NCBI GenBank assembly: GCA_035495615.1
Contig: DATJFP010000005.1
Location: forward strand, 340 to 64,339
DNA: 64,000 nucleotides
Direction of reading: 5' to 3'
Origin: Verrucomicrobiia bacterium
GTDB taxonomy: Bacteria; Omnitrophota; Omnitrophia; Omnitrophales; Aquincolibacteriaceae
Of the stretch, positions 1 through 64,000 are shown one piece after another. Positions within the stretch are counted from its first letter, which is position 1. The number at the start of each line of letters is the position of its first letter. A program made the position numbers and the translations under genes. The notes under the pieces were generated by a model, which was not told where the DNA came from, ran no database searches, and saw only the letters and a program-made list of their open reading frames with translations.

Positions 1-7
1 GACCGTA

Positions 8-26
8 CTCGACTGACCGAGTCGAG
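8..26. terminator. Short inverted repeat ctcgact-gaccg-agtcgag just downstream (in minus sense) of the tRNA-Leu 3' end; possible processing or terminator hairpin
   Basis: 7-bp perfect stem read directly from sequence; no clear U-run. Confidence 0.25.
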
Positions 27-108
27 TGCGGCGAGAGGGACTTGAACCCCCACTCCTTTCGGAACAGGATCCTAAGTCCTGCGCGTCTGCCAGTTTCGCC
101 ACCGCCGC
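27..108 (-). tRNA. tRNA-Leu (anticodon TAG), type II with long variable arm
   Basis: Reverse complement folds as a cloverleaf: acceptor GCGGCGG/UCGCCGC, 3-bp D-stem, anticodon stem CAGGA/UCCUG with loop CUUAGGA (anticodon UAG), 13-nt variable arm, T-arm GGGGG-UUCAAGU-CCCUC, discriminator A, no encoded CCA. Confidence 0.8.
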
Positions 109-233
109 ATGAATGGGTAAACAATACGGCCATCGTACGGGATCTTCCTTGCATCCCGGCGATGCCGCATTCAACCACCAGGCTGAATACGGCCATGCAA
201 CTGTTCGCAGCCGCATCGATCCATCAAAAAATA

Positions 234-306
234 TGCGCCCTGAAGGACTTGAACCTTCGACCCACTGATTAAGAGTCAGTTGCTCTACCAACTGAGCTAA
301 GGGCGC
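234..306 (-). tRNA. tRNA-Lys (anticodon CTT)
   Basis: Reverse complement GCGCCCTTAGCTCAGTTGGTAGAGCAACTGACTCTTAATCAGTGGGTCGAAGGTTCAAGTCCTTCAGGGCGCA; anticodon loop CUCUUAA gives anticodon CUU; canonical D and T arms. Confidence 0.85.
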
Positions 307-527
307 GTAAATATTAAGGCATTTCCAAAATAACGGTGATGCTCTACCCCGCTCGGCCAAGGCCTCGGGGACGGCTCGCTTTGCTCGACCGCCAACTGAG
401 CTAAGGGCGCGTAAATATTAAGGCATTTCCAAAATAACGGTGATGCTCTATCCCGCTCCGGCCTTGCGGCCTCCGGGGACGGCTCGCTTCGCTCGACCGC
501 CAACTGAGCTAAGGGCGCGTAAAGACT
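288..527. repeat. Tandem array of about 2.3 copies of a 104-108-bp unit (starts at 288, 392, 500). Each unit begins with the first about 19 nt of the adjacent tRNA-Lys (5' acceptor half plus D-arm, read on the minus strand), followed by a GC-rich palindromic insert and a D-arm-like GTAGAGCA segment. These are pseudo-tRNA fragments, not complete tRNAs.
   Basis: Direct reading: ccaactgagctaagggcgcgtaaatattaaggcatttccaaaataacggtgatgctctac... occurs twice in full and once truncated. The two full copies differ by a 4-nt indel in the ccccgctcggccaaggcctcgggg palindrome. Confidence 0.8.
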
Positions 528-667
528 TACATCACTTTATTTTTTCCGTGTGGCAAGTTTGCGGTCACGGATATAAACAGATGAGTTCAAGAAACACGCA
601 TTCTAGCGGAGATGCCCTTTCTTGACAAGGCTTTAGGCGCGCTTTTAGGAGGGTTTTTGCGGGGGAA

Positions 668-1564
668 TCAGCCTTTATACATCTCGCGGATGCCTTTGGT
701 CGTTTCCAGGAATTCTCCCCGGTCCACGTTAAAGGTCTTGCCGGTCAAAGGCAGCTTCTCGAAGGTCTGGTTCAGCTTTAAAAAACGTTCTTCGGTAATG
801 GGATGGGTTTGGTAGTAATCAAAAAAATAAGGAAGCGCCTGCGGGTCCAGGCGGATGAATTTGTGCAGCAGGTCGATGTAGCCCTGCGGGTCGTAGCCGG
901 CCGCCACCATGTAGCGCATGGCCAGTTCGTCCATTTTCTTCATCCGCTCATCCTCGCTGCCCGACTTATGCCCATCCGTTGCGGCGTGCAGGGCCACGAC
1001 GCCCAGCACCGCCAGCATTCCGATCTGCCCGAACATCGGGCCGACCATGGCCACTCCGTTGGTGATGCCGTCGAAAGCTTTTTTCGAGCCGGAAACCCGC
1101 GGGTCCTGAAATTGCAGCAGGCTGATTTCCTGGGCCAGCACCGCGGCGAGTTCCGCCTCGTTGTCGAGAAGATTGATCAGGCCCGTCGTGACGTAGATGA
1201 AGCCGCCGGGAGCGGAGACCGCGTAAATGCGATCGTTGTACAGGATCGTGAATTGGTAGGGATTCTTGTCCGGGTCGCGGCCTTTTCCGAGAAGCGATTG
1301 CCCGATGTCATTGACATACGCGACGACGCGCGGGTCCGTGTAGAGGTAAAAAGAGGAAAGGACTTCGGAATTGATTTGTCGTCCGTTTTGGATTTCTTCT
1401 TTGCTGAAAGCCCGCACCGGAGGCGCGTCCGCCGCGGTTTCGGGACGCTTGGCGTGGCTGGCGCAGCCGGAAAAAAGGAGCGGCATCAGAAGCGCAAGAC
1501 TGATGCCCGACCTTAAACTTTTCCGCACGCCGTCCTCCTTGGAAAGGATGCCGTATGATAGCAC
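668..1564 (-). CDS. M48-family peptidase-like lipoprotein whose catalytic HExxH motif is replaced by AQEIS (probable pseudo-peptidase)
   Basis: 298-aa ORF. Lipobox LLFSGC near the N-terminus. BepA/M48-like motif ELAAVLAQEISLLQF where an active M48 has ELAAVLAHEISH. C-terminal YDPQGYIDLL region. Confidence 0.55.
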   Translation of the reverse strand: MLSYGILSKEDGVRKSLRSGISLALLMPLLFSGCASHAKRPETAADAPPVRAFSKEEIQNGRQINSEVLSSFYLYTDPRVVAYVNDIGQSLLGKGRDPDKNPYQFTILYNDRIYAVSAPGGFIYVTTGLINLLDNEAELAAVLAQEISLLQFQDPRVSGSKKAFDGITNGVAMVGPMFGQIGMLAVLGVVALHAATDGHKSGSEDERMKKMDELAMRYMVAAGYDPQGYIDLLHKFIRLDPQALPYFFDYYQTHPITEERFLKLNQTFEKLPLTGKTFNVDRGEFLETTKGIREMYKG

Positions 1565-1635
1565 CTTTACCTTTCAGAAAAACGGTCATTTCCCGGAGGA
1601 CTTGAGAAACTTCTAACTAACTGCGGAATAGAGGC

Positions 1636-2262
1636 TTAGGAAGGCTGCCGAAGCCCTTTGTTCAGGTCTTTGTCTTTGTAGTATTTCGTGCCCTTGGCCG
1701 TGAGCTCGAGAGCAAGGCCGTTGTCGGTCAGCTGGTACAGCCAGACTCCGGGAGAAACGGCAATGGCGCCCTGGTAAGCGCCGCCCACGTCTTTGATTTG
1801 CGCGGCGGCTGTCGCCTGCGCGCCGAGTGTCCAGCCGGAATTCACGAAGGAGTCAAAGGCGGTAAACGTGTCAAAGACCCAGATCAATCGGAATTGTTTG
1901 ACGCCGATTCCGAGCCCCGCCTGAAGCTCAACCATTTTCATGAAGGTTTCGCGGCCGGTTTTGTTTTGAACGGCGATACCCGCGCCTTTGCCTCCGCCCG
2001 CGACGAGGATTTTCATGCCGAAGTTACTGAAGACCGCGTATCCCTGGGCGTTTTTGATGGCCTGCTGCGCACCCGGCTGCACCGCATAAAGCTCCGAAAG
2101 CGTTTTCTGGGCCATGGTGCGGATCTTCGTGCGCTGCTGATCATAAGGAGAGGCCCCGGCCTGCGCCACCCGCTGCCGGAGGTCGGACTCCGCGAAAGAA
2201 ACGGGAACCCAGGAAATGCTGAGCATCGACACGATCAAGCCGAACAAAAAAATGCGCCTCAT
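1636..2262 (-). CDS. SYLF (Ysc84-like, DUF500) lipid-binding domain protein, secreted or periplasmic
   Basis: 208 aa with signal peptide. Motifs YAVFSNFGMKILVAGGGKGAGIAV and LGAQATAAAQIKD are typical of the SYLF domain. Confidence 0.55.
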   Translation of the reverse strand: MRRIFLFGLIVSMLSISWVPVSFAESDLRQRVAQAGASPYDQQRTKIRTMAQKTLSELYAVQPGAQQAIKNAQGYAVFSNFGMKILVAGGGKGAGIAVQNKTGRETFMKMVELQAGLGIGVKQFRLIWVFDTFTAFDSFVNSGWTLGAQATAAAQIKDVGGAYQGAIAVSPGVWLYQLTDNGLALELTAKGTKYYKDKDLNKGLRQPS

Positions 2263-2331
2263 TTGCCCCCTCGCTTTTATTTAATAAAAAAATTTGCGAA
2301 CACGGTTGATCCAACCGATGAAAACAGCCGC

Positions 2332-5300
2332 TTAAATCCCTGAGGTCAGATTACCCTGCGCTTTGCTTTCGGTAATGTCATCGATCGAAAGAAGGATGGA
2401 ATCCTCCCCGTTGTCATCGGCTTCAATCTGACAGGCATTGAGAAGCATGGTCCTTCGTCCAATGCGCGGGAAATTGTGCTGGACCTCGTAATTGGAGATG
2501 ACCTTTCTCTTGGGCAGGAGCTCTTCAAAAAATTTGCGCAGCGTGGGAATGTTCCATTGGCCGTTTCCCAAACTGAAAAGGAGACAATTAAGCGTGTCTT
2601 CCGGCTTGACCTGAAAGGTTTCATAAAAGGCTTTATTCGCGCTTTTGACTCTTAAGACAGCGTTGAGAATAAGCAAGGGATGGCGAACGGTTTGGAAAAT
2701 GGTCTCGCGGTAATAGGCATACGTCTTGAGTCTGGTAATATCGGTAAACGTAACAATGGCCCCGTCGATTTTCTGGTCGCTCGTCTTGTAGGCGCGGATC
2801 TGAATTTTATACCACTGGGCTTTCTGGCTGCGGAGCTCCAGCTCTTTGACAGTATCGGCTCTCATCACTTCCAGCAGCATGGCCTCCAGGTCCTGCAGAT
2901 CCATGTCCGACCTGATGTCGCTTAGGGGCCGTCCGATATCGTTGCGGATAAGCCTTAAAACCTTTTCCGCGGCGGGAGTAAACCGGCGAATCCTCAGATC
3001 GCGTCCCACCATAACGAGAGGCAGGCTGATGCTGTTCATGAGGTTGATATGGTCGTCATTCAGTTCCGTGAGCTGGAGGTTGCGGCTCTGGAGCTCGTCA
3101 TTGAGCGTCGTGATCTCCTCGTTGGTCGCCTGAAGTTCTTCCTTGGCGGACTCCAGCTCCTCATTGGCGCTTTGGAATTCCTCATTCAGGCTCTGCAATT
3201 CTTCGTTGGTCGATAAAACTTCTTCGTTGGCCGCCTGCAATTCGTCGTACGCGGCTTCTTTATCATCAAGGAGGCCCTGCAAATGGAGCCTCGTCGATTC
3301 GAGTTCTTTTGCCAATTCTTTATCGGAAACGGGAGAGGCGGTTTCCGGTCCGCTCTGGGTTTCGGACTTAGGGAGCGCCGCTGAACCCGGTTGTTCAAAA
3401 ACAATTAAAAAGAAGCGCTGGTTTTTTAGCGGGACTTTGAAGGGGCTTACCTTAATTGAGACATCGAGAGAGCCTTCGCTGTGGGAAGACATTCGTATGT
3501 TTTGAGTTTTACAGGAAGCGTTTGTCTCCGTGGCTTTCTGGATCGCATTGCGGATCTCGGCGGAAAGCCCTTCCTGGAGCATCTTGAAGAGATTGAGGCT
3601 TGCCGTCCCCGGTAAATGCTTGAGATAGCGGCTCGTGTCCCCGCGAAACTGGACGACTTCCATGGCTTCATTGATGACCACGCCGCAATGGTGAACCATT
3701 TTAAGCACCACGCGATCAGCCTCTTTTTGGATGTCCGCGATGCTCGGGGCGCCGCTCGGGACAGCGGGGCTCGCGGCGGCGGGAACTTCCTGCGACGAGG
3801 CTCGTGCCGGAAGCATCAGCGAGGGGGTTCTCAGAAACGATTTTTTTGAATAAATCTTGGCCTTCTTGTTGACGACGCTGAAGAGCTCCGGGAAAGCGAC
3901 GATGTTTTCCGACTGCCCCAACAAAAGAAACCCGCCAGGATTCAAGGCATAATGAAGGATCGGCATGATCCTCTTTTGCACGGTCCCGTCTAAATAAATC
4001 AAAAGATTCCGGCAGCTGATGAGGTCGATTTTTGAAAAAGGCGGATCGGCGGTGATGTTATGTTTGGCGAAAACGCAAATTTCACGGAGCGATTTGTTGA
4101 CTTGATAGCCCTTATCAATTTTCCTGAAAAACCTTTTAAGCCTTTCGGGCGAGACATCGTTAACAATGTTTTCCGGATAAATCCCAAGGCGTGCATGCTC
4201 GATGGAAGGGGCCATAATGTCCGTGGCAAAAATTTGAACCGGGGTGCTTGCTTTGTCTTCTTTTTCCAAAAACTCAAGCAGATTGATCGCAAGAGAATAG
4301 GCTTCCTCGCCCGTGGAACATCCCGTCGTCCATAGGCGGATGGGCTCGTTGGGAGACCGCGTTTTAATTAAAGAGGAGAACACATCGCGCCCCAGCGCTT
4401 CAAAGGTTTCGGGGTCCCTGAAAAACCGGGTGACGGTGATGAAAACTTCTTGCGACAGCGTCTGGATTTCTTTCGGGTGGTCCACGAGATAGCTGATATA
4501 ACTTTTTAAACTATCGATCCGGTTCAGCATCATGCGCCGGAGAATGCGGCGCTTGAGGGTGGTGACTTTGTAATTCGTAAAATCAACTCCAGAAGCCTTG
4601 CGAAGCAGCATGAAAATTTGCCGGAGACTTTCCGCCTCGGGAATGAGTTCATCCGTTTTCGCTCCGGTATTGCTGTAAGGATGGCGGCTTATGTTGATAA
4701 GTTCCTGGGCCATCCTCTCCGGCGATAAAACGAAGTCCACGGCGCCCGTGGCAATGGCATTTTGGGGCATCTGATCGAATTTCGCAGTTTCGTCTTGCGC
4801 GAAAACGATCCCCCCATAGCCTTTGATCACCTTGATCCCGAGCGAGCCGTCGGAGGCCGTTCCCGAAAGAATAATGGCCATGGCCTTGTCCTTTTGGTAT
4901 TCGGCGAGAGAACAGAGAAAAAAATCGATCGGCAGGTTTTGTTCATGCAATTCAGATTTCCTCTGCTGAAGGTGGAGGAATCCGTTTAGGATGCTCATGC
5001 ACACGTTTGGAGGAATCACATAGACGCTGTTTGGAGCGACCTCCATTCCGTTGACGGCTTCCATGACGGGCATGGCACTTTTTTTGGAAAGGATGTCGCT
5101 CAACATGCTTTTATGCGTGGGAGACAAGTGCTGGACCAAAACAAAGGCCATTCCCGTATTCGCGGGCAGACTCTGCAAAAGCGCGGTGGCCGCCTCGAGC
5201 CCCCCGGCCGAAGCGCCGATGCCGACGATGGAAAAAGGAATTTTCGAAGCCTCTTCCTCGATGACGCCTGCTTGACTCATCACGTTTTGGGCTGCTGCGG

Positions 5301-5466
5301 GTTGCTTGGCTTTTGTTGAAGATTTAGGACTGGGGACTGAAAGGGCTGGGTCATTTCTACTTTTCATAAAATCTAAACATCGGTATAGCCTCAGGTCGCA
5401 GAAGGGATGGTTAGAAATTTCTGAAAGGACAAAAGTCTTTGCAGAAGGGACTAGCCATGGATCCAA
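2332..5466 (-). CDS. Chemotaxis CheB methylesterase-CheR methyltransferase fusion protein with coiled-coil and C-terminal PAS domains. The longest ORF starts at TTG; the true start may be the in-frame ATG at 5367 or 5280.
   Basis: CheB motifs IVGIGASAGGLEA and VLVQHL. CheR motifs FFRDPETFEAL and TGCSTGEEAYSLAI. Long heptad coiled coil ELQSxNEEL, then PAS-like C-terminus. No histidine-kinase domain. Confidence 0.8.
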   Translation of the reverse strand: MDPWLVPSAKTFVLSEISNHPFCDLRLYRCLDFMKSRNDPALSVPSPKSSTKAKQPAAAQNVMSQAGVIEEEASKIPFSIVGIGASAGGLEAATALLQSLPANTGMAFVLVQHLSPTHKSMLSDILSKKSAMPVMEAVNGMEVAPNSVYVIPPNVCMSILNGFLHLQQRKSELHEQNLPIDFFLCSLAEYQKDKAMAIILSGTASDGSLGIKVIKGYGGIVFAQDETAKFDQMPQNAIATGAVDFVLSPERMAQELINISRHPYSNTGAKTDELIPEAESLRQIFMLLRKASGVDFTNYKVTTLKRRILRRMMLNRIDSLKSYISYLVDHPKEIQTLSQEVFITVTRFFRDPETFEALGRDVFSSLIKTRSPNEPIRLWTTGCSTGEEAYSLAINLLEFLEKEDKASTPVQIFATDIMAPSIEHARLGIYPENIVNDVSPERLKRFFRKIDKGYQVNKSLREICVFAKHNITADPPFSKIDLISCRNLLIYLDGTVQKRIMPILHYALNPGGFLLLGQSENIVAFPELFSVVNKKAKIYSKKSFLRTPSLMLPARASSQEVPAAASPAVPSGAPSIADIQKEADRVVLKMVHHCGVVINEAMEVVQFRGDTSRYLKHLPGTASLNLFKMLQEGLSAEIRNAIQKATETNASCKTQNIRMSSHSEGSLDVSIKVSPFKVPLKNQRFFLIVFEQPGSAALPKSETQSGPETASPVSDKELAKELESTRLHLQGLLDDKEAAYDELQAANEEVLSTNEELQSLNEEFQSANEELESAKEELQATNEEITTLNDELQSRNLQLTELNDDHINLMNSISLPLVMVGRDLRIRRFTPAAEKVLRLIRNDIGRPLSDIRSDMDLQDLEAMLLEVMRADTVKELELRSQKAQWYKIQIRAYKTSDQKIDGAIVTFTDITRLKTYAYYRETIFQTVRHPLLILNAVLRVKSANKAFYETFQVKPEDTLNCLLFSLGNGQWNIPTLRKFFEELLPKRKVISNYEVQHNFPRIGRRTMLLNACQIEADDNGEDSILLSIDDITESKAQGNLTSGI

Positions 5467-5474
5467 GTTTTTCC

Positions 5475-5491
5475 ATTATACTCCCCCCCCC
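5475..5491 (-). promoter_or_regulatory. TATAAT -10-like hexamer (minus strand) immediately preceded by a G9 (plus-strand C9) homopolymer tract, 9-30 nt upstream of the longest CheB-CheR start
   Basis: The minus strand reads GATGGGGGGGGGAGTATAATGGAAAAACTTGGATCC; the homopolymer is plus 5483-5491. Confidence 0.3.
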
Positions 5492-5867
5492 ATCTAAATG
5501 CGCCCTTTTCTCTAAAAAATTATTTTTCTTCGTCGGGGTTCGCCTGACAGAGCGGGCACCGCTCTTTTGTGCTCATTTCTGCTCCCTATTTCCCACTTAC
5601 CTGCGAATCATGCTTGGCTCCAGGGCGCTCACCCCCTCTCGCGCCACCAAACGTGCGCTCCTTATTCGTCGCGCGGCGATTGCCCATGAGGGCGGCGCTC
5701 GCTCGCTTCGACCCCTGTAAAAAAAATTACGCCCGACAGGGGTCGGCCACTACGGCTCGCGGACGAGCCTGCGTCGCCTCCCCTCACTCACTGTCGCGCG
5801 GCCTTCGGCTAGCGCGCTCTTCCGGCCATAAGGCCGGCGTTCGTTCGCTTCAATTCTTGCCGGAAAA

Positions 5868-5941
5868 TACGCCCGGCAGGAATTGAACCTGCAACCCTCA
5901 GTTCCGAAGACTGATGCTCTATCCAATTGAGCTACGGGCGC
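5868..5941 (-). tRNA. tRNA-Arg (anticodon TCG)
   Basis: Reverse complement GCGCCCGTAGCTCAATTGGATAGAGCATCAGTCTTCGGAACTGAGGGTTGCAGGTTCAATTCCTGCCGGGCGTA; anticodon loop CUUCGGA gives anticodon UCG. Confidence 0.85.
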
Positions 5942-6046
5942 AAACAACCTTGCTTTTGATCAATCGAAGTTTGCGCTTCCCCGCGAGGCCTTCCTTGAGC
6001 CGAGACGGGGCCGTACCTGCGCAGCCGGCGCAGGTGCGGGCGCGCA

Positions 6047-7009
6047 TCATTTCAACCGCTCGAACACCAGCGCCAGCGCACCGAGATCGCCGACGCTGCC
6101 TTTCAACTTCGAGCGCACGATCTTCACTTTTTTGACGGCTTCGGGCCAGGCGTGATGGCGGCAGCTCTGCATCATGATCTGCTCGAAGCGCCGCGGGGCC
6201 GAAGCCCAGACGCCGCCGCCCAGGATGACTTTTTCCGGATTGATGATGTTGAGGAGGTTCGCGATGCCGATGCCCAGGTAATAGCCGGCCTTCTCGAAGG
6301 ATTTCACGGCCACGCTGTCTCTCTTCGTCGCGGCCTCGCCCACGTCGCGCCCCGTGAGAAAGCCCTGTTTGTCCATGCGCGCCGCGAGGATCGTCCTCTT
6401 GCCTTTGCGCACCTGCGATTCCGCGTGACGCGCAATGGCCGTCCCCGAGCTGTAAGCCTCGAGGCAGCCTTCGTTGCCGCAGCTGCACAGGTTGCCGTCC
6501 GGCACGATGATCATGTGGCCGATTTCCCCCGCCACGTAATTGGCACCTTCGAGCAGCTTGCCGAAGGTGTAGATGCCTCCGCCGATGCCTGTACTAACCG
6601 TCATATAAATGAAGTGCTGGCAGCCTTTGGCCTGCCCGAAAATCTTCTCCGCGACCGCGGCGGCGTTGGCGTCGTTGGCCATGAGGACCGGAAGTGAGAA
6701 TTCTTTTTCGAGCAGGCGCGCGAGAGGAAGTCCCTTCCAGCCTTTCAGGTGCGGGGACCGCGGCACGATGCCGGTCCTGGAATCCACGGCGCCGGGAGCT
6801 CCGATGCCGATGCCCAGGACCTTATATTTTTTGGCCTTGGCCGTGTGAAGGATTTCGCGGATGGCTGCTTTCAACTCGGCGATGCAGGCCTTGGTTTCGG
6901 CTCCGGTGCGCGTGGGAATTCTGCGGTGCACGAGGATTTTCCCGGAGGGAGTTCCGAGAACCATGGAAATTTTGGTGCCGCCAATGTCGATGCCGATTGC
7001 GGTTTTCAT
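6047..7009 (-). CDS. ROK-family sugar kinase (glucokinase-like)
   Basis: N-terminal IGIDIGGTK ATP-binding motif. ROK zinc motif CSCGNEGCLE and GHMIIVPDGNLC. Start trimmed to MKTAIGIDIGGTK because the longer ORF would overlap tRNA-Phe. Confidence 0.75.
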   Translation of the reverse strand: MKTAIGIDIGGTKISMVLGTPSGKILVHRRIPTRTGAETKACIAELKAAIREILHTAKAKKYKVLGIGIGAPGAVDSRTGIVPRSPHLKGWKGLPLARLLEKEFSLPVLMANDANAAAVAEKIFGQAKGCQHFIYMTVSTGIGGGIYTFGKLLEGANYVAGEIGHMIIVPDGNLCSCGNEGCLEAYSSGTAIARHAESQVRKGKRTILAARMDKQGFLTGRDVGEAATKRDSVAVKSFEKAGYYLGIGIANLLNIINPEKVILGGGVWASAPRRFEQIMMQSCRHHAWPEAVKKVKIVRSKLKGSVGDLGALALVFERLK

Positions 7010-7042
7010 TTGCCTAGGTCTCAGGGGGTTTGAATCATAATG

Positions 7043-7115
7043 TGGGCAGGGACGGAATTGAACCGCCGACACAGGGATTTTCAGTCCCTTGCTCTACCGA
7101 CTGAGCTACCTGCCC
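7043..7115 (-). tRNA. tRNA-Phe (anticodon GAA)
   Basis: Reverse complement GGGCAGGTAGCTCAGTCGGTAGAGCAAGGGACTGAAAATCCCTGTGTCGGCGGTTCAATTCCGTCCCTGCCCA; anticodon loop CUGAAAA. Confidence 0.85.
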
Positions 7116-7259
7116 TCATTATAAACTTTTGAAGCGAGGAGGATTCCTCACTCGCTGATAGGTAGGAAACCTTGTGAAATTATAGGGATGCGGGGATGAA
7201 AGTCAATGACTCAAACAGGCGGGTCAGGAGGGGCAGGACGCCCTGCCCCTCCCGTGTGT

Positions 7260-10200
7260 TTACATTTTGACTTCAACGAGCGGGCCCCCGCGGTCGGAGG
7301 CCAGTTCGAGCATTTCCGAGACTCTCAGCTTGAACAAGGCGCGCAAAATTTTGTTGCCGTTTTCGCGGCCGAGAAGAAGCGTGATCATCCGGATCTTCTG
7401 CGCATGGAATTCTTTATTCTCGTCCACTTTGATCTTGTAGTTGTTGATTTCCCCGTTCGGGAGGACTTCAAGGACGGTTTCGACGACCTTTCCGGCATCG
7501 TCGATGAGCCGGACCCCGATTTTAAGGGGCCCCGTTCCGCCCGCATTGTCCAGCAGGCTGCCGCCGAGGGCAAGCCCGACGGAACCGTCCGCTCCCGCGG
7601 AGATGAAACCATTGGGATCCGGACTGCCGAGCACGATCGTCCCCAGGGCCTTCGCGCTGCTCCGCAAATCAAAGCGGACGTCGAGCTCCTTGTTGCCCTG
7701 CGCGTCCTGCACTCGCGAAGGAGTCAGAAACGCGTTGTTGGAACGCTGCATGGAAACCGAAAGACGATTCAGGACCTGGACCGCGGTGCTTGAGGCCTTG
7801 CTGTTGCCGACGATGACCGGCGCCTGCAGGCGCGAACCGCCCAGCATGTATTTGATCGCGCCTTTGTTGTCCGCGGTCTTGTTGAGATTCCTGTCCATGT
7901 TGAATCCCCAGGCCACGATGGCCGAGGCGTCGAATCCCTCTTCCCCGTTTTTGCCCACGTTCAAGACGAAATTCTGCAGGTCGGTCCCGAGCTTCAGGAC
8001 CTGCTTGCTCATCCTGCCGTTTTTATCTTGGAACCAAACTTCCATGAAAGAGCCGTTTCCGGCCGCGATCACGAAATCACGGTTGGAGAAATTCTGCGGT
8101 GCGGTGAATTTGAACATGGCGCCGACTTTCGCGCCGCCCGACGCCAGGTGGAAACGCATGGTGTCGTTTTCGAGCGTCACAAAGCCGGAATTCACGCCGA
8201 AAGATTCCTGCTTCATGTCGCCCAGGCTCGTCAATGCGGCGCTGTTATAAGCGCTGCCGTACGTGTAGGGATCCGCCGCGGCAAGAGCGGAAATCTGCGG
8301 CTTGATCCCGAACTGAATCGTGCATTGCCCGCGTTTGGCCGCGCCGTCTTTGTTCTTATGGCGAAAGACGATCGAGGTCACGGCGCTGATGTCGAAGCCG
8401 GGAATGCTGAATCCGCCGAGAGGAAGGTCGGTGAATTCCGCGCCCATGGCCACGCCGTTGACGGTGTACTCATGGCCGTCTTTGTCTTTCAAAATCAGGG
8501 TCACGTTTTTGAGCTCGCCTTTGTACTGGATGTTGTGCGGCTGGCTCAAATCCAGCGACTGCCCGGCGGGCATATCGATCTTCACGTCCGAATACGCGTT
8601 CGTCGCGGAAAGATCGGAAATGAAGGTGATCACGCGCTTGTTGTCTGAGGTGATGACGTCCTGGGTGATCCTGCCGTAGCCGATGGCTTTGCCCGCGTCG
8701 GACGACGTGCTGGAACCCGTGAAAGAAATTTCCGCGCCCGACGGCAAGCTCACCGGATCAGCCGGCACGTTGCGGTCGTACGGATTTTTCGGGAAGGGCG
8801 AGCCGATGTCGATTTGGACGTCGGCGCCTTTTCCGCTGAGCGTCACGATCGCGGAGGCCTGCATCACGGCTCCGTTGTCGGCGGAATACGTAAGCGCCAG
8901 GACATATTTTCCGGCAGTCCCGGCCGCGGTGCTCGGAACAAATTGAATGCTGAGGATCTTGATGTTCGGCGCCTTGAAAAAGCTGATGCCCGCATCCGCG
9001 GCCGCTTTCTCATAGGCCGCGAGGAGCTTGTCCTGCAGCAGATTGGGCACGTTGTGCAGCGCCATCCGGAACAGATCCCCGGACACTCTGCCGTCCCTCA
9101 CCACGAAATCGCGGTGGGCCTTCACGAAATTGATGACAATGCCGCGTATGTCGCGGAGAGACGGCCCCATGGCGAGCATGTAATTGACGAACTGGAAGAC
9201 GTTCATCAAATAATTGCCTTCGCCCGGATGGAATTCGCCGACCGTTTTGGCATCCAGTCCCGCGAGGACAAGATAACCTTCCGGCGGCAGCCATCTGCCG
9301 GAGCCCATTCTTTCCATTTCCGACATGAGGACGGCGGCAAGGTCTTTTACGGACACAACAAGCGTGGCGTCCGCTCCGGTTTCGATGCGCACCGACGACT
9401 GCATGATCTGCGTGTAGAGCGCGGTGAGCCGGCTCATCACGTCATGTTCCAGCGCAAGCCCCTGGTCCGAACCCGGGCCCTGGAACGGGAAAACAACGAG
9501 CCCGCCGTGTTCCGGCGTACGCGGCTGAAGGGCCTGGATTTTCGCGCGCAATTCTTCCAGGATCGCCCTTGCCTTGGCGGACAGGTCTTCGAGCAGCTTG
9601 TCCAGGGAATCAAACTGGCTTTCGGAAATCACGTCGCCGACCTGGACGGACTTGAAAAGGTCCTCGATCTGCTGACGGCTTGCGGCCAAAGCCTCGCGGA
9701 TCTGAATTTCCGGATCCGGAGCGGCCTTGTCCTCCATGTTCGTGATCGAAGTATTGGGAGCCAAATTGACGATTCTCAATTTATAGCCCTGCGGCACCTC
9801 GATGACCGTTCCCGGTTCGAGCGTCGCCATGTCGACGTCCACGCTGTAGAGATCAATGGACATTCCGCCGTCAGGCGTAGGCGCGGACGGCGTCACGCGC
9901 ACGGTGAACTGCCCCATCATCACGGGACGCGTGCAGCTCATGTTGGGTTCTTTCCAGCCGAAGCAGCCGTCTTCGACAAAGCTCACCAGGACATCTCCTG
10001 CGCCTTTCGCGTCGAACTCGTAATCGCGGCTGTCGTTCCTTACGTCCGCGTGATTGAAACGCAGCAGTTCGCTGCCCGCGAACGCCGCCCTTTCCTGATC
10101 CGTCGGATAGGAAACAACGGGAGGCTCGACGTTCCTGTCGACGGAAGCAAGGATGATCAAAGCATCCTGCACGTCGAAGACGCCGTCCTGATTCACGTCA

Positions 10201-13200
10201 AAATTCATCTTTAAAATTCCGGCGGCCGGATCCGCCGAAAGCAGGTGCTCTTTGAAAGGTTCTCCGTCGTTCAGCGTCGCGTCTTCGGCTGCGGCCCCGT
10301 CATCGATAATCAGCTCGGCTCCGGACACGGCCGCGTTTTCCGTGTTGGGAATAAACGGCAGCGTCCACCAGAGCATCTTGTTGTAAAGCCCCGACAGGGC
10401 CTGATTCAGATCCGCCTTGCTTACCACGCCGTCGTTGTCGAGATCCGAATTTGCGATGAGAACATCCGTCAGCGCATCCACGGAAAATTCGGCGTCAAAG
10501 GACGTGGTGACGTTTTCGCTGAAAGGCGCGGACGTCGAATAAGCCAGGAATTTAACGGCTCCCTGCTTGTCCGTTTTCACGCCGATGAGAGATTCGAAGC
10601 CGTCGAAGGTAATGGCCAAACCGCCGTTGGTGGTCTTTCCGAAAGCATCCATGGCGATGAAATACTGCCCGTCGCCGATGCGGCCTTCCTTGATCGCCAG
10701 GCGGACCGCGTCCAGCATGGCCTGATGCCGGGGATTCAAAACCCCGTTGCGGAATTCCAGCATCATGGATTCGCCGTTCGAGAGCTTCACTTCATAAAGA
10801 TGGGTCTTCACGTACATCAGCTGCCGGAAAGCCGGAAGCGCGTCGCCGTGCCCCACAAACTCCGGATAAAGGCCTTCCTGGAAATCGATGGATTCCTTGG
10901 CTTCGCCGTGCTCGAGCACCAGGTCGCCGTAGCCGGCAAGAATCCCGGCTTCCGCCGCGGCCCATTCTTCGTCACGGGCTTTGATCTTGGCTTCGAGATC
11001 CGAGATCAGCCCCGGAAGTTCGTCATGGCGTTTCACGGCCGCGGCAATAAGATCCCGCAGCGCCTGTTCCATGTCACCCACGCCTCCGATCGCGTCTCCA
11101 GCCTTGTCCGCAAGAGCCTTTGCATCGTCGAGATTGCCCGCGTCCAGCGCCTTTTTCAGCGCTCCCGCGATCTCGTCGAGCCGGGCGATCAGCATTTCAT
11201 AAGCCGGCATGGACTCGGGCCTCATGAGAAGCATTTCGGGATCCATCTTCCCATTCAAAATCTGGTTGAGCTTCTTGAGTCTCTCTTCGAGTTCCTTGTT
11301 CATGCCCCTGGACTTGATGAATTCCTCGCCCAGGCCGCGGAGCTCGGCGATGGCGGAATCAAGCGCCGCCACGATTTCCTTATAATTAGGATCTTCCGGC
11401 TTGATGTTCTCAAGCTTCGCCGCCTGCGCGAACAGGTCTTCCAGAGTGTGGAAAAGAATTTTCCGCTCCGTGCCGTCCGAGAGGTGGATCACCGCGATGC
11501 TGCCGCGCGAGAGCGTGACGTCCAGGCTGTCGATGACGCCGTCCTGATTGAGATCCGAAACCGCGGAGCTCGGGACCGGGATCGCTCCACGAATCGTCAG
11601 CGTTGAGAGTTCGCCATGCGCGCCGGTCCTGTTGATTTTCACGATCACGCCGCTGTTGGCGTCGGAATATTCAAACTTGTTGATGACCTGCAGGACGTTC
11701 TCTTCGCCCTTACCGTCTCCTTGGGTGTATTCATAAACTACGTCGATATTGCCGGGCGTGCCGCCGGCGTATTGGACATAGCGCATCGTGATGCCCTTTT
11801 CCGCGAGAGGATAGCGGATAAGGGGCCGCGAACCGCGGGGCGCGGGAGGATAAATCATGGTGTGCATGGTCGCGCACATGCCGTCCGCGTCGAAAGAGCA
11901 TTGATAGTAGTCCATGCCGTTGTAATCGATTTCCTTGAAGACCTGGTCCGCGGCAAAACAGGCCGCGCCCTTGGGGCAATAGCGGCTGAACATGCTGACC
12001 CTGTCCACGGTGTTGTTGTTCCACATGTTCTGGTCGTAAGAAACCGAAATGTGGACGAGGTTGTGCGACTCACCCGTGATTTCCTGAATCGTGACCGGGC
12101 CCTCATAGAAAAGCTCCGCGGAAACGAGCATCAGGTGCTTCGGCTGGCGGCCAAAATACATCAGAGGAATCGCGTCGTCCTTCATTTCCACTTGTTCGCC
12201 GTCGGCCTGCGCCGTTTCGAACATGAGCGCGTCGGCTTCGTCAGACGGCGCCAGGGTGCTCATGCGCAGCTCCGAGCCCGGTTCGGCGGCGATCATGTCT
12301 TCCGATAAATCCACCGTGACCGGATCAAGCATGATGGGCATGAGACGTTTCGGTTCGACCGGATTCTCCTGGAACGTGAATTCCATGTCCGAGGGAATGA
12401 CGAATTCGCCCAGTGGATCGATTTCCGCGGGCTGGATGTGCGTGCCTACCGCTTCACCGCTGAAATGGATGGACGCAATGCCTGCATCCATGTCGATCTT
12501 GATCGTCATGAGTCCTTTTTCGATCCAGGACTGAACTCTGTCGTTACCCAGGCCGTACGTGCTTCCCAGATCGGCCAGGACCGCTTCACGCACCGCGGTT
12601 TCCGGAATTTCCGTATCTTCGATAGGCTGGACGTCGTTGACTTCGTAGAAGAGGCCCATCATTTCGCTCATGTGGTTCAGAGAGCCGGTCGCCTTGTAGC
12701 GCTTGCCGTCGGCGTTGAACTCGATGTTGTACGTGACAAGCGAAGCGCAGAATTTGCCGGCTTCGCAGGGCGACATCGTGGAGACGCCGTCTTCGAACTT
12801 CTCGATCTTGATGTTCTTGAAGTCCACGTTCAGATTGAGAGCGAGCTCCGTGCGGAAATGATCCTGCAGCGAAAGCGGCGAGAAATTCCAATCCGCGAAC
12901 TGCCGCATCACCGCGGTCTGCATGTCGTCCTGTGGGTGGAATTCGAAAGCCACGATGACTTCCTGGCCGGGAATGACTTCGCGCGCCTGGATGCCTTCGG
13001 CCTTGTCCGCGTTGAGGAGCAGCGGGCCGGGGGCCTGGATGTAACGCAGATTCGGATTCACGGTCACCGAAGCCAGGAAATGCCCGTTGAAATCCTGATA
13101 AATCGGATAAGGCCCCATGTTCGGGTCTTTGGGAAGCCCGTCTGAATTCTGAATCGCGACGGGAGGCAGGATCAAAGCGGCGCGCATCAGGTGGACATGC

Positions 13201-16200
13201 GCTTCTCCGGCAACAGCCTTGAAAACAAATTCCTTCACGTTGCCTTTAATCCTCATGCCCTGCAATTCCAAGGCATCGCCCACGGTGGCCTGGATCAAGT
13301 CGACCAGATCCTTGTCCATCTGACCGACGGGAATGAAATCCCTGTCCCTCACCAGACGGCCCGTGATGACGAAGGTCGTCGTGGTTTTCCAGCCTTCATT
13401 AATAGATACGGTGCTATAGGTCACGATGTCTTCGAAACCGTCTTCCAGAGGCACCCGGTCGGACGGCATGCCGTGGCAGGCGGCTTTCATCATGGGATTG
13501 GCCGGGCAGCTGAACTCGGAAATTTTAAGCGTGTCGATCTCGGTGAATTTTTTCACCGTGCCGTCCGCGCCCGTCCACACGGCCTCGAGCTTTTCCCAAT
13601 TTACTTCGACGACATTGCCGTCTTTGTCTTTCTGGTAGATGAGGCGGCCTTTCTCGTCGAATTTGTTTGTGACGTCCTCATGCGTTTCCGGTTTCGCGGC
13701 AAGAGAAATCAAAAATTCCGCGAGTGGGTCTGTCGCCTGCGCGGCTTCCCCGCCCGCCGAGTCGAGATGGGCGTCGATGGCGCGGCGGTTGCCGTCGGCA
13801 TCGAGATAAACGCCGGTCACGTTCGCGGCGGCGCCGTCATATTCAAAGGTCGCCCGCACGCGGTCATGATGGTCACGGCGCACGATGGAGACGCTCAGGC
13901 TTTTGATCGCGTTCGGCGCGTAGTAGGGATACCGGATCGGCATCTGCGCGCCTCCGGCCGCCGCTTTGTCCGCCAGGACCGAACTTCCGGCCATGGGCGC
14001 CGAGTCATACGCAACCATGGGATACAGAATGTAACCATTCGCATGATCGAACTCCACGCTGCGGGTGTCTTCGAGAACCAGCCCGCCGCCGGACGTGAGC
14101 ACCCTGCGATGGACAGCCGCGAACTGCCCGAACGCGTCCACGGTAAAGCGGTCCATGATGCGGTAGCGCTTGGTGCCGTCAAAAATTTCCGAGGCAATGC
14201 TGATCAGGACGCCGGAATCATCGTACGTGTTATGCTGGCGCGCGGAGTAGACAATCTTTCCCGCCTTGTATTGATCTTCCGAATGGCTCAGGAGGCGCTT
14301 GGACGAAAAATTGGGGTACGGCCAAAACATGCGGTCCGCGGGAAGCGTCGTGACTCCCGTGGCGGTCATGGGAGACGATTTTGCCACCGCATTCGGCTGG
14401 GCGCCAGCCGCGCCATTCAGCAGGACCTTGTCGTAATAATAGGGATAGTAATTGAGCGGGCCGGTGATGTCGTAAGAATCGGAAACACGCTGCGTCAGCT
14501 CGCCGTCTTCGGTGTAATTTTCCTGCTTCGTTTCCTGGAAATTAGGTTCGCCCTTGTCGTCCAGGCGGTAATGGTCGGTCGTCACGGAAGCCATCATGGC
14601 CTCGGCGGGATCCTTGGACGCGAAATAGCTGATGTATTCGCGTTCGACCAGGCCCTTGATCCCCGCGCGGTAATGCGGGTCCCAGCGGACCACGTCGTAG
14701 ACCGCGAGCGGATAAATATTGCCCGGTCCGGAATCCTGCATCGGGTTCGAAGGCGAATACTTGGGGTCATACCGTTCGGTCCATTCGTTCAAGAGGACGT
14801 TGTCCGGGCCGTAATCGCTGCCGCGGATGAGAAGCAGATTGCCGGTGTCGGCGTCATACCGGAAAGACTGGACGTTCCGGCCCTGGACCGTCAGGGGCTG
14901 ATCGCCGTATCCCGAAAAAGTCCGCGTCGCGGCTTTGATCACCTGCCCTTTGGCGTTGAAGGCCTTGCTCGTTTCGTAGCGGTAGGTTTCTTTGCCGTCA
15001 TCGAAATTGAAGCTGCTGTTGGCGGAGACGCTGGTCTTCATGCTGCCGTCGTCGCGGTACGTGATGTTCAGTTCGTTTCTCCATGTCACCTTGCCCTGAT
15101 AAAGCGATTCGGTCACTTCGCTGACCAGCTTGTCGGTAATGACGCCCGCGGCATCCGTCAGGAACGTGCGCGTGGTCGTGGTCTCGCTCGAGACCGCCCC
15201 ATTCGAGCTGTACGTGACGTGCTTGGAGACTTCGTTGCCCGCGGCATCGTATTTCGACTGCTCGAGCGTCTCGTTGGAATAGGAATAGTTCGGTCCGGTG
15301 CTGGTAGAAACGGTCTTCTTCTCGAGTACGCGGCCCGCTTCATCCCGGGTGTAAGTCGTTTCGGTCTTGCTCGAGCTCTGCCAGCTTCCGGTATTTTCGT
15401 AGATGTCGATTTCGCGGAGCAGATTGCCCGCGGCATCATATTCGAAGGTCTGCTCGGACGTGGAAGCGCTGCTCTGCCCCTGCGGGTATTGGTAATCGCT
15501 TTTCGAGACCGCGCTGAGAAGCTTGCCGGCGTCGTTGCGCGTCTCGATGCGGGAAGAAGTGCCGTGCCCCTGGTCCTGGCCGTCCAGGAAGCTCTGCCAC
15601 GACTGCTCCTGCTTGAGAAGATTCCCGTTCGCATCATAGGATTCCTGGGTCGTGCTCTTCGACTCGGAAGTCTTCGGGATGCCGTCGGCATCCGTGTAAA
15701 AGCTCATGGAAGACGACACGACTGTCTTATCATTTCCGTTGTACGTCGTCATCGTCATCGAGGTCCACGTCTTTTCCATTTCGCCCGTCTTGGCATTCAG
15801 GCCGAGGCTTTCGGAAGCTTCCTCGGTAACACGGTCTTTGTCGTCGAAAGTCCGGATAACGGAGTACTGAGACGTGAGGCCTTTGTCATCGTAGGAAAAT
15901 GATTTGTAAGAGAGCTGCTGACCCGAAGCGGACTTTTCTTCCGTGGAAGAAAGGAGAAGACGGCCCGCATCAATGCTGACCGTGTAGGACGCCTGAGAAC
16001 CATCCTCGTTTTTGTGGATGAAAATGATCTGTCCGTCCTGCGAAGAAGGCACTTGAGGATTGGACAAATTCGCGAGCGCTTCGTTGCCCGACGCCGCAAA
16101 AGGATGGCGGAATTCCGACTGGTCGAGGACGTAAGACTCCTCGAGATTCAGCTGTTTGTAAATGATCGCGCGCGCCTGTTCGGCAACATCTTTTTCCGAA

Positions 16201-16568
16201 CGCATCCGCTTCGCCAGCTCCTCCTTGGAAAGAAGCCCCTCTTCTTCCTCGGTCACGATTTCTCCGCCCAAAGTACGGATCTTGTCATCGGCCTGATTTT
16301 CGACCTTTTCTTCCTTGGGGGATTCCGCGTCGGTCGTCAGCACACCCTCGTTGCTCATCATGAAGATCTCGGAAGTCGAAGCGTCTTCCTCTTCCGGCGC
16401 CGCCTCCGGCTTTTTCTCGTCCGCCTTGATCTCTTTTTGGGGAGTGGACACACCGGTGGCGTTGAAGTCATCAGCTTCCTGGGACCAGCCGAGCGGAACG
16501 ATCTGGGTCAAAGTCATCGTGACGGACACGAGCAGACACATGAACTTCTGGAGTTGGCTGGTTTTCAT
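7260..16568 (-). CDS. Giant 3102-aa secreted protein. N-terminal signal peptide. Acidic linker. YD/RHS-type repeat region at about residues 225-930 (nt about 13780-15900). Three dockerin/EF-hand-like DxNxDGxxD Ca-binding loops at nt about 11516-11558, 10406-10445 and 10157-10199. Coiled-coil/ALA-rich segment. C-terminal beta-rich, possibly carbohydrate-binding-like region.
   Basis: Single uninterrupted 9309-nt ORF. Repeats YDANGNLL, EYDAAGNLL, KYDAAGNEV, TYRDDGSM, RYDADTGNLL, YTEDGEL, TYDDSGVL, EYDGAA. Loops DLNQDGVIDSLD, DLDNDGVVSKADL and DVNQDGVFDVQD. N-terminus MKTSQLQKFMCLLVSVTMTLTQ is signal-like. No RHS cap or C-terminal toxin motif recognised. Confidence 0.75.
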   Translation of the reverse strand: MKTSQLQKFMCLLVSVTMTLTQIVPLGWSQEADDFNATGVSTPQKEIKADEKKPEAAPEEEDASTSEIFMMSNEGVLTTDAESPKEEKVENQADDKIRTLGGEIVTEEEEGLLSKEELAKRMRSEKDVAEQARAIIYKQLNLEESYVLDQSEFRHPFAASGNEALANLSNPQVPSSQDGQIIFIHKNEDGSQASYTVSIDAGRLLLSSTEEKSASGQQLSYKSFSYDDKGLTSQYSVIRTFDDKDRVTEEASESLGLNAKTGEMEKTWTSMTMTTYNGNDKTVVSSSMSFYTDADGIPKTSESKSTTQESYDANGNLLKQEQSWQSFLDGQDQGHGTSSRIETRNDAGKLLSAVSKSDYQYPQGQSSASTSEQTFEYDAAGNLLREIDIYENTGSWQSSSKTETTYTRDEAGRVLEKKTVSTSTGPNYSYSNETLEQSKYDAAGNEVSKHVTYSSNGAVSSETTTTRTFLTDAAGVITDKLVSEVTESLYQGKVTWRNELNITYRDDGSMKTSVSANSSFNFDDGKETYRYETSKAFNAKGQVIKAATRTFSGYGDQPLTVQGRNVQSFRYDADTGNLLLIRGSDYGPDNVLLNEWTERYDPKYSPSNPMQDSGPGNIYPLAVYDVVRWDPHYRAGIKGLVEREYISYFASKDPAEAMMASVTTDHYRLDDKGEPNFQETKQENYTEDGELTQRVSDSYDITGPLNYYPYYYDKVLLNGAAGAQPNAVAKSSPMTATGVTTLPADRMFWPYPNFSSKRLLSHSEDQYKAGKIVYSARQHNTYDDSGVLISIASEIFDGTKRYRIMDRFTVDAFGQFAAVHRRVLTSGGGLVLEDTRSVEFDHANGYILYPMVAYDSAPMAGSSVLADKAAAGGAQMPIRYPYYAPNAIKSLSVSIVRRDHHDRVRATFEYDGAAANVTGVYLDADGNRRAIDAHLDSAGGEAAQATDPLAEFLISLAAKPETHEDVTNKFDEKGRLIYQKDKDGNVVEVNWEKLEAVWTGADGTVKKFTEIDTLKISEFSCPANPMMKAACHGMPSDRVPLEDGFEDIVTYSTVSINEGWKTTTTFVITGRLVRDRDFIPVGQMDKDLVDLIQATVGDALELQGMRIKGNVKEFVFKAVAGEAHVHLMRAALILPPVAIQNSDGLPKDPNMGPYPIYQDFNGHFLASVTVNPNLRYIQAPGPLLLNADKAEGIQAREVIPGQEVIVAFEFHPQDDMQTAVMRQFADWNFSPLSLQDHFRTELALNLNVDFKNIKIEKFEDGVSTMSPCEAGKFCASLVTYNIEFNADGKRYKATGSLNHMSEMMGLFYEVNDVQPIEDTEIPETAVREAVLADLGSTYGLGNDRVQSWIEKGLMTIKIDMDAGIASIHFSGEAVGTHIQPAEIDPLGEFVIPSDMEFTFQENPVEPKRLMPIMLDPVTVDLSEDMIAAEPGSELRMSTLAPSDEADALMFETAQADGEQVEMKDDAIPLMYFGRQPKHLMLVSAELFYEGPVTIQEITGESHNLVHISVSYDQNMWNNNTVDRVSMFSRYCPKGAACFAADQVFKEIDYNGMDYYQCSFDADGMCATMHTMIYPPAPRGSRPLIRYPLAEKGITMRYVQYAGGTPGNIDVVYEYTQGDGKGEENVLQVINKFEYSDANSGVIVKINRTGAHGELSTLTIRGAIPVPSSAVSDLNQDGVIDSLDVTLSRGSIAVIHLSDGTERKILFHTLEDLFAQAAKLENIKPEDPNYKEIVAALDSAIAELRGLGEEFIKSRGMNKELEERLKKLNQILNGKMDPEMLLMRPESMPAYEMLIARLDEIAGALKKALDAGNLDDAKALADKAGDAIGGVGDMEQALRDLIAAAVKRHDELPGLISDLEAKIKARDEEWAAAEAGILAGYGDLVLEHGEAKESIDFQEGLYPEFVGHGDALPAFRQLMYVKTHLYEVKLSNGESMMLEFRNGVLNPRHQAMLDAVRLAIKEGRIGDGQYFIAMDAFGKTTNGGLAITFDGFESLIGVKTDKQGAVKFLAYSTSAPFSENVTTSFDAEFSVDALTDVLIANSDLDNDGVVSKADLNQALSGLYNKMLWWTLPFIPNTENAAVSGAELIIDDGAAAEDATLNDGEPFKEHLLSADPAAGILKMNFDVNQDGVFDVQDALIILASVDRNVEPPVVSYPTDQERAAFAGSELLRFNHADVRNDSRDYEFDAKGAGDVLVSFVEDGCFGWKEPNMSCTRPVMMGQFTVRVTPSAPTPDGGMSIDLYSVDVDMATLEPGTVIEVPQGYKLRIVNLAPNTSITNMEDKAAPDPEIQIREALAASRQQIEDLFKSVQVGDVISESQFDSLDKLLEDLSAKARAILEELRAKIQALQPRTPEHGGLVVFPFQGPGSDQGLALEHDVMSRLTALYTQIMQSSVRIETGADATLVVSVKDLAAVLMSEMERMGSGRWLPPEGYLVLAGLDAKTVGEFHPGEGNYLMNVFQFVNYMLAMGPSLRDIRGIVINFVKAHRDFVVRDGRVSGDLFRMALHNVPNLLQDKLLAAYEKAAADAGISFFKAPNIKILSIQFVPSTAAGTAGKYVLALTYSADNGAVMQASAIVTLSGKGADVQIDIGSPFPKNPYDRNVPADPVSLPSGAEISFTGSSTSSDAGKAIGYGRITQDVITSDNKRVITFISDLSATNAYSDVKIDMPAGQSLDLSQPHNIQYKGELKNVTLILKDKDGHEYTVNGVAMGAEFTDLPLGGFSIPGFDISAVTSIVFRHKNKDGAAKRGQCTIQFGIKPQISALAAADPYTYGSAYNSAALTSLGDMKQESFGVNSGFVTLENDTMRFHLASGGAKVGAMFKFTAPQNFSNRDFVIAAGNGSFMEVWFQDKNGRMSKQVLKLGTDLQNFVLNVGKNGEEGFDASAIVAWGFNMDRNLNKTADNKGAIKYMLGGSRLQAPVIVGNSKASSTAVQVLNRLSVSMQRSNNAFLTPSRVQDAQGNKELDVRFDLRSSAKALGTIVLGSPDPNGFISAGADGSVGLALGGSLLDNAGGTGPLKIGVRLIDDAGKVVETVLEVLPNGEINNYKIKVDENKEFHAQKIRMITLLLGRENGNKILRALFKLRVSEMLELASDRGGPLVEVKM

Positions 16569-16760
16569 TTACTGCCCCCTTGAAGAGAATTTTTGAATGT
16601 ATTTGCTTATTATTGCTATATTTCTAATTACATCTCGGGCAACTATATTAATCTCTTTAAAAGCCTACCTTATAAACTAGCCCAAATCAACGCTGCATGT
16701 AACATCTTTTAAAGTACACTTAAAAACTATATCAGAACGGCAAATCTATCTATCAAAAAG
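16569..16760 (-). promoter_or_regulatory. AT-rich (sharp GC drop) promoter or regulatory island directly upstream of the giant gene; contains direct repeats AACTATAT (x2) and TCTTT(T)AAAG (x2)
   Basis: Composition contrast with the GC-rich flanks; position immediately 5' of the 7260-16568 minus-strand start. Confidence 0.4.
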
Positions 16761-16856
16761 TGACATCCGGTCAAAAAGGAACGCTGAGCGGTCATTTCAG
16801 GCTGGCAAATGCAGGCGGGGTTCTCGCTAAGACTAACATTCCTAACTCGCTGGGCA

Positions 16857-16890
16857 TAAAAAAAGCGGGAATGTTCTTCCCGCTTTTTTT
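16857..16890. terminator. Bidirectional rho-independent terminator (A-run, GCGGGAA/TTCCCGC stem, T-run) downstream of the 1152-aa gene
   Basis: aaaaaaaagcgggaatgttcttcccgcttttttt read directly; sits 12 nt after the stop of the 16902-20360 gene. Confidence 0.75.
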
Positions 16891-16901
16891 GAAATACCAG
16901 A

Positions 16902-19900
16902 TTAGATTTTCACGTCAACGTCATCGGAGGACGCCCGGCGCGCGGCCAAACGTCTTTCTTCGATCATTCTTTTGATCTTCTCGCGGCGGCGCGTTTCTTT
17001 CATCCGGTCCATCATACTGTCCAGCCATCCCGTCTCTTTTGAATCTTTATGCCGGACATCCGCATCCATCCGCTTCTGCACATTTTCCGGAGAAGGCTTA
17101 GGGGGCATGAGCGGATCCAGCTTTGTTTCTTGCTGGGTCAATATTTTGTCTTCCGGACCGGCTGCCATGGAGTTTTCGTCCGCGATATCATTCGCGGGCA
17201 ATTCGGGAATTCCAACGATCCGGCTTTCTTTGCCCGGCTCCGGAGAGAACATAAAAGGCTTTAAGCGCCCCTGGGGAGCGTCTTCATCTTCGTTTTCATC
17301 AGTCTTGGCTTTGTCCTCTTTGTCTTTGCGTTTTTCCTTTTCGTCTTTATGTTCAGGCTGGTCCTCGTCGATCTTCACCGTGCGAAAGCCGACCGGCCGA
17401 ACCACCAGATGCACGACAGCGCCTTCGACGATATCGCCGCTGCCTTGATAGTCCTGAGAATTTCCCGCCCCCATGTTGCTCTTGAACGTAAAGACATAGG
17501 AAGCGTTCGAAGAAAGCATGGCGGAAGCGGACGCATCCGCCGCTCCTTCGGTGCCCGCGGCCGGATTCGGCTCAATTTTCAATTTGCTGATTTGTCCCAG
17601 CTCTTCCTTCATCTCCAAAGCCCGCCGTATAAGCTGGCGATGGACGTTCAGCATTTTCTGAGACTTCAGCGTGGCGGTGTTCGCGGTTTTAATATCTACG
17701 CCGGTTCCCTCCTGGGAAACCGTCGGATGAATTTCCTCAACAGTCGCGGAAGAATCTCCCTGACCCGCAATTTCTTCCTTGGGTTCCACGGAAGAAACGG
17801 GGGCGTCCTGGACAACGGGTTCCTTGATCGTTTCTCCGGAAGAAACCGCGGGCTCTTCAAGGATGGGCTTAAGCGGTTCTTCAACAGGCGTGTCTTCGAT
17901 CGTGCCTTCATGAATTACCTGATCCCCCGCCGTTTCCGTGGCAGCTATTCCGCTCCCCTCTACCGCGAGCGTCCTTCCCTGCTCATCGACCGAAGAAGAT
18001 TCCGCGGGCACCTCTTCATGACTGACGGCCGTCTCACCGGATACAATGCCGCCTTCGCGGCCCTCCACGGGGACCTCGCTTCCGTCTGTCACAGTCTCTT
18101 GCGCGCTCACCGCCTCACCTTCTCCCGCCGGCTGCGCGGTGTCCTGATGAATCTCTTCTCCGGATGCCGGGTTCTGCGGCTCCTCGGCATTCATGATGTC
18201 GGATGCAGAGGCGCCGGAATTCTGGCCGGTGCTTTCCTCGGTGATAATGGCGGCGTGTCCGGGCATTTCGATGGGATCTGCGTCACGATGCTCCGCCTGG
18301 ATATCGCCGCTCGCCGCAACCTCTCCCGCAGGCTCTTCTGCCGGCTGGCTGGAATCTTCGTGGATCTCTTCCGCGGCGGCGTGCTCTTCAGAGGCAAGAG
18401 TTCCCGAGAAGATGGGCAGTCCATTCACCATCGTGCCGTCGAATCCCAAAACAACGTCCGTTTGCTTTTCTTTGAATTCCGCCATGTAACGGCGGATGGG
18501 TTCCGTAAGCCGCACGGCGAATTTGCCGCTCGACTCCAGGCTTTTCAGGCCGACGAGAATGGCCGAATCCGGCTCCAGATTCGGAATAATCCCCGCGAAG
18601 TGTCCGGTGATATCGAAGCTCCGGCCGACCTCATCCACGATTTTTCCATTCCCCATTTCGACATTTGCGATATGGAGGCTCAGCTGCCTGTGCGGCCCTT
18701 CGCCGGTTCCGTTATTTTCTTCCATCAAATAAACCACTTTGTGGGCGCAATCTTCTCCCGTGCATTCTTTTTTAGGGAAATTGGTCAGAACCATGACCCG
18801 CGCGCCGCTATCGTGATGAAACCCAGCAAGCATGTCCTCGACGTCTCTTTTGACGGACGGCTGCGCGGGAGTTTCCGGATGCTGCGGGTGTTCCGGGTGC
18901 TCGGGGTGTTCCGGATGCTCAGGATGCTCCGGATGTTCGGGATGCTCTTGGGCATTCTGCTCGACATGTTCCTCAGCCGGATTCGCGGCATGTTCTTCGA
19001 CCGGCTTGTCCCTATGCTCCTCAGCCGGCTTATCGATATGCTCTTCAATCTGTTCGTCGGCGTGCTCTTCGGCGGGTTTCTCCACATGCTCGGCCGCATG
19101 CTCCTCGACCGGCTTCTCGACATGCTCTTCAGCCGGCTTGTCGGCATGTTCCTCAGCGTGTCCGAGAGCTTCGTGCAATTTGGCTTGGATTTCTTTTGCC
19201 TCATCCAAAGCCTTCGCCACCTCATCGACGATCTTACCGTTCGCCTTGGTCCAGGCTACGGTATCGCCCATTTCCTTTTGGATGTCGGCGACCGTTGTGG
19301 GAACCGTGTTTGATTCTACGGTTTTCACATCGGCGTCATCGACCTGTCCATCCTCGTTTTTATCAAAAACCTCAACCGCCCGATGGTTAATCCGGCTTAG
19401 TTTTTCCACTCCAAGATTGAGATCATCGATGTTGTGCGCCGTCAGGCTTTGAAGGCCCGCCGCCAAATCGACATTGGCCCCCTCAAGCTGGGACTGAAGT
19501 TCCCCTTCCGTTTGAGAAAATTCCTGCGCGATCTTTTTGAGTTCGTTCAGCTGGTAAACCTGGGCCGAGACATTCTTGAGAAACACAATCCTTCTTTCCA
19601 TGAGATCCCGGCTGTTGAGCTCCGGCTTCGGCTCCCGTTCCGCTTTCGGTTCGGGCTTATGATCTTGGACGGGAGTTAATTTGATCTCGACATGGAAAGG
19701 TTCTCCCTGTCCGGGCTCACTTCTGCGGACGCTGGCGATGCCCGTAAAACGGCGGCCTTCGGGATTTTCGATTTTGACTTCAAACACCGCTTTGTCTGAG
19801 GTCGGCTCCAGTTCGTAGCGGCCTTTGTCGCCGAATTTTTTCGTCAGGCGCTGGATCACCATGTCTTTAAACGACACCGCATTGTCGGAACCGCCGAGGC

Positions 19901-20360
19901 TTCCCGGAAGAAGGGCCGGCGCCTTGTCATGCTCGCGGCGCTCTTTGGCTTCGCGGATTTTTTCTTCAAGCGGGAGGCTGCCAATGTGGACGGCTCTGCC
20001 CGACTTGACGTCGAAGATTTCCGTTTTGCGGTCCGTTATTTTACTTTCTGCTTCTTTGGCGTAATCCGCGTAAGGAGGAAGGCCGCTGTGCTCTTCTTGT
20101 TCTTTCCGGCGCTCGATGGCTTTGTCGATTTGGCCTACGCCGATAACGGGCGTGATCCCATTATCGGTCTTTTGGATTTCGGCCTGCTCTTCCGCGAATC
20201 CCAGCGGACCTCCCTGCGTTAATACCATGGCGAAAGAAATCGCCACCGCCAAAGATTTCAGGCCGATGTTGGAGCGGATGATCATAGATTCCCCCTCAAA
20301 AAGATTTTTCCAAGAATGAAGACTTTTGCTAGTCGCCGTACTATAGATATCGGTGTTCAC
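16902..20360 (-). CDS. Large secreted acidic His/Glu/Pro-rich tandem-repeat protein of unknown function, with one dockerin/EF-hand-like loop (FDKNEDGQVDDAD); likely start at the internal MIIRSNIGLKSLAVAISFAMVLTQ (about 20285)
   Basis: 1152-aa ORF. Signal-peptide-like segment. Repeats xEEHxxKP (8-aa period, about 9 copies) and HPE (x7). Very acidic low-complexity C-terminal half. Confidence 0.6.
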   Translation of the reverse strand: MNTDIYSTATSKSLHSWKNLFEGESMIIRSNIGLKSLAVAISFAMVLTQGGPLGFAEEQAEIQKTDNGITPVIGVGQIDKAIERRKEQEEHSGLPPYADYAKEAESKITDRKTEIFDVKSGRAVHIGSLPLEEKIREAKERREHDKAPALLPGSLGGSDNAVSFKDMVIQRLTKKFGDKGRYELEPTSDKAVFEVKIENPEGRRFTGIASVRRSEPGQGEPFHVEIKLTPVQDHKPEPKAEREPKPELNSRDLMERRIVFLKNVSAQVYQLNELKKIAQEFSQTEGELQSQLEGANVDLAAGLQSLTAHNIDDLNLGVEKLSRINHRAVEVFDKNEDGQVDDADVKTVESNTVPTTVADIQKEMGDTVAWTKANGKIVDEVAKALDEAKEIQAKLHEALGHAEEHADKPAEEHVEKPVEEHAAEHVEKPAEEHADEQIEEHIDKPAEEHRDKPVEEHAANPAEEHVEQNAQEHPEHPEHPEHPEHPEHPEHPQHPETPAQPSVKRDVEDMLAGFHHDSGARVMVLTNFPKKECTGEDCAHKVVYLMEENNGTGEGPHRQLSLHIANVEMGNGKIVDEVGRSFDITGHFAGIIPNLEPDSAILVGLKSLESSGKFAVRLTEPIRRYMAEFKEKQTDVVLGFDGTMVNGLPIFSGTLASEEHAAAEEIHEDSSQPAEEPAGEVAASGDIQAEHRDADPIEMPGHAAIITEESTGQNSGASASDIMNAEEPQNPASGEEIHQDTAQPAGEGEAVSAQETVTDGSEVPVEGREGGIVSGETAVSHEEVPAESSSVDEQGRTLAVEGSGIAATETAGDQVIHEGTIEDTPVEEPLKPILEEPAVSSGETIKEPVVQDAPVSSVEPKEEIAGQGDSSATVEEIHPTVSQEGTGVDIKTANTATLKSQKMLNVHRQLIRRALEMKEELGQISKLKIEPNPAAGTEGAADASASAMLSSNASYVFTFKSNMGAGNSQDYQGSGDIVEGAVVHLVVRPVGFRTVKIDEDQPEHKDEKEKRKDKEDKAKTDENEDEDAPQGRLKPFMFSPEPGKESRIVGIPELPANDIADENSMAAGPEDKILTQQETKLDPLMPPKPSPENVQKRMDADVRHKDSKETGWLDSMMDRMKETRRREKIKRMIEERRLAARRASSDDVDVKI
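18880..19165. repeat. In-frame coding tandem repeats inside the 1152-aa gene: 9-nt HPE repeats (about 18880-18945) and 24-nt AEEHxxKP repeats (about 18958-19165)
   Basis: Periodic ggatgctc and atgctcctcgaccggcttctcgac units visible in the sequence. Confidence 0.7.
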
Positions 20361-20487
20361 TCAAAAGGTTACTTCATGATAAAAAACTTTTCAAGCGCCT
20401 TTAAAAACTACATATAAACCAAGGCATCATGTGAGGTTACGCGGGTTTAAGGCGCTTTAAAAAGTAGGATAAGTCTGGCGGGTGGGG

Positions 20488-21261
20488 TTACCAGCTGCCC
20501 AAAGAGGCTTTCAGCTGGCGCGCATAACGCCGTGAAAGCGGTATTTTGGAAGCCAGGGGAGGCTTCAGGAGAATCTCGAAATTCCCGCTGAACATCGGAG
20601 AAACTTTTTCGACTTTGTCGAGATTGACGATATACGCCTTGTGGGTCTGCGCGAATCGCGAAGCATCCAGATTCTCCAGCAGGTCTTTGAGCGTGGAATT
20701 GACGATCAGTTCTTTGCCCTGGAGCACCGCGATGACTTCGGTGTATTTGGCGTAGAAATAATAAACTTCCTCGGGATTGATCACGACGCGGTCCTTCGCA
20801 TTCCGGGCATGCCCCATCCATTTTTTGAGCATTCCTTTTTTTGCCAGATGTTCTTCGAGGGCCATGAGCCGTTCCTTGGCCGCACCTTTCATCTGCACCA
20901 GTTCCTCGGCGTGTTCGAACGTTTTCCGGAGGCGCGCCGGATCATAAGGCTTGAGAATGTAATCGATGGCCTTGGCCTCAAAGGCCTCGATCGCGTATTG
21001 ATGATAAGCCGTGGCAAAAACGACCAGCGGCGGCGAAGGCCAGTCCGCCAGCTTTGCCGCGACTTCGAGCCCGGAGATGCCCGGCATTTCGATGTCGAGA
21101 AAAACCACGTCGATATCCGGCTGGGCTTTCAGCTTTTTCAGGGCTTCTTCGCCGGTCGAGGCGGTTTCCGCGACCTGGAACGCCGCGTTGGCACTGACGA
21201 AGCGCGACATCTCGTCCCGCGCCAAAGGTTCGTCATCGACGATCATGACTTTGATGGCCAT
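20488..21261 (-). CDS. LytTR-family response regulator (receiver plus LytTR DNA-binding domain)
   Basis: MAIKVMIVDDEPLARDEM receiver N-terminus, DIDVVFLDIEMPGISG, C-terminal LytTR-like segment; overlaps the upstream kinase gene by 1 nt. Confidence 0.8.
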   Translation of the reverse strand: MAIKVMIVDDEPLARDEMSRFVSANAAFQVAETASTGEEALKKLKAQPDIDVVFLDIEMPGISGLEVAAKLADWPSPPLVVFATAYHQYAIEAFEAKAIDYILKPYDPARLRKTFEHAEELVQMKGAAKERLMALEEHLAKKGMLKKWMGHARNAKDRVVINPEEVYYFYAKYTEVIAVLQGKELIVNSTLKDLLENLDASRFAQTHKAYIVNLDKVEKVSPMFSGNFEILLKPPLASKIPLSRRYARQLKASLGSW

Positions 21262-22862
21262 TATTTTTCCCCTTGAGATACAGGCAGCCTCACCGTGACG
21301 GAAAGCCCCTGCCCAGCCTTGCCCGAAAATTTCAACCGATGCGCCTTCCCGTAAAGCCGCACGAGCCGCTGGTTGATGTTCTGAAGGCCGATGCCGAATT
21401 CTCCGGAAGCATACTCCCGGCTCAGGATCTTTTCCATGGTGTCTGCATCGGCTCCCGCGCCGTCATCCTTCACTTCCACTTCCAGGCATTTGCCGCTTTC
21501 CGAGATCCGGATCGTGAGCCTGCCGCCCTCTTCTTTTTTGCTGATGCCGTGCTTGATCGCGTTTTCGACAAGCGGCTGCAGGACGAGGAATGGGATCTTC
21601 GCGTTCCAAAGCGCTTCGGGGATTTCGATGACTTTCTCGACCCGGAGCCTTTCCTGGAAACGCGCCTTTTCCAGCTCCAGGTAGGAATCGATATAGCCCA
21701 GCTCCTCGCGCAGCGTGATTTTGTCGTCCACGCGCTTGATGGCCCGCCGGAAGAAATCCGCGAGGTTCAAGACGAGCTTGCGGGCTTCGTGCGCGTTCTC
21801 CCGGTGGCAGATGGCCGAAATGGTATTGAGCGCGTTGAACAGGAAATGCGGGCTGATCTGCGCCTGAAGGAACAAGAGTTTGGTCTGGAGAAGTTCCGTT
21901 TCCATTTCACGCCGGTGATCTTCGCGCAGAATTCCGGAAACAACGGCCAGAAAAACAAAAACCGCGCCGCCTTCCATCAAAGCGAGAAAAAGAATGCTCA
22001 TCAGGGCGTAAGTCCAGGAGAGTTCCCGGGCCAGAGGGATGTAGACCAGCGCGCCGTGAAGCGTGCCGGCCGCGGCTCCGGTGAGCAGGCCGGCTTTGGC
22101 CGTATTGCGAAACGAGCGTATCGAGCGCGCGCCCAAACCGCCCAGCGTTCCCGCAGCAAGCGCGATCCAAAAATAAACGTGCAGCTCGGGATTCAGGACC
22201 CACCGGAACGCTCCCACCAGAAAGCCGGAAAGCACGCCCGGCCACAAGCCTCCCAGAAGGCCTCCGATGGCCAGGAGCACGACCTGGATGTCGAAGAAAG
22301 CCCATGCGGATTCGCCGTAACGGGACACGTCGAAAAATGAAAAAAAGAGCGCCGTGATCACGGTCATCATGGCCAGATACACCTTGCCCATGACCGAGAT
22401 CCGGTCCGCGTGCAGCATGCGCCTGAAATACGGAACACGGATCAGGAGAAAAGCAAGGAGCGCGAGGATCGCGTATTTCTGAATGATTTCGCGGTAGATC
22501 TCCAGCCATTCCAGCCTGAAAGTTCTTTGAAGGTGTTCGGGGCGCTGCGAGTTGATGAGCGCGAGGTCTTCCAGCGCTTCTCCCAGGATCGTGTCCGCTT
22601 TCGAAAATTCGCCGTTCATCATGGCCTGAGAAGCCATCCGGATTTTGGGAAGGATGTGGAGGATGTCTTCTTCCCCGACGTTCAGCTCCCCGGCAAGGGC
22701 CACGGCCTTATCGTATTTGGCCACGACTTCTTTTTGAGACGGGTCTTCAGCGTGCGAAGGCGCGGAAGGGAAAAGAAAGAAGCAGAGGACAAAAAGAAAG
22801 AAAGCGGAAAAAAACCGCTTAGGAATGGAGCTTTTTCTCGAGGATTCTGCGGCGCTCTTCAT
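21261..22862 (-). CDS. LytS-type sensor histidine kinase (multi-TM 5TMR-LYT-like sensor plus His_kinase/HATPase)
   Basis: Multiple TM helices. H-box SPHFLFNALNTISAI. HATPase G-boxes. 533 aa. Confidence 0.75.
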   Translation of the reverse strand: MKSAAESSRKSSIPKRFFSAFFLFVLCFFLFPSAPSHAEDPSQKEVVAKYDKAVALAGELNVGEEDILHILPKIRMASQAMMNGEFSKADTILGEALEDLALINSQRPEHLQRTFRLEWLEIYREIIQKYAILALLAFLLIRVPYFRRMLHADRISVMGKVYLAMMTVITALFFSFFDVSRYGESAWAFFDIQVVLLAIGGLLGGLWPGVLSGFLVGAFRWVLNPELHVYFWIALAAGTLGGLGARSIRSFRNTAKAGLLTGAAAGTLHGALVYIPLARELSWTYALMSILFLALMEGGAVFVFLAVVSGILREDHRREMETELLQTKLLFLQAQISPHFLFNALNTISAICHRENAHEARKLVLNLADFFRRAIKRVDDKITLREELGYIDSYLELEKARFQERLRVEKVIEIPEALWNAKIPFLVLQPLVENAIKHGISKKEEGGRLTIRISESGKCLEVEVKDDGAGADADTMEKILSREYASGEFGIGLQNINQRLVRLYGKAHRLKFSGKAGQGLSVTVRLPVSQGEK

Positions 22863-24333
22863 TGATTTCCGAACGTTGATAGTGGATTCCGGGAGGCAGA
22901 TAAGGTCCCAGATTTGCCGCGGCCAGGGCGATATGGGAGGCCACGTTCAGCCCGTCTTGTTTATATCGGGCGTCGGCGCGTTTTCCTTCATTCGCGGCCT
23001 TGCGGTAGAGCTGCTCGAGGACGCGGTAAGCCTCGGCCTTTTCCTGCTCGGTCATGCGCTTGTTCATCAGAATGCTCAGCCAGGGATGGATCTGGTCGAG
23101 CGACTGGAAACGCAGCAGCAATTCGGTCTGCCGCATCATTTCTTTTTCTTTGTCCTGCAGGTCGGAAAGCGCCTGCGCCTGGACAGCATGTTCGGTGCCC
23201 GGAGCCGGCATGATAAGCGACGGCACGGGGCGTGAAGAGGCCAGAATGCGCTGCCGCGCGGCCTTCAACTTGAGCACCTTGATAAGCAGCCGTTTCTTGC
23301 GCGCCCGCTCCGGAAGGTAAACGCGGCGCATCCTCTCCGCGGTTTGCGCGAGCGCTTCGTCCACGCTGCGGAAAAATTGGTTCAAGAGGCGGTCGATCTG
23401 CCCGTCGAGCTCCCGGTCTTCCTGTTTCTTCCCTTCCTGTTTTTGGGAATTTTCCTGCAAATATTCCGTGAGCATCTGGAAAATTTCGTCGTAATGCTTT
23501 TGGCGTATCTGCCTGGCCTCTTCGGAATTGGCGCGCACGATTTCCACGGGCGCTTCCTCCTCGCGGACTTCCGGCTTATCGGAAGCGACTTCTTCCTTTC
23601 TTTCCTCGATCGGAGCGGCGATAGGCACCCGGGCTGCCGGAACATTTTCCAGAGGACCGGAAGTGACTTCGACGGATTCGATCTTGAGGGAAACGGTTTC
23701 CTTGTCTTCCGCCGCGGGCTGCTCTTGCGAAGGCGCGCCGGGAACCGCCTGCTGGTAAGCGGCCGAAGCCTTGGAGAGAAAATCATTCGCGTCTTCGTTG
23801 AGGGGTTCAATCGGAATAATTTCAGGGGATTTTTCCGGTTCCGGCGCCTTTTTTTCTTCTTCGGGCGGCGCGCTTGCTTCGGCCGTCATCATGCTGTACA
23901 CCGCGGCTTTGAAGGCCGCAAAGAAAATGACTTCATTGCGGACACCGTTTTCGTCCTCTTCATTCGCCGTGATGCCGTCTAAGACATTATTGATTTTTTC
24001 TCCGGCGCGCTTTTTCTGATCCGCGTTCAGCCGGCTGCCCTCGGGCTCTTTTTTGACTTCTTCCTGGGGCTGATCTTCTTCAGCAATGGGCGAAAGCGGA
24101 TCTCCATCCAGAAATTTTTCCCAGCTCGGTCCCTGGGAAGCGTCGGCCTCAGGGATGGCGCGTTTGGCTTTGTTATATTCGATGGCCGGCGCGGAAGACT
24201 CCGTCAGCGAGGCTTCTTGATCCTGATAAGATCCGGATCCGGCGAAAGCGGCAGGGAGCGCCTGCGAGAAAGCTAAAGAAAGACAGATCGCAAGTGACAG
24301 GACACGTGTTGGAAGATCGGTTTTTCGGTTCAT
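22819..24333 (-). CDS. Secreted acidic coiled-coil protein of unknown function
   Basis: 504 aa. Signal peptide MNRKTDLPTRVLSLAICLSLAFSQALPAAFA. Glu/Pro-rich middle. Basic coiled-coil C-terminus. The 3' end overlaps the lytS start by 44 nt. Confidence 0.5.
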   Translation of the reverse strand: MNRKTDLPTRVLSLAICLSLAFSQALPAAFAGSGSYQDQEASLTESSAPAIEYNKAKRAIPEADASQGPSWEKFLDGDPLSPIAEEDQPQEEVKKEPEGSRLNADQKKRAGEKINNVLDGITANEEDENGVRNEVIFFAAFKAAVYSMMTAEASAPPEEEKKAPEPEKSPEIIPIEPLNEDANDFLSKASAAYQQAVPGAPSQEQPAAEDKETVSLKIESVEVTSGPLENVPAARVPIAAPIEERKEEVASDKPEVREEEAPVEIVRANSEEARQIRQKHYDEIFQMLTEYLQENSQKQEGKKQEDRELDGQIDRLLNQFFRSVDEALAQTAERMRRVYLPERARKKRLLIKVLKLKAARQRILASSRPVPSLIMPAPGTEHAVQAQALSDLQDKEKEMMRQTELLLRFQSLDQIHPWLSILMNKRMTEQEKAEAYRVLEQLYRKAANEGKRADARYKQDGLNVASHIALAAANLGPYLPPGIHYQRSEINEERRRILEKKLHS

Positions 24334-24467
24334 GCGGAATACTTTTTCGGGAAAGTCCCGATTCCTTCCGATAAAAACTTTATACCGCTATTTATAAAGT
24401 ACTCAAGGATGCTTTTCAGAACAAGTCATAAGGGCACCCATCATGTAGCAAAATCAATCAGGAAAGA

Positions 24468-24947
24468 TCAGGCTTGAGAGGATTCGTCTTTGCGGACAAG
24501 CCAGTTGTGAAGACTGAAGGGATGACCGGAGGTAAAAAAGAATTTAAAACCGATGAGGGCATTGGTGAGATCAACGATCGCCATTTGGCGCGTGGTGAGC
24601 TGCGGTCCGTACTGGCCGAAGCAGCCGCAGGAACCTCCGGCCGTGCCCCAGAATGACGGGCTCGACACCAGGACCGCGACGAGACTGGCCGACAGAATTC
24701 CAAGCACAAGCGAGCTCAGCCGCGGCGCGTATCCCAGAATGACAAAAACGCCTACGATCCACTCCACCCACGGCAATCCGCGGGACAGCGGGTCGAGCAG
24801 GAAAGGCGGGATGATTTCGTAGTGGCTGAGGACCCCGCGGAAATTTTCGTGAGGCTCCATCAGTTTCAGGAATCCCGCATAAGCATAGATGCCGCCGAGG
24901 AAAAAGCGCATCGTAAGGTAAAGGGCGGTCTCGAGTGTTTTCTTCAT
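24468..24947 (-). CDS. DoxX-family membrane protein (probable redox partner of the adjacent DsbA-like protein)
   Basis: Start trimmed to ATG at 24945-24947 (MKKTLETALYL...). Four predicted TM helices. C-terminal GGSCGCFG motif. Confidence 0.55.
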   Translation of the reverse strand: MKKTLETALYLTMRFFLGGIYAYAGFLKLMEPHENFRGVLSHYEIIPPFLLDPLSRGLPWVEWIVGVFVILGYAPRLSSLVLGILSASLVAVLVSSPSFWGTAGGSCGCFGQYGPQLTTRQMAIVDLTNALIGFKFFFTSGHPFSLHNWLVRKDESSQA

Positions 24948-24949
24948 GC

Positions 24950-25723
24950 TCAGCTTGCCGCGGGTGCGGGGGTTGAAGGCGTGGGCGTGGGCATTGCCAC
25001 GGGGACCGATGCTGGCGCAGCCTCGGGTGCCGATGCCGGCGCGGCCTCGGGTGCCGATGCCGGCGCGGCCTCCGGCTCCTGCGCTTTTTCGGCGGGAAGC
25101 TTCAGCGTCCTGTGAATAATTTCTTCCGCTTTGGTTTTCAATTCCAGATGCCCGACAGCCCGTTCTTTGTTGATAAAAAACGTGGGCGTGGAACGCACCT
25201 GCAGCCTGTCTCCTCCCTGGCGCTCCTGCTTGATCTTTTCCTGAATGCCGGTATCGGCCAGGCACGTGGCGAAAGCATCCACATCGAGGGAAAGGATCTG
25301 CGCGTCCTTAAGAAAAAGCTGGGTCGGATTTTGAGGGCCGGACCAGACCGCCTGTTCCTGGAACAGAAGGTCGTGGTATTCCCAGAATTTTCCCTGCACG
25401 GCCGCGCACTCGGCCGCCTGATGCGCGATGGAAGACCACTGGTGCCCGGCGAGCGGGAAATGATGGAAGACCACGCGGATTTTGCCCGGATACTTTTCGA
25501 GAAGCGCCTTCAGTACCGGCTGCGCGCGCTGGCACGCGGGACATTGGAAATCGCTGTACTCCTGGATCTCGATGGGGGCGTCGGCAGGGCCTTTGACTTT
25601 CGGCTCGGAAGCATACGCCTGCGGCAATTCTCCCAGATGCACGAAATTACGCCGGACGACCAGGACCCCGGAGACCAGAAACACGGTGAGAAAAAATCCG
25701 GTCAGCATGTATCGAGCATTCAT
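24950..25723 (-). CDS. DsbA-family thiol:disulfide oxidoreductase with C-terminal Pro/Ala-rich EAAPASAP repeat tail
   Basis: N-terminal TM anchor. CPAC active site (YSDFQCPACQ). Thioredoxin fold. Tail EAAPASAPEAAPASAPEAAPASVP. Confidence 0.7.
   Translation of the reverse strand: MNARYMLTGFFLTVFLVSGVLVVRRNFVHLGELPQAYASEPKVKGPADAPIEIQEYSDFQCPACQRAQPVLKALLEKYPGKIRVVFHHFPLAGHQWSSIAHQAAECAAVQGKFWEYHDLLFQEQAVWSGPQNPTQLFLKDAQILSLDVDAFATCLADTGIQEKIKQERQGGDRLQVRSTPTFFINKERAVGHLELKTKAEEIIHRTLKLPAEKAQEPEAAPASAPEAAPASAPEAAPASVPVAMPTPTPSTPAPAAS
25005..25078. repeat. Three tandem 24-bp in-frame repeats encoding EAAPASAP in the DsbA tail
   Basis: ccgatgccggcgcggcctcgggtg x3 read directly. Confidence 0.75.
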
Positions 25724-25749
25724 AAGACCTACCTCTTTTGTTAAGGCTG

Positions 25750-26703
25750 CTACGCCGGCTTCTTCTTGTTGACGATGTCCTGCAAATCGCCGGCCGCAAG
25801 CACCCGGAACGCGTAAATCGTATTGTTCCCCGCTTTTTCGGCTCTGTCCAGCGCCCTTTCCGCGAGATCGAGCAGATTGGCTTCGGCTTTGACGCCGTCT
25901 TCGGGAAAACTCGCGACGCCGAGACTCATGTTCAGCCGCATTCCGGACGGAAGGCCGAAGTCATGGCGGCCGGCCGCTTCCAGAAAACGCCGCGCGTAAA
26001 CCAACGCGCCTTTTTTCCCGGTGTCCGGCAGCATCACCAGGAACCGTTCCTTCCCGCAATCGGTGACTATATCATTCCTGCGGCTAAAACTCAGCAAGAA
26101 ATCCGAAAAACGGCGCAGCGGGATGCCTGCTTCATCCCACGCGGAGAATGCCTTTTCGCCGTCGAGGAGCTGCGGCCGGATCATGACGACCGAAAGAGAA
26201 AAAAAATACCGGACCGCCCGCTGGAATTCCGCGCCAAGCCTTTCCTTTAAATACTGGTCATTGTAAAGGCCGGTGATGGGGTTTTTCAAGTCCCCGCCGC
26301 AGGTCTGGCGCTCCAGGCGCGCCACGGTCTCGCTCAATTCGCGGATGCGCAGGATCTGACGGGCAAGGCATTTGATGGAATCGGCATTGAGCGGCTTGGA
26401 GACCATGGCGAAAACGTTTTCGCCCAAGGCATCGGCGTCGAATTCGCGGTCCGGTTTGTCGGAAACAACGACAAGAGGAACCGCCGGGAAAGACTGGTTC
26501 AAGGCGCGGAAGGAATCTTTGGAAGTTTCTTCCAGGAGGACGGCCTCCATGAAAACGGCGTCGAAGGACTGGCGCGAGAGTTCTTTTTCGGCTTCTTGAA
26601 TGCCGGACACGCGGCGCACGGCATGTCCCGGCGCGGGAAAAACGGCGCTGAGAAAGCGGGATAAATCCTGGTCTCGTTCCACTACGAGAAACAAAACGCT
26701 CAT
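25750..26703 (-). CDS. Response-regulator receiver plus GGDEF-domain protein with a degenerate active site (CGKERF in place of GG(D/E)EF); probably not an active diguanylate cyclase
   Basis: Receiver-like N-terminus MSVLFLVVERD...DAVFMEA. GGDEF-fold segment PITGLYNDQYL...DIVTDCGKERFLVMLP...LNMSLGVASFPEDG. The ORF could extend to 26760. Confidence 0.6.
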   Translation of the reverse strand: MSVLFLVVERDQDLSRFLSAVFPAPGHAVRRVSGIQEAEKELSRQSFDAVFMEAVLLEETSKDSFRALNQSFPAVPLVVVSDKPDREFDADALGENVFAMVSKPLNADSIKCLARQILRIRELSETVARLERQTCGGDLKNPITGLYNDQYLKERLGAEFQRAVRYFFSLSVVMIRPQLLDGEKAFSAWDEAGIPLRRFSDFLLSFSRRNDIVTDCGKERFLVMLPDTGKKGALVYARRFLEAAGRHDFGLPSGMRLNMSLGVASFPEDGVKAEANLLDLAERALDRAEKAGNNTIYAFRVLAAGDLQDIVNKKKPA

Positions 26704-26780
26704 AAATCTCCGGAAACCGGAGCCGACTGCCGGTTGCTTTTCCGTGAGTACTTTAAGCATGTCCGCCGAAAGGCCGAAAG

Positions 26781-28613
26781 TTAGATTCTGACCGTTTTCT
26801 TGTTAATTTCAAGAATTTGTTTGTTGATGCCTTCCAGCGCCTGAAGCGCCTCCAGGGACACAGGGCTGCGAAAGCTCCAGTTCCCGTCATTGACCGTGCC
26901 GGGAAAATTGATTCTCGCATGCCAGGGATCGGCGTCGAAATAGTCGCCCAGCGAAAGCCAGTCGTGGATCAGCTGGATGCAGAAAACGGCGCGGCTTTCT
27001 GAGGCTTTTTCAAGGGACTTTCTCACGAACTCCCGCACGGGCGGCGTTTCCCGGCAGCCCAGATAGCCCAGGAATTGTTCCTTTTCGTGGAACGAAAGCC
27101 GGTGGAGGTCCAAAAAGGCGCGGATGTGATCGTGCGGGCGCTCCAGCGCATATGCCAGCGCGTCCGGACTGGAAATTTCCTTTTTCCAGCGCAGCCTGCC
27201 GTAGACCGGCGGCTCGAACAGTTTTTGCTTCATGGCCGCGGGATCCATGTGATGCGTGCGGCACATATTATCGAAGAGCCCCTCGTCCGCGGTGCCGACT
27301 TCGTAGTTCCACCAGCCGAGGAAGATTGACATGTCATGCGTGGACATGAGCGCCAGCGAGTTTTTCCGGTACTCGGACGGCGCTTTGAATTCCCCCTGTG
27401 ACTCCCAATGCCGCGTCCAGCGCTGCACGTCCATTCCGGGCATCGCATACTCCCGCAGGGTTTTGTACGAGCACTCCGGGACAACGCCCAGGTCCTCGGC
27501 GCAAGGAAGCATGTCCGTGTTGGAGACCATCACATCGATGATTTTTTTTCCGTGCTCTTCCCAAAGCGCCTCGTTCTGAGGATCGAAGACCCCGTATTTG
27601 CCCGCGTTCTGAAGCGGTTCGTGGACGGCGATGGTCCAGAGGCGGAAAAGCCCCACGACGTGGTCGATGCGGAACAGGTCGTAAAAATTCTGCGCGTAGC
27701 GGACTTTCTGGATGGTGTACTCATGGCCGTGCGCCGCGATCTCTTCCCAGTTGTAAGGAGGCATGCCCCAGCGCTGCCCTTCGGCAATGTAAAGATCGGG
27801 CGGCGCGCCGGAAACGCGGTCCAGCTTGAAATAGTTCTGCCGCGCCCACACGTCCGCGCTGTCGCGCGAAACAAGGAGCGGCAGGTCGCCCAGGATCAGC
27901 ACGCCTTTGCCGAGAGCGTGGGCCTTGGCCTTGCGGAATTGCTCGCAGCACTGCCACTGCAGCCATTCGTAAAAGCGCAGACCTTCCTTTTCTTCGCCGC
28001 GCAGACGGGCCAAAACGCCTTCATGCCTTTGCCGGTATTCTTCGGGCCAGCTTTCCCAGGACCCGGGATGCTTGTCCTTGATCACGCGGAAAAGCGCGTA
28101 ATCCTCGAGCCAATAGCGCTGGGACTCTGCGAACTTGCCGAAGGCTTCCGGAAATTTTCCGCCGCAAGCGTCGAACATGGCGCGCAGAAGCGCGAGTTTG
28201 GCGCGCTTGATCCCGTAATCGACGCGCGGCCGGCTCAGCGGAAAGTTTTTCCGCAGCTCTTCGATCTTCGCGCGGTAAGGCTTCGGATCCACGCCTTCGA
28301 TCTGTTCCACATTCAGATAAAGCGGCTCGAGGGCAAAGCTGCTTTGGCCGTCGTAGGGACGAAAGTCAAAGCCCACGTCGTTCAAAGGAAGAAGCTGGAT
28401 CAGGCTCAGGCCCGTCTGCGCGCACCAGTCCGCCAGCCTTGTGAGGTCCGGGTATTCGCCGACTCCGAGGCTCTGGGCGGAGTGCAGCGAAAAAAGAGGA
28501 ACGCACACGCCCGCGCGCCGGCGGGTTCCTGTTTTCTGCCATTGCCGGGACAGGGGCGAGGACAGGAACTCTTCATATTCCTTCGTCGACGTATGAGGCT
28601 CGGCTGCGTTCAT
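26781..28613 (-). CDS. malQ: 4-alpha-glucanotransferase (amylomaltase, GH77)
   Basis: 610 aa. GH77 motifs GVCVPLFSL, LIQLLPLNDVG, RIDHVVGLFRLW, HDMSIFLGWWN. Confidence 0.75.
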   Translation of the reverse strand: MNAAEPHTSTKEYEEFLSSPLSRQWQKTGTRRRAGVCVPLFSLHSAQSLGVGEYPDLTRLADWCAQTGLSLIQLLPLNDVGFDFRPYDGQSSFALEPLYLNVEQIEGVDPKPYRAKIEELRKNFPLSRPRVDYGIKRAKLALLRAMFDACGGKFPEAFGKFAESQRYWLEDYALFRVIKDKHPGSWESWPEEYRQRHEGVLARLRGEEKEGLRFYEWLQWQCCEQFRKAKAHALGKGVLILGDLPLLVSRDSADVWARQNYFKLDRVSGAPPDLYIAEGQRWGMPPYNWEEIAAHGHEYTIQKVRYAQNFYDLFRIDHVVGLFRLWTIAVHEPLQNAGKYGVFDPQNEALWEEHGKKIIDVMVSNTDMLPCAEDLGVVPECSYKTLREYAMPGMDVQRWTRHWESQGEFKAPSEYRKNSLALMSTHDMSIFLGWWNYEVGTADEGLFDNMCRTHHMDPAAMKQKLFEPPVYGRLRWKKEISSPDALAYALERPHDHIRAFLDLHRLSFHEKEQFLGYLGCRETPPVREFVRKSLEKASESRAVFCIQLIHDWLSLGDYFDADPWHARINFPGTVNDGNWSFRSPVSLEALQALEGINKQILEINKKTVRI

Positions 28614-28620
28614 AAGGCTC

Positions 28621-29685
28621 CTAATTTTTCGAGCGGAACGGATAAATGAATTCTGTTTTTTTGGGAATGCGCAGGCGCTTGGAAAGGCTTTCCGCGAAAG
28701 CCATTTCCATCTCGTCCCAAAGTTCAGGCGCGATGTCGTCTCCGAGTTTGAAACTGCCGCCCGCGATCGGGCCGTGCCCGCCCGCCTCGCCGCGGTTGGC
28801 GAAAATGTCCCGGAGGATCCTCCCCGCTTCCACGCCCGGCACGGCCGTTCTCAGGGACACGTGGAGATTGCCCCGGAATCGCCCCGTGCAGCACGAATAA
28901 CGGACTCCCTTGCACGTGAGCAGGAAGTCTGCCGTCTGCGAAACAACGTCAGGATTTTCCACGGAACCGAGGTGAGAAACTATCAGGCCCCTTCTGACCA
29001 TGGCGCGCTGGATTCCCTTGGCCAGCGTACCGAAAAAGCGGCGGGAGCGCGTCGGGTTTTGGATGCGGGCAAGCGCGCGAAGGTCGCAAAATGGGATGAT
29101 GTCGCGGTAAGTATCGATCACCTGCCCCTGCGGCGCGCGGTAAAGATTCAAGGTGTCCGTCAGAATTCCGTACGCAAGCGCCGCCGCGAGGCGGGACGGA
29201 ATCACGCCTTTTTTCAAAAGGAGAACAGCCCGGGCGAGAATCACGCACGTCGCGCCGCAGTCAGGATCCACGATCGTGAGGTCCGCCGAAGGTTTGCCGA
29301 GTGAGGCATGCTGGTCGATGATCATCGTCGCCTTCCGGTTTTTGGGAAAGGAGTTGTTTTCGAATTCGGGCTGCGTGTCCAGAAGCGCGGTGTATTGATA
29401 GCGCTTCAAGTCCGAATGCTTCAGCTTGTGAACGGGAAGCTTCAGGATCTGCACCATGCCCCGGTTTTCGTTGCGCCCGAGAATGCCGCCGTAGACCACG
29501 CGGGAAACAATGCCGAAATGTTCGGCAATGTACTGGAGCGCCACGGCACTTGCCAGCGAATCAGGGTCAGGATAATCGTGGGTCAGGATGAGAAGCGGCG
29601 AGATGCTTTCGCGCCGCGCTTCCAGGAACCGCAGGATGCGGCGCGCATTGCGGACGACGTTGAAACGGCGGGGGTCTTTATTCAC
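28621..29685 (-). CDS. nrnA: DHH/DHHA1 phosphoesterase (NrnA-type nanoRNase / pAp phosphatase)
   Basis: ILTHDYPDPDSLAS (DHH motif region), GGGH C-terminal DHHA1 motif (EAGGHGPIAGGS). Confidence 0.65.
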   Translation of the reverse strand: MNKDPRRFNVVRNARRILRFLEARRESISPLLILTHDYPDPDSLASAVALQYIAEHFGIVSRVVYGGILGRNENRGMVQILKLPVHKLKHSDLKRYQYTALLDTQPEFENNSFPKNRKATMIIDQHASLGKPSADLTIVDPDCGATCVILARAVLLLKKGVIPSRLAAALAYGILTDTLNLYRAPQGQVIDTYRDIIPFCDLRALARIQNPTRSRRFFGTLAKGIQRAMVRRGLIVSHLGSVENPDVVSQTADFLLTCKGVRYSCCTGRFRGNLHVSLRTAVPGVEAGRILRDIFANRGEAGGHGPIAGGSFKLGDDIAPELWDEMEMAFAESLSKRLRIPKKTEFIYPFRSKN

Positions 29686-30223
29686 GCCCGCCCCCCTTGT
29701 TGTTTTTCCGGTACTCCTCGAGCAGCCGCTTCAAGTCCGAATCCGCGGACCGCAGCATCTGGGAGCCGACGAAAACAAGGATGGAAAACTGCCAGCAGTC
29801 TTCCGGGCCCAGCACCAGGCCGGCCGTCATGTTTTCTTCTTTTTGGAGCAGGGCGAGATAATGATCGGCCGCCTGTTTCAACCGGCCATCGTAAACAGAA
29901 AGGGAATCCGTGAGGTTGTTGTATTTGAACGAAGGGAATTGAACGCCGCGGATCAGCAGGAAGTTCATGAAAAGGTCGGCCTCGCGTTTTTTCTCGGCAT
30001 TCCAGTCGAAGCCTTCCCATTGCGGGCTGTTCGGCGGCAAAAGAAGCGAAGGCTTTTCCACCACGACTTTGCCTTTGCGCACGAACGTGTCGCGGGCGCC
30101 ATGGTACTCCGACAAAAAAATGTAGGACAGGGGCGTTTCCTCGAACGTAGACAGAGGCTGGATGCGCGGACGGAGGATTTCGGTATGACGCAGCGCTTTT
30201 TCCCAGCTTTTCTCGAGGTCCAT
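29678..30223 (-). CDS. Hypothetical protein (181 aa), no recognisable motif
   Basis: ORF packed between nrnA and the NAD(P)HX dehydratase gene with an 8-nt overlap; the coding call is based only on operon context. Confidence 0.4.
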   Translation of the reverse strand: MDLEKSWEKALRHTEILRPRIQPLSTFEETPLSYIFLSEYHGARDTFVRKGKVVVEKPSLLLPPNSPQWEGFDWNAEKKREADLFMNFLLIRGVQFPSFKYNNLTDSLSVYDGRLKQAADHYLALLQKEENMTAGLVLGPEDCWQFSILVFVGSQMLRSADSDLKRLLEEYRKNNKGGGRE

Positions 30224-30240
30224 GAGTGAGTTCCTCTTTT

Positions 30241-31119
30241 TTAGAAACGCAGGATCTTCTTCAAAGCCGCGGGCAGAAACTCCAGAAGGTCGGACGCCAC
30301 GAGTCCCGACCTTCCTTTTTGGGCGGCGGCAAGGTCTCCCGCAAATCCATGCGCATAAACGCCGAAGCGCGCCGCGTCCCAGGCCGTCAGGCCGCGCCCC
30401 AGCAGCGCGGCCACGATGCCCGTCAGCACGTCCCCGGTTCCTCCCGAGGCCATGCCCGCATTGCCCGTGGAATTGACGAACGTTTTCCCGGCGGGCGAAG
30501 CCACCACCGTGCCCCGGCCCTTCAACACCACGATCACGCGGTATTTTTCCGCGGCTTCCGTAGCGCGCTTCACCCGTTCCCGCGGCAAGCCCGGCGTCCT
30601 GCCGCCGAAGAGCCGGACAAATTCTCCGGGATGCGGCGTCACGATGGTCGCGCCGGGCAAATCCTTCAAAAGTTCCGGCCGTCCGCGGAAGGCATTGATC
30701 CCGTCCGCATCGATCACCTTCGGAAGCCCGGCCTTGAGCACCACGGCTCTTGCCAGACGCTGCGTTTCCGGCACCTGCGAAAGGCCCGGGCCGATCGCGA
30801 GCACGTCCTGGGTTTCCAGAAATTTCAGCACCGGCTTTGCCGCGCGAAAAGCCAGGCTTCCCTGCCGTGTCGAGGGAAAAGGACGGACCATCACTTCCGC
30901 CTCGCGCCGCGCCGCCACGGCATAAATTTTTTCCGGCACGCCTACGGTGACCAGTCCGGCGCCCGCGCGCATCGCGCCCATGCCGGCCAAGTGCGCGGCC
31001 CCGGTATAACCGATCGCGCCCGCGGCAATAAAGATCCGGCCGAAATCACCTTTGTGCGCTTCCGGCCGCCGCCCGAGCTTGGAGCGCATTTCTTTTTCGA
31101 GCGCGGCTTTCCTCATCAC
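30241..31119 (-). CDS. nnrD: ADP-dependent NAD(P)H-hydrate dehydratase (YjeF C-terminal / carbohydrate-kinase-like domain)
   Basis: GDFGRIFIAAGAIGYTGAAHLAGMGAMRAGAGLVTV and GTGDVLTGIV motifs. Confidence 0.7.
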   Translation of the reverse strand: MMRKAALEKEMRSKLGRRPEAHKGDFGRIFIAAGAIGYTGAAHLAGMGAMRAGAGLVTVGVPEKIYAVAARREAEVMVRPFPSTRQGSLAFRAAKPVLKFLETQDVLAIGPGLSQVPETQRLARAVVLKAGLPKVIDADGINAFRGRPELLKDLPGATIVTPHPGEFVRLFGGRTPGLPRERVKRATEAAEKYRVIVVLKGRGTVVASPAGKTFVNSTGNAGMASGGTGDVLTGIVAALLGRGLTAWDAARFGVYAHGFAGDLAAAQKGRSGLVASDLLEFLPAALKKILRF

Positions 31120-31844
31120 GCACGCCGCATGGCGTTTTTCATTTCCCGCACGGCCTGCCGCATCCCCGTGAACATGGCACGCGCCACGATCGAATAGCCG
31201 ATGTTCAATTCCTCGATCTCGGGAATCCGCGCGATGGGCCCGACATTTTCATAATCCAGTCCATGCCCCGCATGAACGGCGAGCCCCAGCGCATGCGCGA
31301 GCCGCGCCGCTTGGGCGATCCGCTTAATTTCCCTGCGCCTGCGCGCCCCGGAGACTTCCGCATATGTCCCGGTATGAATTTCGATGGCATTGGCGCCGAG
31401 CTTCGCGGCCATGCGGATCTGCGGTTCGAGCGGATCGATAAAAAGGCTCACCGCGATTTTTTGGGCCCGGAGCTTCGGGATGAAAACCTTCAAACGCGCC
31501 GCGTGCGCCACGGCATCCAGGCCGCCTTCGGTGGTCAGCTCGCGCCTTTTTTCCGGGACAATGCAAACCTTCTCGGGCCGGTACCGCAGGGCAATGGACA
31601 AAATGCCGGGGTCGAGCGCCATTTCGAGATTCACGGGCACGCGGCCCTTTTGTTTCACTTCCGGCAAGTCGCCGTCCTGGATGTGCCGGCGGTCTTCACG
31701 CAAATGCAGCGTGATCTGATCCGCGCCGCCCTTCACCGCTTCCACGGCCGCGAGCGCGGGACTCGGCACCTTGCCGCGGCGCGCCTGGCGCAGCGTGGCC
31801 ACATGGTCGATGTTCACTCCGAGCGAAAGCTTCCTGCGCTTCAT
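31116..31844 (-). CDS. pdxJ: Pyridoxine 5'-phosphate synthase
   Basis: LGVNIDHVATLRQAR and EIHTGTYA motifs; 242 aa. Confidence 0.8.
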   Translation of the reverse strand: MKRRKLSLGVNIDHVATLRQARRGKVPSPALAAVEAVKGGADQITLHLREDRRHIQDGDLPEVKQKGRVPVNLEMALDPGILSIALRYRPEKVCIVPEKRRELTTEGGLDAVAHAARLKVFIPKLRAQKIAVSLFIDPLEPQIRMAAKLGANAIEIHTGTYAEVSGARRRREIKRIAQAARLAHALGLAVHAGHGLDYENVGPIARIPEIEELNIGYSIVARAMFTGMRQAVREMKNAMRRA

Positions 31845-31845
31845 G

Positions 31846-32778
31846 TTATTTCCGTTTCAGCATGGCTTTGACCTTGACGGTGGAGTCGTCCTTCAGGCTC
31901 ACGCCTTCGGGAAGCACGATCTCGGCGGAAACTTCCTGCGAATCCTTTTCCATCTTGGCCGTGTCCACGTAGGCCAGCATCTTGCCGCTTTCCAGTTTTT
32001 CCAAAAGGCGCTTGGAGCCTTTGAGCACGAACGAAATCTGCTCCGGTTCCAGCTGCACCGTGCGCTCTTCCCCGGCGGGCTTCAGGACGCGGACGGGAAC
32101 GTTCTCGAATTTCTTCTCGTCGAATTCTTCCTCGATCGGGATGAAGGCGTCGATGAATACTTCGCTGAGCGCCTTCACGTTGGAGGGCAGGTCGAGCTTC
32201 ACGGTCTTGCGGAAGGAACGCGTGCGCCCGACAAGATCGATCGGTTCGGTCGGAATGCCGGTCAGCGATTCAAGTTGTTCTTTCGGGCCTTCGAGAAGAA
32301 TGGCGTTGGGGTTGAGCTGGATTTCATCGGTCTTGATTTTGTAGCCGAAGGCCGGCTCGCCCAGGAAGTTGGGTTTCACCTCGAGCTTCTGGATGATGAC
32401 TTCGTTCAGCGTGACCTGCACCACCTCAGGCTCGATTTTCAGGACGCGGATGTACGGCGACTGCAGCTTGATTTCGCGCGGCTCGAGCCGGAAGCTGTAG
32501 TCGCCGGACGTCTTCACTTCCGATCCGACTTCGTGAAAGGCCTTGATCTGTTCGGAAGTAAAACTGGAAAGCATGGCGCGCGGCACGCCGAGCGTGACTT
32601 CCACCTTGGGCGTGGACACCTTCAGGATGCTGAGCTGCTTATTGGAAAGCTGGATCTCGATCGGAATCGCGCGTTTAATTTCGACTTCCTCTTCCCCCAC
32701 CGCGTAATACCAAAGCCCGATGGCCAGGATGAGCGAAATCACTTTGGCGCCCCAATCGCGCGTCAGCCACCGGATCAT
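31846..32778 (-). CDS. cdaR: YbbR-domain protein (CdaR-type regulator of diadenylate cyclase)
   Basis: N-terminal TM. Repeated YbbR-like beta segments. Sits directly downstream of cdaA with a 4-nt overlap. Confidence 0.6.
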   Translation of the reverse strand: MIRWLTRDWGAKVISLILAIGLWYYAVGEEEVEIKRAIPIEIQLSNKQLSILKVSTPKVEVTLGVPRAMLSSFTSEQIKAFHEVGSEVKTSGDYSFRLEPREIKLQSPYIRVLKIEPEVVQVTLNEVIIQKLEVKPNFLGEPAFGYKIKTDEIQLNPNAILLEGPKEQLESLTGIPTEPIDLVGRTRSFRKTVKLDLPSNVKALSEVFIDAFIPIEEEFDEKKFENVPVRVLKPAGEERTVQLEPEQISFVLKGSKRLLEKLESGKMLAYVDTAKMEKDSQEVSAEIVLPEGVSLKDDSTVKVKAMLKRK

Positions 32779-33593
32779 GAGGCGTTCCTTTCTTTGAAAA
32801 GGGTCCAGTTGGCCTTGAGAAAATCGGCGAGGCTTTTCTTCGACTGCGTTTCCGCGGAGCGGAACAGGCTGAGCAGCACACGCTTCAGGCCTTCGGGGTC
32901 CAGATCCCGCGTCAATTTGCCGTGCACGGAAACGGAAATGGCGCCGGTTTCTTCCGAGACGATGACGCAGACCGCATCACTCTCTTCCGTGAGGCCGATC
33001 GCGGCGCGGTGCCGCGTGCCGAGCGAGCGCGAGAGGTTCATGTTCTGGCTGAGCGGGAAAAGGCAGCCGCAGGACGCGATCCGGTTGCCGACGACCACGA
33101 CGCCGCCGTCGTGAATGGGCGTGACCGGCATGAAGATCGTAATGAGAAGCTCCGCGCTGATCTTCGCATCCAGCACGATGCCGCTTTCGATGTAATTTTT
33201 AAGACCGGTATCGCGCTCGATCGCGAACAGCGCGCCCACGCGGTTGCGCGACATGTGCTCGCAGGCCTGCACGACTTCGTCCACGGTGCCGCCTTTTTTA
33301 AGGAAGGCTCCGCTGAAAGTGTTTTGGCCGATCCTGGCCAGGATGCGGCGCAGCTCGGGCTGGAAAATGACGAGGATCGCCAAAACGCCGACCGCGAAGA
33401 GTTTCGTGAGCACCCAGATCACGGTATGCAGCTCGAGCCATTTGGCGAGGTTGAACACCGCGGCCAGCATCATGAGCCCGGTCAGCACCTGCAGCGCGCG
33501 CGTGCCCTGAAAAAAACGGATGATGTTGTAGACGAGCGCCCAGATGAAAAGGATTTCCAGGATGGGACGCCAGAGCAGGATCAGAGTTTCCAC
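32775..33593 (-). CDS. cdaA: Diadenylate cyclase CdaA (c-di-AMP synthase, DAC domain)
   Basis: Three N-terminal TM helices. DAC motifs DGA...HDGGVVV...RHRAAIGLTEESDAVCVIVSEETGAIS. Confidence 0.8.
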   Translation of the reverse strand: METLILLWRPILEILFIWALVYNIIRFFQGTRALQVLTGLMMLAAVFNLAKWLELHTVIWVLTKLFAVGVLAILVIFQPELRRILARIGQNTFSGAFLKKGGTVDEVVQACEHMSRNRVGALFAIERDTGLKNYIESGIVLDAKISAELLITIFMPVTPIHDGGVVVVGNRIASCGCLFPLSQNMNLSRSLGTRHRAAIGLTEESDAVCVIVSEETGAISVSVHGKLTRDLDPEGLKRVLLSLFRSAETQSKKSLADFLKANWTLFKERNAS

Positions 33594-33596
33594 CGT

Positions 33597-33809
33597 TCAC
33601 CGTTTCCCGAAAAAGGAAAAGATCAGCGTCAGCGCGGCGCTGGCGAGCAGGCAGGTCATGAGCGGAAAATAAAAAACAAAGCTGCCTTTGCGGATGTAAA
33701 TGTCGCCCGGAAAACGTCCGAGGCCCGTTTTACCGAAAAAAGTCAGCAGGAGGCCGGCGCCGATCAGAATGAACCCGAAAAAGAAAAGCGTCTTCGCCAG
33801 GTCGGTCAT
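33597..33809 (-). CDS. Small membrane protein (DUF2905-like)
   Basis: 70 aa, two TM helices, GRFPGDIYIRKG motif. Confidence 0.45.
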   Translation of the reverse strand: MTDLAKTLFFFGFILIGAGLLLTFFGKTGLGRFPGDIYIRKGSFVFYFPLMTCLLASAALTLIFSFFGKR

Positions 33810-33899
33810 GCTTCATCCCATGCAGTTGAGGGCGGTTAGGACGTTTTAAGAGCCCTTACTATAACATAGCCGCTGCGGGACGGGCAACGGGCTTTAGCT

Positions 33900-34916
33900 C
33901 TAGAGAAGTTCGGCCTGGTGGGCGGGCGGCTTGGCCTTGAAGTGGTCGTAAGTGCGGCGGGTCAGCACGCGGCCGGAAGAGGTCCTTTTCAAAAAACCCC
34001 GCTGGATAAGGTACGGCTCGTAAATTTCCTCGATGGTTTCCGCGGATTCCCCGACTCCGACAGCCAGGCTGTTGACGCCTACGGGGCCGCCGTCACATTG
34101 GCGCAGGATGTATTCCAGGATGCGTTTGTCCATGGGATCGAGCCCCTCGCAGTCGACGTCCAGCATCTCGAGCGCCTTGTCCGCGACCGGCGCCGTGATC
34201 TTGCCGTCGGCCTTCACCTGCGCGAAATCGCGCACGCGGCGGAGCAGGCGGTTCGCGATGCGCGGCGTGCCGCGCGAACGCCGGGCGATTTCGCCGGTCC
34301 CCTGCGGGTCGATCTCGATCTTGAGGATCTGGCTGGACCGCTTGATGATTTTGCCGAGGTCATCGTTCTCGTAATAATTGAGCCGCTCCACGATGCCAAA
34401 GCGCGCGCGCATGGGCGCGGTGAGAAGGCCGCTGCGCGTCGTGGCCCCGATCAGCGTAAACGGCGGGATATTGATTTTCACCGAGCGCGCGTTCGGGCCT
34501 TTGTCGATCATGATATCGATGCAATAATCTTCCATGGCCGGATAAATATATTCTTCCACGACGTGCGAGATGCGGTGGATCTCGTCGATGAAGAGCACGT
34601 CGCCTTCTTCCAGATTGGTCAGCACGCCCGCGAGATCGCCCGGCCGTTCGAGGACGGGCCCGGAAGTCGTGTGGATGTTTGCGCCCATTTCTTTCGCCAC
34701 GATGTTGGCGAGCGTCGTCTTTCCCAGTCCCGGCGGGCCGAAAAGAAGCAGGTGGTCGAGCGGTTCCTTGCGCAGCTTCGCGGCTTCGACGAAGACTTTC
34801 AGGTTCGTCTTCATTTTCTCCTGGCCTACGAACGCGTCAAAGCTCGAAGGCCGGAGCGTGAGGTCCGCCTCGGCGTCTTCAGGTCTCGCGTCCTGGCTGA
34901 GCATGCGGTCGGTCAT
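33900..34916 (-). CDS. ruvB: Holliday junction branch-migration ATPase RuvB
   Basis: Walker [15 protein letters not shown], sensor motifs; 338 aa. Confidence 0.9.
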
Positions 34917-35380
34917 GCCTTTTTCTCCACGGCGGCGCGCTCCACTTTCCGTGTCACGGTCTCTTCATGATCGAAAAGATCCTGCGACTCGCGGCTCTTG
35001 AAGCGCTCGCGCAGGAATGTGTCGAGAATGACCTGGTCGACTTCGTTGATTTCGACGAAAGACACCGACATGTAAGAAAGGCCGTGCGGCGCGTCTTCGA
35101 CCCGGGTGATGCGGCCGAAAGCGGCAATCGTTTTCTCGATCGGCGGCAGAAGCAGCTGAAGTCGAACCATCTCTCCCGGGGCAATGCGCTCGGAGACGAT
35201 GAGGCGCACGCCGGTCGCGCTGATGTCTTTGGTATTCGCGGTCCTGATCTCGGATTCGACCCCGCCGTGAATGACCATGTAGCGGGCGAGATAAGAGGCC
35301 TTCATCCGGATGGCACGCCGCGAATTGGAAGCCCGGTATTTGGGAGCGAAGAGATCCTTGAATTTCGACATGAGGTTCAT
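34913..35380 (-). CDS. PilZ-domain protein (c-di-GMP-binding type) inserted between ruvA and ruvB
   Basis: RxxxR (RRAIR) and DxSxxG (DISATG) motifs about 27 residues apart; 155 aa; 4-nt overlap with ruvB. Confidence 0.65.
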
Positions 35381-35429
35381 GGCCTTCTCCTTTGTCCCGC
35401 GCCGCGGAACGAGGTTCCGTTAAGAGAAC

Positions 35430-36032
35430 CTAGATATTTTTAAGCGACATGCGGATCAGGTCTTCCACCGAGAAATCCGCGCCCGGTCTTTCCTTCAAAG
35501 TTTTTTCCACCGCGTTTTTCGCGTCGCTCTTGCGGTAACCCAGCGACACGAGCGCCTGCAGGGAATCTTCGATGATCTGACCCTGTCCCGGCCGCCCCGC
35601 CGTAACCGGGGATTTTCCCAGCACCTTGGCCGCGACCAGTTTTTCCTTCAATTCCACGATGAGGCGTTCGGCCGTCTTTTTTCCGATGCCCGGAATCGCG
35701 GTGAGGACGTTCAAGTCGCCGGAGGCAATCGCCTGCTTCAATTCATCGATCGGAATGCCCGAGAGGACCGTCATGGCCGACTTGGGGCCGATGCCGCTCA
35801 CCGCGATCAGCATGCGGAAAAGTTCCCGCTCGTCTTCGGTAAGAAAGCCGTAAATCTGGTGCGCGTCTTCGCGGATCACCAAATGCGCCAGCAGCCGCAC
35901 CTGCGCGCCCAGCGCGGGAAGGCCGGAATAAGTCGAGACCGGCACCTGCACGAGATAGCCCACGCCGTTCACGTCGATCACCGCGGCGACAGGCGACTTC
36001 TCCACCAGGGTTCCCTGCAGGTATTGGTACAT
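35430..36032 (-). CDS. ruvA: Holliday junction DNA helicase subunit RuvA
   Basis: MYQYLQGTL N-terminus, HhH motifs GIGPKSA and GIGKKTAERL. Confidence 0.9.
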   Translation of the reverse strand: MYQYLQGTLVEKSPVAAVIDVNGVGYLVQVPVSTYSGLPALGAQVRLLAHLVIREDAHQIYGFLTEDERELFRMLIAVSGIGPKSAMTVLSGIPIDELKQAIASGDLNVLTAIPGIGKKTAERLIVELKEKLVAAKVLGKSPVTAGRPGQGQIIEDSLQALVSLGYRKSDAKNAVEKTLKERPGADFSVEDLIRMSLKNI

Positions 36033-36033
36033 G

Positions 36034-36594
36034 CTAACGCCTTACCAGCGCCAGAAGCGCCGCATTTTTCTTATTAACGGCCTTGCGCCCGTTTTCGGAA
36101 AGGCCTTCGAGCAATTTTTCTTTGACCGATTTCCGGGAATGCATATGGCAAAGGGCCACGGCCAGCGCGTCGGCGCCGTCGGGCGGGGGAAGTTCTTTCA
36201 TGCTGAGCAGCCTCTGGATCATGTGCTGCACCTGCTCCTTCGTGGCCTTTCCGCTGCCGGTCGTGGCCTGTTTGATGCGGGCCGGAGGGTATTCTACCAC
36301 CGGCACATTTTTTTCGGAAGCGGCCAGCATGGCGCAGGCGCGCGCCTCGCCGATACGGATCATGGCGCGCAGGTCTTTGCAGTAAAAAATGTTTTCGAGG
36401 GCCATGACTTCCGGTGCGTAGTCACGGATGATGCCGCAGAGACCGGTGTAAATGCCGAGCAGGCGCGTTGAGAGTTCCGAGCCTTTGGGAAAGGAAATGA
36501 CCTGGAAATGCAGGAGTTTCGCGCGATTGCCTTCGGAATCGATGATCCCTACACCCGTATTCCAGGTTCCGGGGTCGATTCCGAGGATTCTCAC
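36034..36594 (-). CDS. ruvC: Crossover junction endodeoxyribonuclease RuvC (GTG start; the long ORF's N-terminal extension is rejected)
   Basis: [16 protein letters not shown], catalytic D/E residues, C-terminal [12 protein letters not shown] at 36592-36594 overlaps the yebC stop (GTGA). Confidence 0.8.
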
Positions 36595-37340
36595 CCTGCG
36601 ATCTCCTTCATGACTTCGTCCGGGATGTCGGCGTTCATGTAGACATTCTGCACGTCGTCGTGGTCTTCGAGCGATTCCATCAGTCCGATGACCGCGCGCG
36701 CGCTGTCGGCCGAAACCGGCGTTTCGTTTTTGGGAATCATCGTGACCTGCGCGGATTCGGCGGCGATCTTCGCTTTTTCCAGCGCCTGCTTCACGTTTTC
36801 GAAATCGTGGGGTGAGGTCGTGATGTTGAAATTTTCGCCGGCCTGCGCCATGTCTTCGGCGCCCGCGCCGAGCGCGACTTCCATGAGCTGGTCTTCGGTC
36901 GCATTTTTCGCGGGAACGACGATGAGGCCTTTTTTCTCGAAAATCCACGCGACCGAACCGGCGCCGGCCATGGAGCCGTTGCCCTTGGTGAAAATGCTGC
37001 GGATCTCGGCGGCCGTACGGTTCTTGTTGTCGGTCAGGCAGTGGACGAGCATGGCCACGCCCTGCGGGCCGTAACCTTCGTAAACGATTTCTTCGTAGGT
37101 GACGCCTTCCAGTTCGCCGGTGCCTTTTTTGATGGCGCGGTCGATGTTGTCGGCGGGCATGTTGCCGTCTTTAGCGGCCTGAATGGCGGTGCGCAGGCGC
37201 GGATTGCTCGTGGGGTCGCCGCCGCCGGTCTTCGCGGCCACGGTGATTTCCTTGATGATCTTCGTGAAAAGCTTGCCGCGCTTGGAATCCGCGGCGGCTT
37301 TTTTGTGTTTAATACTTGCCCACTTATTATGTCCTGACAT
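36591..37340 (-). CDS. yebC: YebC/PmpR-family DNA-binding transcriptional regulator
   Basis: [27 protein letters not shown] signature N-terminus. Confidence 0.9.
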
Positions 37341-38175
37341 GTTTCACTCCTTGTATGGCTTCCACGATTTTGACGACATCGCCCATCTTGCCCGCGTCGT
37401 GAACGCGGAGGACCTGGACGCCTTTGATGACGGCCACGGCGCAGACGGCGGCGGTTCCAAATTCCCTTTCCATGACTTCACGGCCCGTGATCTTGCCGAT
37501 GAAGGATTTCCGCGAAGGCCCCGCGAGGACCGGAAGGCGGAGTTCCTGAAAACGTTCCAACGATTGCAAAATTTCGAGGTTCTGCTCGGTGGTCTTGGCA
37601 AAACCAAGGCCCGGGTCGATGACGAGCTGATCCCGGGAAATTCCGCGGTCCAGAGCGAAGGCAATGTCCTCTTCAAGCTCGGCCATGACTTCTTTCACCA
37701 CGTCACCGTAGGCCGCGAGAGACTGCATGGTCTGCGGATTCCCCCGCCGGTGCATCAGCACAAGCCCCGCTCCGGTTTCCCGGACGAGATCGGCCATGGC
37801 CGCGCCTGAATCCCGCAGCCCGCTGACGTCATTGATAATATCGGCGCCGAGGGCCAAACACTGGCGCGCCACTTCGGGCTTTGTCGTGTCCACGGAAACG
37901 GGAATGTTCGTAAACTTCCGGATTTCTTCCAGAACGGGCAGGACCCTGGCTAACTCTTCCATTTCCGTAACGGTTTCAGCCCCGGGCCGGGTGGATTCGG
38001 CGCCGAGATCGAGGATATCCGCGCCTTCGTGAATCAGCGTGCGCGCCTTTTCGGCGGCTGCGGCGGGAGAGAGATACCGGCCGCCGTCGGAAAACGAATC
38101 AGGCGTCAGGTTCAGCACCCCCATGAGCCGGGTACGCTCCAGGGAAATGAATCGTTTGCGGATGTGCCAGTTCAC
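37327..38175 (-). CDS. folP: Dihydropteroate synthase
   Basis: [24 protein letters not shown], pterin-binding motifs. Confidence 0.85.
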
Positions 38176-38184
38176 GATAAAGGT

Positions 38185-40131
38185 TTAATGAAACGGATCG
38201 ACCGGAGGCACCACGGGATTCGGAAGCGGCCGGTCCTCGGACGCGCCGGCCTTGCCGTTGAGTCCCGCGATCTGCCGGATCTCTTCCTCTTCAAGGACTT
38301 CTTTTTCCAAAAGGCGAAGCGACAGATTGTTCAGCTTGTCGCGATTCGTGGTCAGGATCGTGTGCGCTTCCTTGTAGGCTTCGTCGACAATGCGCCGGAC
38401 TTCCTCGTCGATCATGATCGCCGTCTGCTCGGAATAGTCGCGCTCGTGCATCAGATCGCGGCCGAGGAACACCTGATGGTCGCGCTTGCCGAACGTGAGG
38501 TTCCCCATTTTTTTGCTCATGCCGAGTTCGCAGACCATCATGTGCGCGAACTGCGTGGCCTTTTGCAGGTCATCCTGCGCGCCGGAGGTGATTTCGCTGA
38601 AATAAATTTCTTCGGCGACGCGGCCGCCGAGGAGCACCGTGATGCGATGGCGCAATTCGCTTTTCGTGATCAGGCTCCGGTCTTCCAGCGGCATCTGCAG
38701 CGTGTAGCCGCCCACGCCGTAGCCGCGGGGAATGATCGAGATCTTGTGCACGGGATCGGAATTCGGCAGCATGAGCGCCACCAGCGCGTGCCCGGATTCG
38801 TGCACGGCCTTCACTTCCTTTTCGCGCTTGGAAATCACGCGGCTTTTTCTTTCCGGCCCCACCATCACGCGCTCGATCGATTCTTCGAGTTCCATCTGGC
38901 CCACGGCATCTTTTTTGCGCCGCGCGGCAAGAAGCGCCGCCTCATTGACGAGGTTCGCGAGATCGGCGCCGGAAAAACCCGCGGTCTGGCGCGCCAGCAC
39001 GCCCAAATTCGCGTTCGTGTCCAGCTTGACATTGCGCACGTGGACTTTCAAAATTTCCTCTCGGCCTTTGATATCCGGCCTTTCGATCACAACCTGGCGG
39101 TCGAAGCGGCCGGGCCTGAGCAGCGCGGGATCCAGCACGTCGGGACGGTTGGTCGAAGCCAGGATGATGACGCCGCTGTGCGTGTCAAAACCGTCCATTT
39201 CCACGAGCAGCGCGTTCAGCGTCTGCTCGCGTTCGTCGTGTCCGCCGCCGATGCCCGCGAAACGCTGGCGGCCCACCGCGTCTATTTCGTCGATGAAGAT
39301 GATCGCGCCGCGCCCGCTTTTCTTGGCGGCCTGCTTGCCCTGTTCGAAAAGATCGCGCACGCGCGCCGCGCCCACACCCACGAACATTTCCACGAAGTCC
39401 GAACCGCTGATGGAGTAAAACGGAACTTCAGCCTCGCCTGCGACGGCTTTCGCGAGCAGCGTCTTGCCGGTTCCCGGAGGCCCCATAAGCAGCACGCCTT
39501 TGGGAATGCGCCCGCCGAGCCGTTGGAATCGCTGGGGGTCTTTCAGGAATTCGATAATTTCACTGAGCTCTTCTTTGGCCTCCTCCACGCCTGCCACGTC
39601 CGCAAAGGTGATGCGCGCCTTTTCGGCGTTGGATAATTTTGCGCGTGACTTCCCGAATGAAAAAAGCCGCCCCCCTCCCTGCTGCACGCCCCGGTAGACG
39701 AAGAACCAGAAGAATCCGATCAGCAGAATGACCGGCGCCACGGAATAAACGAGGTTTCTCCAGAAGACCTGCGGCGGATTGACTACGAAGCTCGGCACGT
39801 TGGCACGCAGCATGGGGATGAGCTCAGGATCGTTGGCGGGAATGTGCACCTGAAAAAAGCTGCCGTTTTTCAGCTTGCCGCGCACGATGCCTTCGATCAT
39901 TTCCGCGGACACGATCTCGCCGCTCTGCGGATTCTGGCGGAGCATGCTGAAGAATTCGGAATAGGACATTTGCTGGACGTCCATGTTCTGGACAAAGAGC
40001 TGCAGCACGAGGAAAAAGACAAGCGGGATGAAAAAAAGCGCGGCCAGACGCTTCCTTTCCGGATCCTTGCCCTTTTTGGGGGTGAGGTCGCCGGGTCTGG
40101 GATTCTCCGGAATTTTCTTAAATTCAGCCAT
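38185..40131 (-). CDS. ftsH: ATP-dependent zinc metalloprotease FtsH
   Basis: N-terminal TM. AAA Walker A GPPGTGKT. Second region of homology. HEAGHAL zinc motif (HESGHALV). Confidence 0.95.
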
Positions 40132-40214
40132 GATCGATGGTTACCCCTTTAACTTCTTTAGGCCTACCAAAAGTCGTTTATCATATCACGGGCTTTAGGG
40201 GATGGCAAACCCCT

Positions 40215-41225
40215 TTACGAGCGGGGATTTTTCTTAAAAAGCGTGATGTGCCGGGGGGTTAGGGCAAAATCAATGTCCTTTTGGAGGGAGTGGCGGTAAG
40301 AGGGCCGTTCCAGATGCGGCTTCAAGCCTTCCCAGTTCTCAAAACTCAGGCCGCTGCGTCCATCAAGCTGTTTGAGAACACGGTCCAGGACGCGGAACTG
40401 CAGGGCCTCGGGCAGGCCGAGAAAAGGCACGCGGCGAAGATGAGCCTTTGCGCCCCGGACCTGGGCCACGATTTTCCCGTAGGCCTTTTCTTCCAGACGG
40501 CTCAGGATCTCCTGCTCCCTTTCCAGCGTGCGCGGCACGCGCGCCAGCACGGCGCGGATGCCGGGATGAAATTCTTTTTCGAGAAACGGAAGAAGCTTGT
40601 GCCGGATTTTGTTGCGCAGAAATTTCGTCGAGCGGTTGGTTTTGTCGCGGACATACGCGAATTTGTTTTCCTTCAGGTAACCGAGGATTTCCGGCTTTGA
40701 GAAATCAAGCAGCGGCCGCACGAGCCGGACTTTGCCGAGGTCCATGGATTCGCGCACGCCGGCCAGGCCGCGGAGTCCGGTACCTTGAATCAGCCGCATC
40801 AAAACCGTCTCGGCCTGGTCGTCCCGCGTGTGCGCGAGCGCGATTTTGGAAACGCCCCGGCGCCCGGCCTCGCGGAAAAAAGCATGCCTGGCTTGCCGCG
40901 CGGCTTCTTCGAGGGAAAGCCGTTCACGCCGGGCGAGCGCTTTGACATTCACGCGCTTGACGAGGACGGGGACCTTGTATTTCCGGCCGAGCGCGCGGAC
41001 GAACTTTTCGTCACGGAGCGCCTCGCGGCGCAGGCCGTGGTTGACGTGCAAAAGCCCCAGCTTCAGCCCCCCTTTCTCACGCAGGGCGCAGAGCAAATGG
41101 AAAAGCGCCGTAGAGTCCGGGCCTCCGGAGCAGGCGATGTAGACCTTTTCGCCGGGCAGAATAAGTTTTCGGAGCTTTAGATGCTGCTGGAATCGAATCT
41201 GAAAGTCGGTCTGGAGTTTTTTCAT
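40215..41225 (-). CDS. tilS: tRNA(Ile)-lysidine synthetase
   Basis: PP-loop SGGPDS (ACSGGPDSTAL); 336 aa. Confidence 0.85.
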   Translation of the reverse strand: MKKLQTDFQIRFQQHLKLRKLILPGEKVYIACSGGPDSTALFHLLCALREKGGLKLGLLHVNHGLRREALRDEKFVRALGRKYKVPVLVKRVNVKALARRERLSLEEAARQARHAFFREAGRRGVSKIALAHTRDDQAETVLMRLIQGTGLRGLAGVRESMDLGKVRLVRPLLDFSKPEILGYLKENKFAYVRDKTNRSTKFLRNKIRHKLLPFLEKEFHPGIRAVLARVPRTLEREQEILSRLEEKAYGKIVAQVRGAKAHLRRVPFLGLPEALQFRVLDRVLKQLDGRSGLSFENWEGLKPHLERPSYRHSLQKDIDFALTPRHITLFKKNPRS

Positions 41226-41338
41226 AGGCGGATGACTTTTAAAAAGGAATCAGCGGAGGATGGACGGGCCCACTTGCCACTCCGGGCAGGACATGCTAAG
41301 ATGCTGGCCCTTCACGCAGTTCCTGACTCATCTTTCAT

Positions 41339-41411
41339 GGCGGGGTAGCTCAGTTGGTAGAGCAGAGGACTCATAAGCCTCGTGTCGGCGGTTCGATCCC
41401 GCCCTCCGCCA
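41339..41411 (+). tRNA. tRNA with CAT anticodon (Met-type); its position beside tilS makes tRNA-Ile2 (lysidine-modified) a possibility
   Basis: GGCGGGGTAGCTCAGTTGGTAGAGCAGAGGACTCATAAGCCTCGTGTCGGCGGTTCGATCCCGCCCTCCGCCA; anticodon loop CUCAUAA. Confidence 0.8.
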
Positions 41412-41429
41412 GCCTTTTTTATCCTGCCA

Positions 41430-43097
41430 TCAGAACGTAACCGCTCCCTTGGAAGAAGAGGAAACCGAGCGCGCGTATTTGGCCATGACGCCGCCGGTGT
41501 AGCGCGGCTTCGGGGCTTTCCATTTTTTCAGGCGCGCCTTGATTTCCTTCTGCGGAATCAAAACGTCCAGGCGCCGGTTCGGAATGTCGAAACGGATGCG
41601 GTCACCGTTTTTGATCGCGGCGATCGGGCCGCCGGCCGCGGCTTCGGGCGCCACATGGCCGACCATGAGTCCCTTGGTCGCGCCGGAAAAACGGCCGTCC
41701 GTCAAAAGCCCCACGGATTTTCCGAGGCCTTCGCCGACCAGCGCGGCCGTCACCGCGAGCATCTCGCGCATGCCGGGGCCGCCTTTCGGGCCTTCGTAAC
41801 GGATGACGACGACATCGCCCTCTTTGATCTTCCGCGCCTTCACGGCTTCGAAAGCGTCTTCCTCGCAGTTGAAAACTTTCGCCGGGCCTTCGAAGGTCTG
41901 GCGGTCTTCGCCCGCGACTTTCAGCACGCAGCCTTCCGGCGCGAGATTCCCTTTCAAGATCACGAGGCCGCCTGTCGGTTTCAGCGGATTGGAAAGCGGA
42001 CGCAGCACTTCCTGGCCCTTGATCTCCATCGCGTCCAGCGCTTCTTCGCCGATCGTGCGGCCGGTGACAGTGAGGCAATCCTTGTGAAGAAGCTTCGCAT
42101 CGAGCAGGCGCTTGGCAAGAAGCCGGTAGCCGCCCGCTTCGTAAAGATCGCTGGCCACGAAACGGCCGCCCGGCTTCAGGTCGCCGCACAGCGGCGTTTT
42201 GGAGCTGATGCGGTCGAAGTCTTCGATCGCAAGCTTCATTCCCATCTCGTGCGCGAGCGCAAGAAGATGAAGCACCGCGTTCGTGGAACCGCCGGTCATG
42301 GCCACCGCCGCGATCGCGTTCTCGATGGATTTTTTCGTGATGATCTGCGACGGCTTCAGGTCTTTTTTCAAAACCTCCATCACAAGCCTGCCCGTCTCGA
42401 CGCAGGCTTCGTCTTTTTTCGGATCCATGGCCGGGATCTCGTTCATCCACACCGGCGAAATGCCGAGGATGGCGAACGCCGAGGCCATGGTGTTGGCCGT
42501 GAATTGTCCGCCGCAGGCGCCCGCGTTCGGGCACGCCACGTCTTCGAGCTGGCAGAGCTGCGTCTGCGTCATGTGGCCGGCCGCATGTTTGCCGACCGCT
42601 TCGAAAACGTCCTGGATGGTCACGTCCTTCTTTTCGTAATGGCCGGGAGCGATGGAGCCGCCGTAAATCATGAGCGAAGGAATGTCCAGACGCGCGAGCG
42701 CCATGACCGTTCCGGGAATCGTCTTGTCGCAGCCCGAGATCGCCACGACCGCGTCGAAATAATGGCCGCGCGCTACAAGTTCGATCGAGTCCGCCACGAT
42801 CTCGCGGCTGATCAGCGAGGTCTTCATGCCTTCCGTGCCCATGGTGATGCCGTCGGAAATCGCGATGGTGTTGTATTCGATCGGAGTACCGCCCGCGAGG
42901 CGCACGCCTTCTTTCACTTTTTCGGAAAGCCGGCGCAGGTGAAAATTGCACGGCATGGTCTCGATCCAGGTGTTGGCGATGCCGATCATGGGCTTGGCAA
43001 TGTCTTCATCGGTGAGCCCCATGGCCTTGAGCATGGCGCGGGCCGGAGCGCGGGACGGACCTTCGGTGATGACGGCGCTGCGTTTATTCAGTTTCAT
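41430..43097 (-). CDS. ilvD: Dihydroxy-acid dehydratase
   Basis: 555 aa. Fe-S Cys motifs CDKTIPG and [10 protein letters not shown]-terminal SGGP/GRFSG motifs. Confidence 0.9.
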
Positions 43098-43216
43098 GAG
43101 CCCCTCGGAAGTTGGAATAGGATTGCGAAAGAAAGGGATTATACCCGATCTTGGCGGGACCGTGAAGCCTGCTTTATTCTTTACAGCGCATTTAAAGGCC
43201 GCTACACTAGTTTTCC

Positions 43217-44221
43217 ATGAAAACCGCCAAGCCCGCGTCCCAGAATAAGATAAAATCAGTCAAGTCCCCGTCTTCGCGCGCCTCGAAAAACTCTTTTGGA
43301 GCCGTTATTTTCGACATCGACAACGTGCTCATCGACACGCGGTCCTCTTACCTGGACACGATCCGCTGGACGGTCGAGATCTTCCTGACCCATGGGCGCA
43401 TCCCGCTTTTCACGCCCGCGCCCAAAAAGATGCGCCCGGCGCTTTTATCACTCGCCGATGTCCACCAGTTCAAGCTGCTCGGCGGTTTCAATGACGACTG
43501 GGACTGCTGCTACGGCCTTCTGGTCTACATCCTGAGCCTTTCCGTTTCCCCGCGAACGATCCTCGATCTCAAGAAAGCGCTCCATCTCAAGCAGTTTTCC
43601 GCGCGCGTGGCGCATCGCCCCCTGCGCGTGGACGGCATCGTGAAGATGCTCGGGCGGCCGTCGTTCGTCACGATCGAAAAAATCTCGCGCATTTTCCAGG
43701 AGATCTATCTCGGCAAGGAACTTTTCCCGAAGCTCGAGAAAAAACACATGGCTTACTGGACGAAGAAAGGGCTGATTCGCAACGAGAAGCTCATCATCAA
43801 GGCGCCGGTGCTGGAAAAACTCAAGGCCAAGGGCATCAAGCTGGGCATCGCGACGGGCCGGCCTCGCTTCGAAGCGCTTTATTCGCTGAAACACTTCGGG
43901 ATCCTGGATTACTTCGACGCGATGACGACGATCGACGAAGTGAAGAAAGAGGAAAAAGTGCAGCGCAAATCCCTTCGCAAGCCGCATCCTTATTCCCTGC
44001 TTGAAACCGCGTCCCGGCTGGGCGCGGAAGGAAAGACTCTCTACGTGGGCGATTTGCCCGACGACATCTACGCGGCCAATCAGGCCAAGGCCTCGCGGGA
44101 CATGGCGTCCGCGGCCTTTCTGGCGATTGCCGACGACTGCAAGGAAACGCTCGACGAAATCAAAAAAGCCGCCCCGGATTTCATCTTCAAAGAACCCGCC
44201 GACATCCTCAAAATCGTTTAG
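43217..44221 (+). CDS. HAD-superfamily hydrolase
   Basis: Motif [11 protein letters not shown]. Motif III/IV K...GDLPDDI. 334 aa. One of the few plus-strand genes. Confidence 0.6.
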
Positions 44222-44230
44222 CCCGAGCAC

Positions 44231-44256
44231 GGGGACACGCCTAAAGGCATGTCCCC
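44231..44256. repeat. GGGGACA(N)TGTCCCC hairpin repeat, copy 1 (between convergent HAD and lptF/G genes; may act as a terminator)
   Basis: ggggacacgcctaaaggcatgtcccc. Confidence 0.6.
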
Positions 44257-44266
44257 AGGTTTGCGG

Positions 44267-45349
44267 TCAGGCGTTGATGGACTTCTTGATGAGTTTAAAT
44301 CCCACGATCGTGAGTCCGATGTTGGGAAGCCAAAGCGCGGCATAGGCGGGAAGCACGCCGCGGATAGCGAGGCTCTTGGCGCCCACAAACAGGATGTAAT
44401 AAATGCAGGCGGCCGCCATGGAAATCGCAAAACTCACCACGACTTCTCCGCGGCGCACCAGGATCGCGATGGGCACGCCTAAAATCACGAAGATCAGGCT
44501 GCCGAAGGAAAACGCGATCCTGTTGTGAAAGGCCGTCCAGAAGCGCGTCGTGTCGCCCGGCGAGATTTCGTTCCGCTGGTACTGCACCCACAGGTCCGCG
44601 AGATTGTGGTCGTAGATCTTCTTTTTCATCTTCCGGATATCTTCCTGCCCGAAGCTTGGAAATTCGTATGTTTCGAACTGAATGGACTGCACGCCTTCGG
44701 ACTTCGCGTCCGAGATGCTGCCGTTATAAAGACGGACCTGCATGGCCGACTGCTCCGGAAGCGACAGGATTTCGCCGCTCTCGGCGATGATGGTACGCAC
44801 GGGCTCTTCCGTGGGCCCGACTTCGTAAGCCACGATGTCCTTCATCTTGTCGTCCTTCATCTCCTTGGCAAAAAAAGTGACCTGGTCGTTCAGCTTCACG
44901 AAACGGCCGGGCTCGATCAGCGCCTTGGGATGCGCGATCAGAAGCTGCTTGGTGGTGCGCCGCAGCTGAAAGCCGGCCTCGGTGCTGACCTGGTCGTTGA
45001 AGACGAACATGAAAAAGCTGAGCATGAGCCCCGCGAGAAAGGCGGGCAGCATGACCTGGTAAGGATGGATGCCTGACGCCTTGAACGCGCGGATTTCGTT
45101 GCCCTGGGAAAGGTTGCCGAACACGATCATGACCGCGGTGAGCAGGCTCATGGGCGCGGTGTAGCCGAGCATATCGGGCATGGCGAGCGCGAGGACGTAG
45201 AGCGTCTCGGTGAGAGGCACGCCGCGGCCGATGATGAAATTCGCTGCGCGGACGAGGTAACCGGCCATGAAAATGAAATTCAGCGTGAGCAGGCAAACCA
45301 GAAAAGGCAGCCAGAGTTCCCGCAGAATGTACTTTTGGATGATCTTCAT
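44267..45349 (-). CDS. LptF/LptG-family LPS export permease (YjgP/YjgQ)
   Basis: MKIIQKYILRELWLPFLVCLL start, six TM segments, periplasmic beta-jellyroll region. Confidence 0.7.
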   Translation of the reverse strand: MKIIQKYILRELWLPFLVCLLTLNFIFMAGYLVRAANFIIGRGVPLTETLYVLALAMPDMLGYTAPMSLLTAVMIVFGNLSQGNEIRAFKASGIHPYQVMLPAFLAGLMLSFFMFVFNDQVSTEAGFQLRRTTKQLLIAHPKALIEPGRFVKLNDQVTFFAKEMKDDKMKDIVAYEVGPTEEPVRTIIAESGEILSLPEQSAMQVRLYNGSISDAKSEGVQSIQFETYEFPSFGQEDIRKMKKKIYDHNLADLWVQYQRNEISPGDTTRFWTAFHNRIAFSFGSLIFVILGVPIAILVRRGEVVVSFAISMAAACIYYILFVGAKSLAIRGVLPAYAALWLPNIGLTIVGFKLIKKSINA

Positions 45350-45463
45350 CGCGTGTATCTTTCCAGAGATTTGCGTAGGCGTCAATAATTACGCGCTAGT
45401 CCGTTAAGCATTTTGCGCGCAAGCGCTCGCATGCTCGCAACAGGCTTTACGCATTCAGACCAT

Positions 45464-45489
45464 GGGGACAGGTCTAAAGACCTGTCCCC
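45464..45489. repeat. GGGGACA(N)TGTCCCC hairpin repeat, copy 2 (perfect 11-bp stem, TAAA loop)
   Basis: ggggacaggtctaaagacctgtcccc. Confidence 0.6.
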
Positions 45490-45508
45490 GTCCATGCGGC
45501 CGTTGGGC

Positions 45509-48277
45509 TTACCCCGTATTGCGCAGGCCCTGGGCAATGCCGTTGATGGACAGGAAGAGCGCGCGCTCAAGCTCTTCCTGCTCGCGCGGCGGGGCGGATT
45601 TTTCCCGCAGCCGTTCCATAAGGATAACCTGCGCGTAGCTGAGCGGGTCCACGTAAGGATTTCTCAGGCGGATCGAATGCTGGAGCACGCCGCTCGTGTC
45701 CAGGACTTCCTTTTCTCCGGTGATGGAGAGAATCGCCTTGGTCGTCGCCTCGAATTCGCGCACGATCTGGTTGAAAAAGCCCTGCCCCAAAACCTGGTCT
45801 TCGGCCAGCGCCGCGTAATGGCGGGCAATGCGCATATCGGCCTTTTGCGTGCTCATTTCCAGAAGGTCCACGACCACGCGGAAAAAAGGCCATTCTTCGT
45901 ACATTTCTTTCAGGCGCGCCAGCGCGTGCGGCTTCGCATTGACGAACGCGTTGAAAGCCGAGCCGAAGCCGTACCATCCCGGCAGCGTCTGGCGCGACTG
46001 CGTCCAGCTGAAAACCCAGGGAATGGCGCGCAGGTCCTCGATGCGGTCCGATTGCCCGCGCTTGGCCGGGCGCGAGCCGATGTTCAGCCGCGACACGATG
46101 CCGATCGGCGTCGTTTGCGCGAAATAATCGCGGAACCCTTCGGTCTCGTAGACGAGATTGCGGTAAGCGTGATACGCGATGTCGGAAAGCTCCTGCATCA
46201 CGGCCTCCCATTCCCCGTGCTTGGGCGACGGCGACGGCTCGATCAGCGTCGCGTGCAGCACCGCGGAAAGGACAAGCTCCATGTTGCGTTCCGCCATGAT
46301 CTTGTTCGAATACTTCGAGGAAATGACTTCGCCCTGTTCGGTGATCTTGATCTGCCCGTCGACCGTGTCGCGCGGCTGCGCCAGAATGGCCTTGTTGACA
46401 GGCCCTCCCCCTCTTCCAATCGCGCCGCCGCGGCCGTGAAAAATCTTCAGCTTGATCCCGTGCGCCCTCGAAACCTCGGTCAGGTCTTTCTGCGCGCAGT
46501 AAAGCGACCAGTTCGAGGTAAGAAAGCCGCCGTCTTTATTCGAATCCGAATAGCCGAGCATGACTTCCTGGCGCAGGCCGAGTTTTTTCAGATGCCTGCG
46601 GTAAACCGGATCGGTATAAAGCGAGGCCATAATCCATTTGCAGTTCTTGAGGTCTTCGATCGTTTCGAAAAGCGGGACCATCATGAGGCCCTGCGCCTTG
46701 GTTTCCTGCGCGAGCCAAAGCGCCGCCAGCACGTCGCTCGAGGACTGGGTCATGCTCAGGATGTAATCTTCGATGGCATGGGGGTCGACGTCCGCGCGGA
46801 TATCGCGGATCGTCTCGAACGTGGCCAGCATCTCGCGCGTCTTCTCGGAAAGCGAGGCCTTTTCCACGGCGCCGTGCGGGGCCTTGCGGATGAGCTTGCG
46901 CAGCAGCGCGGTCTTCCCTTCTTCGGGCAGCGTGTTCCACGGCGCCTTGAGCAGCCCGGTCTTGTGCAGGATCTCGGAAACCGCAGACTCGAGGCTTTCG
47001 CGGTTGTCGCGGATGTCCAGTTTCACGAACGAAAATCCAAAAACGTCGAGCGCGGCCGTCAGCCTTTTCACATGGGGCAGGAAGTAATCGGAGTTGTTCG
47101 CGTGAAGCGATTTCAGGATGATCTGGACGTCCGCCCTGAAATCCGCGGGCTTTTCGTAAAAGGCCTCGATGGTTTCGTCCGGCGCGGTCCGGCGTTCGGC
47201 CTTCGAGGCGTTGATACGGAGCGTGTTGATGAGCTTGCGCTGGATGAACGACCACTTCTTGCGGTAAGGCTCGTTCTGGCTTTTTTCCAGCCAGGCCTTG
47301 GCAAAAAGCGGGAGCTTGCGGCTGTCGGCCTCGATCGATTCGAGAAGTTCAGACGACGCCCCGGCCAGGTGCACGGACTGGCTGAATTCTTCCATGAGCC
47401 GGCCTGCGGCCTTGATGTATTTGCGGAGCACGATGTCTTTCTGGCGGCGCACGGCTTCGCGCGTGACGTCATGCGTGACGTTCGGGTTCGCGTCGCGGTC
47501 ACCGCCGATCCAGGAGCCGAATCTGAGGCTGGGATGGAAGCCGACGTCGCGGCCGTAGATCTGGCCGAGCTGCTCGTAAAAGCGCTGGAGCGCCGCGGGC
47601 AGCACCTTGAAAAGAACCTTGTCGAGGTAAAAAAGGCCGTTGTCCACTTCGTCGAGCACCGTCTGCTTGCGGTGGCGCAATTCGTCCGTCTGCCAGATCA
47701 GCATCATGGTGCGAAGGATCTCGTCGTCGATTTCCTTGATCTCGCGCGGCGTCAGGATTTTGTATTCGCGGTCGTAGAGCAGCCGGTCCATGGCCGTAAT
47801 CTTTTCCAGGATCGAGCGCCTCTGCGCCTCGGTCGGATGCGCGGTCAGGACGAGTTCGATGGAAAGCTGCGGCAGGATCTTCTTGAGCTCGCGGAAAGGG
47901 ATCTTCTGTTTTTTGATGCGCTCGACGATGTCCTCGACCGAGCCCGGCTGCATCTTCCCCGCGGTCTCGTAAGCGCGCTTGCGGCGGATGCGGTGCTTGT
48001 CTTCGGCCAGGTTCACGATCTGGAAATACACGGTGAACGCGCGGATCACCTGCGTGAGCTCGTAGAGATCGAGCGATTTCAGTTTTTTGATCAGGCGCGC
48101 CTCGAGCTTCGCGTTGGGATGGCGCCGAAGCTGAATCGACGTCTTGCGGATCCATTCCACGAGGTTGTAGAACTTCTTTCCCTCCTGGTTGATCAGGACT
48201 TGGCCCAGGCATTTTCCGAGCCGGCGCACGTCGTCCCTGAGCGGCGCGAGTTTTTCCAGAATGTGGGCTTTGTCCAT
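45509..48277 (-). CDS. ppc: Phosphoenolpyruvate carboxylase
   Basis: 922 aa. VLTAHPTE, GYSDSNKDGG, FHGRGGAIGRGGGP signature motifs. C-terminal NTG. Confidence 0.95.
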   Translation of the reverse strand: MDKAHILEKLAPLRDDVRRLGKCLGQVLINQEGKKFYNLVEWIRKTSIQLRRHPNAKLEARLIKKLKSLDLYELTQVIRAFTVYFQIVNLAEDKHRIRRKRAYETAGKMQPGSVEDIVERIKKQKIPFRELKKILPQLSIELVLTAHPTEAQRRSILEKITAMDRLLYDREYKILTPREIKEIDDEILRTMMLIWQTDELRHRKQTVLDEVDNGLFYLDKVLFKVLPAALQRFYEQLGQIYGRDVGFHPSLRFGSWIGGDRDANPNVTHDVTREAVRRQKDIVLRKYIKAAGRLMEEFSQSVHLAGASSELLESIEADSRKLPLFAKAWLEKSQNEPYRKKWSFIQRKLINTLRINASKAERRTAPDETIEAFYEKPADFRADVQIILKSLHANNSDYFLPHVKRLTAALDVFGFSFVKLDIRDNRESLESAVSEILHKTGLLKAPWNTLPEEGKTALLRKLIRKAPHGAVEKASLSEKTREMLATFETIRDIRADVDPHAIEDYILSMTQSSSDVLAALWLAQETKAQGLMMVPLFETIEDLKNCKWIMASLYTDPVYRRHLKKLGLRQEVMLGYSDSNKDGGFLTSNWSLYCAQKDLTEVSRAHGIKLKIFHGRGGAIGRGGGPVNKAILAQPRDTVDGQIKITEQGEVISSKYSNKIMAERNMELVLSAVLHATLIEPSPSPKHGEWEAVMQELSDIAYHAYRNLVYETEGFRDYFAQTTPIGIVSRLNIGSRPAKRGQSDRIEDLRAIPWVFSWTQSRQTLPGWYGFGSAFNAFVNAKPHALARLKEMYEEWPFFRVVVDLLEMSTQKADMRIARHYAALAEDQVLGQGFFNQIVREFEATTKAILSITGEKEVLDTSGVLQHSIRLRNPYVDPLSYAQVILMERLREKSAPPREQEELERALFLSINGIAQGLRNTG

Positions 48278-48297
48278 AAGAGATCTTGGTTGGAAGG

Positions 48298-48621
48298 TTA
48301 AACCGAGAAGGATTCTCCGCAGCCGCAGGTCTTGTTGGCCTTGGGATTGATGAACTTGAAGCCGCGGCCTTCGAGCTGGTCCGCGTAATCGAGCGTCGTG
48401 CCTTCGAGATAAAGGTAGCTCTTGGGGTCCACGAAGACCTTCAGGCCTTCGAACGTGTATTCGTTGTCGCCCTGCTTTTTCTTGTCGAAATTCATGCCGT
48501 AGGAAAGGCCGGAACAGCCGCCGCCTTTGACGAGCAGGCGCAGGCCCACGATCTCTTTTTCCTTTTCTCTTTCCAGCATGCGTTTGATTTCGGATACCGC
48601 GGTCGGGGTCAGTGTAATCAT
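48298..48621 (-). CDS. Iron-sulfur cluster insertion protein (HesB/IscA/ErpA family)
   Basis: 107 aa; GGCSGLSYGM and C-terminal CGCGESF. Confidence 0.85.
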   Translation of the reverse strand: MITLTPTAVSEIKRMLEREKEKEIVGLRLLVKGGGCSGLSYGMNFDKKKQGDNEYTFEGLKVFVDPKSYLYLEGTTLDYADQLEGRGFKFINPKANKTCGCGESFSV

Positions 48622-48651
48622 GGGATTCTCCTCACTTCAATTATATCTCAG

Positions 48652-49857
48652 TCACTGGGATGATGCCATCCGCGTATCGCCTTCCGCGGAATAAAACGGG
48701 GACAGCGCGCGGAGCGACTCCACGGCCTTCGTGACGTGTTCCAGAACAAAGTCGATTTCTTCTTCGGTGGTAAAACGTCCGAGCCCGAACCGGACCGAGC
48801 CGTGAACGTATTGCCGCGGCACGGCGAGCGCTTTCAAAACATGCGACGGCTCATTGCGGCCGGACGTGCAGGCTGAGCTCGTCGAGACCGCGATCTCGCG
48901 GCTGATTTTCATAAGCAGCGCTTCCGCGTCGATGCCCGCGAAACTGATATTCAGGTTTCCGGCAAGGCGCGCGGCGGCGCAGCCGTTCACGCGCGTCTGC
49001 GGCAGGCGCCTGAGCCCGGCTTCCAGCCTGTCGCGCAGCGCGGCCACGCGGCGCGATTCGCTTCCCATTTCATTGTGCGCGATCCCGCAGGCCGCGCCTA
49101 GCCCCACGATGCCCGGCACATTCAGCGTGCCCGAACGCAGGCCCTGTTCCTGTTCGCCGCCGTGGATCAGGGGCGCGAGCCTCACCCGCGGATTTTTTCT
49201 CCGCGCATACAAAGCGCCCGCGCCTTTGGGCCCATAGACCTTATGCGCGGTCAGCGACAGAAGGTCGAGCCCCAAAGCCTCGACGTTCACGGGAATTTTT
49301 CCCACGGCCTGCGCGCCGTCCGCGTGAAAGAAAACCTGCCGGGCCTTGGCGATCTTACCGATCTCGGCCGCGGGCTGCAGCGTGCCGATCTCGTTGTTGG
49401 CCAGCATGACAGAAATCAAAATCGTCCCGGGCGTCACGGCCTTTTCCACGTCCGAGGGCCGGACGCGGCCTTCTTCGTCGACCGGAAGATAAGTGACCTG
49501 AGCGCCCTGCTTTTCCAGGAAGCGGCAGGTTTCGAGCACCGACTTGTGCTCGGTCTGCTGCGTGATGATGTGTTTGCCCTGGTCCTTGTAAACTTCCCAC
49601 ACGCCTTTGATCGCGAGATTGTTGGATTCCGTGGCGCCGCCGGTAAAAATAATTTCTTCCGCCGAAGCGCCGATGAGATGGGCAACCTGCGCCCTCGCCT
49701 CTTCCACTTTTTTCTCCGCGTCCATGCCGAACGCGTGCGTCTTGCTCGCGGCATTGCCGAAGGCCTGGTCGAAATAAGGCAGCAGGGCTTCCTTCACCCG
49801 GGGGTCCACGGGCGTGGTCGCATGACAATCCATGTAAATGGGCAGTTTCACGATCAT
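48652..49857 (-). CDS. Cysteine desulfurase (IscS/NifS class)
   Basis: PLP-lysine region SLTAHKVYGPKGAGAL and active-site SSACTSG; 401 aa. Confidence 0.9.
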   Translation of the reverse strand: MIVKLPIYMDCHATTPVDPRVKEALLPYFDQAFGNAASKTHAFGMDAEKKVEEARAQVAHLIGASAEEIIFTGGATESNNLAIKGVWEVYKDQGKHIITQQTEHKSVLETCRFLEKQGAQVTYLPVDEEGRVRPSDVEKAVTPGTILISVMLANNEIGTLQPAAEIGKIAKARQVFFHADGAQAVGKIPVNVEALGLDLLSLTAHKVYGPKGAGALYARRKNPRVRLAPLIHGGEQEQGLRSGTLNVPGIVGLGAACGIAHNEMGSESRRVAALRDRLEAGLRRLPQTRVNGCAAARLAGNLNISFAGIDAEALLMKISREIAVSTSSACTSGRNEPSHVLKALAVPRQYVHGSVRFGLGRFTTEEEIDFVLEHVTKAVESLRALSPFYSAEGDTRMASSQ

Positions 49858-49990
49858 CCTTCTAAGCCTAGAAAAAAGAGAGAGTTACGGCGAAAAAACC
49901 AAGCAAGACGGAGGGGGCCCGGCTTCCGGCCTCCCGTAACATACCATTAACGAGACCTTCTGTCACTTCTGGAGGATGATCGGTGGACGG

Positions 49991-50605
49991 TCAAAAAAGA
50001 CTGGTGGGAAAGGCATCCGCCTTGGCGGTCTGGGACTTTTGGATGATTTCTTCGGTTTCCGCTTTCCAATTCACAGGGATTTCGTAGGTCTTGTAGTCCC
50101 AGCTGGAAGTAAAAAGGATTTTCCCTTCGCGGCAGCCGTATTCGTAAACGTCTTTGGTGAGCCTCACGTCGTCCTGGCAGTAACGCTTGAGTTCGTCCAT
50201 GCGGCCTTCCTTGTACATGACGAGCGCTTCGGCGCCGTGGCCGGATTTGTGCTGCTTGAGCGTGGGGCCCGCGATGCTGTCGAGGCTCGCTCGGTGGCCG
50301 CGCTCTTTTTCGATGACGTCGAGAAGGTCGAGCACGGGAAGCTGCTCAATGGAACGGAAAAGATACGGCTCGAGCACCGGAAGGTCAAAGCGGCGGACGT
50401 TGAAACCGATGACCAGCGGCGATTCCTGCAGGCGCTTGTCGAGGGCCATGGTTTCTTTTTCTTCGTAGGCCACGTACGAGCCGGTCAGATAATCGTAAAT
50501 GCAGACGACCGACACTTTCAGTTTGTGGAGATTCGCCCGGCCCACGTCCTTGAAAGACTTCTGGGTCTCGAGGTCGAGCACAAGAATGTTTTGTCCCTGC
50601 TGCAT
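49991..50605 (-). CDS. Predicted 3'-5' exonuclease (RNase H-like / DEDD fold, COG3359-like)
   Basis: ILVLDLETQ (Exo I DxE), IGFNVRRFDLPVL, later Y/D acidic motif; 204 aa. Confidence 0.45.
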   Translation of the reverse strand: MQQGQNILVLDLETQKSFKDVGRANLHKLKVSVVCIYDYLTGSYVAYEEKETMALDKRLQESPLVIGFNVRRFDLPVLEPYLFRSIEQLPVLDLLDVIEKERGHRASLDSIAGPTLKQHKSGHGAEALVMYKEGRMDELKRYCQDDVRLTKDVYEYGCREGKILFTSSWDYKTYEIPVNWKAETEEIIQKSQTAKADAFPTSLF

Positions 50606-50633
50606 GAAGGCCTCGGAAAAAGGAGATTGGGAA

Positions 50634-51446
50634 TTACGCGCCCATGATCCTGTAGCCGCAGTCGACGTACAGGATTTCGCCCGTGATGCCGCCGGAAAGC
50701 GGGCTCGCGAGGAAAAGGCCGGCGTTGCCGACTTCTTCCAGCTCGACGTTCCGCTTCAGCGCCGCGCGGTTGCGGTGGCTTTCAAGCATCGTGGTAAAAC
50801 CCGCGATGCCGCGCGCGGCCAGCGTGTTGACCGGCCCGGCCGAGATGCCGTTGACGCGGATTTTCTTCGGGCCCAGGTCCGCGGCGAGATAACGGATCGC
50901 GGATTCCAGGCTGGCCTTGGCAAGGCCCATGACGTTGTAGTTGGGGACGACTTTTTCGGAGCCCAGGTACGTGAGCGCTACGATGCTGCCGCCGTTCTTT
51001 TCGAGCAGCGGTTCCGCGGCCTTGGACAGGGCCAGCAGAGAGAAAGCGCTGATGTCCTGCGCGAGGTGGAAGCCTTCGCGGGAAGTCTCCACCGTGCGGC
51101 CGGCCAGTTCTTCCTTCTTGGCGAACGCGATGCAGTGGATCATGAAATCGAGCGAACCGAAATCCGAAGCCAGCTTGTCGAAGACACTCTTGATTTCTTC
51201 GTCTTTTGAGACGTCGCAGCCGTAAAGCGGCGAAGTCCCGGGAAGGGTGTCCGCGAGCTCTTTCACGCTTTCCTGCAGGCGTTCGCCCTGGTACGTGAAC
51301 GCAAGCTGCGCGCCGTTGGCGGAAAGCGCCTTGGCAATGCCCCATGCGATGCTGCGCTTATTGGCGACGCCCAGCACGAGGCCTTTTTTGCCTTTAAGAA
51401 GATTGGAAGTAAACGGTTCGTTTTCGGTCATGGTTTGCTCCGGCAT
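50634..51446 (-). CDS. fabI: Enoyl-[acyl-carrier-protein] reductase (NADH), FabI
   Basis: GKKGLVLGVANKRSIAWGIA, catalytic Y-x6-K (YNVMGLAKASLE); GGAG RBS 7 nt upstream. Confidence 0.9.
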   Translation of the reverse strand: MPEQTMTENEPFTSNLLKGKKGLVLGVANKRSIAWGIAKALSANGAQLAFTYQGERLQESVKELADTLPGTSPLYGCDVSKDEEIKSVFDKLASDFGSLDFMIHCIAFAKKEELAGRTVETSREGFHLAQDISAFSLLALSKAAEPLLEKNGGSIVALTYLGSEKVVPNYNVMGLAKASLESAIRYLAADLGPKKIRVNGISAGPVNTLAARGIAGFTTMLESHRNRAALKRNVELEEVGNAGLFLASPLSGGITGEILYVDCGYRIMGA

Positions 51447-51649
51447 AAGGACTCCTCAGAAATGATGGTGAAGTGGCCTCAGGTTATCGCAAGGCCTGGG
51501 TCGTGTCAAGATTAGATCATGCCCGCAAACGCTGACCTGCGCGCAGCAGACTTGAGCAATGCATCAGACCTGGTGCGGATACGGAAGCGTCTCGCTTCCG
51601 AGAGCCTGCCGAAACCATCTGGTTTCGGCGCCCCGTCCATGCTCACCGT

Positions 51650-52348
51650 TCAGAGAAGTTCCTTCAAATCGTGAATCACGGTGACGCCTTCGAAATGATG
51701 CGGCTCCGCGTGCTTCCTTTTCGCGCGGTCGATCAGCACCGCGTCCATGCCCGCACCTTTCGCGCCGCGCACGTCGTCTTCCAGGCTGTCGCCGATGTGC
51801 ACGGCCCGCGAGGGGTCCACGCCCCAGCGCCGCAGCGCTTCCCGGAAAATCTTCGGGCTGGGTTTCGACGCGCCGAAAACCGCCGAGATCAAAATGAACT
51901 CGAAATAAGAAGACAGCCCCAGCCCCTCGCAGAGATGCAGCAGGCGGCTGTCCCAGTTGGAAATGACGCAGAGTTTTTTCTTCCGGCCTTTTAGCTCTTG
52001 CAGGACATGCATCGTCTCGGGAAAAAGCTTCCAGCGCGAAGGCCCGGCGAATTCCACGTAAAGCTCCTCGAAAAAAGCGTCAAAGCCGTTCACGCCCGGA
52101 AAGTGCCGGAAGACTTCGGCAACGAGCGTGCGCCACCATTCCTTCTCGACTTTCTCGTCGGACAGGCTGACAAGGCCCGAGATGTCGCGTTTGTGCCACA
52201 GGGCGCGGAATTTTTCCTCGATGTGGAGCGGCTCCGCGCGGCATCCGTACTTGAGCGCGACCTCGCTGTAGATCTCGCCCACGGAAGGATGCGGCGTGAA
52301 CAGCGTGCCGCCGGCGTCGAAACAGATGACTTCGTAAGAGTTCAGCAT
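51650..52348 (-). CDS. HAD-IA family hydrolase (REG-2-like)
   Basis: ICFDAGGTL motif I, SNWDSRL, GDSLEDDVRGAKGAG motif IV. Confidence 0.65.
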   Translation of the reverse strand: MLNSYEVICFDAGGTLFTPHPSVGEIYSEVALKYGCRAEPLHIEEKFRALWHKRDISGLVSLSDEKVEKEWWRTLVAEVFRHFPGVNGFDAFFEELYVEFAGPSRWKLFPETMHVLQELKGRKKKLCVISNWDSRLLHLCEGLGLSSYFEFILISAVFGASKPSPKIFREALRRWGVDPSRAVHIGDSLEDDVRGAKGAGMDAVLIDRAKRKHAEPHHFEGVTVIHDLKELL

Positions 52349-52355
52349 GGAAGGA

Positions 52356-53168
52356 TCAATAATCTTCGTTTTGGGCGGACCGGGAGCCGCGGTTCAGGAA
52401 TTGCTGGGCCAGCATCATGCCCAGATACGGAAGCGCCTGCTGACCCGCCGTGCTCTGATTCTGCGCCTGCGCCATCTGTCCGAAGCCCGAGTTCGCGAGC
52501 GGCGAATTCTGATAGCCCTGGCGCAAATTTTCGAGCGCCCGCATCGTCCCCTGCTGGTCGCTTCTCTGTTTGGCATTGCGCTCGTTGATTTCCAGGTCTT
52601 CCAGGGCGTCGCGGATGCCCGTGTTGTAATAGTCGATCTCGCGCGCTTCCTTATAAGTGTCGCGGGCCTCGTCGAAAAATCCCTGGATCTGGTAGATCTC
52701 CGCGATCTGCATGAGCGCCTGCAGCTTCAGCTGGCTGTCGCCGGTTTTCTCAGCCTGCGCGATGACGTCGCGGAAAATTTCCCGCGAGCGTTCGAATTCC
52801 CCGAGCCGTTTGAACGTGACGGCCAGGTTAAAACGCGCGGGCACGTAACCCGGATCCAGCATGAGCGTCTCCTCGAGCTCCTGCGTCACCCGCTGCAGCG
52901 CGGCATCGGCCCTGTCCTTGTCGCGCCCGGACTTGAAGCGGTCGTGCATGTCCGCGTAAAGGTTCGCCATCTCGAAATGGTACATGGGATTGTCGGGCTG
53001 CAATTCAACGGCCTGCTTCAAAAGCTGCTCGGCGGCATCGAGATTGCCCGAAGCGCGCATCTGCGCGGCCTGGTCAAAGGCGGCCTGGGCATCGGGATTG
53101 GGGGTAAGAGCGAAAACGGGCGAGGTGATCAACACCGGGATTAAAGCGAAGGCCAGGATGCGTGACAT
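52356..53168 (-). CDS. Secreted TPR-repeat protein
   Basis: Signal peptide MSRILAFALIPVLITSPVFA; several TPR-like A/L/Y-rich helix pairs. Confidence 0.55.
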   Translation of the reverse strand: MSRILAFALIPVLITSPVFALTPNPDAQAAFDQAAQMRASGNLDAAEQLLKQAVELQPDNPMYHFEMANLYADMHDRFKSGRDKDRADAALQRVTQELEETLMLDPGYVPARFNLAVTFKRLGEFERSREIFRDVIAQAEKTGDSQLKLQALMQIAEIYQIQGFFDEARDTYKEAREIDYYNTGIRDALEDLEINERNAKQRSDQQGTMRALENLRQGYQNSPLANSGFGQMAQAQNQSTAGQQALPYLGMMLAQQFLNRGSRSAQNEDY

Positions 53169-53218
53169 GAAAGTACCGGCGCCGGTTTCGGACCGGCGCC
53201 GGCCCTCCTTTTATGGGA

Positions 53219-53743
53219 TTAAGCGCGCGCGCCCGATTTGAGCGAGTTGAGCGCCGCGTCGTAATTCGGATGCTGCGTGACTTCCGGGACGTATTCCACG
53301 TACTGGATCTTGTCGTCCGCGCCGACGATGAACACCGCGCGCGTGAGAAGATGCAGTTCCTTGATCAGCGCGCCGTAAGCCGTGCCGAACGAAGCGCCGC
53401 GCCAGTCGGAAAGCGTCTGGACTTTCGTCGCGCTGGAAGCGCCGCACCAGCGCTTCTGCGCGAACGGCAGGTCCATGCTGATGGTCAGCACCGCGACATT
53501 GGCGGGAAGCTTGGACGCTTCTTCATTGAAGCGCTTGGTCTGCAGGTCGCAAACCGGCGTGTCGAGCGACGGAACGACGCTGATGAGACGCGTCTTGCCC
53601 TTGGTGCTCGCAAGCGTGGCTTCGGTCAGGTCATTGGCCACAACCTTGAAATCCGGAGCCTTGTCGCCCACTTTGAGCTGGGGGCCGACCAGCGTCATGG
53701 GATTTCCTTTAAAAGTAATCGCGCCTTTTCTTTCCTGTGACAT
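53219..53743 (-). CDS. tpx: Thiol peroxidase Tpx
   Basis: Start trimmed to MSQERKG. Motifs SVVPSLDTPVCDLQ (peroxidatic Cys) and resolving Cys SDWRGASFGTAYG. Confidence 0.85.
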   Translation of the reverse strand: MSQERKGAITFKGNPMTLVGPQLKVGDKAPDFKVVANDLTEATLASTKGKTRLISVVPSLDTPVCDLQTKRFNEEASKLPANVAVLTISMDLPFAQKRWCGASSATKVQTLSDWRGASFGTAYGALIKELHLLTRAVFIVGADDKIQYVEYVPEVTQHPNYDAALNSLKSGARA

Positions 53744-53761
53744 AAAGATCTCCTTGGTAAC

Positions 53762-53788
53762 GGGGACAAGCCTAAAAGGCATGTCCCC
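53762..53788. repeat. GGGGACA(N)TGTCCCC hairpin repeat, copy 3
   Basis: ggggacaagcctaaaaggcatgtcccc. Confidence 0.6.
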
Positions 53789-53894
53789 GGATATTCATCT
53801 TGTTTGCGAGAAAAAGTCCGGAAGGCCGGCCGGCTCGCGACGGAGCAGCCTCCAAAAAAGAGGTTTAGTATAGCACAAGAGAGGCGGAAGAGGG

Positions 53895-55550
53895 CTAGGA
53901 GACCTTCTCGGGCGCGGAAGCCAGGAGGCGGCCGGGCCTGGCTCCGGCATGAAGCTCGCCTCGCTCGATGACGGGCACGCCGTTCACGAAAACCCATTGC
54001 ATGCCCGAGCTGAACTCTTTGGGATGATCGTAAGTCGCGTTGTCGCGCAGCTTGCCGGGATCGGCCAGGACGAGATCCGCATAGCCGCCGGCCTGGATAC
54101 GGCCGCGGTCTTTGAGCCCGAAATAATCCGCGCTCTCGGACGTGTTTTTGCGGATGAACGCCGCGGCTGACGCCTCCGTCCCCTGCATTTCATGCGCCAA
54201 GAGCCTCGAAAATGTGCCGAAGGCGCGCGGGTGCGGATAATCGCTGCCGTCGGCGATGCTGTCCGAGCCCACGGCCACGTAGGGCTGGGCCAGGACTTTG
54301 TCGATGACGTCGAGGCTCTGCGAAAATGAAAACGCGCTGATTTCAAAAGCCGAGCGCTCGAGAAGGCCCACGAGCGTTTCTTCCGGCGAAAGTCCCTGCT
54401 TGGCCGCCACTTCCTGAAGCGTCTTCCCGGAAAATTGCTGATCGGCTTCGTTCGCGACGGACGCAATCATCACCGCGTTCCAGTCGCGCGGATGCTCGCG
54501 GTAATAATCTTTCAGCTGCTTGATCAGCTCCGGGCGCTTGGTGTCGTCCATGAAAAGCTGCAGACGGTCTTCGCGCGTGAAAATCTCATCCGGCAGCACG
54601 ACGCCCAGCTCCGCGGCGCTTCCTTGATAAGGATAAGCGTCCGCGCGCACGCGCAGCCCCTGCTTGCGCGCCTCGTCGATCAGCCTCAGCGCCTCGTCGA
54701 TCTTGGGCCAATTGTTTTTGCCCGCGGCCTTGAGATGGGAAATCTGGATCTTCGCGCCGGCGGCTTCGCCGATGCGCAGCGTTTCCTCGATGGCTTCAAT
54801 CAGGCGGCTGCCTTCATTTCGCATGTGAAAGGCGCAGATGCCGTCGAATTCGGCCGCGACCTTGCAGAGTTCGGTGAGCTCTTTCTCGTCCGCATAGATG
54901 CCGGGAAGATAAATAAGGCCGTACGAAATGCCGATGGCCCCATCGTTCATGGCGCGGCGCAGAAGGTCCTTCATGGCTTCCAGTTCTTCCGGCGTGGCGG
55001 GCCGCGCCTGCATGCCCATGACGGACGCGCGGATGTTGCCGTGCCCGGCAAGCGACGCGATGTTGGTCATGCCGCCGAGCTTTTCATACCACGCGCGGTA
55101 ATCGGAAAATTCTTTCCATTCCACCGGGCCGGGCAGTTTCACGCCTTCGCGCGCCCAGATGGAAGGCATGAGCGCGGGCTGCTGCCCCTCGGCCGGAGCC
55201 GCGGACATGCCGCAATTGCCCACGATCTCGGTGGTGACGCCCTGAAACACCTTGTTCGCAAGGCCTGGATAAACCCACTCATTCATGTCCGAATGCGTGT
55301 GCGCGTCGATAAAGCCGGGCATGAGGAAGAGCCCTCGCCCGTCGATTACCTGGCGCGCGTCGGAGGCGGCCAGTTTTCCCACGGCCGCGATGCGCTCGCC
55401 TTTCACGGCCACGTCCGCCTGCCGGGCTTTCGAGGAAACGCCGTCAAAGACCGTTGCGCCCTGGATCAAAAAATCATACGCAGGCTCCTGGGCCTTGGCG
55501 GAAGCGGAAGTGAGAAGAATGGCGGCGAGCGTCATCCCGAAGAGCTTCAT
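53895..55550 (-). CDS. N-acyl-D-amino-acid deacylase (D-aminoacylase) family amidohydrolase, secreted
   Basis: Start trimmed to [20 protein letters not shown] (signal peptide; ATG 55548-55550 overlapping the queF stop as ATGA). [10 protein letters not shown] metal-binding motif. About 550 aa. Confidence 0.7.
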
Positions 55551-55927
55551 GAACCGCGGGATGGGGTTTTGCCGCTTTTGCGGTGGGAAGCGCGGACGAC
55601 GGTATGGATGCCGCCGCGCACGAAAAAATCGCCCTCGATGTCCATGCGTCTCGGCCGGACGGCTTTGACGAGATCGTCGAGGATCTGGTTGGTCACCTTT
55701 TCGTGAAATGCCCCTTCGTTGCGGTAACTCCAGAGGTAGAGCTTCAGGCTCTTGAGTTCCACGCAAAGGCGGTCCGGAACGTAAACGATGCGGATCGTCG
55801 CGAAATCCGGCTGGCCGGTTTTCGGGCACACGCAGGTGAACTCCGGACACTCGAACCGGATTTCGTAATCGCGGCCCGGGTACGGGTTCGGAAAGGATTC
55901 CAAATGCTTCGACGGCTTCGTTGGCAT
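55547..55927 (-). CDS. queF: NADPH-dependent 7-cyano-7-deazaguanine reductase QueF (unimodular type)
   Basis: Start trimmed to [15 protein letters not shown]. Motifs [15 protein letters not shown] and [13 protein letters not shown]. Confidence 0.8.
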
Positions 55928-56111
55928 GGCGAGGATTATATCATAGCCGCAAAACGGGCCGGTGCGGCCCTGGGGAGAATCGCATGATACGAGAGCCGGG
56001 TCTCTTTTTACGATAGCCCCATCGAAATTTTCCGCGTTTGCGCTTTCGCGGCCGGAGCCAGGGCGGTTATCTTCATGACAAGGGGAATACGCGACAGGAG
56101 AACCATCAACC

Positions 56112-56369
56112 ATGAAACCACTCTGGGAGGACTTGGTGCAGGATTTTCTTGAGATCGGATGCAGGCTCAATAAAAACGAAACGGAATCGGCTTTAAACGC
56201 GCTGCGGGAGGAAGCCCCCGAAGGGGAAGAGATTTACATGCACCCGGCCTTTTCGGTCGGCGGCAAAATCATGGTCGTCGTGCGGCACAGCCATTTGAAG
56301 GAATGCTTCTTTTATTTCGCCGGCGAGGGAAAAACCGTCAAGCAGGCGCTGGACGCCGTTTACAAGTGA
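56112..56369 (+). CDS. Hypothetical small protein (85 aa)
   Basis: AGGAGA RBS 8 nt upstream of ATG; no motif recognised; lone plus-strand ORF in a minus-strand block. Confidence 0.35.
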
Positions 56370-57502
56370 TCGAAGTCGCTCAGGCACTGGTTGGAGAATG
56401 AGAAGACGTAAACCGCCAGCTTGTCGTCTTTGACCATGAGCTTGAGCTCGTGGAATTCCTTGTCTTCGCCCGCGATGATGTAATAAAGCCGGGGCTGGCT
56501 CACTTCGACGTAAGTGTCGCCTTTCTCGTCCACCTTGAGGTCCGTGCCGCGGTTGGCTTCCGGAACAGGCTCGTCGTCGCGCCGCACGTAGACCCGCGAG
56601 GTTTTTCCCTTCTCCATCTGGTCCATGACCGCGTAGAGCTCGCGGCCCAGATAAATGATGCCCATGTAGTCTTCGTAATCCGGCACCGTCTCCGCGTGTT
56701 CGAAATATTCTTCGCGGTTGCTCCAAAGCCCTTTCAGAAAAAATCCTCTTTCCAGGCGACGGCCCTGGTCTTCGAACTTAAGGGTCTGGTCCGGCTGCGC
56801 CCCGGGCAGGTTGGCGATTTCCACGCCCCACCATCCCGCGCGCTTATAGCCGACGTAGACTTCCGTGCTCATCTCCCCGCATTCCCATAGGTTGAACTTA
56901 TCCTGCTCGGAGTGCACGACGCTCGGAGGCAGCGCGGCCTCGGGGTTCAGCTCCTGCAGGCCCTTGCGGATCGCTTCCTCGGCGGTGATGTAATTGCCTT
57001 CGCCGACCTGCGAATAAAGGATGCGGCCTTTCGAATCCACGAGATGCTTGGTGGGCCACGAGCCGTTGCCGTACTCCTGCCACACGGTGCCGTCGTTGTC
57101 GAGGTAGGTGGGGTAAGGCAGGTTCATCCTGTTCAACGCGGCCTCGACGTTGTCTTTATCGTGGCCGTACTCGAATTCCGGGGCATGCACGAGAATGATT
57201 TCGAAGCCGTAAGGATGGTAGGCCTTATACCAGTCGTTGAGGTATTTGATCTCGCGGATCACGTTGATCGTGCTGTAATCCCAGAAATAGACGAGCGTCA
57301 GCTTGTCCGCGAAGATTTTTTTCTTTTTGATCTTTCCGGCCTGCAGCCAGATGCCTTTGGAAGAAAACGCGGGGGCCTTTTTGATTTCGTCTTTCTTGTC
57401 GTCCGCGCGCGCGGCCGCGGGAATGACCGCGATCATGACGAACGCCGTCAGGACGAAGAGGGCCTTCAGAAGCCGGCTTTGGGAGTTCCGATGCCAATGC
57501 AT
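56360..57502 (-). CDS. Secreted TlpA/redoxin-like (thioredoxin-fold) protein lacking the CxxC motif, with an about 190-aa C-terminal extension
   Basis: Signal peptide. LTLVYFWDYSTINVIRE where TlpA proteins have YFWASWCxPC. ...WPTKHLVDSKGRI typical thioredoxin-fold end. Confidence 0.5.
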   Translation of the reverse strand: MHWHRNSQSRLLKALFVLTAFVMIAVIPAAARADDKKDEIKKAPAFSSKGIWLQAGKIKKKKIFADKLTLVYFWDYSTINVIREIKYLNDWYKAYHPYGFEIILVHAPEFEYGHDKDNVEAALNRMNLPYPTYLDNDGTVWQEYGNGSWPTKHLVDSKGRILYSQVGEGNYITAEEAIRKGLQELNPEAALPPSVVHSEQDKFNLWECGEMSTEVYVGYKRAGWWGVEIANLPGAQPDQTLKFEDQGRRLERGFFLKGLWSNREEYFEHAETVPDYEDYMGIIYLGRELYAVMDQMEKGKTSRVYVRRDDEPVPEANRGTDLKVDEKGDTYVEVSQPRLYYIIAGEDKEFHELKLMVKDDKLAVYVFSFSNQCLSDFDHL

Positions 57503-57572
57503 AGTACCTTCATTATCGTCAAAAAACGCCGCGAGAACACCTTATAGAGTCTTCACGCATTCCGGTGCTTCT

Positions 57573-58343
57573 TCAAGAGCCGTCTTCGTTTTCTTCCGTG
57601 TCTTCCGTCCCGGCCACCGCCTGTTTCAGCGCCCGGATCTCGTTTTTATTAAGGAAGCGGCCCTTGCCGAGCGGCAGGCTTCCGAGGGTCAGCGGCCCGA
57701 AGGCAAAACGCACGAGCCGCAGGACTTTGTATTCCAGCTTCTCGAAAATGCGGCGCACTTCCCGCTTCTTGCCTTCGGCGAGACTCACGTGGATGATGCG
57801 CGGCGAAACCGGATGGACTCTTTCCACGCGGGCCCAGCCGTCTTCGAGCCGGAGGCCCCCGACCATTTTAGGGATGTCGGAACGCTCGAAGGCGCGATGC
57901 ACCCGGACTTCGTACCACTTGCTGACATGGTAGCGCGGATGGATCAGCTTGTTGGCGAGCTCGCCGTCGTTGGTAAATAAAAGAAGGCCCATGCTGTCCT
58001 TGTCGAGACGGCCGACCGGGAAAACGCGCGTGCGTGTTCCGGTCTGGCGGGAGCTTTTGACGAGCGTGCGCGGCAGAAGATCGTAGACCGTCTTCGGCGC
58101 ATGCGGGTCGCTTGCCGTCGTCATGTAGCCGACCGGCTTGTTCATCACGTAATAAATGTGGCCGCCGAAGGTCAGGCGTTTGCCGCGAAAGCTGATCGAG
58201 TCTTTCTCCGGGTCCACCTGGCGCCCGAGATCAAAAACCACTTCGCCGTTCACTTTTACGGCACCGTTTGTGACGTGGAGCTCGCATTTGCGGCGCGAAT
58301 CAATGCCGGCCAGCGCGAGCGCGCGGGAGATTCTCATTTGCAC
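57573..58343 (-). CDS. RsuA/RluB-family 23S rRNA pseudouridine synthase (S4 domain plus catalytic domain)
   Basis: RISRALALAGIDSRRK S4 region; catalytic VGRLDKDSMGLLLFTNDG. Confidence 0.8.
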   Translation of the reverse strand: MQMRISRALALAGIDSRRKCELHVTNGAVKVNGEVVFDLGRQVDPEKDSISFRGKRLTFGGHIYYVMNKPVGYMTTASDPHAPKTVYDLLPRTLVKSSRQTGTRTRVFPVGRLDKDSMGLLLFTNDGELANKLIHPRYHVSKWYEVRVHRAFERSDIPKMVGGLRLEDGWARVERVHPVSPRIIHVSLAEGKKREVRRIFEKLEYKVLRLVRFAFGPLTLGSLPLGKGRFLNKNEIRALKQAVAGTEDTEENEDGS

Positions 58344-58984
58344 AACTCCAGGTAGTGAAGGGGCCGGCCTTCGGCGGCGTATTTGGCTTCGTAGTTTGTT
58401 TGGAACTCCGGGCAGAAAAAACGAGTGTTACTTTCGGTCATCTTTTTCCACAGCGAGGAAGTTTCCCGCGCGGCCCCGCGCATCAGCTCGTAATAGTCCT
58501 TGTGGTCGCTGGCCAGCTCGACGCGGCCCTGCGGCACGAGCTTCCGATGGAGCTGCCGCAAAAGCGGCGCCGTGACCAGCCTTCTTTTGCCATGGCGGCG
58601 CTTGGGCCAGGGGTCGGGGAAATAAATATGGAAGATGGAAACGCTCGCGTCCGGAAGGTATTTTTCGAGAAAAGGCTGCGCGTGCACGCGGAAGAAGCGC
58701 ACGTTCGGCAGGTTCCGCTTTTCGCCGCGCTTTTGGCCGATCTTCATCCACTTTCCCGCGTAGTCGATGCCGACAAAATTGACGCCGGGATTCTGGATCG
58801 CGCGGTCGAGCATGAACTTGGCCTTGCCGCAGCCGATCTCGACTTCCAGCGGCCCTGGCGTTTCGAAAAGCTCTGTGAACGCGGGCATTTCCACCGGAAG
58901 TTTTTCGTGCGGCCCCGAGGGGCGGCGCGGGAGCGGAAGCGCGTCTTCGGCTTTGGGCTTTTCGGCGGCGAGAGACGTTTTCAC
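58334..58984 (-). CDS. trmB: tRNA (guanine46-N7)-methyltransferase
   Basis: LEVEIGCGKAKF SAM motif, FPDPWPKRRH signature. Confidence 0.85.
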   Translation of the reverse strand: MKTSLAAEKPKAEDALPLPRRPSGPHEKLPVEMPAFTELFETPGPLEVEIGCGKAKFMLDRAIQNPGVNFVGIDYAGKWMKIGQKRGEKRNLPNVRFFRVHAQPFLEKYLPDASVSIFHIYFPDPWPKRRHGKRRLVTAPLLRQLHRKLVPQGRVELASDHKDYYELMRGAARETSSLWKKMTESNTRFFCPEFQTNYEAKYAAEGRPLHYLELCK

Positions 58985-60042
58985 CGGGCCTCCGGACGTT
59001 CAAGCAGCACCAGCGTTTCAAGGTGGCGGGTTCTCGGGAAGAAATCAAAAGGCACGATGTTCCGGACGTTCCAGCCCGCCGCCGTCAAGGCCGTGAGGTC
59101 GCGGGCAAGAGACTCGGGATGGCAGGAAAGATAAAACAGGAAATCGATTTGCCGGAAGCGGATCAGCATGTCCAGAGCGGAAGCGCTCAGCCCCTTGCGC
59201 GGCGGATCGATCATGGCCACCGATTTCGCATCGGGCTGCGCGGCCAGCACTTCAGCAAGCTTGTCTTCGACCCGGCCCTCATGCGCCTCGGCATGCGGCA
59301 GATGGTGATGGCGGATATTGTAGCGAGCGATCTCCACCGAGGCCGCATGCTCTTCAAGCATCACGATACGTTTGAAGAAATCCTGCATCGCGATTCCGAA
59401 AAGCCCGACGCCCGAATAAAGATCGAGGAAAAGCCCGCGGCGTTCCTGCGGCACAAGCGATTCGATTTTATCCATGAGCGCGGGCAGGATCGAAAGGTTT
59501 GCCTGAAAAAAAGTCTCGAGCGAAAAATGAATGCGCTTGCCTCGCACTTCGGTCCAGAGATAATCGTCCGGGCGCATGCGCAAAGAATGCCGTCCGATGC
59601 CGCCCCAGAAAACACGCCCGTCGTCTCCGGTTTTGACCACGATGTTGGCGATGCGGTAATCCGGCGGCAATTTCTCCGCGGCCTGCCGCTTGAGTTCGGG
59701 AATGAAATCCGAAATGGCTTCGCGCGCGATGGCGCAGGAATCGATCGAAAGGACGCGCTTTTGCTGCGGCGGCATGAAGCCCATGAACATTTCCCCGGAT
59801 TTGATGCGCAGGAACGTGAGGTCCAGGCGGCTGCGGCTGTGATAAATATCGGGAGAGGCCACGACCGGCTGGATCAGCGCGGTGTCGAGCCCGGGGCAGC
59901 GGCCGAGCAGGTTCCGGAGCAGCGCCTGCTTGGCTTCGAGCTCGGCTTCGTAGGTCACGTCCTGGTAAAGGCAGCCGCCGCAGGTGCCGAACACCGGGCA
60001 CAAGGGGGTCACTTTTTCCGTGGAAAGCTGGGATTCGATCAC
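58981..60042 (-). CDS. RlmD/RumA-family rRNA (uracil-5)-methyltransferase with N-terminal Fe-S cysteine cluster
   Basis: CPVFGTCGGC; SAM-MTase motifs DLYSGVGLFG, DPPRKG; C-terminal catalytic C in LSCHP. Confidence 0.7.
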   Translation of the reverse strand: MIESQLSTEKVTPLCPVFGTCGGCLYQDVTYEAELEAKQALLRNLLGRCPGLDTALIQPVVASPDIYHSRSRLDLTFLRIKSGEMFMGFMPPQQKRVLSIDSCAIAREAISDFIPELKRQAAEKLPPDYRIANIVVKTGDDGRVFWGGIGRHSLRMRPDDYLWTEVRGKRIHFSLETFFQANLSILPALMDKIESLVPQERRGLFLDLYSGVGLFGIAMQDFFKRIVMLEEHAASVEIARYNIRHHHLPHAEAHEGRVEDKLAEVLAAQPDAKSVAMIDPPRKGLSASALDMLIRFRQIDFLFYLSCHPESLARDLTALTAAGWNVRNIVPFDFFPRTRHLETLVLLERPEAR

Positions 60043-60160
60043 GAGGACAGGCCTTTCTTGAAAGAGAGTGACGCCAGTATGCCAAAATTAGACAGGGGGT
60101 CAAGCGAAATGCTATACTCGCGTCCGTTTCCCCTTCCGAAGACCTCTTGCAACAAAGTTT

Positions 60161-60187
60161 GGGGACAGAGCCTTCGGACCTGTCCCC
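60161..60187. repeat. GGGGACA(N)TGTCCCC hairpin repeat, copy 4
   Basis: ggggacagagccttcggacctgtcccc. Confidence 0.6.
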
Positions 60188-60210
60188 GTTCCACGCTGAA
60201 AGCAAACCCT

Positions 60211-60241
60211 GGGGACAAGACATACCTTTAGGTGTGTCCCC
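60211..60241. repeat. GGGGACA(N)TGTCCCC hairpin repeat, copy 5 (longer arms), 24 nt from copy 4
   Basis: ggggacaagacatacctttaggtgtgtcccc. Confidence 0.6.
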
Positions 60242-60283
60242 AGTACCAACAAGCCGCGGAAATCAATTCCCTAAATAGGACGA

Positions 60284-60664
60284 ATGATGAAAGCTGCTGA
60301 AAATAACGACCGTATTTTTTTGACCGGACTCCAGATTTCCTGCATCATCGGAATCTTCGACTGGGAACGCAAAACCCGCCAGAAGATCCTGATCGATCTC
60401 GAGATTCCCACCGACGTGCGCAAGGCTGCGCGGCGCGACCGCATCGAAGACGCCACGGATTACAAAAAAATCGCCAAACGGACCGCGGCTTTCGTCAAAG
60501 AGAGCCGGTTTTATCTCATTGAAACTTTGGCGGAAAAACTGGCGGGCCTCTTATTAAAGGAATTCCGCCTGAAGGAAATCAAGCTGCGGGTTTCAAAGCC
60601 GGGAGCGGTGCGCGGCTCGGATAATGTCGGGATTGAAATTACGCGTAAGGCCGGAAGGCGTTAA
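60284..60664 (+). CDS. folB: Dihydroneopterin aldolase
   Basis: 126 aa; DRIFLTGLQISCIIGIFDWER; DYKKIAKR region typical of FolB. Confidence 0.8.
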   Translation: MMKAAENNDRIFLTGLQISCIIGIFDWERKTRQKILIDLEIPTDVRKAARRDRIEDATDYKKIAKRTAAFVKESRFYLIETLAEKLAGLLLKEFRLKEIKLRVSKPGAVRGSDNVGIEITRKAGRR

Positions 60665-60957
60665 ATGAAGAAGACCATGTATTTCGCGTACGGGGCCGCG
60701 CCGCGGGCAACGTCAACCGTCCCGCCCACCACGCCGTTCACGGCCTGAAAAGCACCGGACATGGCGCCGGTCATGATCCCGAACGGGAACCCCTGGAACG
60801 ACTGCGCCAGCACTTGTCCGGGCACCTGGAAAGCGGCGCCCACGATCTTGGAAACGCCCCGGCCGATCAATCCGACGCTGTCTTGGGCATGAGCCTTCGA
60901 TGGAAGAAAGGCGCATCCAACTCCCAGGACCAGGGCGAAGATCCAAAGTCTTTTCAT
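60661..60957 (-). CDS. Small secreted Gly-rich protein (98 aa); the longer ORF is rejected because it overlaps hldD
   Basis: ATG at 60955-60957; signal peptide MKRLWIFALVLGVGCAFLPSKAHA; convergent 4-nt overlap with folB. Confidence 0.35.
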   Translation of the reverse strand: MKRLWIFALVLGVGCAFLPSKAHAQDSVGLIGRGVSKIVGAAFQVPGQVLAQSFQGFPFGIMTGAMSGAFQAVNGVVGGTVDVARGAAPYAKYMVFFI

Positions 60958-61050
60958 GGTAGAGAGTAACGGCATTTGAGGCCCGTCCGTTGAGGAACTT
61001 CTTTGATTCCGGGGTTGCACTTTTCCGGATTTTCGATAGACTAAACGGCT

Positions 61051-61989
61051 ATGAAAAACGTCCTTATCACCGGCGGCGCCGGCTTTATCGGCTCCAATCT
61101 CGCCTTGGAAATCCAGTCCCGCTATCCTGAAGCCCATGTGACGGTTCTGGATGATTTCCGCGTCGGCAGCTTCAAAAACCTGATCGGCTTCCGCGGCGAT
61201 GTCATGGCTTACGACGTCGCGGACAAATCCTGGGTCTCGATCCTCGCCGCCCGGCCTCTGGATACGGTTTTTCACCTGGCCTCGATCACGGACACGACGG
61301 TCCTGGATGAAAAGAAAATGATGTTCGACAACGTCGAGGGTTTCCGCAACGTCCTCGAGCTCGCCCACTCCAAAAAAGCGGACGTGGTCTTCGCTTCCTC
61401 AGCCGCGGTGTACGGCAGCCAGGACTCCTCCATGAAAGAATCCGACGGCGGCAAGCCCAATAACATTTACGGTTTCTCCAAGTGGGTGCTCGAAAGTCTC
61501 GCCCGCAGCTACGAAGGCAAACTCAAAGTCGTGGGCGTCCGTTATTTCAACGTCTTCGGCCCGCGCGAATACTACAAAGGCGCCGCGGCCAGCATGATCT
61601 ACCAGCTCACCCAACAGATGCTCGCCGGCAAACGGCCCCGCATTTTCAAGTATGGCGAACAGAAGCGCGACCACATTTACGTCAAGGACGTGGTCGAATG
61701 CACGCTGAAAGCGCGCCTGGCCAAGGAAAACACTGTCGTGAACGTCGGGACAGGCGAGGCCACTTCTTTTAACGAAATTATCGCCGCGATCAACGAGGGA
61801 CTGGGCACGTCGCTCGAGCCCGATTACTTCGACAATCCTTACGACTTCTACCAGAACTTCACTCAGGCCGACATGAGCCACACGCGCAAGGCCATCGGCT
61901 TCGAAAGAAAGTATTCGACCCACGACGGCATCGTCGAATACGTGCGCCAGTATCTGCTTCCCGCTTCCCACGCCTCTGCCGCGCGCTGA
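61051..61989 (+). CDS. hldD: NAD-dependent epimerase, ADP-L-glycero-D-manno-heptose 6-epimerase-like
   Basis: ITGGAGFIGSN Rossmann, YGFSK (YxxxK), RYFNVFGPREYYKGAAASMIYQL resembling the HldD signature. Confidence 0.6.
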   Translation: MKNVLITGGAGFIGSNLALEIQSRYPEAHVTVLDDFRVGSFKNLIGFRGDVMAYDVADKSWVSILAARPLDTVFHLASITDTTVLDEKKMMFDNVEGFRNVLELAHSKKADVVFASSAAVYGSQDSSMKESDGGKPNNIYGFSKWVLESLARSYEGKLKVVGVRYFNVFGPREYYKGAAASMIYQLTQQMLAGKRPRIFKYGEQKRDHIYVKDVVECTLKARLAKENTVVNVGTGEATSFNEIIAAINEGLGTSLEPDYFDNPYDFYQNFTQADMSHTRKAIGFERKYSTHDGIVEYVRQYLLPASHASAAR

Positions 61990-63978
61990 TCAGGAACCGT
62001 GCACTTTCCGGTGAGCTGAAAACTTCAGCGGCACGCGGAACGCAAACCGGCTTCCTTTTCCAGGCTCGCTCTCAACCCAGATCCTGCCGCTGTGAAGTTC
62101 CACGATTTCTTTGGTGATGGTCAGGCCCAGGCCTGAACTCGAAATCCCGGAAGGCTGCGAAAGACTCACCTGCACGAATTTGTCGAAAATCTTCTTTTGA
62201 TCCTCGGGCTCGATGCCGACACCTGTGTCTCGCACCCCGACCTCGATGCCGATGCCGCCCGGAAGCGTCTCGTCTTTCACATTCTTGCGCAATTCCACGG
62301 TGATTGTGCCTTTGTCCGGCGTGAATTTGATGGCATTGCCGACGAGATTGGTAATCACCTGCGTGAGACGGTCCGGATCCGCTTCCAGCTCGACATCCTC
62401 GTGGCTGGGAAAATCCGCTTTGACAGTAACGCCTTTGTCTTTCGCCCAGGTCTCGACCGTGGAGATCACGTGCTGGATGAGCCCGTTCACCGGGAACGTG
62501 CTGGGCTTCAGGTTCATCTGTCCGGCTTCGAGCCGCTGTACGTCCAGCAGGTCGTTGATCAGGCGCGAGAGACGTTCGATGTTGCGCTGCGCGATGTCGA
62601 GGAATTTTTTCTGTTCCGGCGTCACGCTGCCGACTTCCTGATCCGCGATGAGCGCGAGCGATTTCTGGATGGCGACCAGCGGCGTGCGCAATTCGTGCGA
62701 AACATTGCCCACGAACTTGGTCTTGAGGTCGTCCAATTCTTTTTGCCGTGTGATGTCGGACAGCACCGACACCATGCCGACGGTCTGGCCGTCCTCGTTT
62801 TCGATGATGGCCGAGCTTGCGTTCAGGACGCGCTTGGTTTCGTCGTTAGGCGCGAAAAGCTCCACCTGCTGCGACAGGACGTTCTGCTGGTCGCGCAGAT
62901 TGCCTGTGGCCATGGACACGACATGCTCCGCTCCGAGCCCCTCCGTGACGGCCTTGCCCAGCTTGTCGCTTTTTTTCACGCCCAGCATTTTTTCCGCCGC
63001 GGGATTCATGAGCACCACCTTGCCGTGCTCGTCGACGATGAGGAGCCCCTCGGCCATGTTGTGGATGACCGCGTCCATCCTCTCCTTCTGGTGGCGGACG
63101 ACTTTATTTTCCAGTTCCAGCGTCTGCAGCTTTTTATCGATCGTGCCGTCGGACGTGGCATCGTAAAGCGCGGCCCGCCTTTTTAATTCCTCGAGTTCCT
63201 CGGCGTCGATCGAGACTTTTTTCTTTTTCTTGTCTTCGGTCTCGTCGATCTTGGAAAAAATCTTCTGGATGGTCTCTGCCGACAGCCCGACCTCGCCCAT
63301 CTCTTCGGTCAAGTTCGTCTGAAGGCGCTCGCGGACGTCCTTGTCCTTGAAAAGTTTCTTGGCCATTTTCTCCAGCAGCTTCACGTCCTCGGGATGCTCC
63401 GCGTGCGTGCGCTTCATCATCTGGATCCGGAATTCGTCGGTGGCCTCTTCGAAGATGCCGGGAATTTTCTTCTTCAACTTGTCGAAGCCCGCGCTCTCGT
63501 CCAGGCCTGAAAGGCCCTTTTCGAGCTCCTTGGCGAGCTTTTCGAGCGCCTTCGTGATGTCTTTTCCCTGCTCGACCAGAAACGCGAGCAGTCCGTCGAT
63601 CAAGAGCTTCACGGTCTGGCGGATCAGCTGCTCGAGCCGCACTTCGTCTTCGACGTCGGCGAGCGCGGCCTGGACGATGTCTTTGGGATTTTTTTCGAGC
63701 TGGTCCACGATTTTTTCCGGATTGATGGACAGCGGCGCGCCGAAAACAACGCCCGGCATGCCGGAAACGGGGCCGCTTCCGCCCCCTCCCCCTCCTCCGC
63801 CTCCGCCTGAAACCCCGCCCGGAGGCAGGTCCGTTCCCTGCTTGAGACGGCGGATCACTTCCGCGATATCCGTGATGGGCAAAGCCGATTCCTTGCCGGA
63901 CGCAGACGCGGTCCCGGTCCCGGCTTCGCCGCTTTCCCCGATGCCGCCGTCGCCCGGCTGGGCGCCTTCCTGCACCAC
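61990..63978 (-). CDS. PAS-domain sensor histidine kinase (HisKA plus HATPase_c); the N-terminus probably continues beyond the window end
   Basis: H-box VSHELRTPL; N, G1, G2 boxes (GLGLTITKEIVELHSG); Gly-rich linker; the frame stays open upstream of the GTG at 63976-63978 through position 64000. Confidence 0.75.
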   Translation of the reverse strand: MVQEGAQPGDGGIGESGEAGTGTASASGKESALPITDIAEVIRRLKQGTDLPPGGVSGGGGGGGGGGSGPVSGMPGVVFGAPLSINPEKIVDQLEKNPKDIVQAALADVEDEVRLEQLIRQTVKLLIDGLLAFLVEQGKDITKALEKLAKELEKGLSGLDESAGFDKLKKKIPGIFEEATDEFRIQMMKRTHAEHPEDVKLLEKMAKKLFKDKDVRERLQTNLTEEMGEVGLSAETIQKIFSKIDETEDKKKKKVSIDAEELEELKRRAALYDATSDGTIDKKLQTLELENKVVRHQKERMDAVIHNMAEGLLIVDEHGKVVLMNPAAEKMLGVKKSDKLGKAVTEGLGAEHVVSMATGNLRDQQNVLSQQVELFAPNDETKRVLNASSAIIENEDGQTVGMVSVLSDITRQKELDDLKTKFVGNVSHELRTPLVAIQKSLALIADQEVGSVTPEQKKFLDIAQRNIERLSRLINDLLDVQRLEAGQMNLKPSTFPVNGLIQHVISTVETWAKDKGVTVKADFPSHEDVELEADPDRLTQVITNLVGNAIKFTPDKGTITVELRKNVKDETLPGGIGIEVGVRDTGVGIEPEDQKKIFDKFVQVSLSQPSGISSSGLGLTITKEIVELHSGRIWVESEPGKGSRFAFRVPLKFSAHRKVHGS

Positions 63979-64000
63979 GACTTCGCCGTCTTCAACGAGC

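Follow-up and report, generated by a model that had tools for sequence, protein, structure and literature searches.

A conserved LytS/LytTR-type gene cassette and a predicted BtsR-type site upstream of a giant secreted protein gene in a Verrucomicrobiia bacterium

The window analyzed here is a stretch of 64,000 nucleotides (nts) from a Verrucomicrobiia bacterium (GCA_035495615.1 DATJFP010000005.1:340-64339). The genes and other features that the initial annotation had placed at this locus were all found, and all of them lie on the minus strand. Together with a predicted regulatory site on the same strand, they are, in the order of the coordinates, tRNA-Phe(GAA) (7042-7115; ARAGORN, 73 bits with Rfam), the gene of a giant protein of 3102 amino acids (aa) (7260-16568; ORF call and translation), the AT-rich promoter/leader region of this gene (16569-16760), the predicted LytTR site, which is of the BtsR type (16764-16793; matrix scan and pattern search), a hairpin (16858-16890), an ORF of 1152 codons, p1152 (16902-20360; translation), a regulator gene encoding receiver (REC) and LytTR domains (20488-21261; Pfam), a LytS-family kinase gene (21261-22862; Pfam), p504, encoding a 504-aa protein with a signal peptide and a pI of 5.2 (22819-24333; ORF and translation), and a pair encoding MauE/DoxX and a DsbA-like thioredoxin (24468-25723; Pfam). 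A six-frame search of the window for the signal-peptide motif [TSLA]Q..P.[GA][WLFY][AS] returned just three matches, namely the leaders of p504, of p1152 and of the giant protein.

The region preceding the giant gene is AT-rich, as annotated before, with a GC content of 0.31 against approximately 0.58 for the window. No known RNA family in Rfam matched 16569-16760, and a sigma-70 consensus scan of this region gave nothing above chance, with no promoter element placed confidently. The hairpin following p1152 has an A-run on one side and a T-run on the other, in the manner of a bidirectional intrinsic terminator, and its folding energy is -23.2 kcal/mol (z = -6.4), which none of 200 shuffled sequences matched; the consensus terminator scan missed it. 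This strong hairpin agrees with the bidirectional terminator that had been proposed here, and the p1152 transcript is predicted to end at it.

The regulator, the kinase and p504 were compared over 15 orthologous loci. A p504-like gene, the kinase gene and the regulator gene co-occurred at every locus with a readable upstream side (the sequence of L002 begins at the kinase). The end of p504 overlaps the kinase start by 44 nts and the kinase stop overlaps the regulator start by 1 nt, and a p504/kinase overlap of 41-47 nts recurs in L084, L090, L091 and L095. The three genes form a conserved sensory cassette of overlapping genes. Its first gene encodes a secreted, acidic protein of a family without a name, found upstream of the kinase in the orthologous loci. 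Pfam gave no match for p504 or 10 relatives; the alignment of the 11 proteins shows that they have a C-terminal domain in common, marked by the motif hHP(F/Y/W)h, and the C-terminus of p504 matched an HMM built from seven relatives with p504 left out (E = 3.4e-4).

The kinase contains 5TMR_LYT (38.8 bits), His_kinase (PF06580, 89.9 bits) and HATPase_c (55.9 bits), all above the Pfam cut-offs. Its N-terminus is a hydrophobic signal or anchor according to hydropathy, followed by a helical segment of approximately 85 residues, presumably located in the periplasm. It has 26 orthologues at 32-53% identity, and its named relatives are all Omnitrophota. In the AF2 model, obtained with a 24-sequence alignment (mean pLDDT 80), the last membrane helix continues straight into the kinase helix, and the kinase core matches GanS (PDB 6swj). 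This domain set, the adjoining regulator with REC (88.2 bits) and LytTR (83.8 bits) domains and a predicted paired-repeat site are those of a LytS/LytTR system. The GAF domain that in LytS and BtsS follows the membrane domain and precedes the kinase core had no Pfam match in the kinase, which corrects a first reading of this protein.

The giant protein has an N-terminal signal peptide only and no membrane anchor, as judged from hydropathy. A YD-repeat region spans approximately aa 190-930 (nt 13779-16001; TIGR01643, 20.6 bits versus a cut-off of 15.8), one copy of a Cys-pair/YD-like family module covers aa 1327-1735 (nt 11364-12590; module HMM), EF-hand/dockerin-type loops are encoded at nt 11520-11555, 10410-10445 and 10164-10199, and the C-terminal region (nt 7263-8801) is beta-rich, with a pLDDT of 38 for the C-terminus in a single-sequence AF2 prediction. 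The protein is a member of the Cys-pair/YD-like module family, as supported by module HMM matches with E-values of 2e-22 and 2e-39, and it matches the giant of L002 by BLAST with E = 1e-12; no sequence relative was found in the PDB. There are five close Cys pairs, and the MauE/DoxX and DsbA-like pair, which lies directly upstream of the cassette and is kept in four loci (the window, L084, L090 and L095), is a candidate oxidative-folding helper for such Cys-pair proteins. From its weak domain signals, the giant is probably a Ca-binding adhesion/attachment protein with YD repeats that acts outside the cell.

For p1152, the start is probably the ATG at 20285, giving a protein of 1127 aa; this codon is preceded by GAGGGGG, and it is also where a database fragment of 99% identity starts. 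The protein is acidic (pI 4.8, Asp + Glu 20%) and contains about nine units of the 8-residue form (A/V)EEH(V/A)(E/D)KP together with seven EHP units (18858-19175), in line with its earlier description as an acidic His/Glu/Pro repeat protein. Its single EF-hand-type loop, DKNEDGQVDDAD (19329-19364), fits the 12-residue EF-hand/dockerin Ca-loop pattern, for which 0.001 matches are expected per shuffle. It has no Pfam match and no similarity to the module of the giant family, and a HMMER search of 1.84 billion representative proteins returned its own fragment and low-complexity matches only. p1152 is a lineage-specific secreted orphan, whose gene separates the regulator gene from the predicted target site.

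It had been suggested that p1152 and the giant pair with each other, or share a partner, through dockerin-like modules. A type I dockerin consists of two Ca-binding loop-helix segments within one domain of approximately 60-70 residues. The giant gave two strict matches to the Ca-loop pattern and 22.1 bits with Dockerin_1, below the Pfam gathering cut-off of 22.9, and the two of its loops nearest to each other begin at aa 2042 and aa 2124, a distance of 82 residues; p1152 has one isolated loop. The elements described as dockerin-like are single loops without a dockerin domain, the assignment to type I dockerins was rejected for both proteins, and the suggested pairing found no support; no cohesin family matched any of the five locus proteins in Pfam. 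The giants of two relatives do pass the Dockerin_1 cut-off (L002, 79 bits; L001, 25.7 bits).

The initial annotation had called for a search for LytTR-type 9-bp direct repeats, and the search found one pair with a 12-bp spacer. This predicted site, GACCGCTCA-N12-GACCGGATG with a period of 21 bp, is located at 16793-16764 on the strand of the giant gene, 195 nts before the giant ATG and 109 nts past the p1152 stop. Within this 333-bp gap it borders the AT-rich island on its upstream side. The same arrangement of 9-bp repeats and 12-bp spacer was seen in seven related loci, six of which carry GACCGCTTA-N12-GACC(G/A)CTT(A/G) on the same strand, 17-104 nts past the regulator stop. When a matrix trained on the sites of these six orthologous loci was run over the 64-kb window, the site was a single outlier, scoring 20.2 compared with 10.0 for the next best position. 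This score was reached somewhere in 5 of 200 random Markov sequences of 64 kb, and no match of 18 or more was found across unrelated LytS loci totaling 929 kb. The pattern search gave one match in the window versus 0.01 expected, and the site could be aligned with the six orthologous ones. The first half-site in the window, ACCGCTCA, is of the BtsR type, for which Kraxenberger et al. in 2012 reportedly gave the consensus ACC(G/A)CT(C/T)A; the second half-site is degenerate, and the score of 20.2 compares with 36-41 for the training sites.

Overall, of the 12 loci that could be read beyond the regulator on its downstream side, eight have the site, and in six of these eight a secreted protein sharing the module is encoded downstream of it. 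L093, which was fetched after construction of the matrix, has the site as three repeats, preceding a 743-aa protein built of two modules. In L084, L094 and L091, the relatives with the highest kinase identity, neither the site nor a giant lies directly downstream, and the link between regulator and giant is therefore not obligatory; it may be decaying in this clade. In a rough kinase tree the site-bearing loci are basal, which suggests that relatives lost the giant, as opposed to a gain in the genome of the window. The order regulator-site-giant looks ancestral because more distant relatives have that arrangement.

We consider it likely that the regulator of the cassette, via the tandem-repeat site, controls the neighboring gene of the giant secreted protein, and the regulatory link proposed in the initial annotation gains support from the matrix outlier, the orthologous loci and the match to the BtsR site. 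The phosphorylated regulator would most likely bind GACCGCTCA-N12-GACCGGATG at 16793-16764 and activate transcription from the AT-rich promoter that serves the 3102-aa gene. The giant would be exported via its signal peptide, its Cys pairs would probably be oxidized in the periplasm, possibly with the help of the adjoining DsbA/MauE pair, and it would probably act outside the cell as a Ca-binding adhesion/attachment protein, as proposed for the larger 'dockerin-type' proteins of the phylum. In this reading, the p1152 gene with its own terminator was inserted after the regulator gene, ahead of the site that the regulator targets. The BtsR-like site before the giant gene gives the first testable regulatory handle on the very large surface proteins of this lineage.

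Alternatively, the repeat may be no activator site for the gene downstream: the regulator may repress, or the repeat may serve autoregulation or the control of read-through where the cassette operon has its 3′ end. The short distance between regulator stop and site in most loci would suit this reading, as would the second site of L089, located upstream of its own p504-like gene, and the annotation of E. coli BtsR as a dual regulator. In the window, however, p1152 and the strong terminator part the site from the cassette and the position relative to the giant gene is kept. Tandem LytTR repeats that have been characterized upstream of a gene mostly serve as activator sites. Both YpdB and BtsR provide examples of such upstream repeats (PMC4847170), and we regard repression or autoregulation as quite improbable.

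The position of the block next to a tRNA gene raised the question of a genomic island, in which 7.2-24.4 kb, or at least p1152 and the giant gene, would have been acquired horizontally and recently together with their own regulator. The presence/absence comparison at tRNA-Phe would suit an island: in the syntenic L084 and L094, regulator, tRNA-Phe and ROK follow each other with nothing between, and p1152 and the giant are absent from the interval that separates regulator and tRNA-Phe. AT-rich gaps punctuate the block, and the lack of p1152 relatives in the protein search is also in keeping with an island. In L084, L090 and L095, however, the cassette lies in a conserved gene neighborhood (GH77, GGDEF, DsbA, MauE), and the p504-kinase-regulator unit therefore belongs to the core genome. 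The codon usage is not foreign; the codon-usage distance is 0.043 for the giant, the most host-like among the genes tested (GC3 0.75), and 0.085 for p1152, compared with 0.045-0.131 for host genes, and the GC content for this test was 0.56-0.58. No integrase was found among the ORFs and domains of the block, as had been noted before, and the block contains no other long ORF; neither a flanking direct repeat nor a repeated tRNA fragment was found between the block junctions, and the block is located 5′ of the tRNA. Considering also the apparently ancestral regulator-site-giant order, a recent island seems unlikely.

On a more far-reaching reading, the cassette might be a circuit specific to this lineage for sensing contact or a host, timing the deployment of very large attachment proteins by an ultra-small, host-dependent cell of the Omnitrophota type. 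The p504 family would then act as an extracellular co-sensor and the BtsR-type element would mark a whole regulon of giant module proteins and small Cys-rich proteins, which in some lineages would take in the cassette as well. We offer this extension tentatively and consider it doubtful as a whole.

Among known systems, BtsR is the closest named family of the regulator, the NCBIfam BtsR score being 155 bits versus an equivalog cut-off of 246. E. coli BtsR (YehT) shares the REC+LytTR architecture, with 34% identity over the full length. BtsS (YehU) is 37% identical in the catalytic core, and only residues 324-527 of the window kinase align, its sensor half giving no alignment; unlike BtsS, the window kinase lacks a GAF domain and carries an extra signal and helical segment at its N-terminus. 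The proven binding site of E. coli and the predicted sites are nearly identical: GACCGCTTA-N12-AACCACTCA in E. coli, from the oligonucleotide of the yjiY/btsT promoter with a 21-bp period (PMC4847170), GACCGCTTA-N12-GACCACTTA in the relatives and GACCGCTCA-N12-GACCGGATG in the window. The matrix from the six relatives assigns a score of 18.7 to the E. coli site.

These likenesses would also fit an ordinary pyruvate sensor of the BtsS/BtsR type, with its true target transporter elsewhere and the adjacency and repeat at the giant gene a coincidence or relic, and so would the weak second half-site, the closest relatives lacking the site and the scan having covered 64 kb of the genome. In BtsS, Arg72, Arg99, Cys110 and Ser113 bind pyruvate (PMC10653868), whereas the sensor half of the window kinase gave no alignment to BtsS in which a sensor of this type could be recognized. 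No CstA-family (btsT) transporter lies beside the site in the window or adjoins any of the 15 loci, and the site precedes secreted proteins of the module family in six independent loci. Orthology to the pyruvate sensor was rejected on the missed equivalog cut-off, the unaligned sensor and the lack of an adjoining CstA-type gene, and we give little credence to the coincidence. Under the favored control of the giant gene, the systems differ in target, a CstA-family pyruvate transporter for BtsS/BtsR and a giant secreted protein predicted for the window, and the secreted accessory gene overlapping the kinase gene is an extra of the window cassette.

The architecture of the site fits the LytTR rule of paired 9-11-bp repeats with an 11-13-bp spacer (AgrA, YpdB, VirR, PlnC/D; PMC4847170). 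One half-site is strong and the other weaker, as in YpdB, whereas the half-site sequence differs from those of AgrA and YpdB. Unlike some of the LytTR systems compared, the window locus has no peptide-pheromone or quorum-sensing genes.

The giant shares YD repeats of the YDxxGN form with RHS/YD-repeat polymorphic toxins and teneurin-like shells. It differs from the toxins in that the YD region is N-terminal and followed by approximately 2,000 more residues, and neither the RHS core motif (DPxGL) nor a C-terminal toxin domain or toxin/immunity pair was found; identity with this class was rejected in spite of the repeats.

The 'dockerin-type' giants of Omnitrophota, for which a role in attachment was proposed (West-Roberts et al. 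2023, bioRxiv 10.1101/2023.11.21.568195), are much larger, at least 30,000 aa versus 3,102 aa. The window giant has no TSP3 repeats, C-terminal membrane anchor or SecA-like domain and, unlike them, a dockerin signal below the Pfam cut-off. Type II secretion-like loci and PilZ genes were reported near these giant genes, and the terms 'regulator', 'two-component', 'response regulator' and 'LytTR' do not occur in that report (10.1101/2023.11.21.568195). Nevertheless, the kinase relatives point to the same kind of lineage, and the two kinds of giant are alike in being secreted, in their EF-hand/dockerin-type Ca loops and in their RHS/YD-like beta-rich regions and beta-rich CBM-like parts.

All genes of the locus were found on the minus strand at the positions given in the initial annotation. 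Directly upstream of the sensory cassette lies a MauE/DoxX and DsbA-like gene pair (24468-25723), and the cassette itself comprises p504, encoding a 504-aa protein with a signal peptide (22819-24333), a kinase gene with 5TMR_LYT, His_kinase and HATPase_c domains (21261-22862) and a REC and LytTR regulator gene (20488-21261). It is followed by p1152 (16902-20360), an ORF of 1152 codons as described before, although the protein is more likely 1127 aa long, its start probably being the ATG at 20285. A hairpin flanked by an A-run and a T-run (16858-16890, dG -23.2, z -6.4), an AT-rich stretch of 192 bp defined by composition (16569-16760, GC 0.31), the ORF of the 3102-aa giant protein (7260-16568) and tRNA-Phe(GAA) (7042-7115) complete the locus. 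Rfam search of 6.9-24.6 kb returned the tRNA and one sub-threshold chance match, and a consensus promoter scan, which overlooked the terminator hairpin at 16858-16890, gave matches at chance level.

A search with the sensor half of the kinase found 26 orthologues at 32-53% identity. All named kinase relatives were Omnitrophota MAGs, whereas the source MAG carries the NCBI label 'Verrucomicrobiae bacterium', which may be wrong; a hypothetical protein identical to the giant is recorded from a MAG so labelled. Fifteen loci were compared (the window and the related loci L001-L003, L084-L091 and L093-L095), and a signal-peptide protein of 235-560 aa was encoded 5′ of the kinase gene in every locus with a visible upstream side, the two genes overlapping by 29-47 nt in six of them (window, L084, L089, L090, L091 and L095). 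Pfam has no family for these upstream proteins, p504 included; they share a C-terminal domain with a nearly invariant hHP(F/Y/W)h motif, and p504 matched an HMM built without it at the equivalent position (E 3.4e-4). Because accessory protein, kinase and regulator co-occur across the loci compared, we consider the three to be a conserved unit. The DsbA-like and MauE/DoxX pair also stands directly 5′ of the cassette in L084 (7301-8427), L090 (7035-8158) and L095 (1001-2139).

The model of the kinase (pLDDT 80) begins with a hydrophobic helix at the N-terminus, followed by approximately 85 helical residues, which are kept in the alignment of orthologues, the membrane domain and a kinase core that adjoins it directly and matches GanS; neither the Pfam search nor the AF2 model showed a GAF domain. 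The start in the NCBI record (487 aa) is 46 residues too late relative to the orthologues, and a 533-aa kinase starting at 22862, within p504, is more likely, because the orthologue alignment keeps the N-terminal hydrophobic segment and the helices that follow. When metagenomes were scanned with the kinase alignment, generic LytS kinases swamped the result and 0 of the 80 loci were orthologous; these loci, 929 kb, were used as the negative control.

Inspection of the region downstream of the regulator gene revealed a cis-element in six relatives (L001, L002, L003, L086, L087 and L089), which consists of GACCGCTTA, 12 bp, GACC(G/A)CTT(A/G) and then a conserved TCGCTaTTCCTTCG, and lies on the strand of the regulator gene, 17-104 nt 3′ of its stop codon. 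The six sites were combined into a matrix, which, applied to both strands of the window (128 kb), gave a single outlier, GACCGCTCAGCGTTCCTTTTTGACCGGATG at 16793-16764, with a score of 20.2 compared with 10.0 for the runner-up; the scan of the source genome covered these 64 kb. This predicted site shares the strand of the giant gene and falls within the 333 bp between that gene and p1152, with the p1152 stop 109 nt upstream and the giant ATG 195 nt downstream. Control of the large-protein genes by the LytS/LytTR pair had been proposed in the initial annotation, together with paired 9-bp direct repeats at about 12-bp spacing as the mark to look for; one such site is present, and its strand, its place before the giant gene and its standing as the sole outlier of the window support that proposal for the giant gene.

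The score of 20.2 was reached somewhere in 5 of 200 Markov-simulated 64-kb sequences, no match scoring 18 or more was found in the 929 kb of unrelated LytS loci, and a pattern search gave one match where 0.01 was expected. Combining score, position and strand, we estimate from these simulation and pattern numbers a chance of approximately 1e-4. In addition, L093, a locus fetched after the matrix had been made, has the repeat three times in tandem where it was predicted, ahead of a gene for a 743-aa protein. The second half-site of the window site is degenerate, and the nearest relatives are without the site. Two of the control loci, with unrelated kinases of LytS type, also contain matches to a looser BtsR-type pattern close to the kinase (L031, 9812-9835; L039, 7525-7548 and 9343-9366); about two chance matches are expected for control sequence of that size. 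In some loci three half-sites, not two, stand in phase with a 21-bp period (L001, 3276-3326; L093, 7642-7692). L089 has a second repeat site (315-344, score 22.9) about 120 nt upstream of its p504-like gene, a position that suggests autoregulation of the cassette in that locus; the matrix scan gave no counterpart upstream of p504 in the window.

Omnitrophota are characterised by very large genes, for which a role in attaching to hosts or prey is assumed. A large secreted protein is encoded 3′ of the site in L001 (at least 1194 aa), L002 (2631 aa), L086 (2838 aa), L089 (2459 aa), L093 (743 aa) and the window (3102 aa), with small ORFs between site and large gene in L086 and L089; in L003 a 469-aa secreted protein follows the site, and in L087 it is followed by small Cys-rich proteins, every one of which has a repeat array to itself. 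The large proteins have in common a module of approximately 330-430 residues, which starts with a helical ..DL..TFGF....IK.GL.KIKIDL, continues with Cys pairs and a YD-repeat-like ITRTDA.G.LLS motif, and ends in ATITL.DG....I.F..LE.LL..A. Sequence and profile searches of the PDB found no sequence relative of the module, and a word-index search with the module, a method insensitive for such queries, gave zero matches. This Cys-pair/YD-like module and the p504-type accessory protein are two newly defined, so far uncharacterised protein families. The small Cys-rich proteins of L086 (12431-12988) and L087 (5166-5438 and 13114-13283), which measure about 85-93 aa and carry a WWAR.../HHCxxC motif, are mutually homologous (E 3e-12). 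They are encoded directly 3′ of BtsR-type repeat arrays, and in L086 they separate the site from the giant gene; the window has no homologue of them. L084, which has no giant beside its regulator gene, contains a 7212-aa ORF (15025-21605) 2.6 kb further along, after ROK and M48, with no repeat site and no detectable similarity to the module family.

The giant of the window has one copy of the module (aa 1327-1735), YD repeats above the TIGR01643 cut-off, three EF-hand/dockerin-type loops and five close Cys pairs (1021/1031, 1268/1274, 1531/1537, 1557/1565 and 2202/2212). Disulfide formation is a possible link between these pairs and the DsbA-like/MauE gene pair. Against Dockerin_1 the giant scores 22.1, short of the cut-off of 22.9, which the L002 and L001 proteins exceed, and neither a membrane anchor nor an RHS core motif was found by hydropathy and motif search. 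The C-terminus is beta-rich, and AF2 prediction of the last 513 residues without alignment gave pLDDT 38. PDB sequence and profile searches with the giant gave no match; a word-index search with the whole protein, insensitive for such queries, returned only the protein itself. On the defining features tested, the giant is neither a dockerin protein nor an RHS toxin, and it is not a tRNA island.

HMMER search of p1152 against 1.84 billion representative proteins returned its own fragment and low-complexity His/Glu-repeat matches only. The idea that p1152 is a degenerate copy of the giant-family module was rejected (best alignment, -4.5 bits). p1152 and the giant do share one canonical Ca-type loop and the signal-peptide motif [TSLA]Q..P.[GA][WLFY][AS]. 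This leader motif occurs exactly three times in the six frames of the window, all on the minus strand, in p504 (24267), p1152 (20219) and the giant (16508), and among the relatives only in the leaders of the giants (L001, 3584; L002, 3099; L086, 13059; L089, 4420). Proteins with this leader may take an export or sorting route of their own. Since in relatives no more than 104 nt separate the regulator gene from the site, and here 109 nt separate p1152 from it, p1152 looks like an insertion of approximately 3.6 kb between the regulator and its site.

In the initial annotation the whole locus beside tRNA-Phe (7116-24400) had also been likened to a genomic island. In L084 and L094, the syntenic relatives, regulator, tRNA-Phe and ROK follow each other with nothing intervening, despite flanks shared with the window (in L084, GH77, GGDEF, DsbA and MauE at one end with ROK and M48 peptidase at the opposite end; in L094, ROK and M48 peptidase), which indicates that the block of p1152 and giant gene is variable. 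Mobility was not borne out: the expected atypical codon usage is absent, as the giant is the most host-like gene in the window and p1152 lies inside the host range, no integrase was found in the locus, and direct repeats or tRNA fragments at the junctions amounted to short chance-level matches. A rough neighbour-joining kinase tree, which has no support values, places the site-bearing loci basally; L084, L094 and L091, which make up a clade together with the window, are without the site. This arrangement favours loss in relatives over gain in the window. Elsewhere in the window (1636-5942), tRNA-Arg(TCG), a gene for a CheB-CheR-PAS fusion of 1044 aa and a Ysc84-like gene separate ROK from the M48 peptidase gene, which are adjacent in L084 and L094. 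No other gene in the window is as low in GC (0.51) or as atypical in codon usage as the CheB-CheR gene.

From these observations we propose that the cassette would sense an extracytoplasmic cue, in which the secreted p504-type protein may take part, and that the phosphorylated regulator would bind the tandem repeat at 16793-16764 and presumably activate the giant gene. The giant would then be exported and act outside the cell, probably in Ca-dependent attachment by analogy with Omnitrophota giants of the dockerin type, for which an attachment role has been proposed and whose genes have type II secretion-like loci and PilZ genes nearby (bioRxiv 10.1101/2023.11.21.568195). The proposed circuit is concrete and testable, since the regulator, the class of target and the 30-bp site, which is close to one validated in E. 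coli, are all defined. As the site is BtsR-like, binding and reporter assays in E. coli should be feasible without culturing the organism, and the matrix could be used for mapping the regulon across Omnitrophota genomes. The distinctive shared signal-peptide motif is a further element defined here.

The literature searched contains no statement on how Omnitrophota giant genes are regulated; the two giant-gene preprints are silent on two-component systems, and no paper pairs Omnitrophota with LytTR or LytS. The site oligonucleotide of E. coli BtsR (YehT) from the yjiY/btsT promoter, GACCGCTTA-N12-AACCACTCA (PMC4847170), scores 18.7 with the matrix of the relatives, and BtsR is also the best named match of the regulator (34% identity), although its 155 bits are under the equivalog cut-off. 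Compared with E. coli BtsS, only the catalytic half of the window kinase aligns. Its domains and the layout of the site make the pair a LytS/LytTR system, but not an orthologue of BtsS/BtsR, because the score cut-off is missed, the sensor does not align and the target is different.

Follow-up and report, generated by a model that had tools for sequence, protein, structure and literature searches.

Bacteria of the Omnitrophota are uncultured, ultra-small and probably host-dependent. Their enormous surface proteins are believed to be responsible for attachment, but their size and their dark sequences put them out of reach of study. Long and giant surface proteins of these bacteria, including a 'Dockerin-type' class, have been described by West-Roberts et al. 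2023 (10.1101/2023.11.21.568195), by Seymour et al. 2023 (PMC10066038) and in a 2026 catalogue (10.64898/2026.06.07.730766). Those with dockerin, discoidin or CBM-like modules have been read as adhesins of host-dependent cells (PMC10066038; 10.1101/2023.11.21.568195), and for the giant protein of V. archaeovorus coat formation was proposed (PMC10066038). Dockerin-type modules, CBM-like barrels and Rhs-reminiscent beta structure have already been described in long exported Omnitrophota proteins (10.1101/2023.11.21.568195; PMC10066038).

The gene analysed here lies in a stretch of 64,000 nucleotides (the window) and encodes a protein of 3102 aa, called the giant below, that is best read as a variant of these long surface proteins. 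As in the published descriptions, it begins with a signal peptide, lacks annotation over most of its length and contains dockerin/EF-hand-type calcium loops and CBM-like beta modules. It also possesses long antiparallel beta structure, which in the published giants is said to resemble Rhs repeats, its flanks are syntenic with Omnitrophota-labelled MAGs, and the role proposed is the same, namely attachment to, or processing of, cell-surface glycans. However, the present protein is 10-50 times shorter (3.1 kaa) and falls outside the 'Dockerin-type' class, which comprises proteins of at least 30,000 aa that are rich in dockerin and TSP3 repeats: it has no TSP3 (no Pfam match) and only one and a half dockerin-type modules, with three loops. 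C-terminal transmembrane anchor, SecA-like and C39 domains are also absent (no hydrophobic segment past the signal; no Pfam match), neither a type II secretion locus nor a pilus locus adjoins the gene, and while the published giants carry CBM35-like modules, those of the present protein resemble CBM11 and are arranged as C-terminal tandem units. The coexistence of a YD-repeat region with dockerin-like loops, which a preceding sequence-only reading had considered unusual, is therefore less unprecedented than claimed, since the same combination has been published for long exported Omnitrophota proteins (10.1101/2023.11.21.568195; PMC10066038).

Two assemblies labelled as Omnitrophota, GCA_018883425.1 and GCA_030698625.1, share the gene order of the locus. 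The source MAG bears the NCBI label 'Verrucomicrobiae bacterium'; SILVA places Omnitrophia within Verrucomicrobia (PMC10066038).

A long gene and its chromosomal slot

The giant is one native gene, encoded on the reverse strand (7260..16568, 9.3 kb) by a single ORF that starts with ATG and, as the sequence-only reading had stated, is not interrupted by any internal stop. An AAGGGGG Shine-Dalgarno-like site is located 7 nt 5' of the ATG, GC3 is even along the ORF (0.68-0.79), codon usage is that of the adjoining genes (RSCU r = 0.96; each third 0.93), and self-BLAST revealed no strong internal repeats. An assembly chimera or a non-functional ORF might be suspected because the source is a MAG whose read depth is not checkable and because the giant sequence forms a single-member cluster. 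However, the GC3 profile, the host-like codon usage, the Shine-Dalgarno site and the presence of a conserved promoter region and a terminator argue against it, as do the equally long single ORFs that occupy the same slot in independent assemblies, with colinear N-termini and the same C-terminal modules. An artefact is unlikely because the 3119-aa relative P0002, independently assembled, is colinear over aa 1-960 and has the same chromosomal position; the chance of a chimera or a non-functional ORF is close to negligible.

The giant is almost wholly unannotated. When the whole protein was compared with Pfam, NCBIfam and PDB sequences, only YD_repeat_2x was above threshold; ten segments found no match in PHROGs, and a scan of genome contigs with the full protein gave no match. 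In a word-index homology search the full-length giant matched nothing but itself, and aa 201-1000 and aa 960-1902 drew a blank that did not even include the giant's own record, a result that reflects the candidate filter for sub-regions more than a lack of relatives. When the last 1200 aa of the giant were searched exhaustively against 1.84 billion proteins (1.84e9 representatives), only nine relatives were detected. Those with names all come from Omnitrophota MAGs, and several share the C-terminal modules and begin with a signal peptide whose conservation is unusually high. No Pfam domain was found in P0002, P0003, P0007 or P0015. The slot family, as defined here, consists of the giant, P0002, P0003, P0007 and P0010, and is small and lineage-restricted.

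In the four fully read loci (the window, L005, L006 and L007) a DsbA-MauE/DoxX pair borders the slot (4/4) and is followed by the occupant and then by tRNA-Phe and/or a ROK gene. The family members whose genomic context was examined (all but P0003) lie in this position. The occupants are very different in size: 3102 aa in the window, 3119 aa in L005, 1628 aa in L006, and two proteins of 6396 and 1224 aa in L007. Identity is 25.6% for the giant versus 40-79% for the flanking genes; in contig L003, the kinase is 69% identical but the counterpart of the giant only 34%. The slot is conserved in position and fast-changing in content among Omnitrophota-type bacteria.

A LytS-type histidine kinase (21261-22862) and a LytTR response regulator (20488-21261), both identified by Pfam on the reverse strand, are found within the slot. 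In L003 (69% and 58% identity) and L007 (54% and 62%) this pair adjoins the counterpart of the giant; L005 and L006 lack it. A promoter-like element, TAGTTTTTAAGTGTACTTTAAAAG (16706..16729, reverse strand), is situated 138-161 nt 5' of the giant's ATG. The pattern TAGTTTWTAA-N8-KAAAAG occurs only twice in the 64 kb (0 expected by chance), the second copy (20387-20410, reverse strand) being 5' of the neighbouring secreted ORF. In the syntenic contig L003 both counterpart genes are preceded by the conserved element, and P0002 and P0007 by variants of it. A LytTR binding site was set aside as a reading of this shared element, and a promoter core is more likely, because P0002 and P0007 belong to loci without a two-component system and because the element overlaps sigma-70-like -35/-10 sequences.

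The neighbouring secreted ORF (16902..20285, reverse strand; ~1127 aa from the ATG at 20285) encodes an acidic, His-rich protein with HPEHPE repeats and one EF-hand-like loop, whose signal-peptide end and promoter-like element are the same as the giant's. This companion ORF has no family match in Pfam or NCBIfam, and its homology to the positional counterpart in L003 was not demonstrable. An intrinsic terminator separates it from the giant. At the other end, a GC-rich hairpin (7227..7252, reverse strand), probably a terminator or insulator, begins 8 nt past the giant's stop codon and is followed by TTGACT-16-TATAAT and tRNA-Phe (7042-7115), a layout also present 3' of P0002 in L005.

Export signal and N-terminal YD/Rhs-like region

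The signal peptide that had been proposed for the giant is confirmed: it spans aa 1-29 (16482..16568, reverse strand), MKTSQLQKFMCLLVSVTMTLTQIVPLGWS followed by QEA, and is the sole hydrophobic 19-mer of the protein. Its end follows a family-conserved pattern, TM-x-x-TQ-x-x-P-x-G-aromatic-[A/S/T], that is also found in the neighbour ORF, P0002, P0003, P0007, P0010, L002, L003 and the 1224-aa ORF of L007; all members of the slot family carry it up to the aromatic residue. The P at -5, G at -3 and A/S/T at -1 would fit a signal peptidase I site, with cleavage expected near S29.

Export is suggested by this signal being the only hydrophobic segment, by five close Cys pairs in the protein, and by the DsbA-MauE/DoxX genes at the slot border. 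The LPS export genes LptF/G are present, which indicates that the organism is diderm. In a diderm cell, a Sec signal alone reaches the periplasm only. The giant has neither an anchor motif (LPXTG, PEP-CTERM, lipobox) nor a transmembrane helix, and no outer-membrane secretion system was found.

The signal peptide is followed by an acidic low-complexity linker and a short conserved N-terminal segment (aa 30-179; 16032..16481, reverse strand), visible in the translation. This stretch aligns with P0002 and L003, including an invariant HPF motif; AF2 pLDDT is below 35 for aa 140-179.

The next region (aa 180-960; 13689..16031, reverse strand) is a divergent YD/Rhs-like beta-hairpin meander, as indicated by Pfam and NCBIfam profiles, AF2, Foldseek and colinearity with P0002 (aa 1-966, 25-29% identity). 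Eight YD-type motifs were observed versus 0.26 expected from shuffles, six of them within aa 200-1000, and the three that had been read directly from the letters are all present (EYDAAGNLL at aa 376, RYDADTGNLL at aa 570 and TYDDSGVL at aa 781). NCBIfam YD_repeat_2x scored 20.6 bits (cut-off 15.8). About 700 residues of YD repeats had been claimed: a YD/Rhs-like N-terminal region does exist, but the Pfam RHS_repeat profile passes only on aa 201-560 (29.9 bits, cut-off 22), scoring 19.5 bits on the whole giant and finding nothing on aa 500-960.

The AF2 model of this region shows a long antiparallel hairpin meander of ~26 strands of 10-14 residues each (pLDDT 80-94), confident for aa ~180-520 and of low confidence for aa 540-960, which are aromatic-rich and contain inserts. 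Foldseek ranks two Rhs proteins first, 8qja_D (E 1.7e-15) and 8qjb_A (E 4.8e-14). Of the 'YD shell' initially described, the hairpin meander holds; a closed, cocoon-shaped shell is not demonstrated by the model, which does not superpose globally on Rhs proteins (TM 0.1) and is of low confidence for aa 540-960. A PDB profile search with the N-terminal alignment A1 yielded no significant relative and no Rhs, Tc or teneurin chain, and a metagenome scan with the N-terminal alignment gave no match. The adjacent segment (aa 961-1075; 13344..13688, reverse strand), defined by BLAST matches to P0002, P0007 and P0010, contains more YD-like hairpins (FDEKGRLIYQKDKDGNVVEV) and a small domain with the Cys pair 1021/1031.

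YD-type hairpins are shared with the T6SS Rhs effectors, the Tc toxin TcB-TcC, WapA and teneurins, and both RHS_repeat and YD_repeat_2x pass on a sub-region of the giant. These repeats, and the fact that the best Foldseek matches are T6SS-linked Rhs proteins, could be taken to indicate an unusually arranged polymorphic toxin of the Rhs type or contact-dependent effector. However, the repeats are highly degenerate, and the YD part is N-terminal and followed by 2100 more residues, ending in CBM-like modules instead of an encapsulated toxin. The absence of an RHS cap and of a C-terminal toxin, already remarked from the letters alone, was corroborated: neither Pfam nor NCBIfam matched a Rhs-associated core at E <= 1, and a regex search found no PxxxxDPxGL autoprotease motif, PxxxxDPxG or paired DPxG. 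The giant is followed 3' by the hairpin and tRNA-Phe, not by an immunity gene, and no PAAR, VgrG, T6SS or CdiB genes were found among the Pfam-scanned ORFs of the window (all large ORFs with a coding-like GC3 signature). Since the giant has no Rhs core, toxin, immunity gene or T6SS, it is very improbable that it is a Rhs toxin, and the contact-dependent effector suggested earlier, which lacks CDI genes as well, is not upheld.

Calcium loops, cysteine-pair domains and C-terminal modules

The YD/Rhs-like part gives way to domains that are specific to the family. Domain B (aa 1076-1310; 12639..13343, reverse strand) contains the conserved Cys pair 1268/1274; in alignment A8, with the two copies of P0003 and with P0002, C199/C205 are invariant, and neither Pfam nor PDB, profile search with A8 included, gave a match. 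Region C (aa 1311-1668; 11565..12638, reverse strand), with the Cys pairs 1531/1537 and 1557/1565, has no Pfam match and is 30% identical to P0010 aa 3284-3650 (E 4e-35).

Three D-x-[DN]-x-[DN]-G loops were found in the giant versus 0.02 expected, all of them where the sequence-only reading had located them. The first, DLNQDGVIDSLD (aa 1672-1683; 11520..11555, reverse strand), was detected by regex as a single F-hand, that is, half a dockerin; its fragment scores 16.8 bits with Dockerin_1, and in P0010 (aa 3964-4016, 45% identity) it is matched by the second of the two loops of a canonical dockerin. The other two, DLDNDGVVSKAD (aa 2042-2053; 10410-10445; regex, weak EF-hand matches) and DVNQDGVFDVQD (aa 2124-2135; 10164-10199; regex), form a split dockerin-like module (10164..10445, reverse strand; regex and Dockerin_1). 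In the giant, as in type I dockerins (PF00404), a helix comes after the 12-residue D-x-[DN]-x-[DN]-G-x-x-x-x-x-D loops. However, type I dockerins consist of two tandem ~22-residue F-hand segments with a short linker, whereas the giant has no canonical tandem pair but an isolated loop and a pair whose starts are 82 residues apart, versus ~30 in canonical modules. P0010 does have canonical pairs, spaced by 29 and 38 residues, and both exceed the Pfam threshold (29.6 and 34.4 bits). Against a cut-off of 22.9 bits, Dockerin_1 reaches 22.1 on the whole giant; a 311-aa segment scores 20.8 and the 141-aa fragment aa 2020-2160 scores 27.4, every match spanning only profile positions 19-52 of 57. The loops are thus of dockerin type, as had been claimed, but they are not canonical dockerins; the signal is marginal and would correspond to one split or half module.

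Between these loops there is a helix-rich, Ala/Glu/Lys-rich spacer (aa 1700-1895; 10884..11471, reverse strand), probably a coiled coil to judge from the helix propensity of its composition alone; no family homologue covers aa 1739-2082. Domain D (aa 2145-2292; 9693..10136, reverse strand) carries the conserved Cys pair 2202/2212, both residues being invariant in alignment A7 with three P0003 copies (26-35% identity); the A7 profile found one weak PDB match, 4r5d_A (E 0.0046), no stretch passing alone. Region E (aa 2293-2600; 8769..9692, reverse strand) combines a coiled coil with an alpha/beta domain that bears the motif NVFxxV...LAMGPSxRD(L/I)R. No other domain of the family is shared so widely: it is present in P0002 (two copies), P0005, P0007, P0009 and P0013 (alignments A3, A4), as well as in the 1224-aa ORF of L007 and in Omnitrophica UBA2337. 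Profile A3 had no match among PDB sequences, and a genome-contig scan with the region-E core returned only Omnitrophica UBA2337, where a P0013-like 2806-aa protein has the region E domain alone in common. The five closely spaced conserved Cys pairs of the giant are probably disulfides. A PepSY-like or chagasin-like identity of the Cys-pair and helix-strand pieces was dropped, Pfam on ten short fragments being empty.

The beta-rich C-terminus, which had been likened to a carbohydrate-binding module, turned out to consist of three tandem CBM11/CIA30-like beta-sandwich modules of jelly-roll fold (aa 2610-2760, 2765-2925 and 2926-3090; 7299..8741, reverse strand). Sequence identity to the family 11 CBMs and CIA30-like beta-sandwiches (PDB 1v0a, 7zkq) is 8-9%, without Pfam match, and the giant differs from them in that three tandem copies close a non-enzymatic protein. 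No Pfam, NCBIfam or PHROG match was obtained for aa 2560-3102, and a PDB profile search with the module alignment A2 gave no significant relative and no CBM. In the slot family these modules are tandem and C-terminal, except in P0007, which has a single copy near the N-terminus. The same triplet ends P0008 and P0014, which otherwise consist of Big_9, cadherin, He_PIG and PKD arrays of the kind from which adhesins are typically assembled. The CBM11-like fold serves non-glycan functions too, for instance in CIA30.

The best fold match of the modules is a CBM11-like one from a cellulosomal cellulase, and this fact, together with the dockerin-type loops and a GH77 gene (26781-28613) that lies upstream of the slot, ~10 kb away from where the giant starts, might suggest the scaffold of a cellulosome-like extracellular polysaccharide-degrading complex, in which dockerins would meet cohesin-bearing enzymes and CBM-like modules would target the substrate. 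Such a scaffold is doubtful. Cohesin has no Pfam match in the giant, its companion ORFs or the other scanned ORFs of the window, although a divergent partner may exist, no catalytic glycoside hydrolase domain was found in the giant or its two companion ORFs, and there are only one and a half dockerin-type modules. GH77 belongs to the conserved flank of all relatives and is a cytoplasmic glycogen/maltodextrin enzyme, which also speaks against this scaffold.

The modules could instead bind the cell's own peptidoglycan or LPS, the giant being an S-layer-like or wall-associated envelope or coat component located in the periplasm or on the own surface. This possibility, which is unlikely but carries some weight, is favoured by a signal peptide with no dedicated outer-membrane secretion system nearby, by the always terminal position of the C-terminal modules (P0007 apart), as is often the case of anchoring domains, by weak, sub-threshold matches of the module profile to surface-layer proteins (4uic, E 0.04), and by the coat proposed for the V. 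archaeovorus giant (PMC10066038). However, the S-layer matches are not significant, and structural envelope proteins are usually conserved, whereas the slot shows turnover in length (1628 to 6396 aa) and the giant has diverged much more quickly than the genes around it.

Proposed function and meaning of the locus

The best-supported reading, with a probability of roughly 0.55, is that the giant is a Sec-exported, fast-evolving modular adhesin or scaffold acting outside the cytoplasm, in agreement with the adhesin or scaffold first suggested from the letters. In the N-terminal ~800 residues, YD/Rhs-type hairpins would make up one long, single-layered antiparallel sheet that serves as a rigid stalk or shell. 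The middle would consist of small domains in series, separated by helical spacers and including five that contain a conserved close Cys pair. The one and a half dockerin-type Ca2+ loops may dock onto a partner protein, and the three C-terminal CBM11-like beta-sandwiches may bind a glycan, carried either by the cell's own envelope or by a target cell, host or prey. From these features we infer a localisation beyond the inner membrane and this biological role. The giant occupies a hypervariable slot, in which related genomes have exchanged and rearranged the content, as expected of a surface recognition protein under diversifying selection.

If the giant were merely a structural envelope protein, the finding would be of local interest only. 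As a compact 3.1-kaa putative relative of the larger giants, it has two regions that now have a fold (Rhs-like hairpins and CBM11-like modules) and a defined family signature. The C-terminal modules and the Cys-pair domains are expressible fragments for binding and structural work, and a slot with occupants of 1.6 to 6.4 kaa between constant neighbours is a concrete locus for the diversification of surface recognition.

A broader and rather speculative proposal is that the slot is a dedicated, rapidly recombining recognition cassette of Omnitrophota-type episymbionts, with the giant as a minimal model of the larger giants. The cassette could comprise one or two exported proteins marked by the lineage-specific signal peptide, the embedded LytS/LytTR sensor could be in control in some lineages, and the occupants could swap dark disulfide-bonded domains, thereby changing host or prey specificity. 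The N-terminal Rhs-like sheet could correspond to the hollow antiparallel beta-tubule predicted for the larger Omnitrophota giants. If this proposal is true, the 3.1-kaa protein would be a tractable minimal model of the Omnitrophota giants.

A conserved slot with a variable occupant

The genomic context is the most informative result of this analysis. In the window, the gene for the 3102-aa giant protein stands in the order GH77, RR-GGDEF, DsbA, MauE/DoxX, a 504-aa secreted ORF, LytS kinase, LytTR regulator, a secreted ORF of ~1127 aa, the giant, tRNA-Phe and ROK. Contigs were found for three of the relatives. P0002 (contig L005) lies in the order RuvB, DUF2905, DAC, YbbR, PdxJ, Carb_kinase, x, DHH, GH77, GGDEF, DsbA, MauE/DoxX, the relative itself (3119 aa), hairpin, promoter and tRNA-Phe. 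For P0007 (L006, GCA_018883425.1) the order is GH77, DsbA, MauE/DoxX, the 1628-aa relative and ROK, and for P0010 (L007, GCA_030698625.1) it is GH77, GGDEF, DsbA, MauE/DoxX, a 456-aa ORF, LytS kinase, LytTR regulator, a 53-aa ORF, the 6396-aa relative, a 1224-aa family member, a 280-aa ORF and ROK. Eleven flanking proteins of L005 are colinear with those of the window at 40-79% identity, as against 25.6% between the giant and P0002. The short metagenome contig L003 keeps the window order, with the kinase (69%), the regulator (58%), a secreted ORF and the giant N-terminus (34%). Since the flanks are conserved and the occupant has diverged across these loci, the giant is the occupant of a conserved slot, whose contents vary fourfold in length, have shuffled domains and diverge far more than their surroundings.

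The slot can house two family members in tandem, because the 1224-aa ORF of L007 (27318-30992), directly 3' of the 6396-aa P0010, carries the family signal-peptide motif CMVVTQGLPFGWS and the domain of region E (giant aa 2293-2600). The left border of the slot is formed by a thioredoxin of DsbA type and a membrane protein of MauE/DoxX type (24498-25723, minus strand), likewise in L005, L006 and L007. These border genes may have a functional tie to the cysteine pairs that are conserved among the slot proteins, or their position may be mere conserved gene order. A third secreted acidic ORF of 504 aa (22819-24333, minus strand), without a Pfam match, is flanked by MauE/DoxX and the LytS kinase. 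The 456-aa ORF of L007 occupies the same position and gives a faint dockerin match; the two ORFs show no similarity in BLAST.

The giant is followed by a GC-rich hairpin, a near-consensus promoter (TTGACT-16-TATAAT; 7179-7206, minus strand) and tRNA-Phe (7042-7115, minus strand). The ROK ORF as listed (6047-7072, minus strand, GTG start at 7072) overlaps this tRNA, so its true start must lie further downstream. Beyond it are tRNA-Arg (5867-5942) and a gene for a 1044-aa protein (2332-5466, minus strand) in which CheB methylesterase and CheR methyltransferase are fused to a coiled coil and to two or three PAS domains.

The gene order is shared over more than 12 genes with MAGs labelled Candidatus Omnitrophota/Omnitrophica (L005-L007). 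The source organism therefore belongs with Omnitrophota despite its NCBI label, Verrucomicrobiae bacterium. SILVA places Omnitrophia within Verrucomicrobia (PMC10066038), and the label probably reflects a taxonomy with this nesting.

The giant ORF (7260-16568, minus strand) starts with ATG, preceded seven bases 5' by AAGGGGG, and runs for 3102 codons without a stop. Its GC3 is 0.68-0.79 over the whole length, and its RSCU follows that of nine neighbouring genes (r = 0.96; each third of the ORF, r = 0.93). Given this even GC3 and codon usage, it is one native coding sequence without a compositional seam, as the sequence-only reading had proposed for a single uninterrupted 9.3-kb gene. The same reading had raised the doubt of a chimeric assembly; counterparts filling the same slot on other contigs answer it, and an artefact is a weak explanation of the giant. 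Long ORFs within it on the opposite strand were rejected as genes, being shadows of the GC3-rich giant frame.

A lineage-restricted family and a putative shared promoter element

A word-index homology search with the giant returned only its own record, [quoted passage not shown]. An exhaustive phmmer search of 1.84 billion representatives, with aa 1903-3102 as query, yielded only nine other proteins, and all those named come from Candidatus Omnitrophota/Omnitrophica MAGs. BLAST against the relatives covers the giant nearly end to end, with a gap at aa 1739-2082. P0002 is colinear with aa 1-960 at 25-29% identity, and other regions match P0002, P0003, P0007, P0009, P0010 and P0013 in shuffled order. 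A module of ~130-150 residues is present in two to three C-terminal copies in the giant, P0002, P0003, P0008, P0010 and P0014. No Pfam domain whatever was found in P0002, P0003, P0007 or P0015. Together these proteins make up a small family, restricted to one lineage, whose members are mosaics of private domains.

The end of the signal peptide is strikingly conserved in the giant (VTMTLTQIVPLGWS), P0002 (LTMVTTQVLPFGYT), P0003 (GAMTLTQVVPYGFS), P0007 (VTMAVTQALPYGHA), P0010 (VTMTLTQAVPYGFA) and the companion ORF, the 5' neighbour of the giant (FAMVLTQGGPLGFA). A DNA-pattern search for this motif in metagenomes gave two more genuine cases, L003 and the 158-kb contig L002 (Ga0172379_10000209), where a gene starts with AAAMALTQAMPYGWAQ. 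The motif has the features of a normal signal peptidase I cleavage site (A/S/T at -1, G at -3, P at -5), and what is remarkable is its conservation alone. The only hydrophobic 19-mer of the giant lies at its N-terminus, where the sequence-only reading had placed a signal peptide; cleavage is predicted after S29.

The companion ORF (16902-20285, minus strand; ~1127 aa) has the giant-type signal-peptide end, a basic C-terminal tail and no database match. It contains very acidic, His-rich repeats (EEHxxKPxEEH followed by six copies of HPEHPE) and one EF-hand-like loop (DKNEDGQVDDAD). In L003 the same position holds a 438-aa ORF that shows no detectable homology to it.

Between the companion ORF and the giant lies an intrinsic terminator. 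A 24-nt element, TAGTTTWTAA-N8-KAAAAG, lies 5' of the giant (16706-16729, minus strand) and 5' of the companion ORF (20387-20410, minus strand); these are the only two copies in the 64 kb, where none is expected by chance. In L003 it is kept 5' of both counterparts (at ~1659 and ~3320), and the ~200 nt 5' of the giant show 78% column identity between window and L003, as against 34% identity for the giants themselves. Since variants also precede P0002 and P0007, whose loci have no two-component system, and since the element overlaps a sigma-70-like match, we read it as a putative shared promoter core and do not take it to prove control by LytTR. In three of the five loci the slot includes the LytS/LytTR pair, which is by inference only a candidate regulator.

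Folds and motifs of the giant

The giant is, to judge from profile searches, almost entirely dark in databases. With the whole protein, Pfam gave only sub-threshold matches (Dockerin_1, 22.1 bits, cut-off 22.9; RHS_repeat, 19.5, cut-off 22), NCBIfam gave YD_repeat_2x (20.6, cut-off 15.8) and the PDB sequence search gave no match. The YD motifs quoted in the sequence-only reading are all present (8 YD-type motifs in total; 0.26 expected from shuffled sequences). When the giant was split into ten segments, RHS_repeat reached 29.9 bits on aa 201-560 but had no match on aa 500-960, so that only the first part of the proposed YD region passes; no other family was found in these segments.

A structure model of aa 140-960, built from a three-sequence alignment, has a mean pLDDT of 61. 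Between aa ~180 and 520 (pLDDT 80-94) it predicts ~26 antiparallel strands, each 10-14 residues long, that follow one another in a continuous meander; turns of 2 residues alternate with turns of 5. The D-x-x-G turns found every ~15 residues in the sequence agree with this model. The top two Foldseek matches are T6SS-linked Rhs proteins, 8qja_D (E 1.7e-15) and 8qjb_A (E 4.8e-14), with TM-scores of only ~0.1; LptD matches follow ten orders of magnitude behind. At the level of the local building block, we therefore read this region as a YD/Rhs hairpin. A membrane barrel is excluded, because both strand faces are rich in Ser/Thr/Glu/Lys and there is no hydrophobic stretch.

In spite of this hairpin, an Rhs toxin is a weak explanation. 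Pfam and NCBIfam matches include no Rhs-associated core, a motif search found neither PxxxxDPxGL nor paired DPxG motifs, the C-terminus is CBM-like, the 3' neighbours are the hairpin, promoter and tRNA-Phe, and no T6SS, PAAR, VgrG or CdiB gene occurs among the Pfam-scanned ORFs (all large window ORFs with coding-like GC3). The absence of an RHS cap or C-terminal toxin, and the likeness of the C-terminus to a carbohydrate-binding module, had both been anticipated.

Three dockerin-type loops (D-x-[DN]-x-[DN]-G; 0.02 expected from shuffled sequences) lie where the sequence-only reading had placed them, at aa 1672 (11520-11555), 2042 (10410-10445) and 2124 (10164-10199), all on the minus strand. 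Dockerin_1 scores 27.4 bits on the fragment aa 2020-2160, covering the second half of the profile alone, and 16.8 bits on aa 1650-1730. The loop at aa 1672 is the counterpart of the second loop of a canonical P0010 pair; those at 2042 and 2124 have a spacing of 82 residues, as against 29-38 in the Pfam-positive pairs of P0010. The loops of the dockerin claim thus hold, but the giant does not appear to contain a canonical dockerin. A cellulosome-like scaffold, to which such loops and a CBM-like end might point, is likewise a weak reading.

The cysteines form five close pairs (1021/1031, 1268/1274, 1531/1537, 1557/1565 and 2202/2212), and those that were aligned are invariant across the family. 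This arrangement fits disulfide-bonded extracytoplasmic domains.

Predicted role

Omnitrophota are already known for long and largely unannotated proteins that carry a signal peptide, modules of dockerin type and CBM-like modules, and Rhs-reminiscent beta structure (bioRxiv 10.1101/2023.11.21.568195; PMC10066038). The 3102-aa giant falls outside the definition of the "Dockerin-type giants" of this phylum in length, TSP3 repeats, TM anchor and SecA/C39 domains. In those parts of the literature on Omnitrophota long proteins reached by term search, no mention of the family signature or of the conserved hypervariable slot was found.

The main uncertainty concerns the localisation of the giant. The bacterium is diderm, to judge from its LptF/G; no outer-membrane route or anchor for the giant was found, and the protein has no LPXTG, PEP-CTERM or lipobox. 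For these reasons of cell type and route, the chief rival explanation is that the giant is a structural part of the cell's own envelope.

The best-supported reading is that the giant is a predicted exported, rapidly diversifying adhesin or scaffold. It is favoured by the folds, the export features and the DsbA-MauE/DoxX neighbours, by the Ig/cadherin-array proteins P0008 and P0014, which carry the same C-terminal triplet, and by the evolutionary behaviour of the slot together with the published views of Omnitrophota long proteins. As such an adhesin or scaffold, the giant would have a YD-type sheet that serves as a stalk or shell, a middle part in which helical spacers alternate with small domains, several of these domains having a conserved pair of cysteines that probably form a disulfide, a putative calcium-dependent docking element, and, at its end, a triplet of modules that may be of the glycan-binding type.
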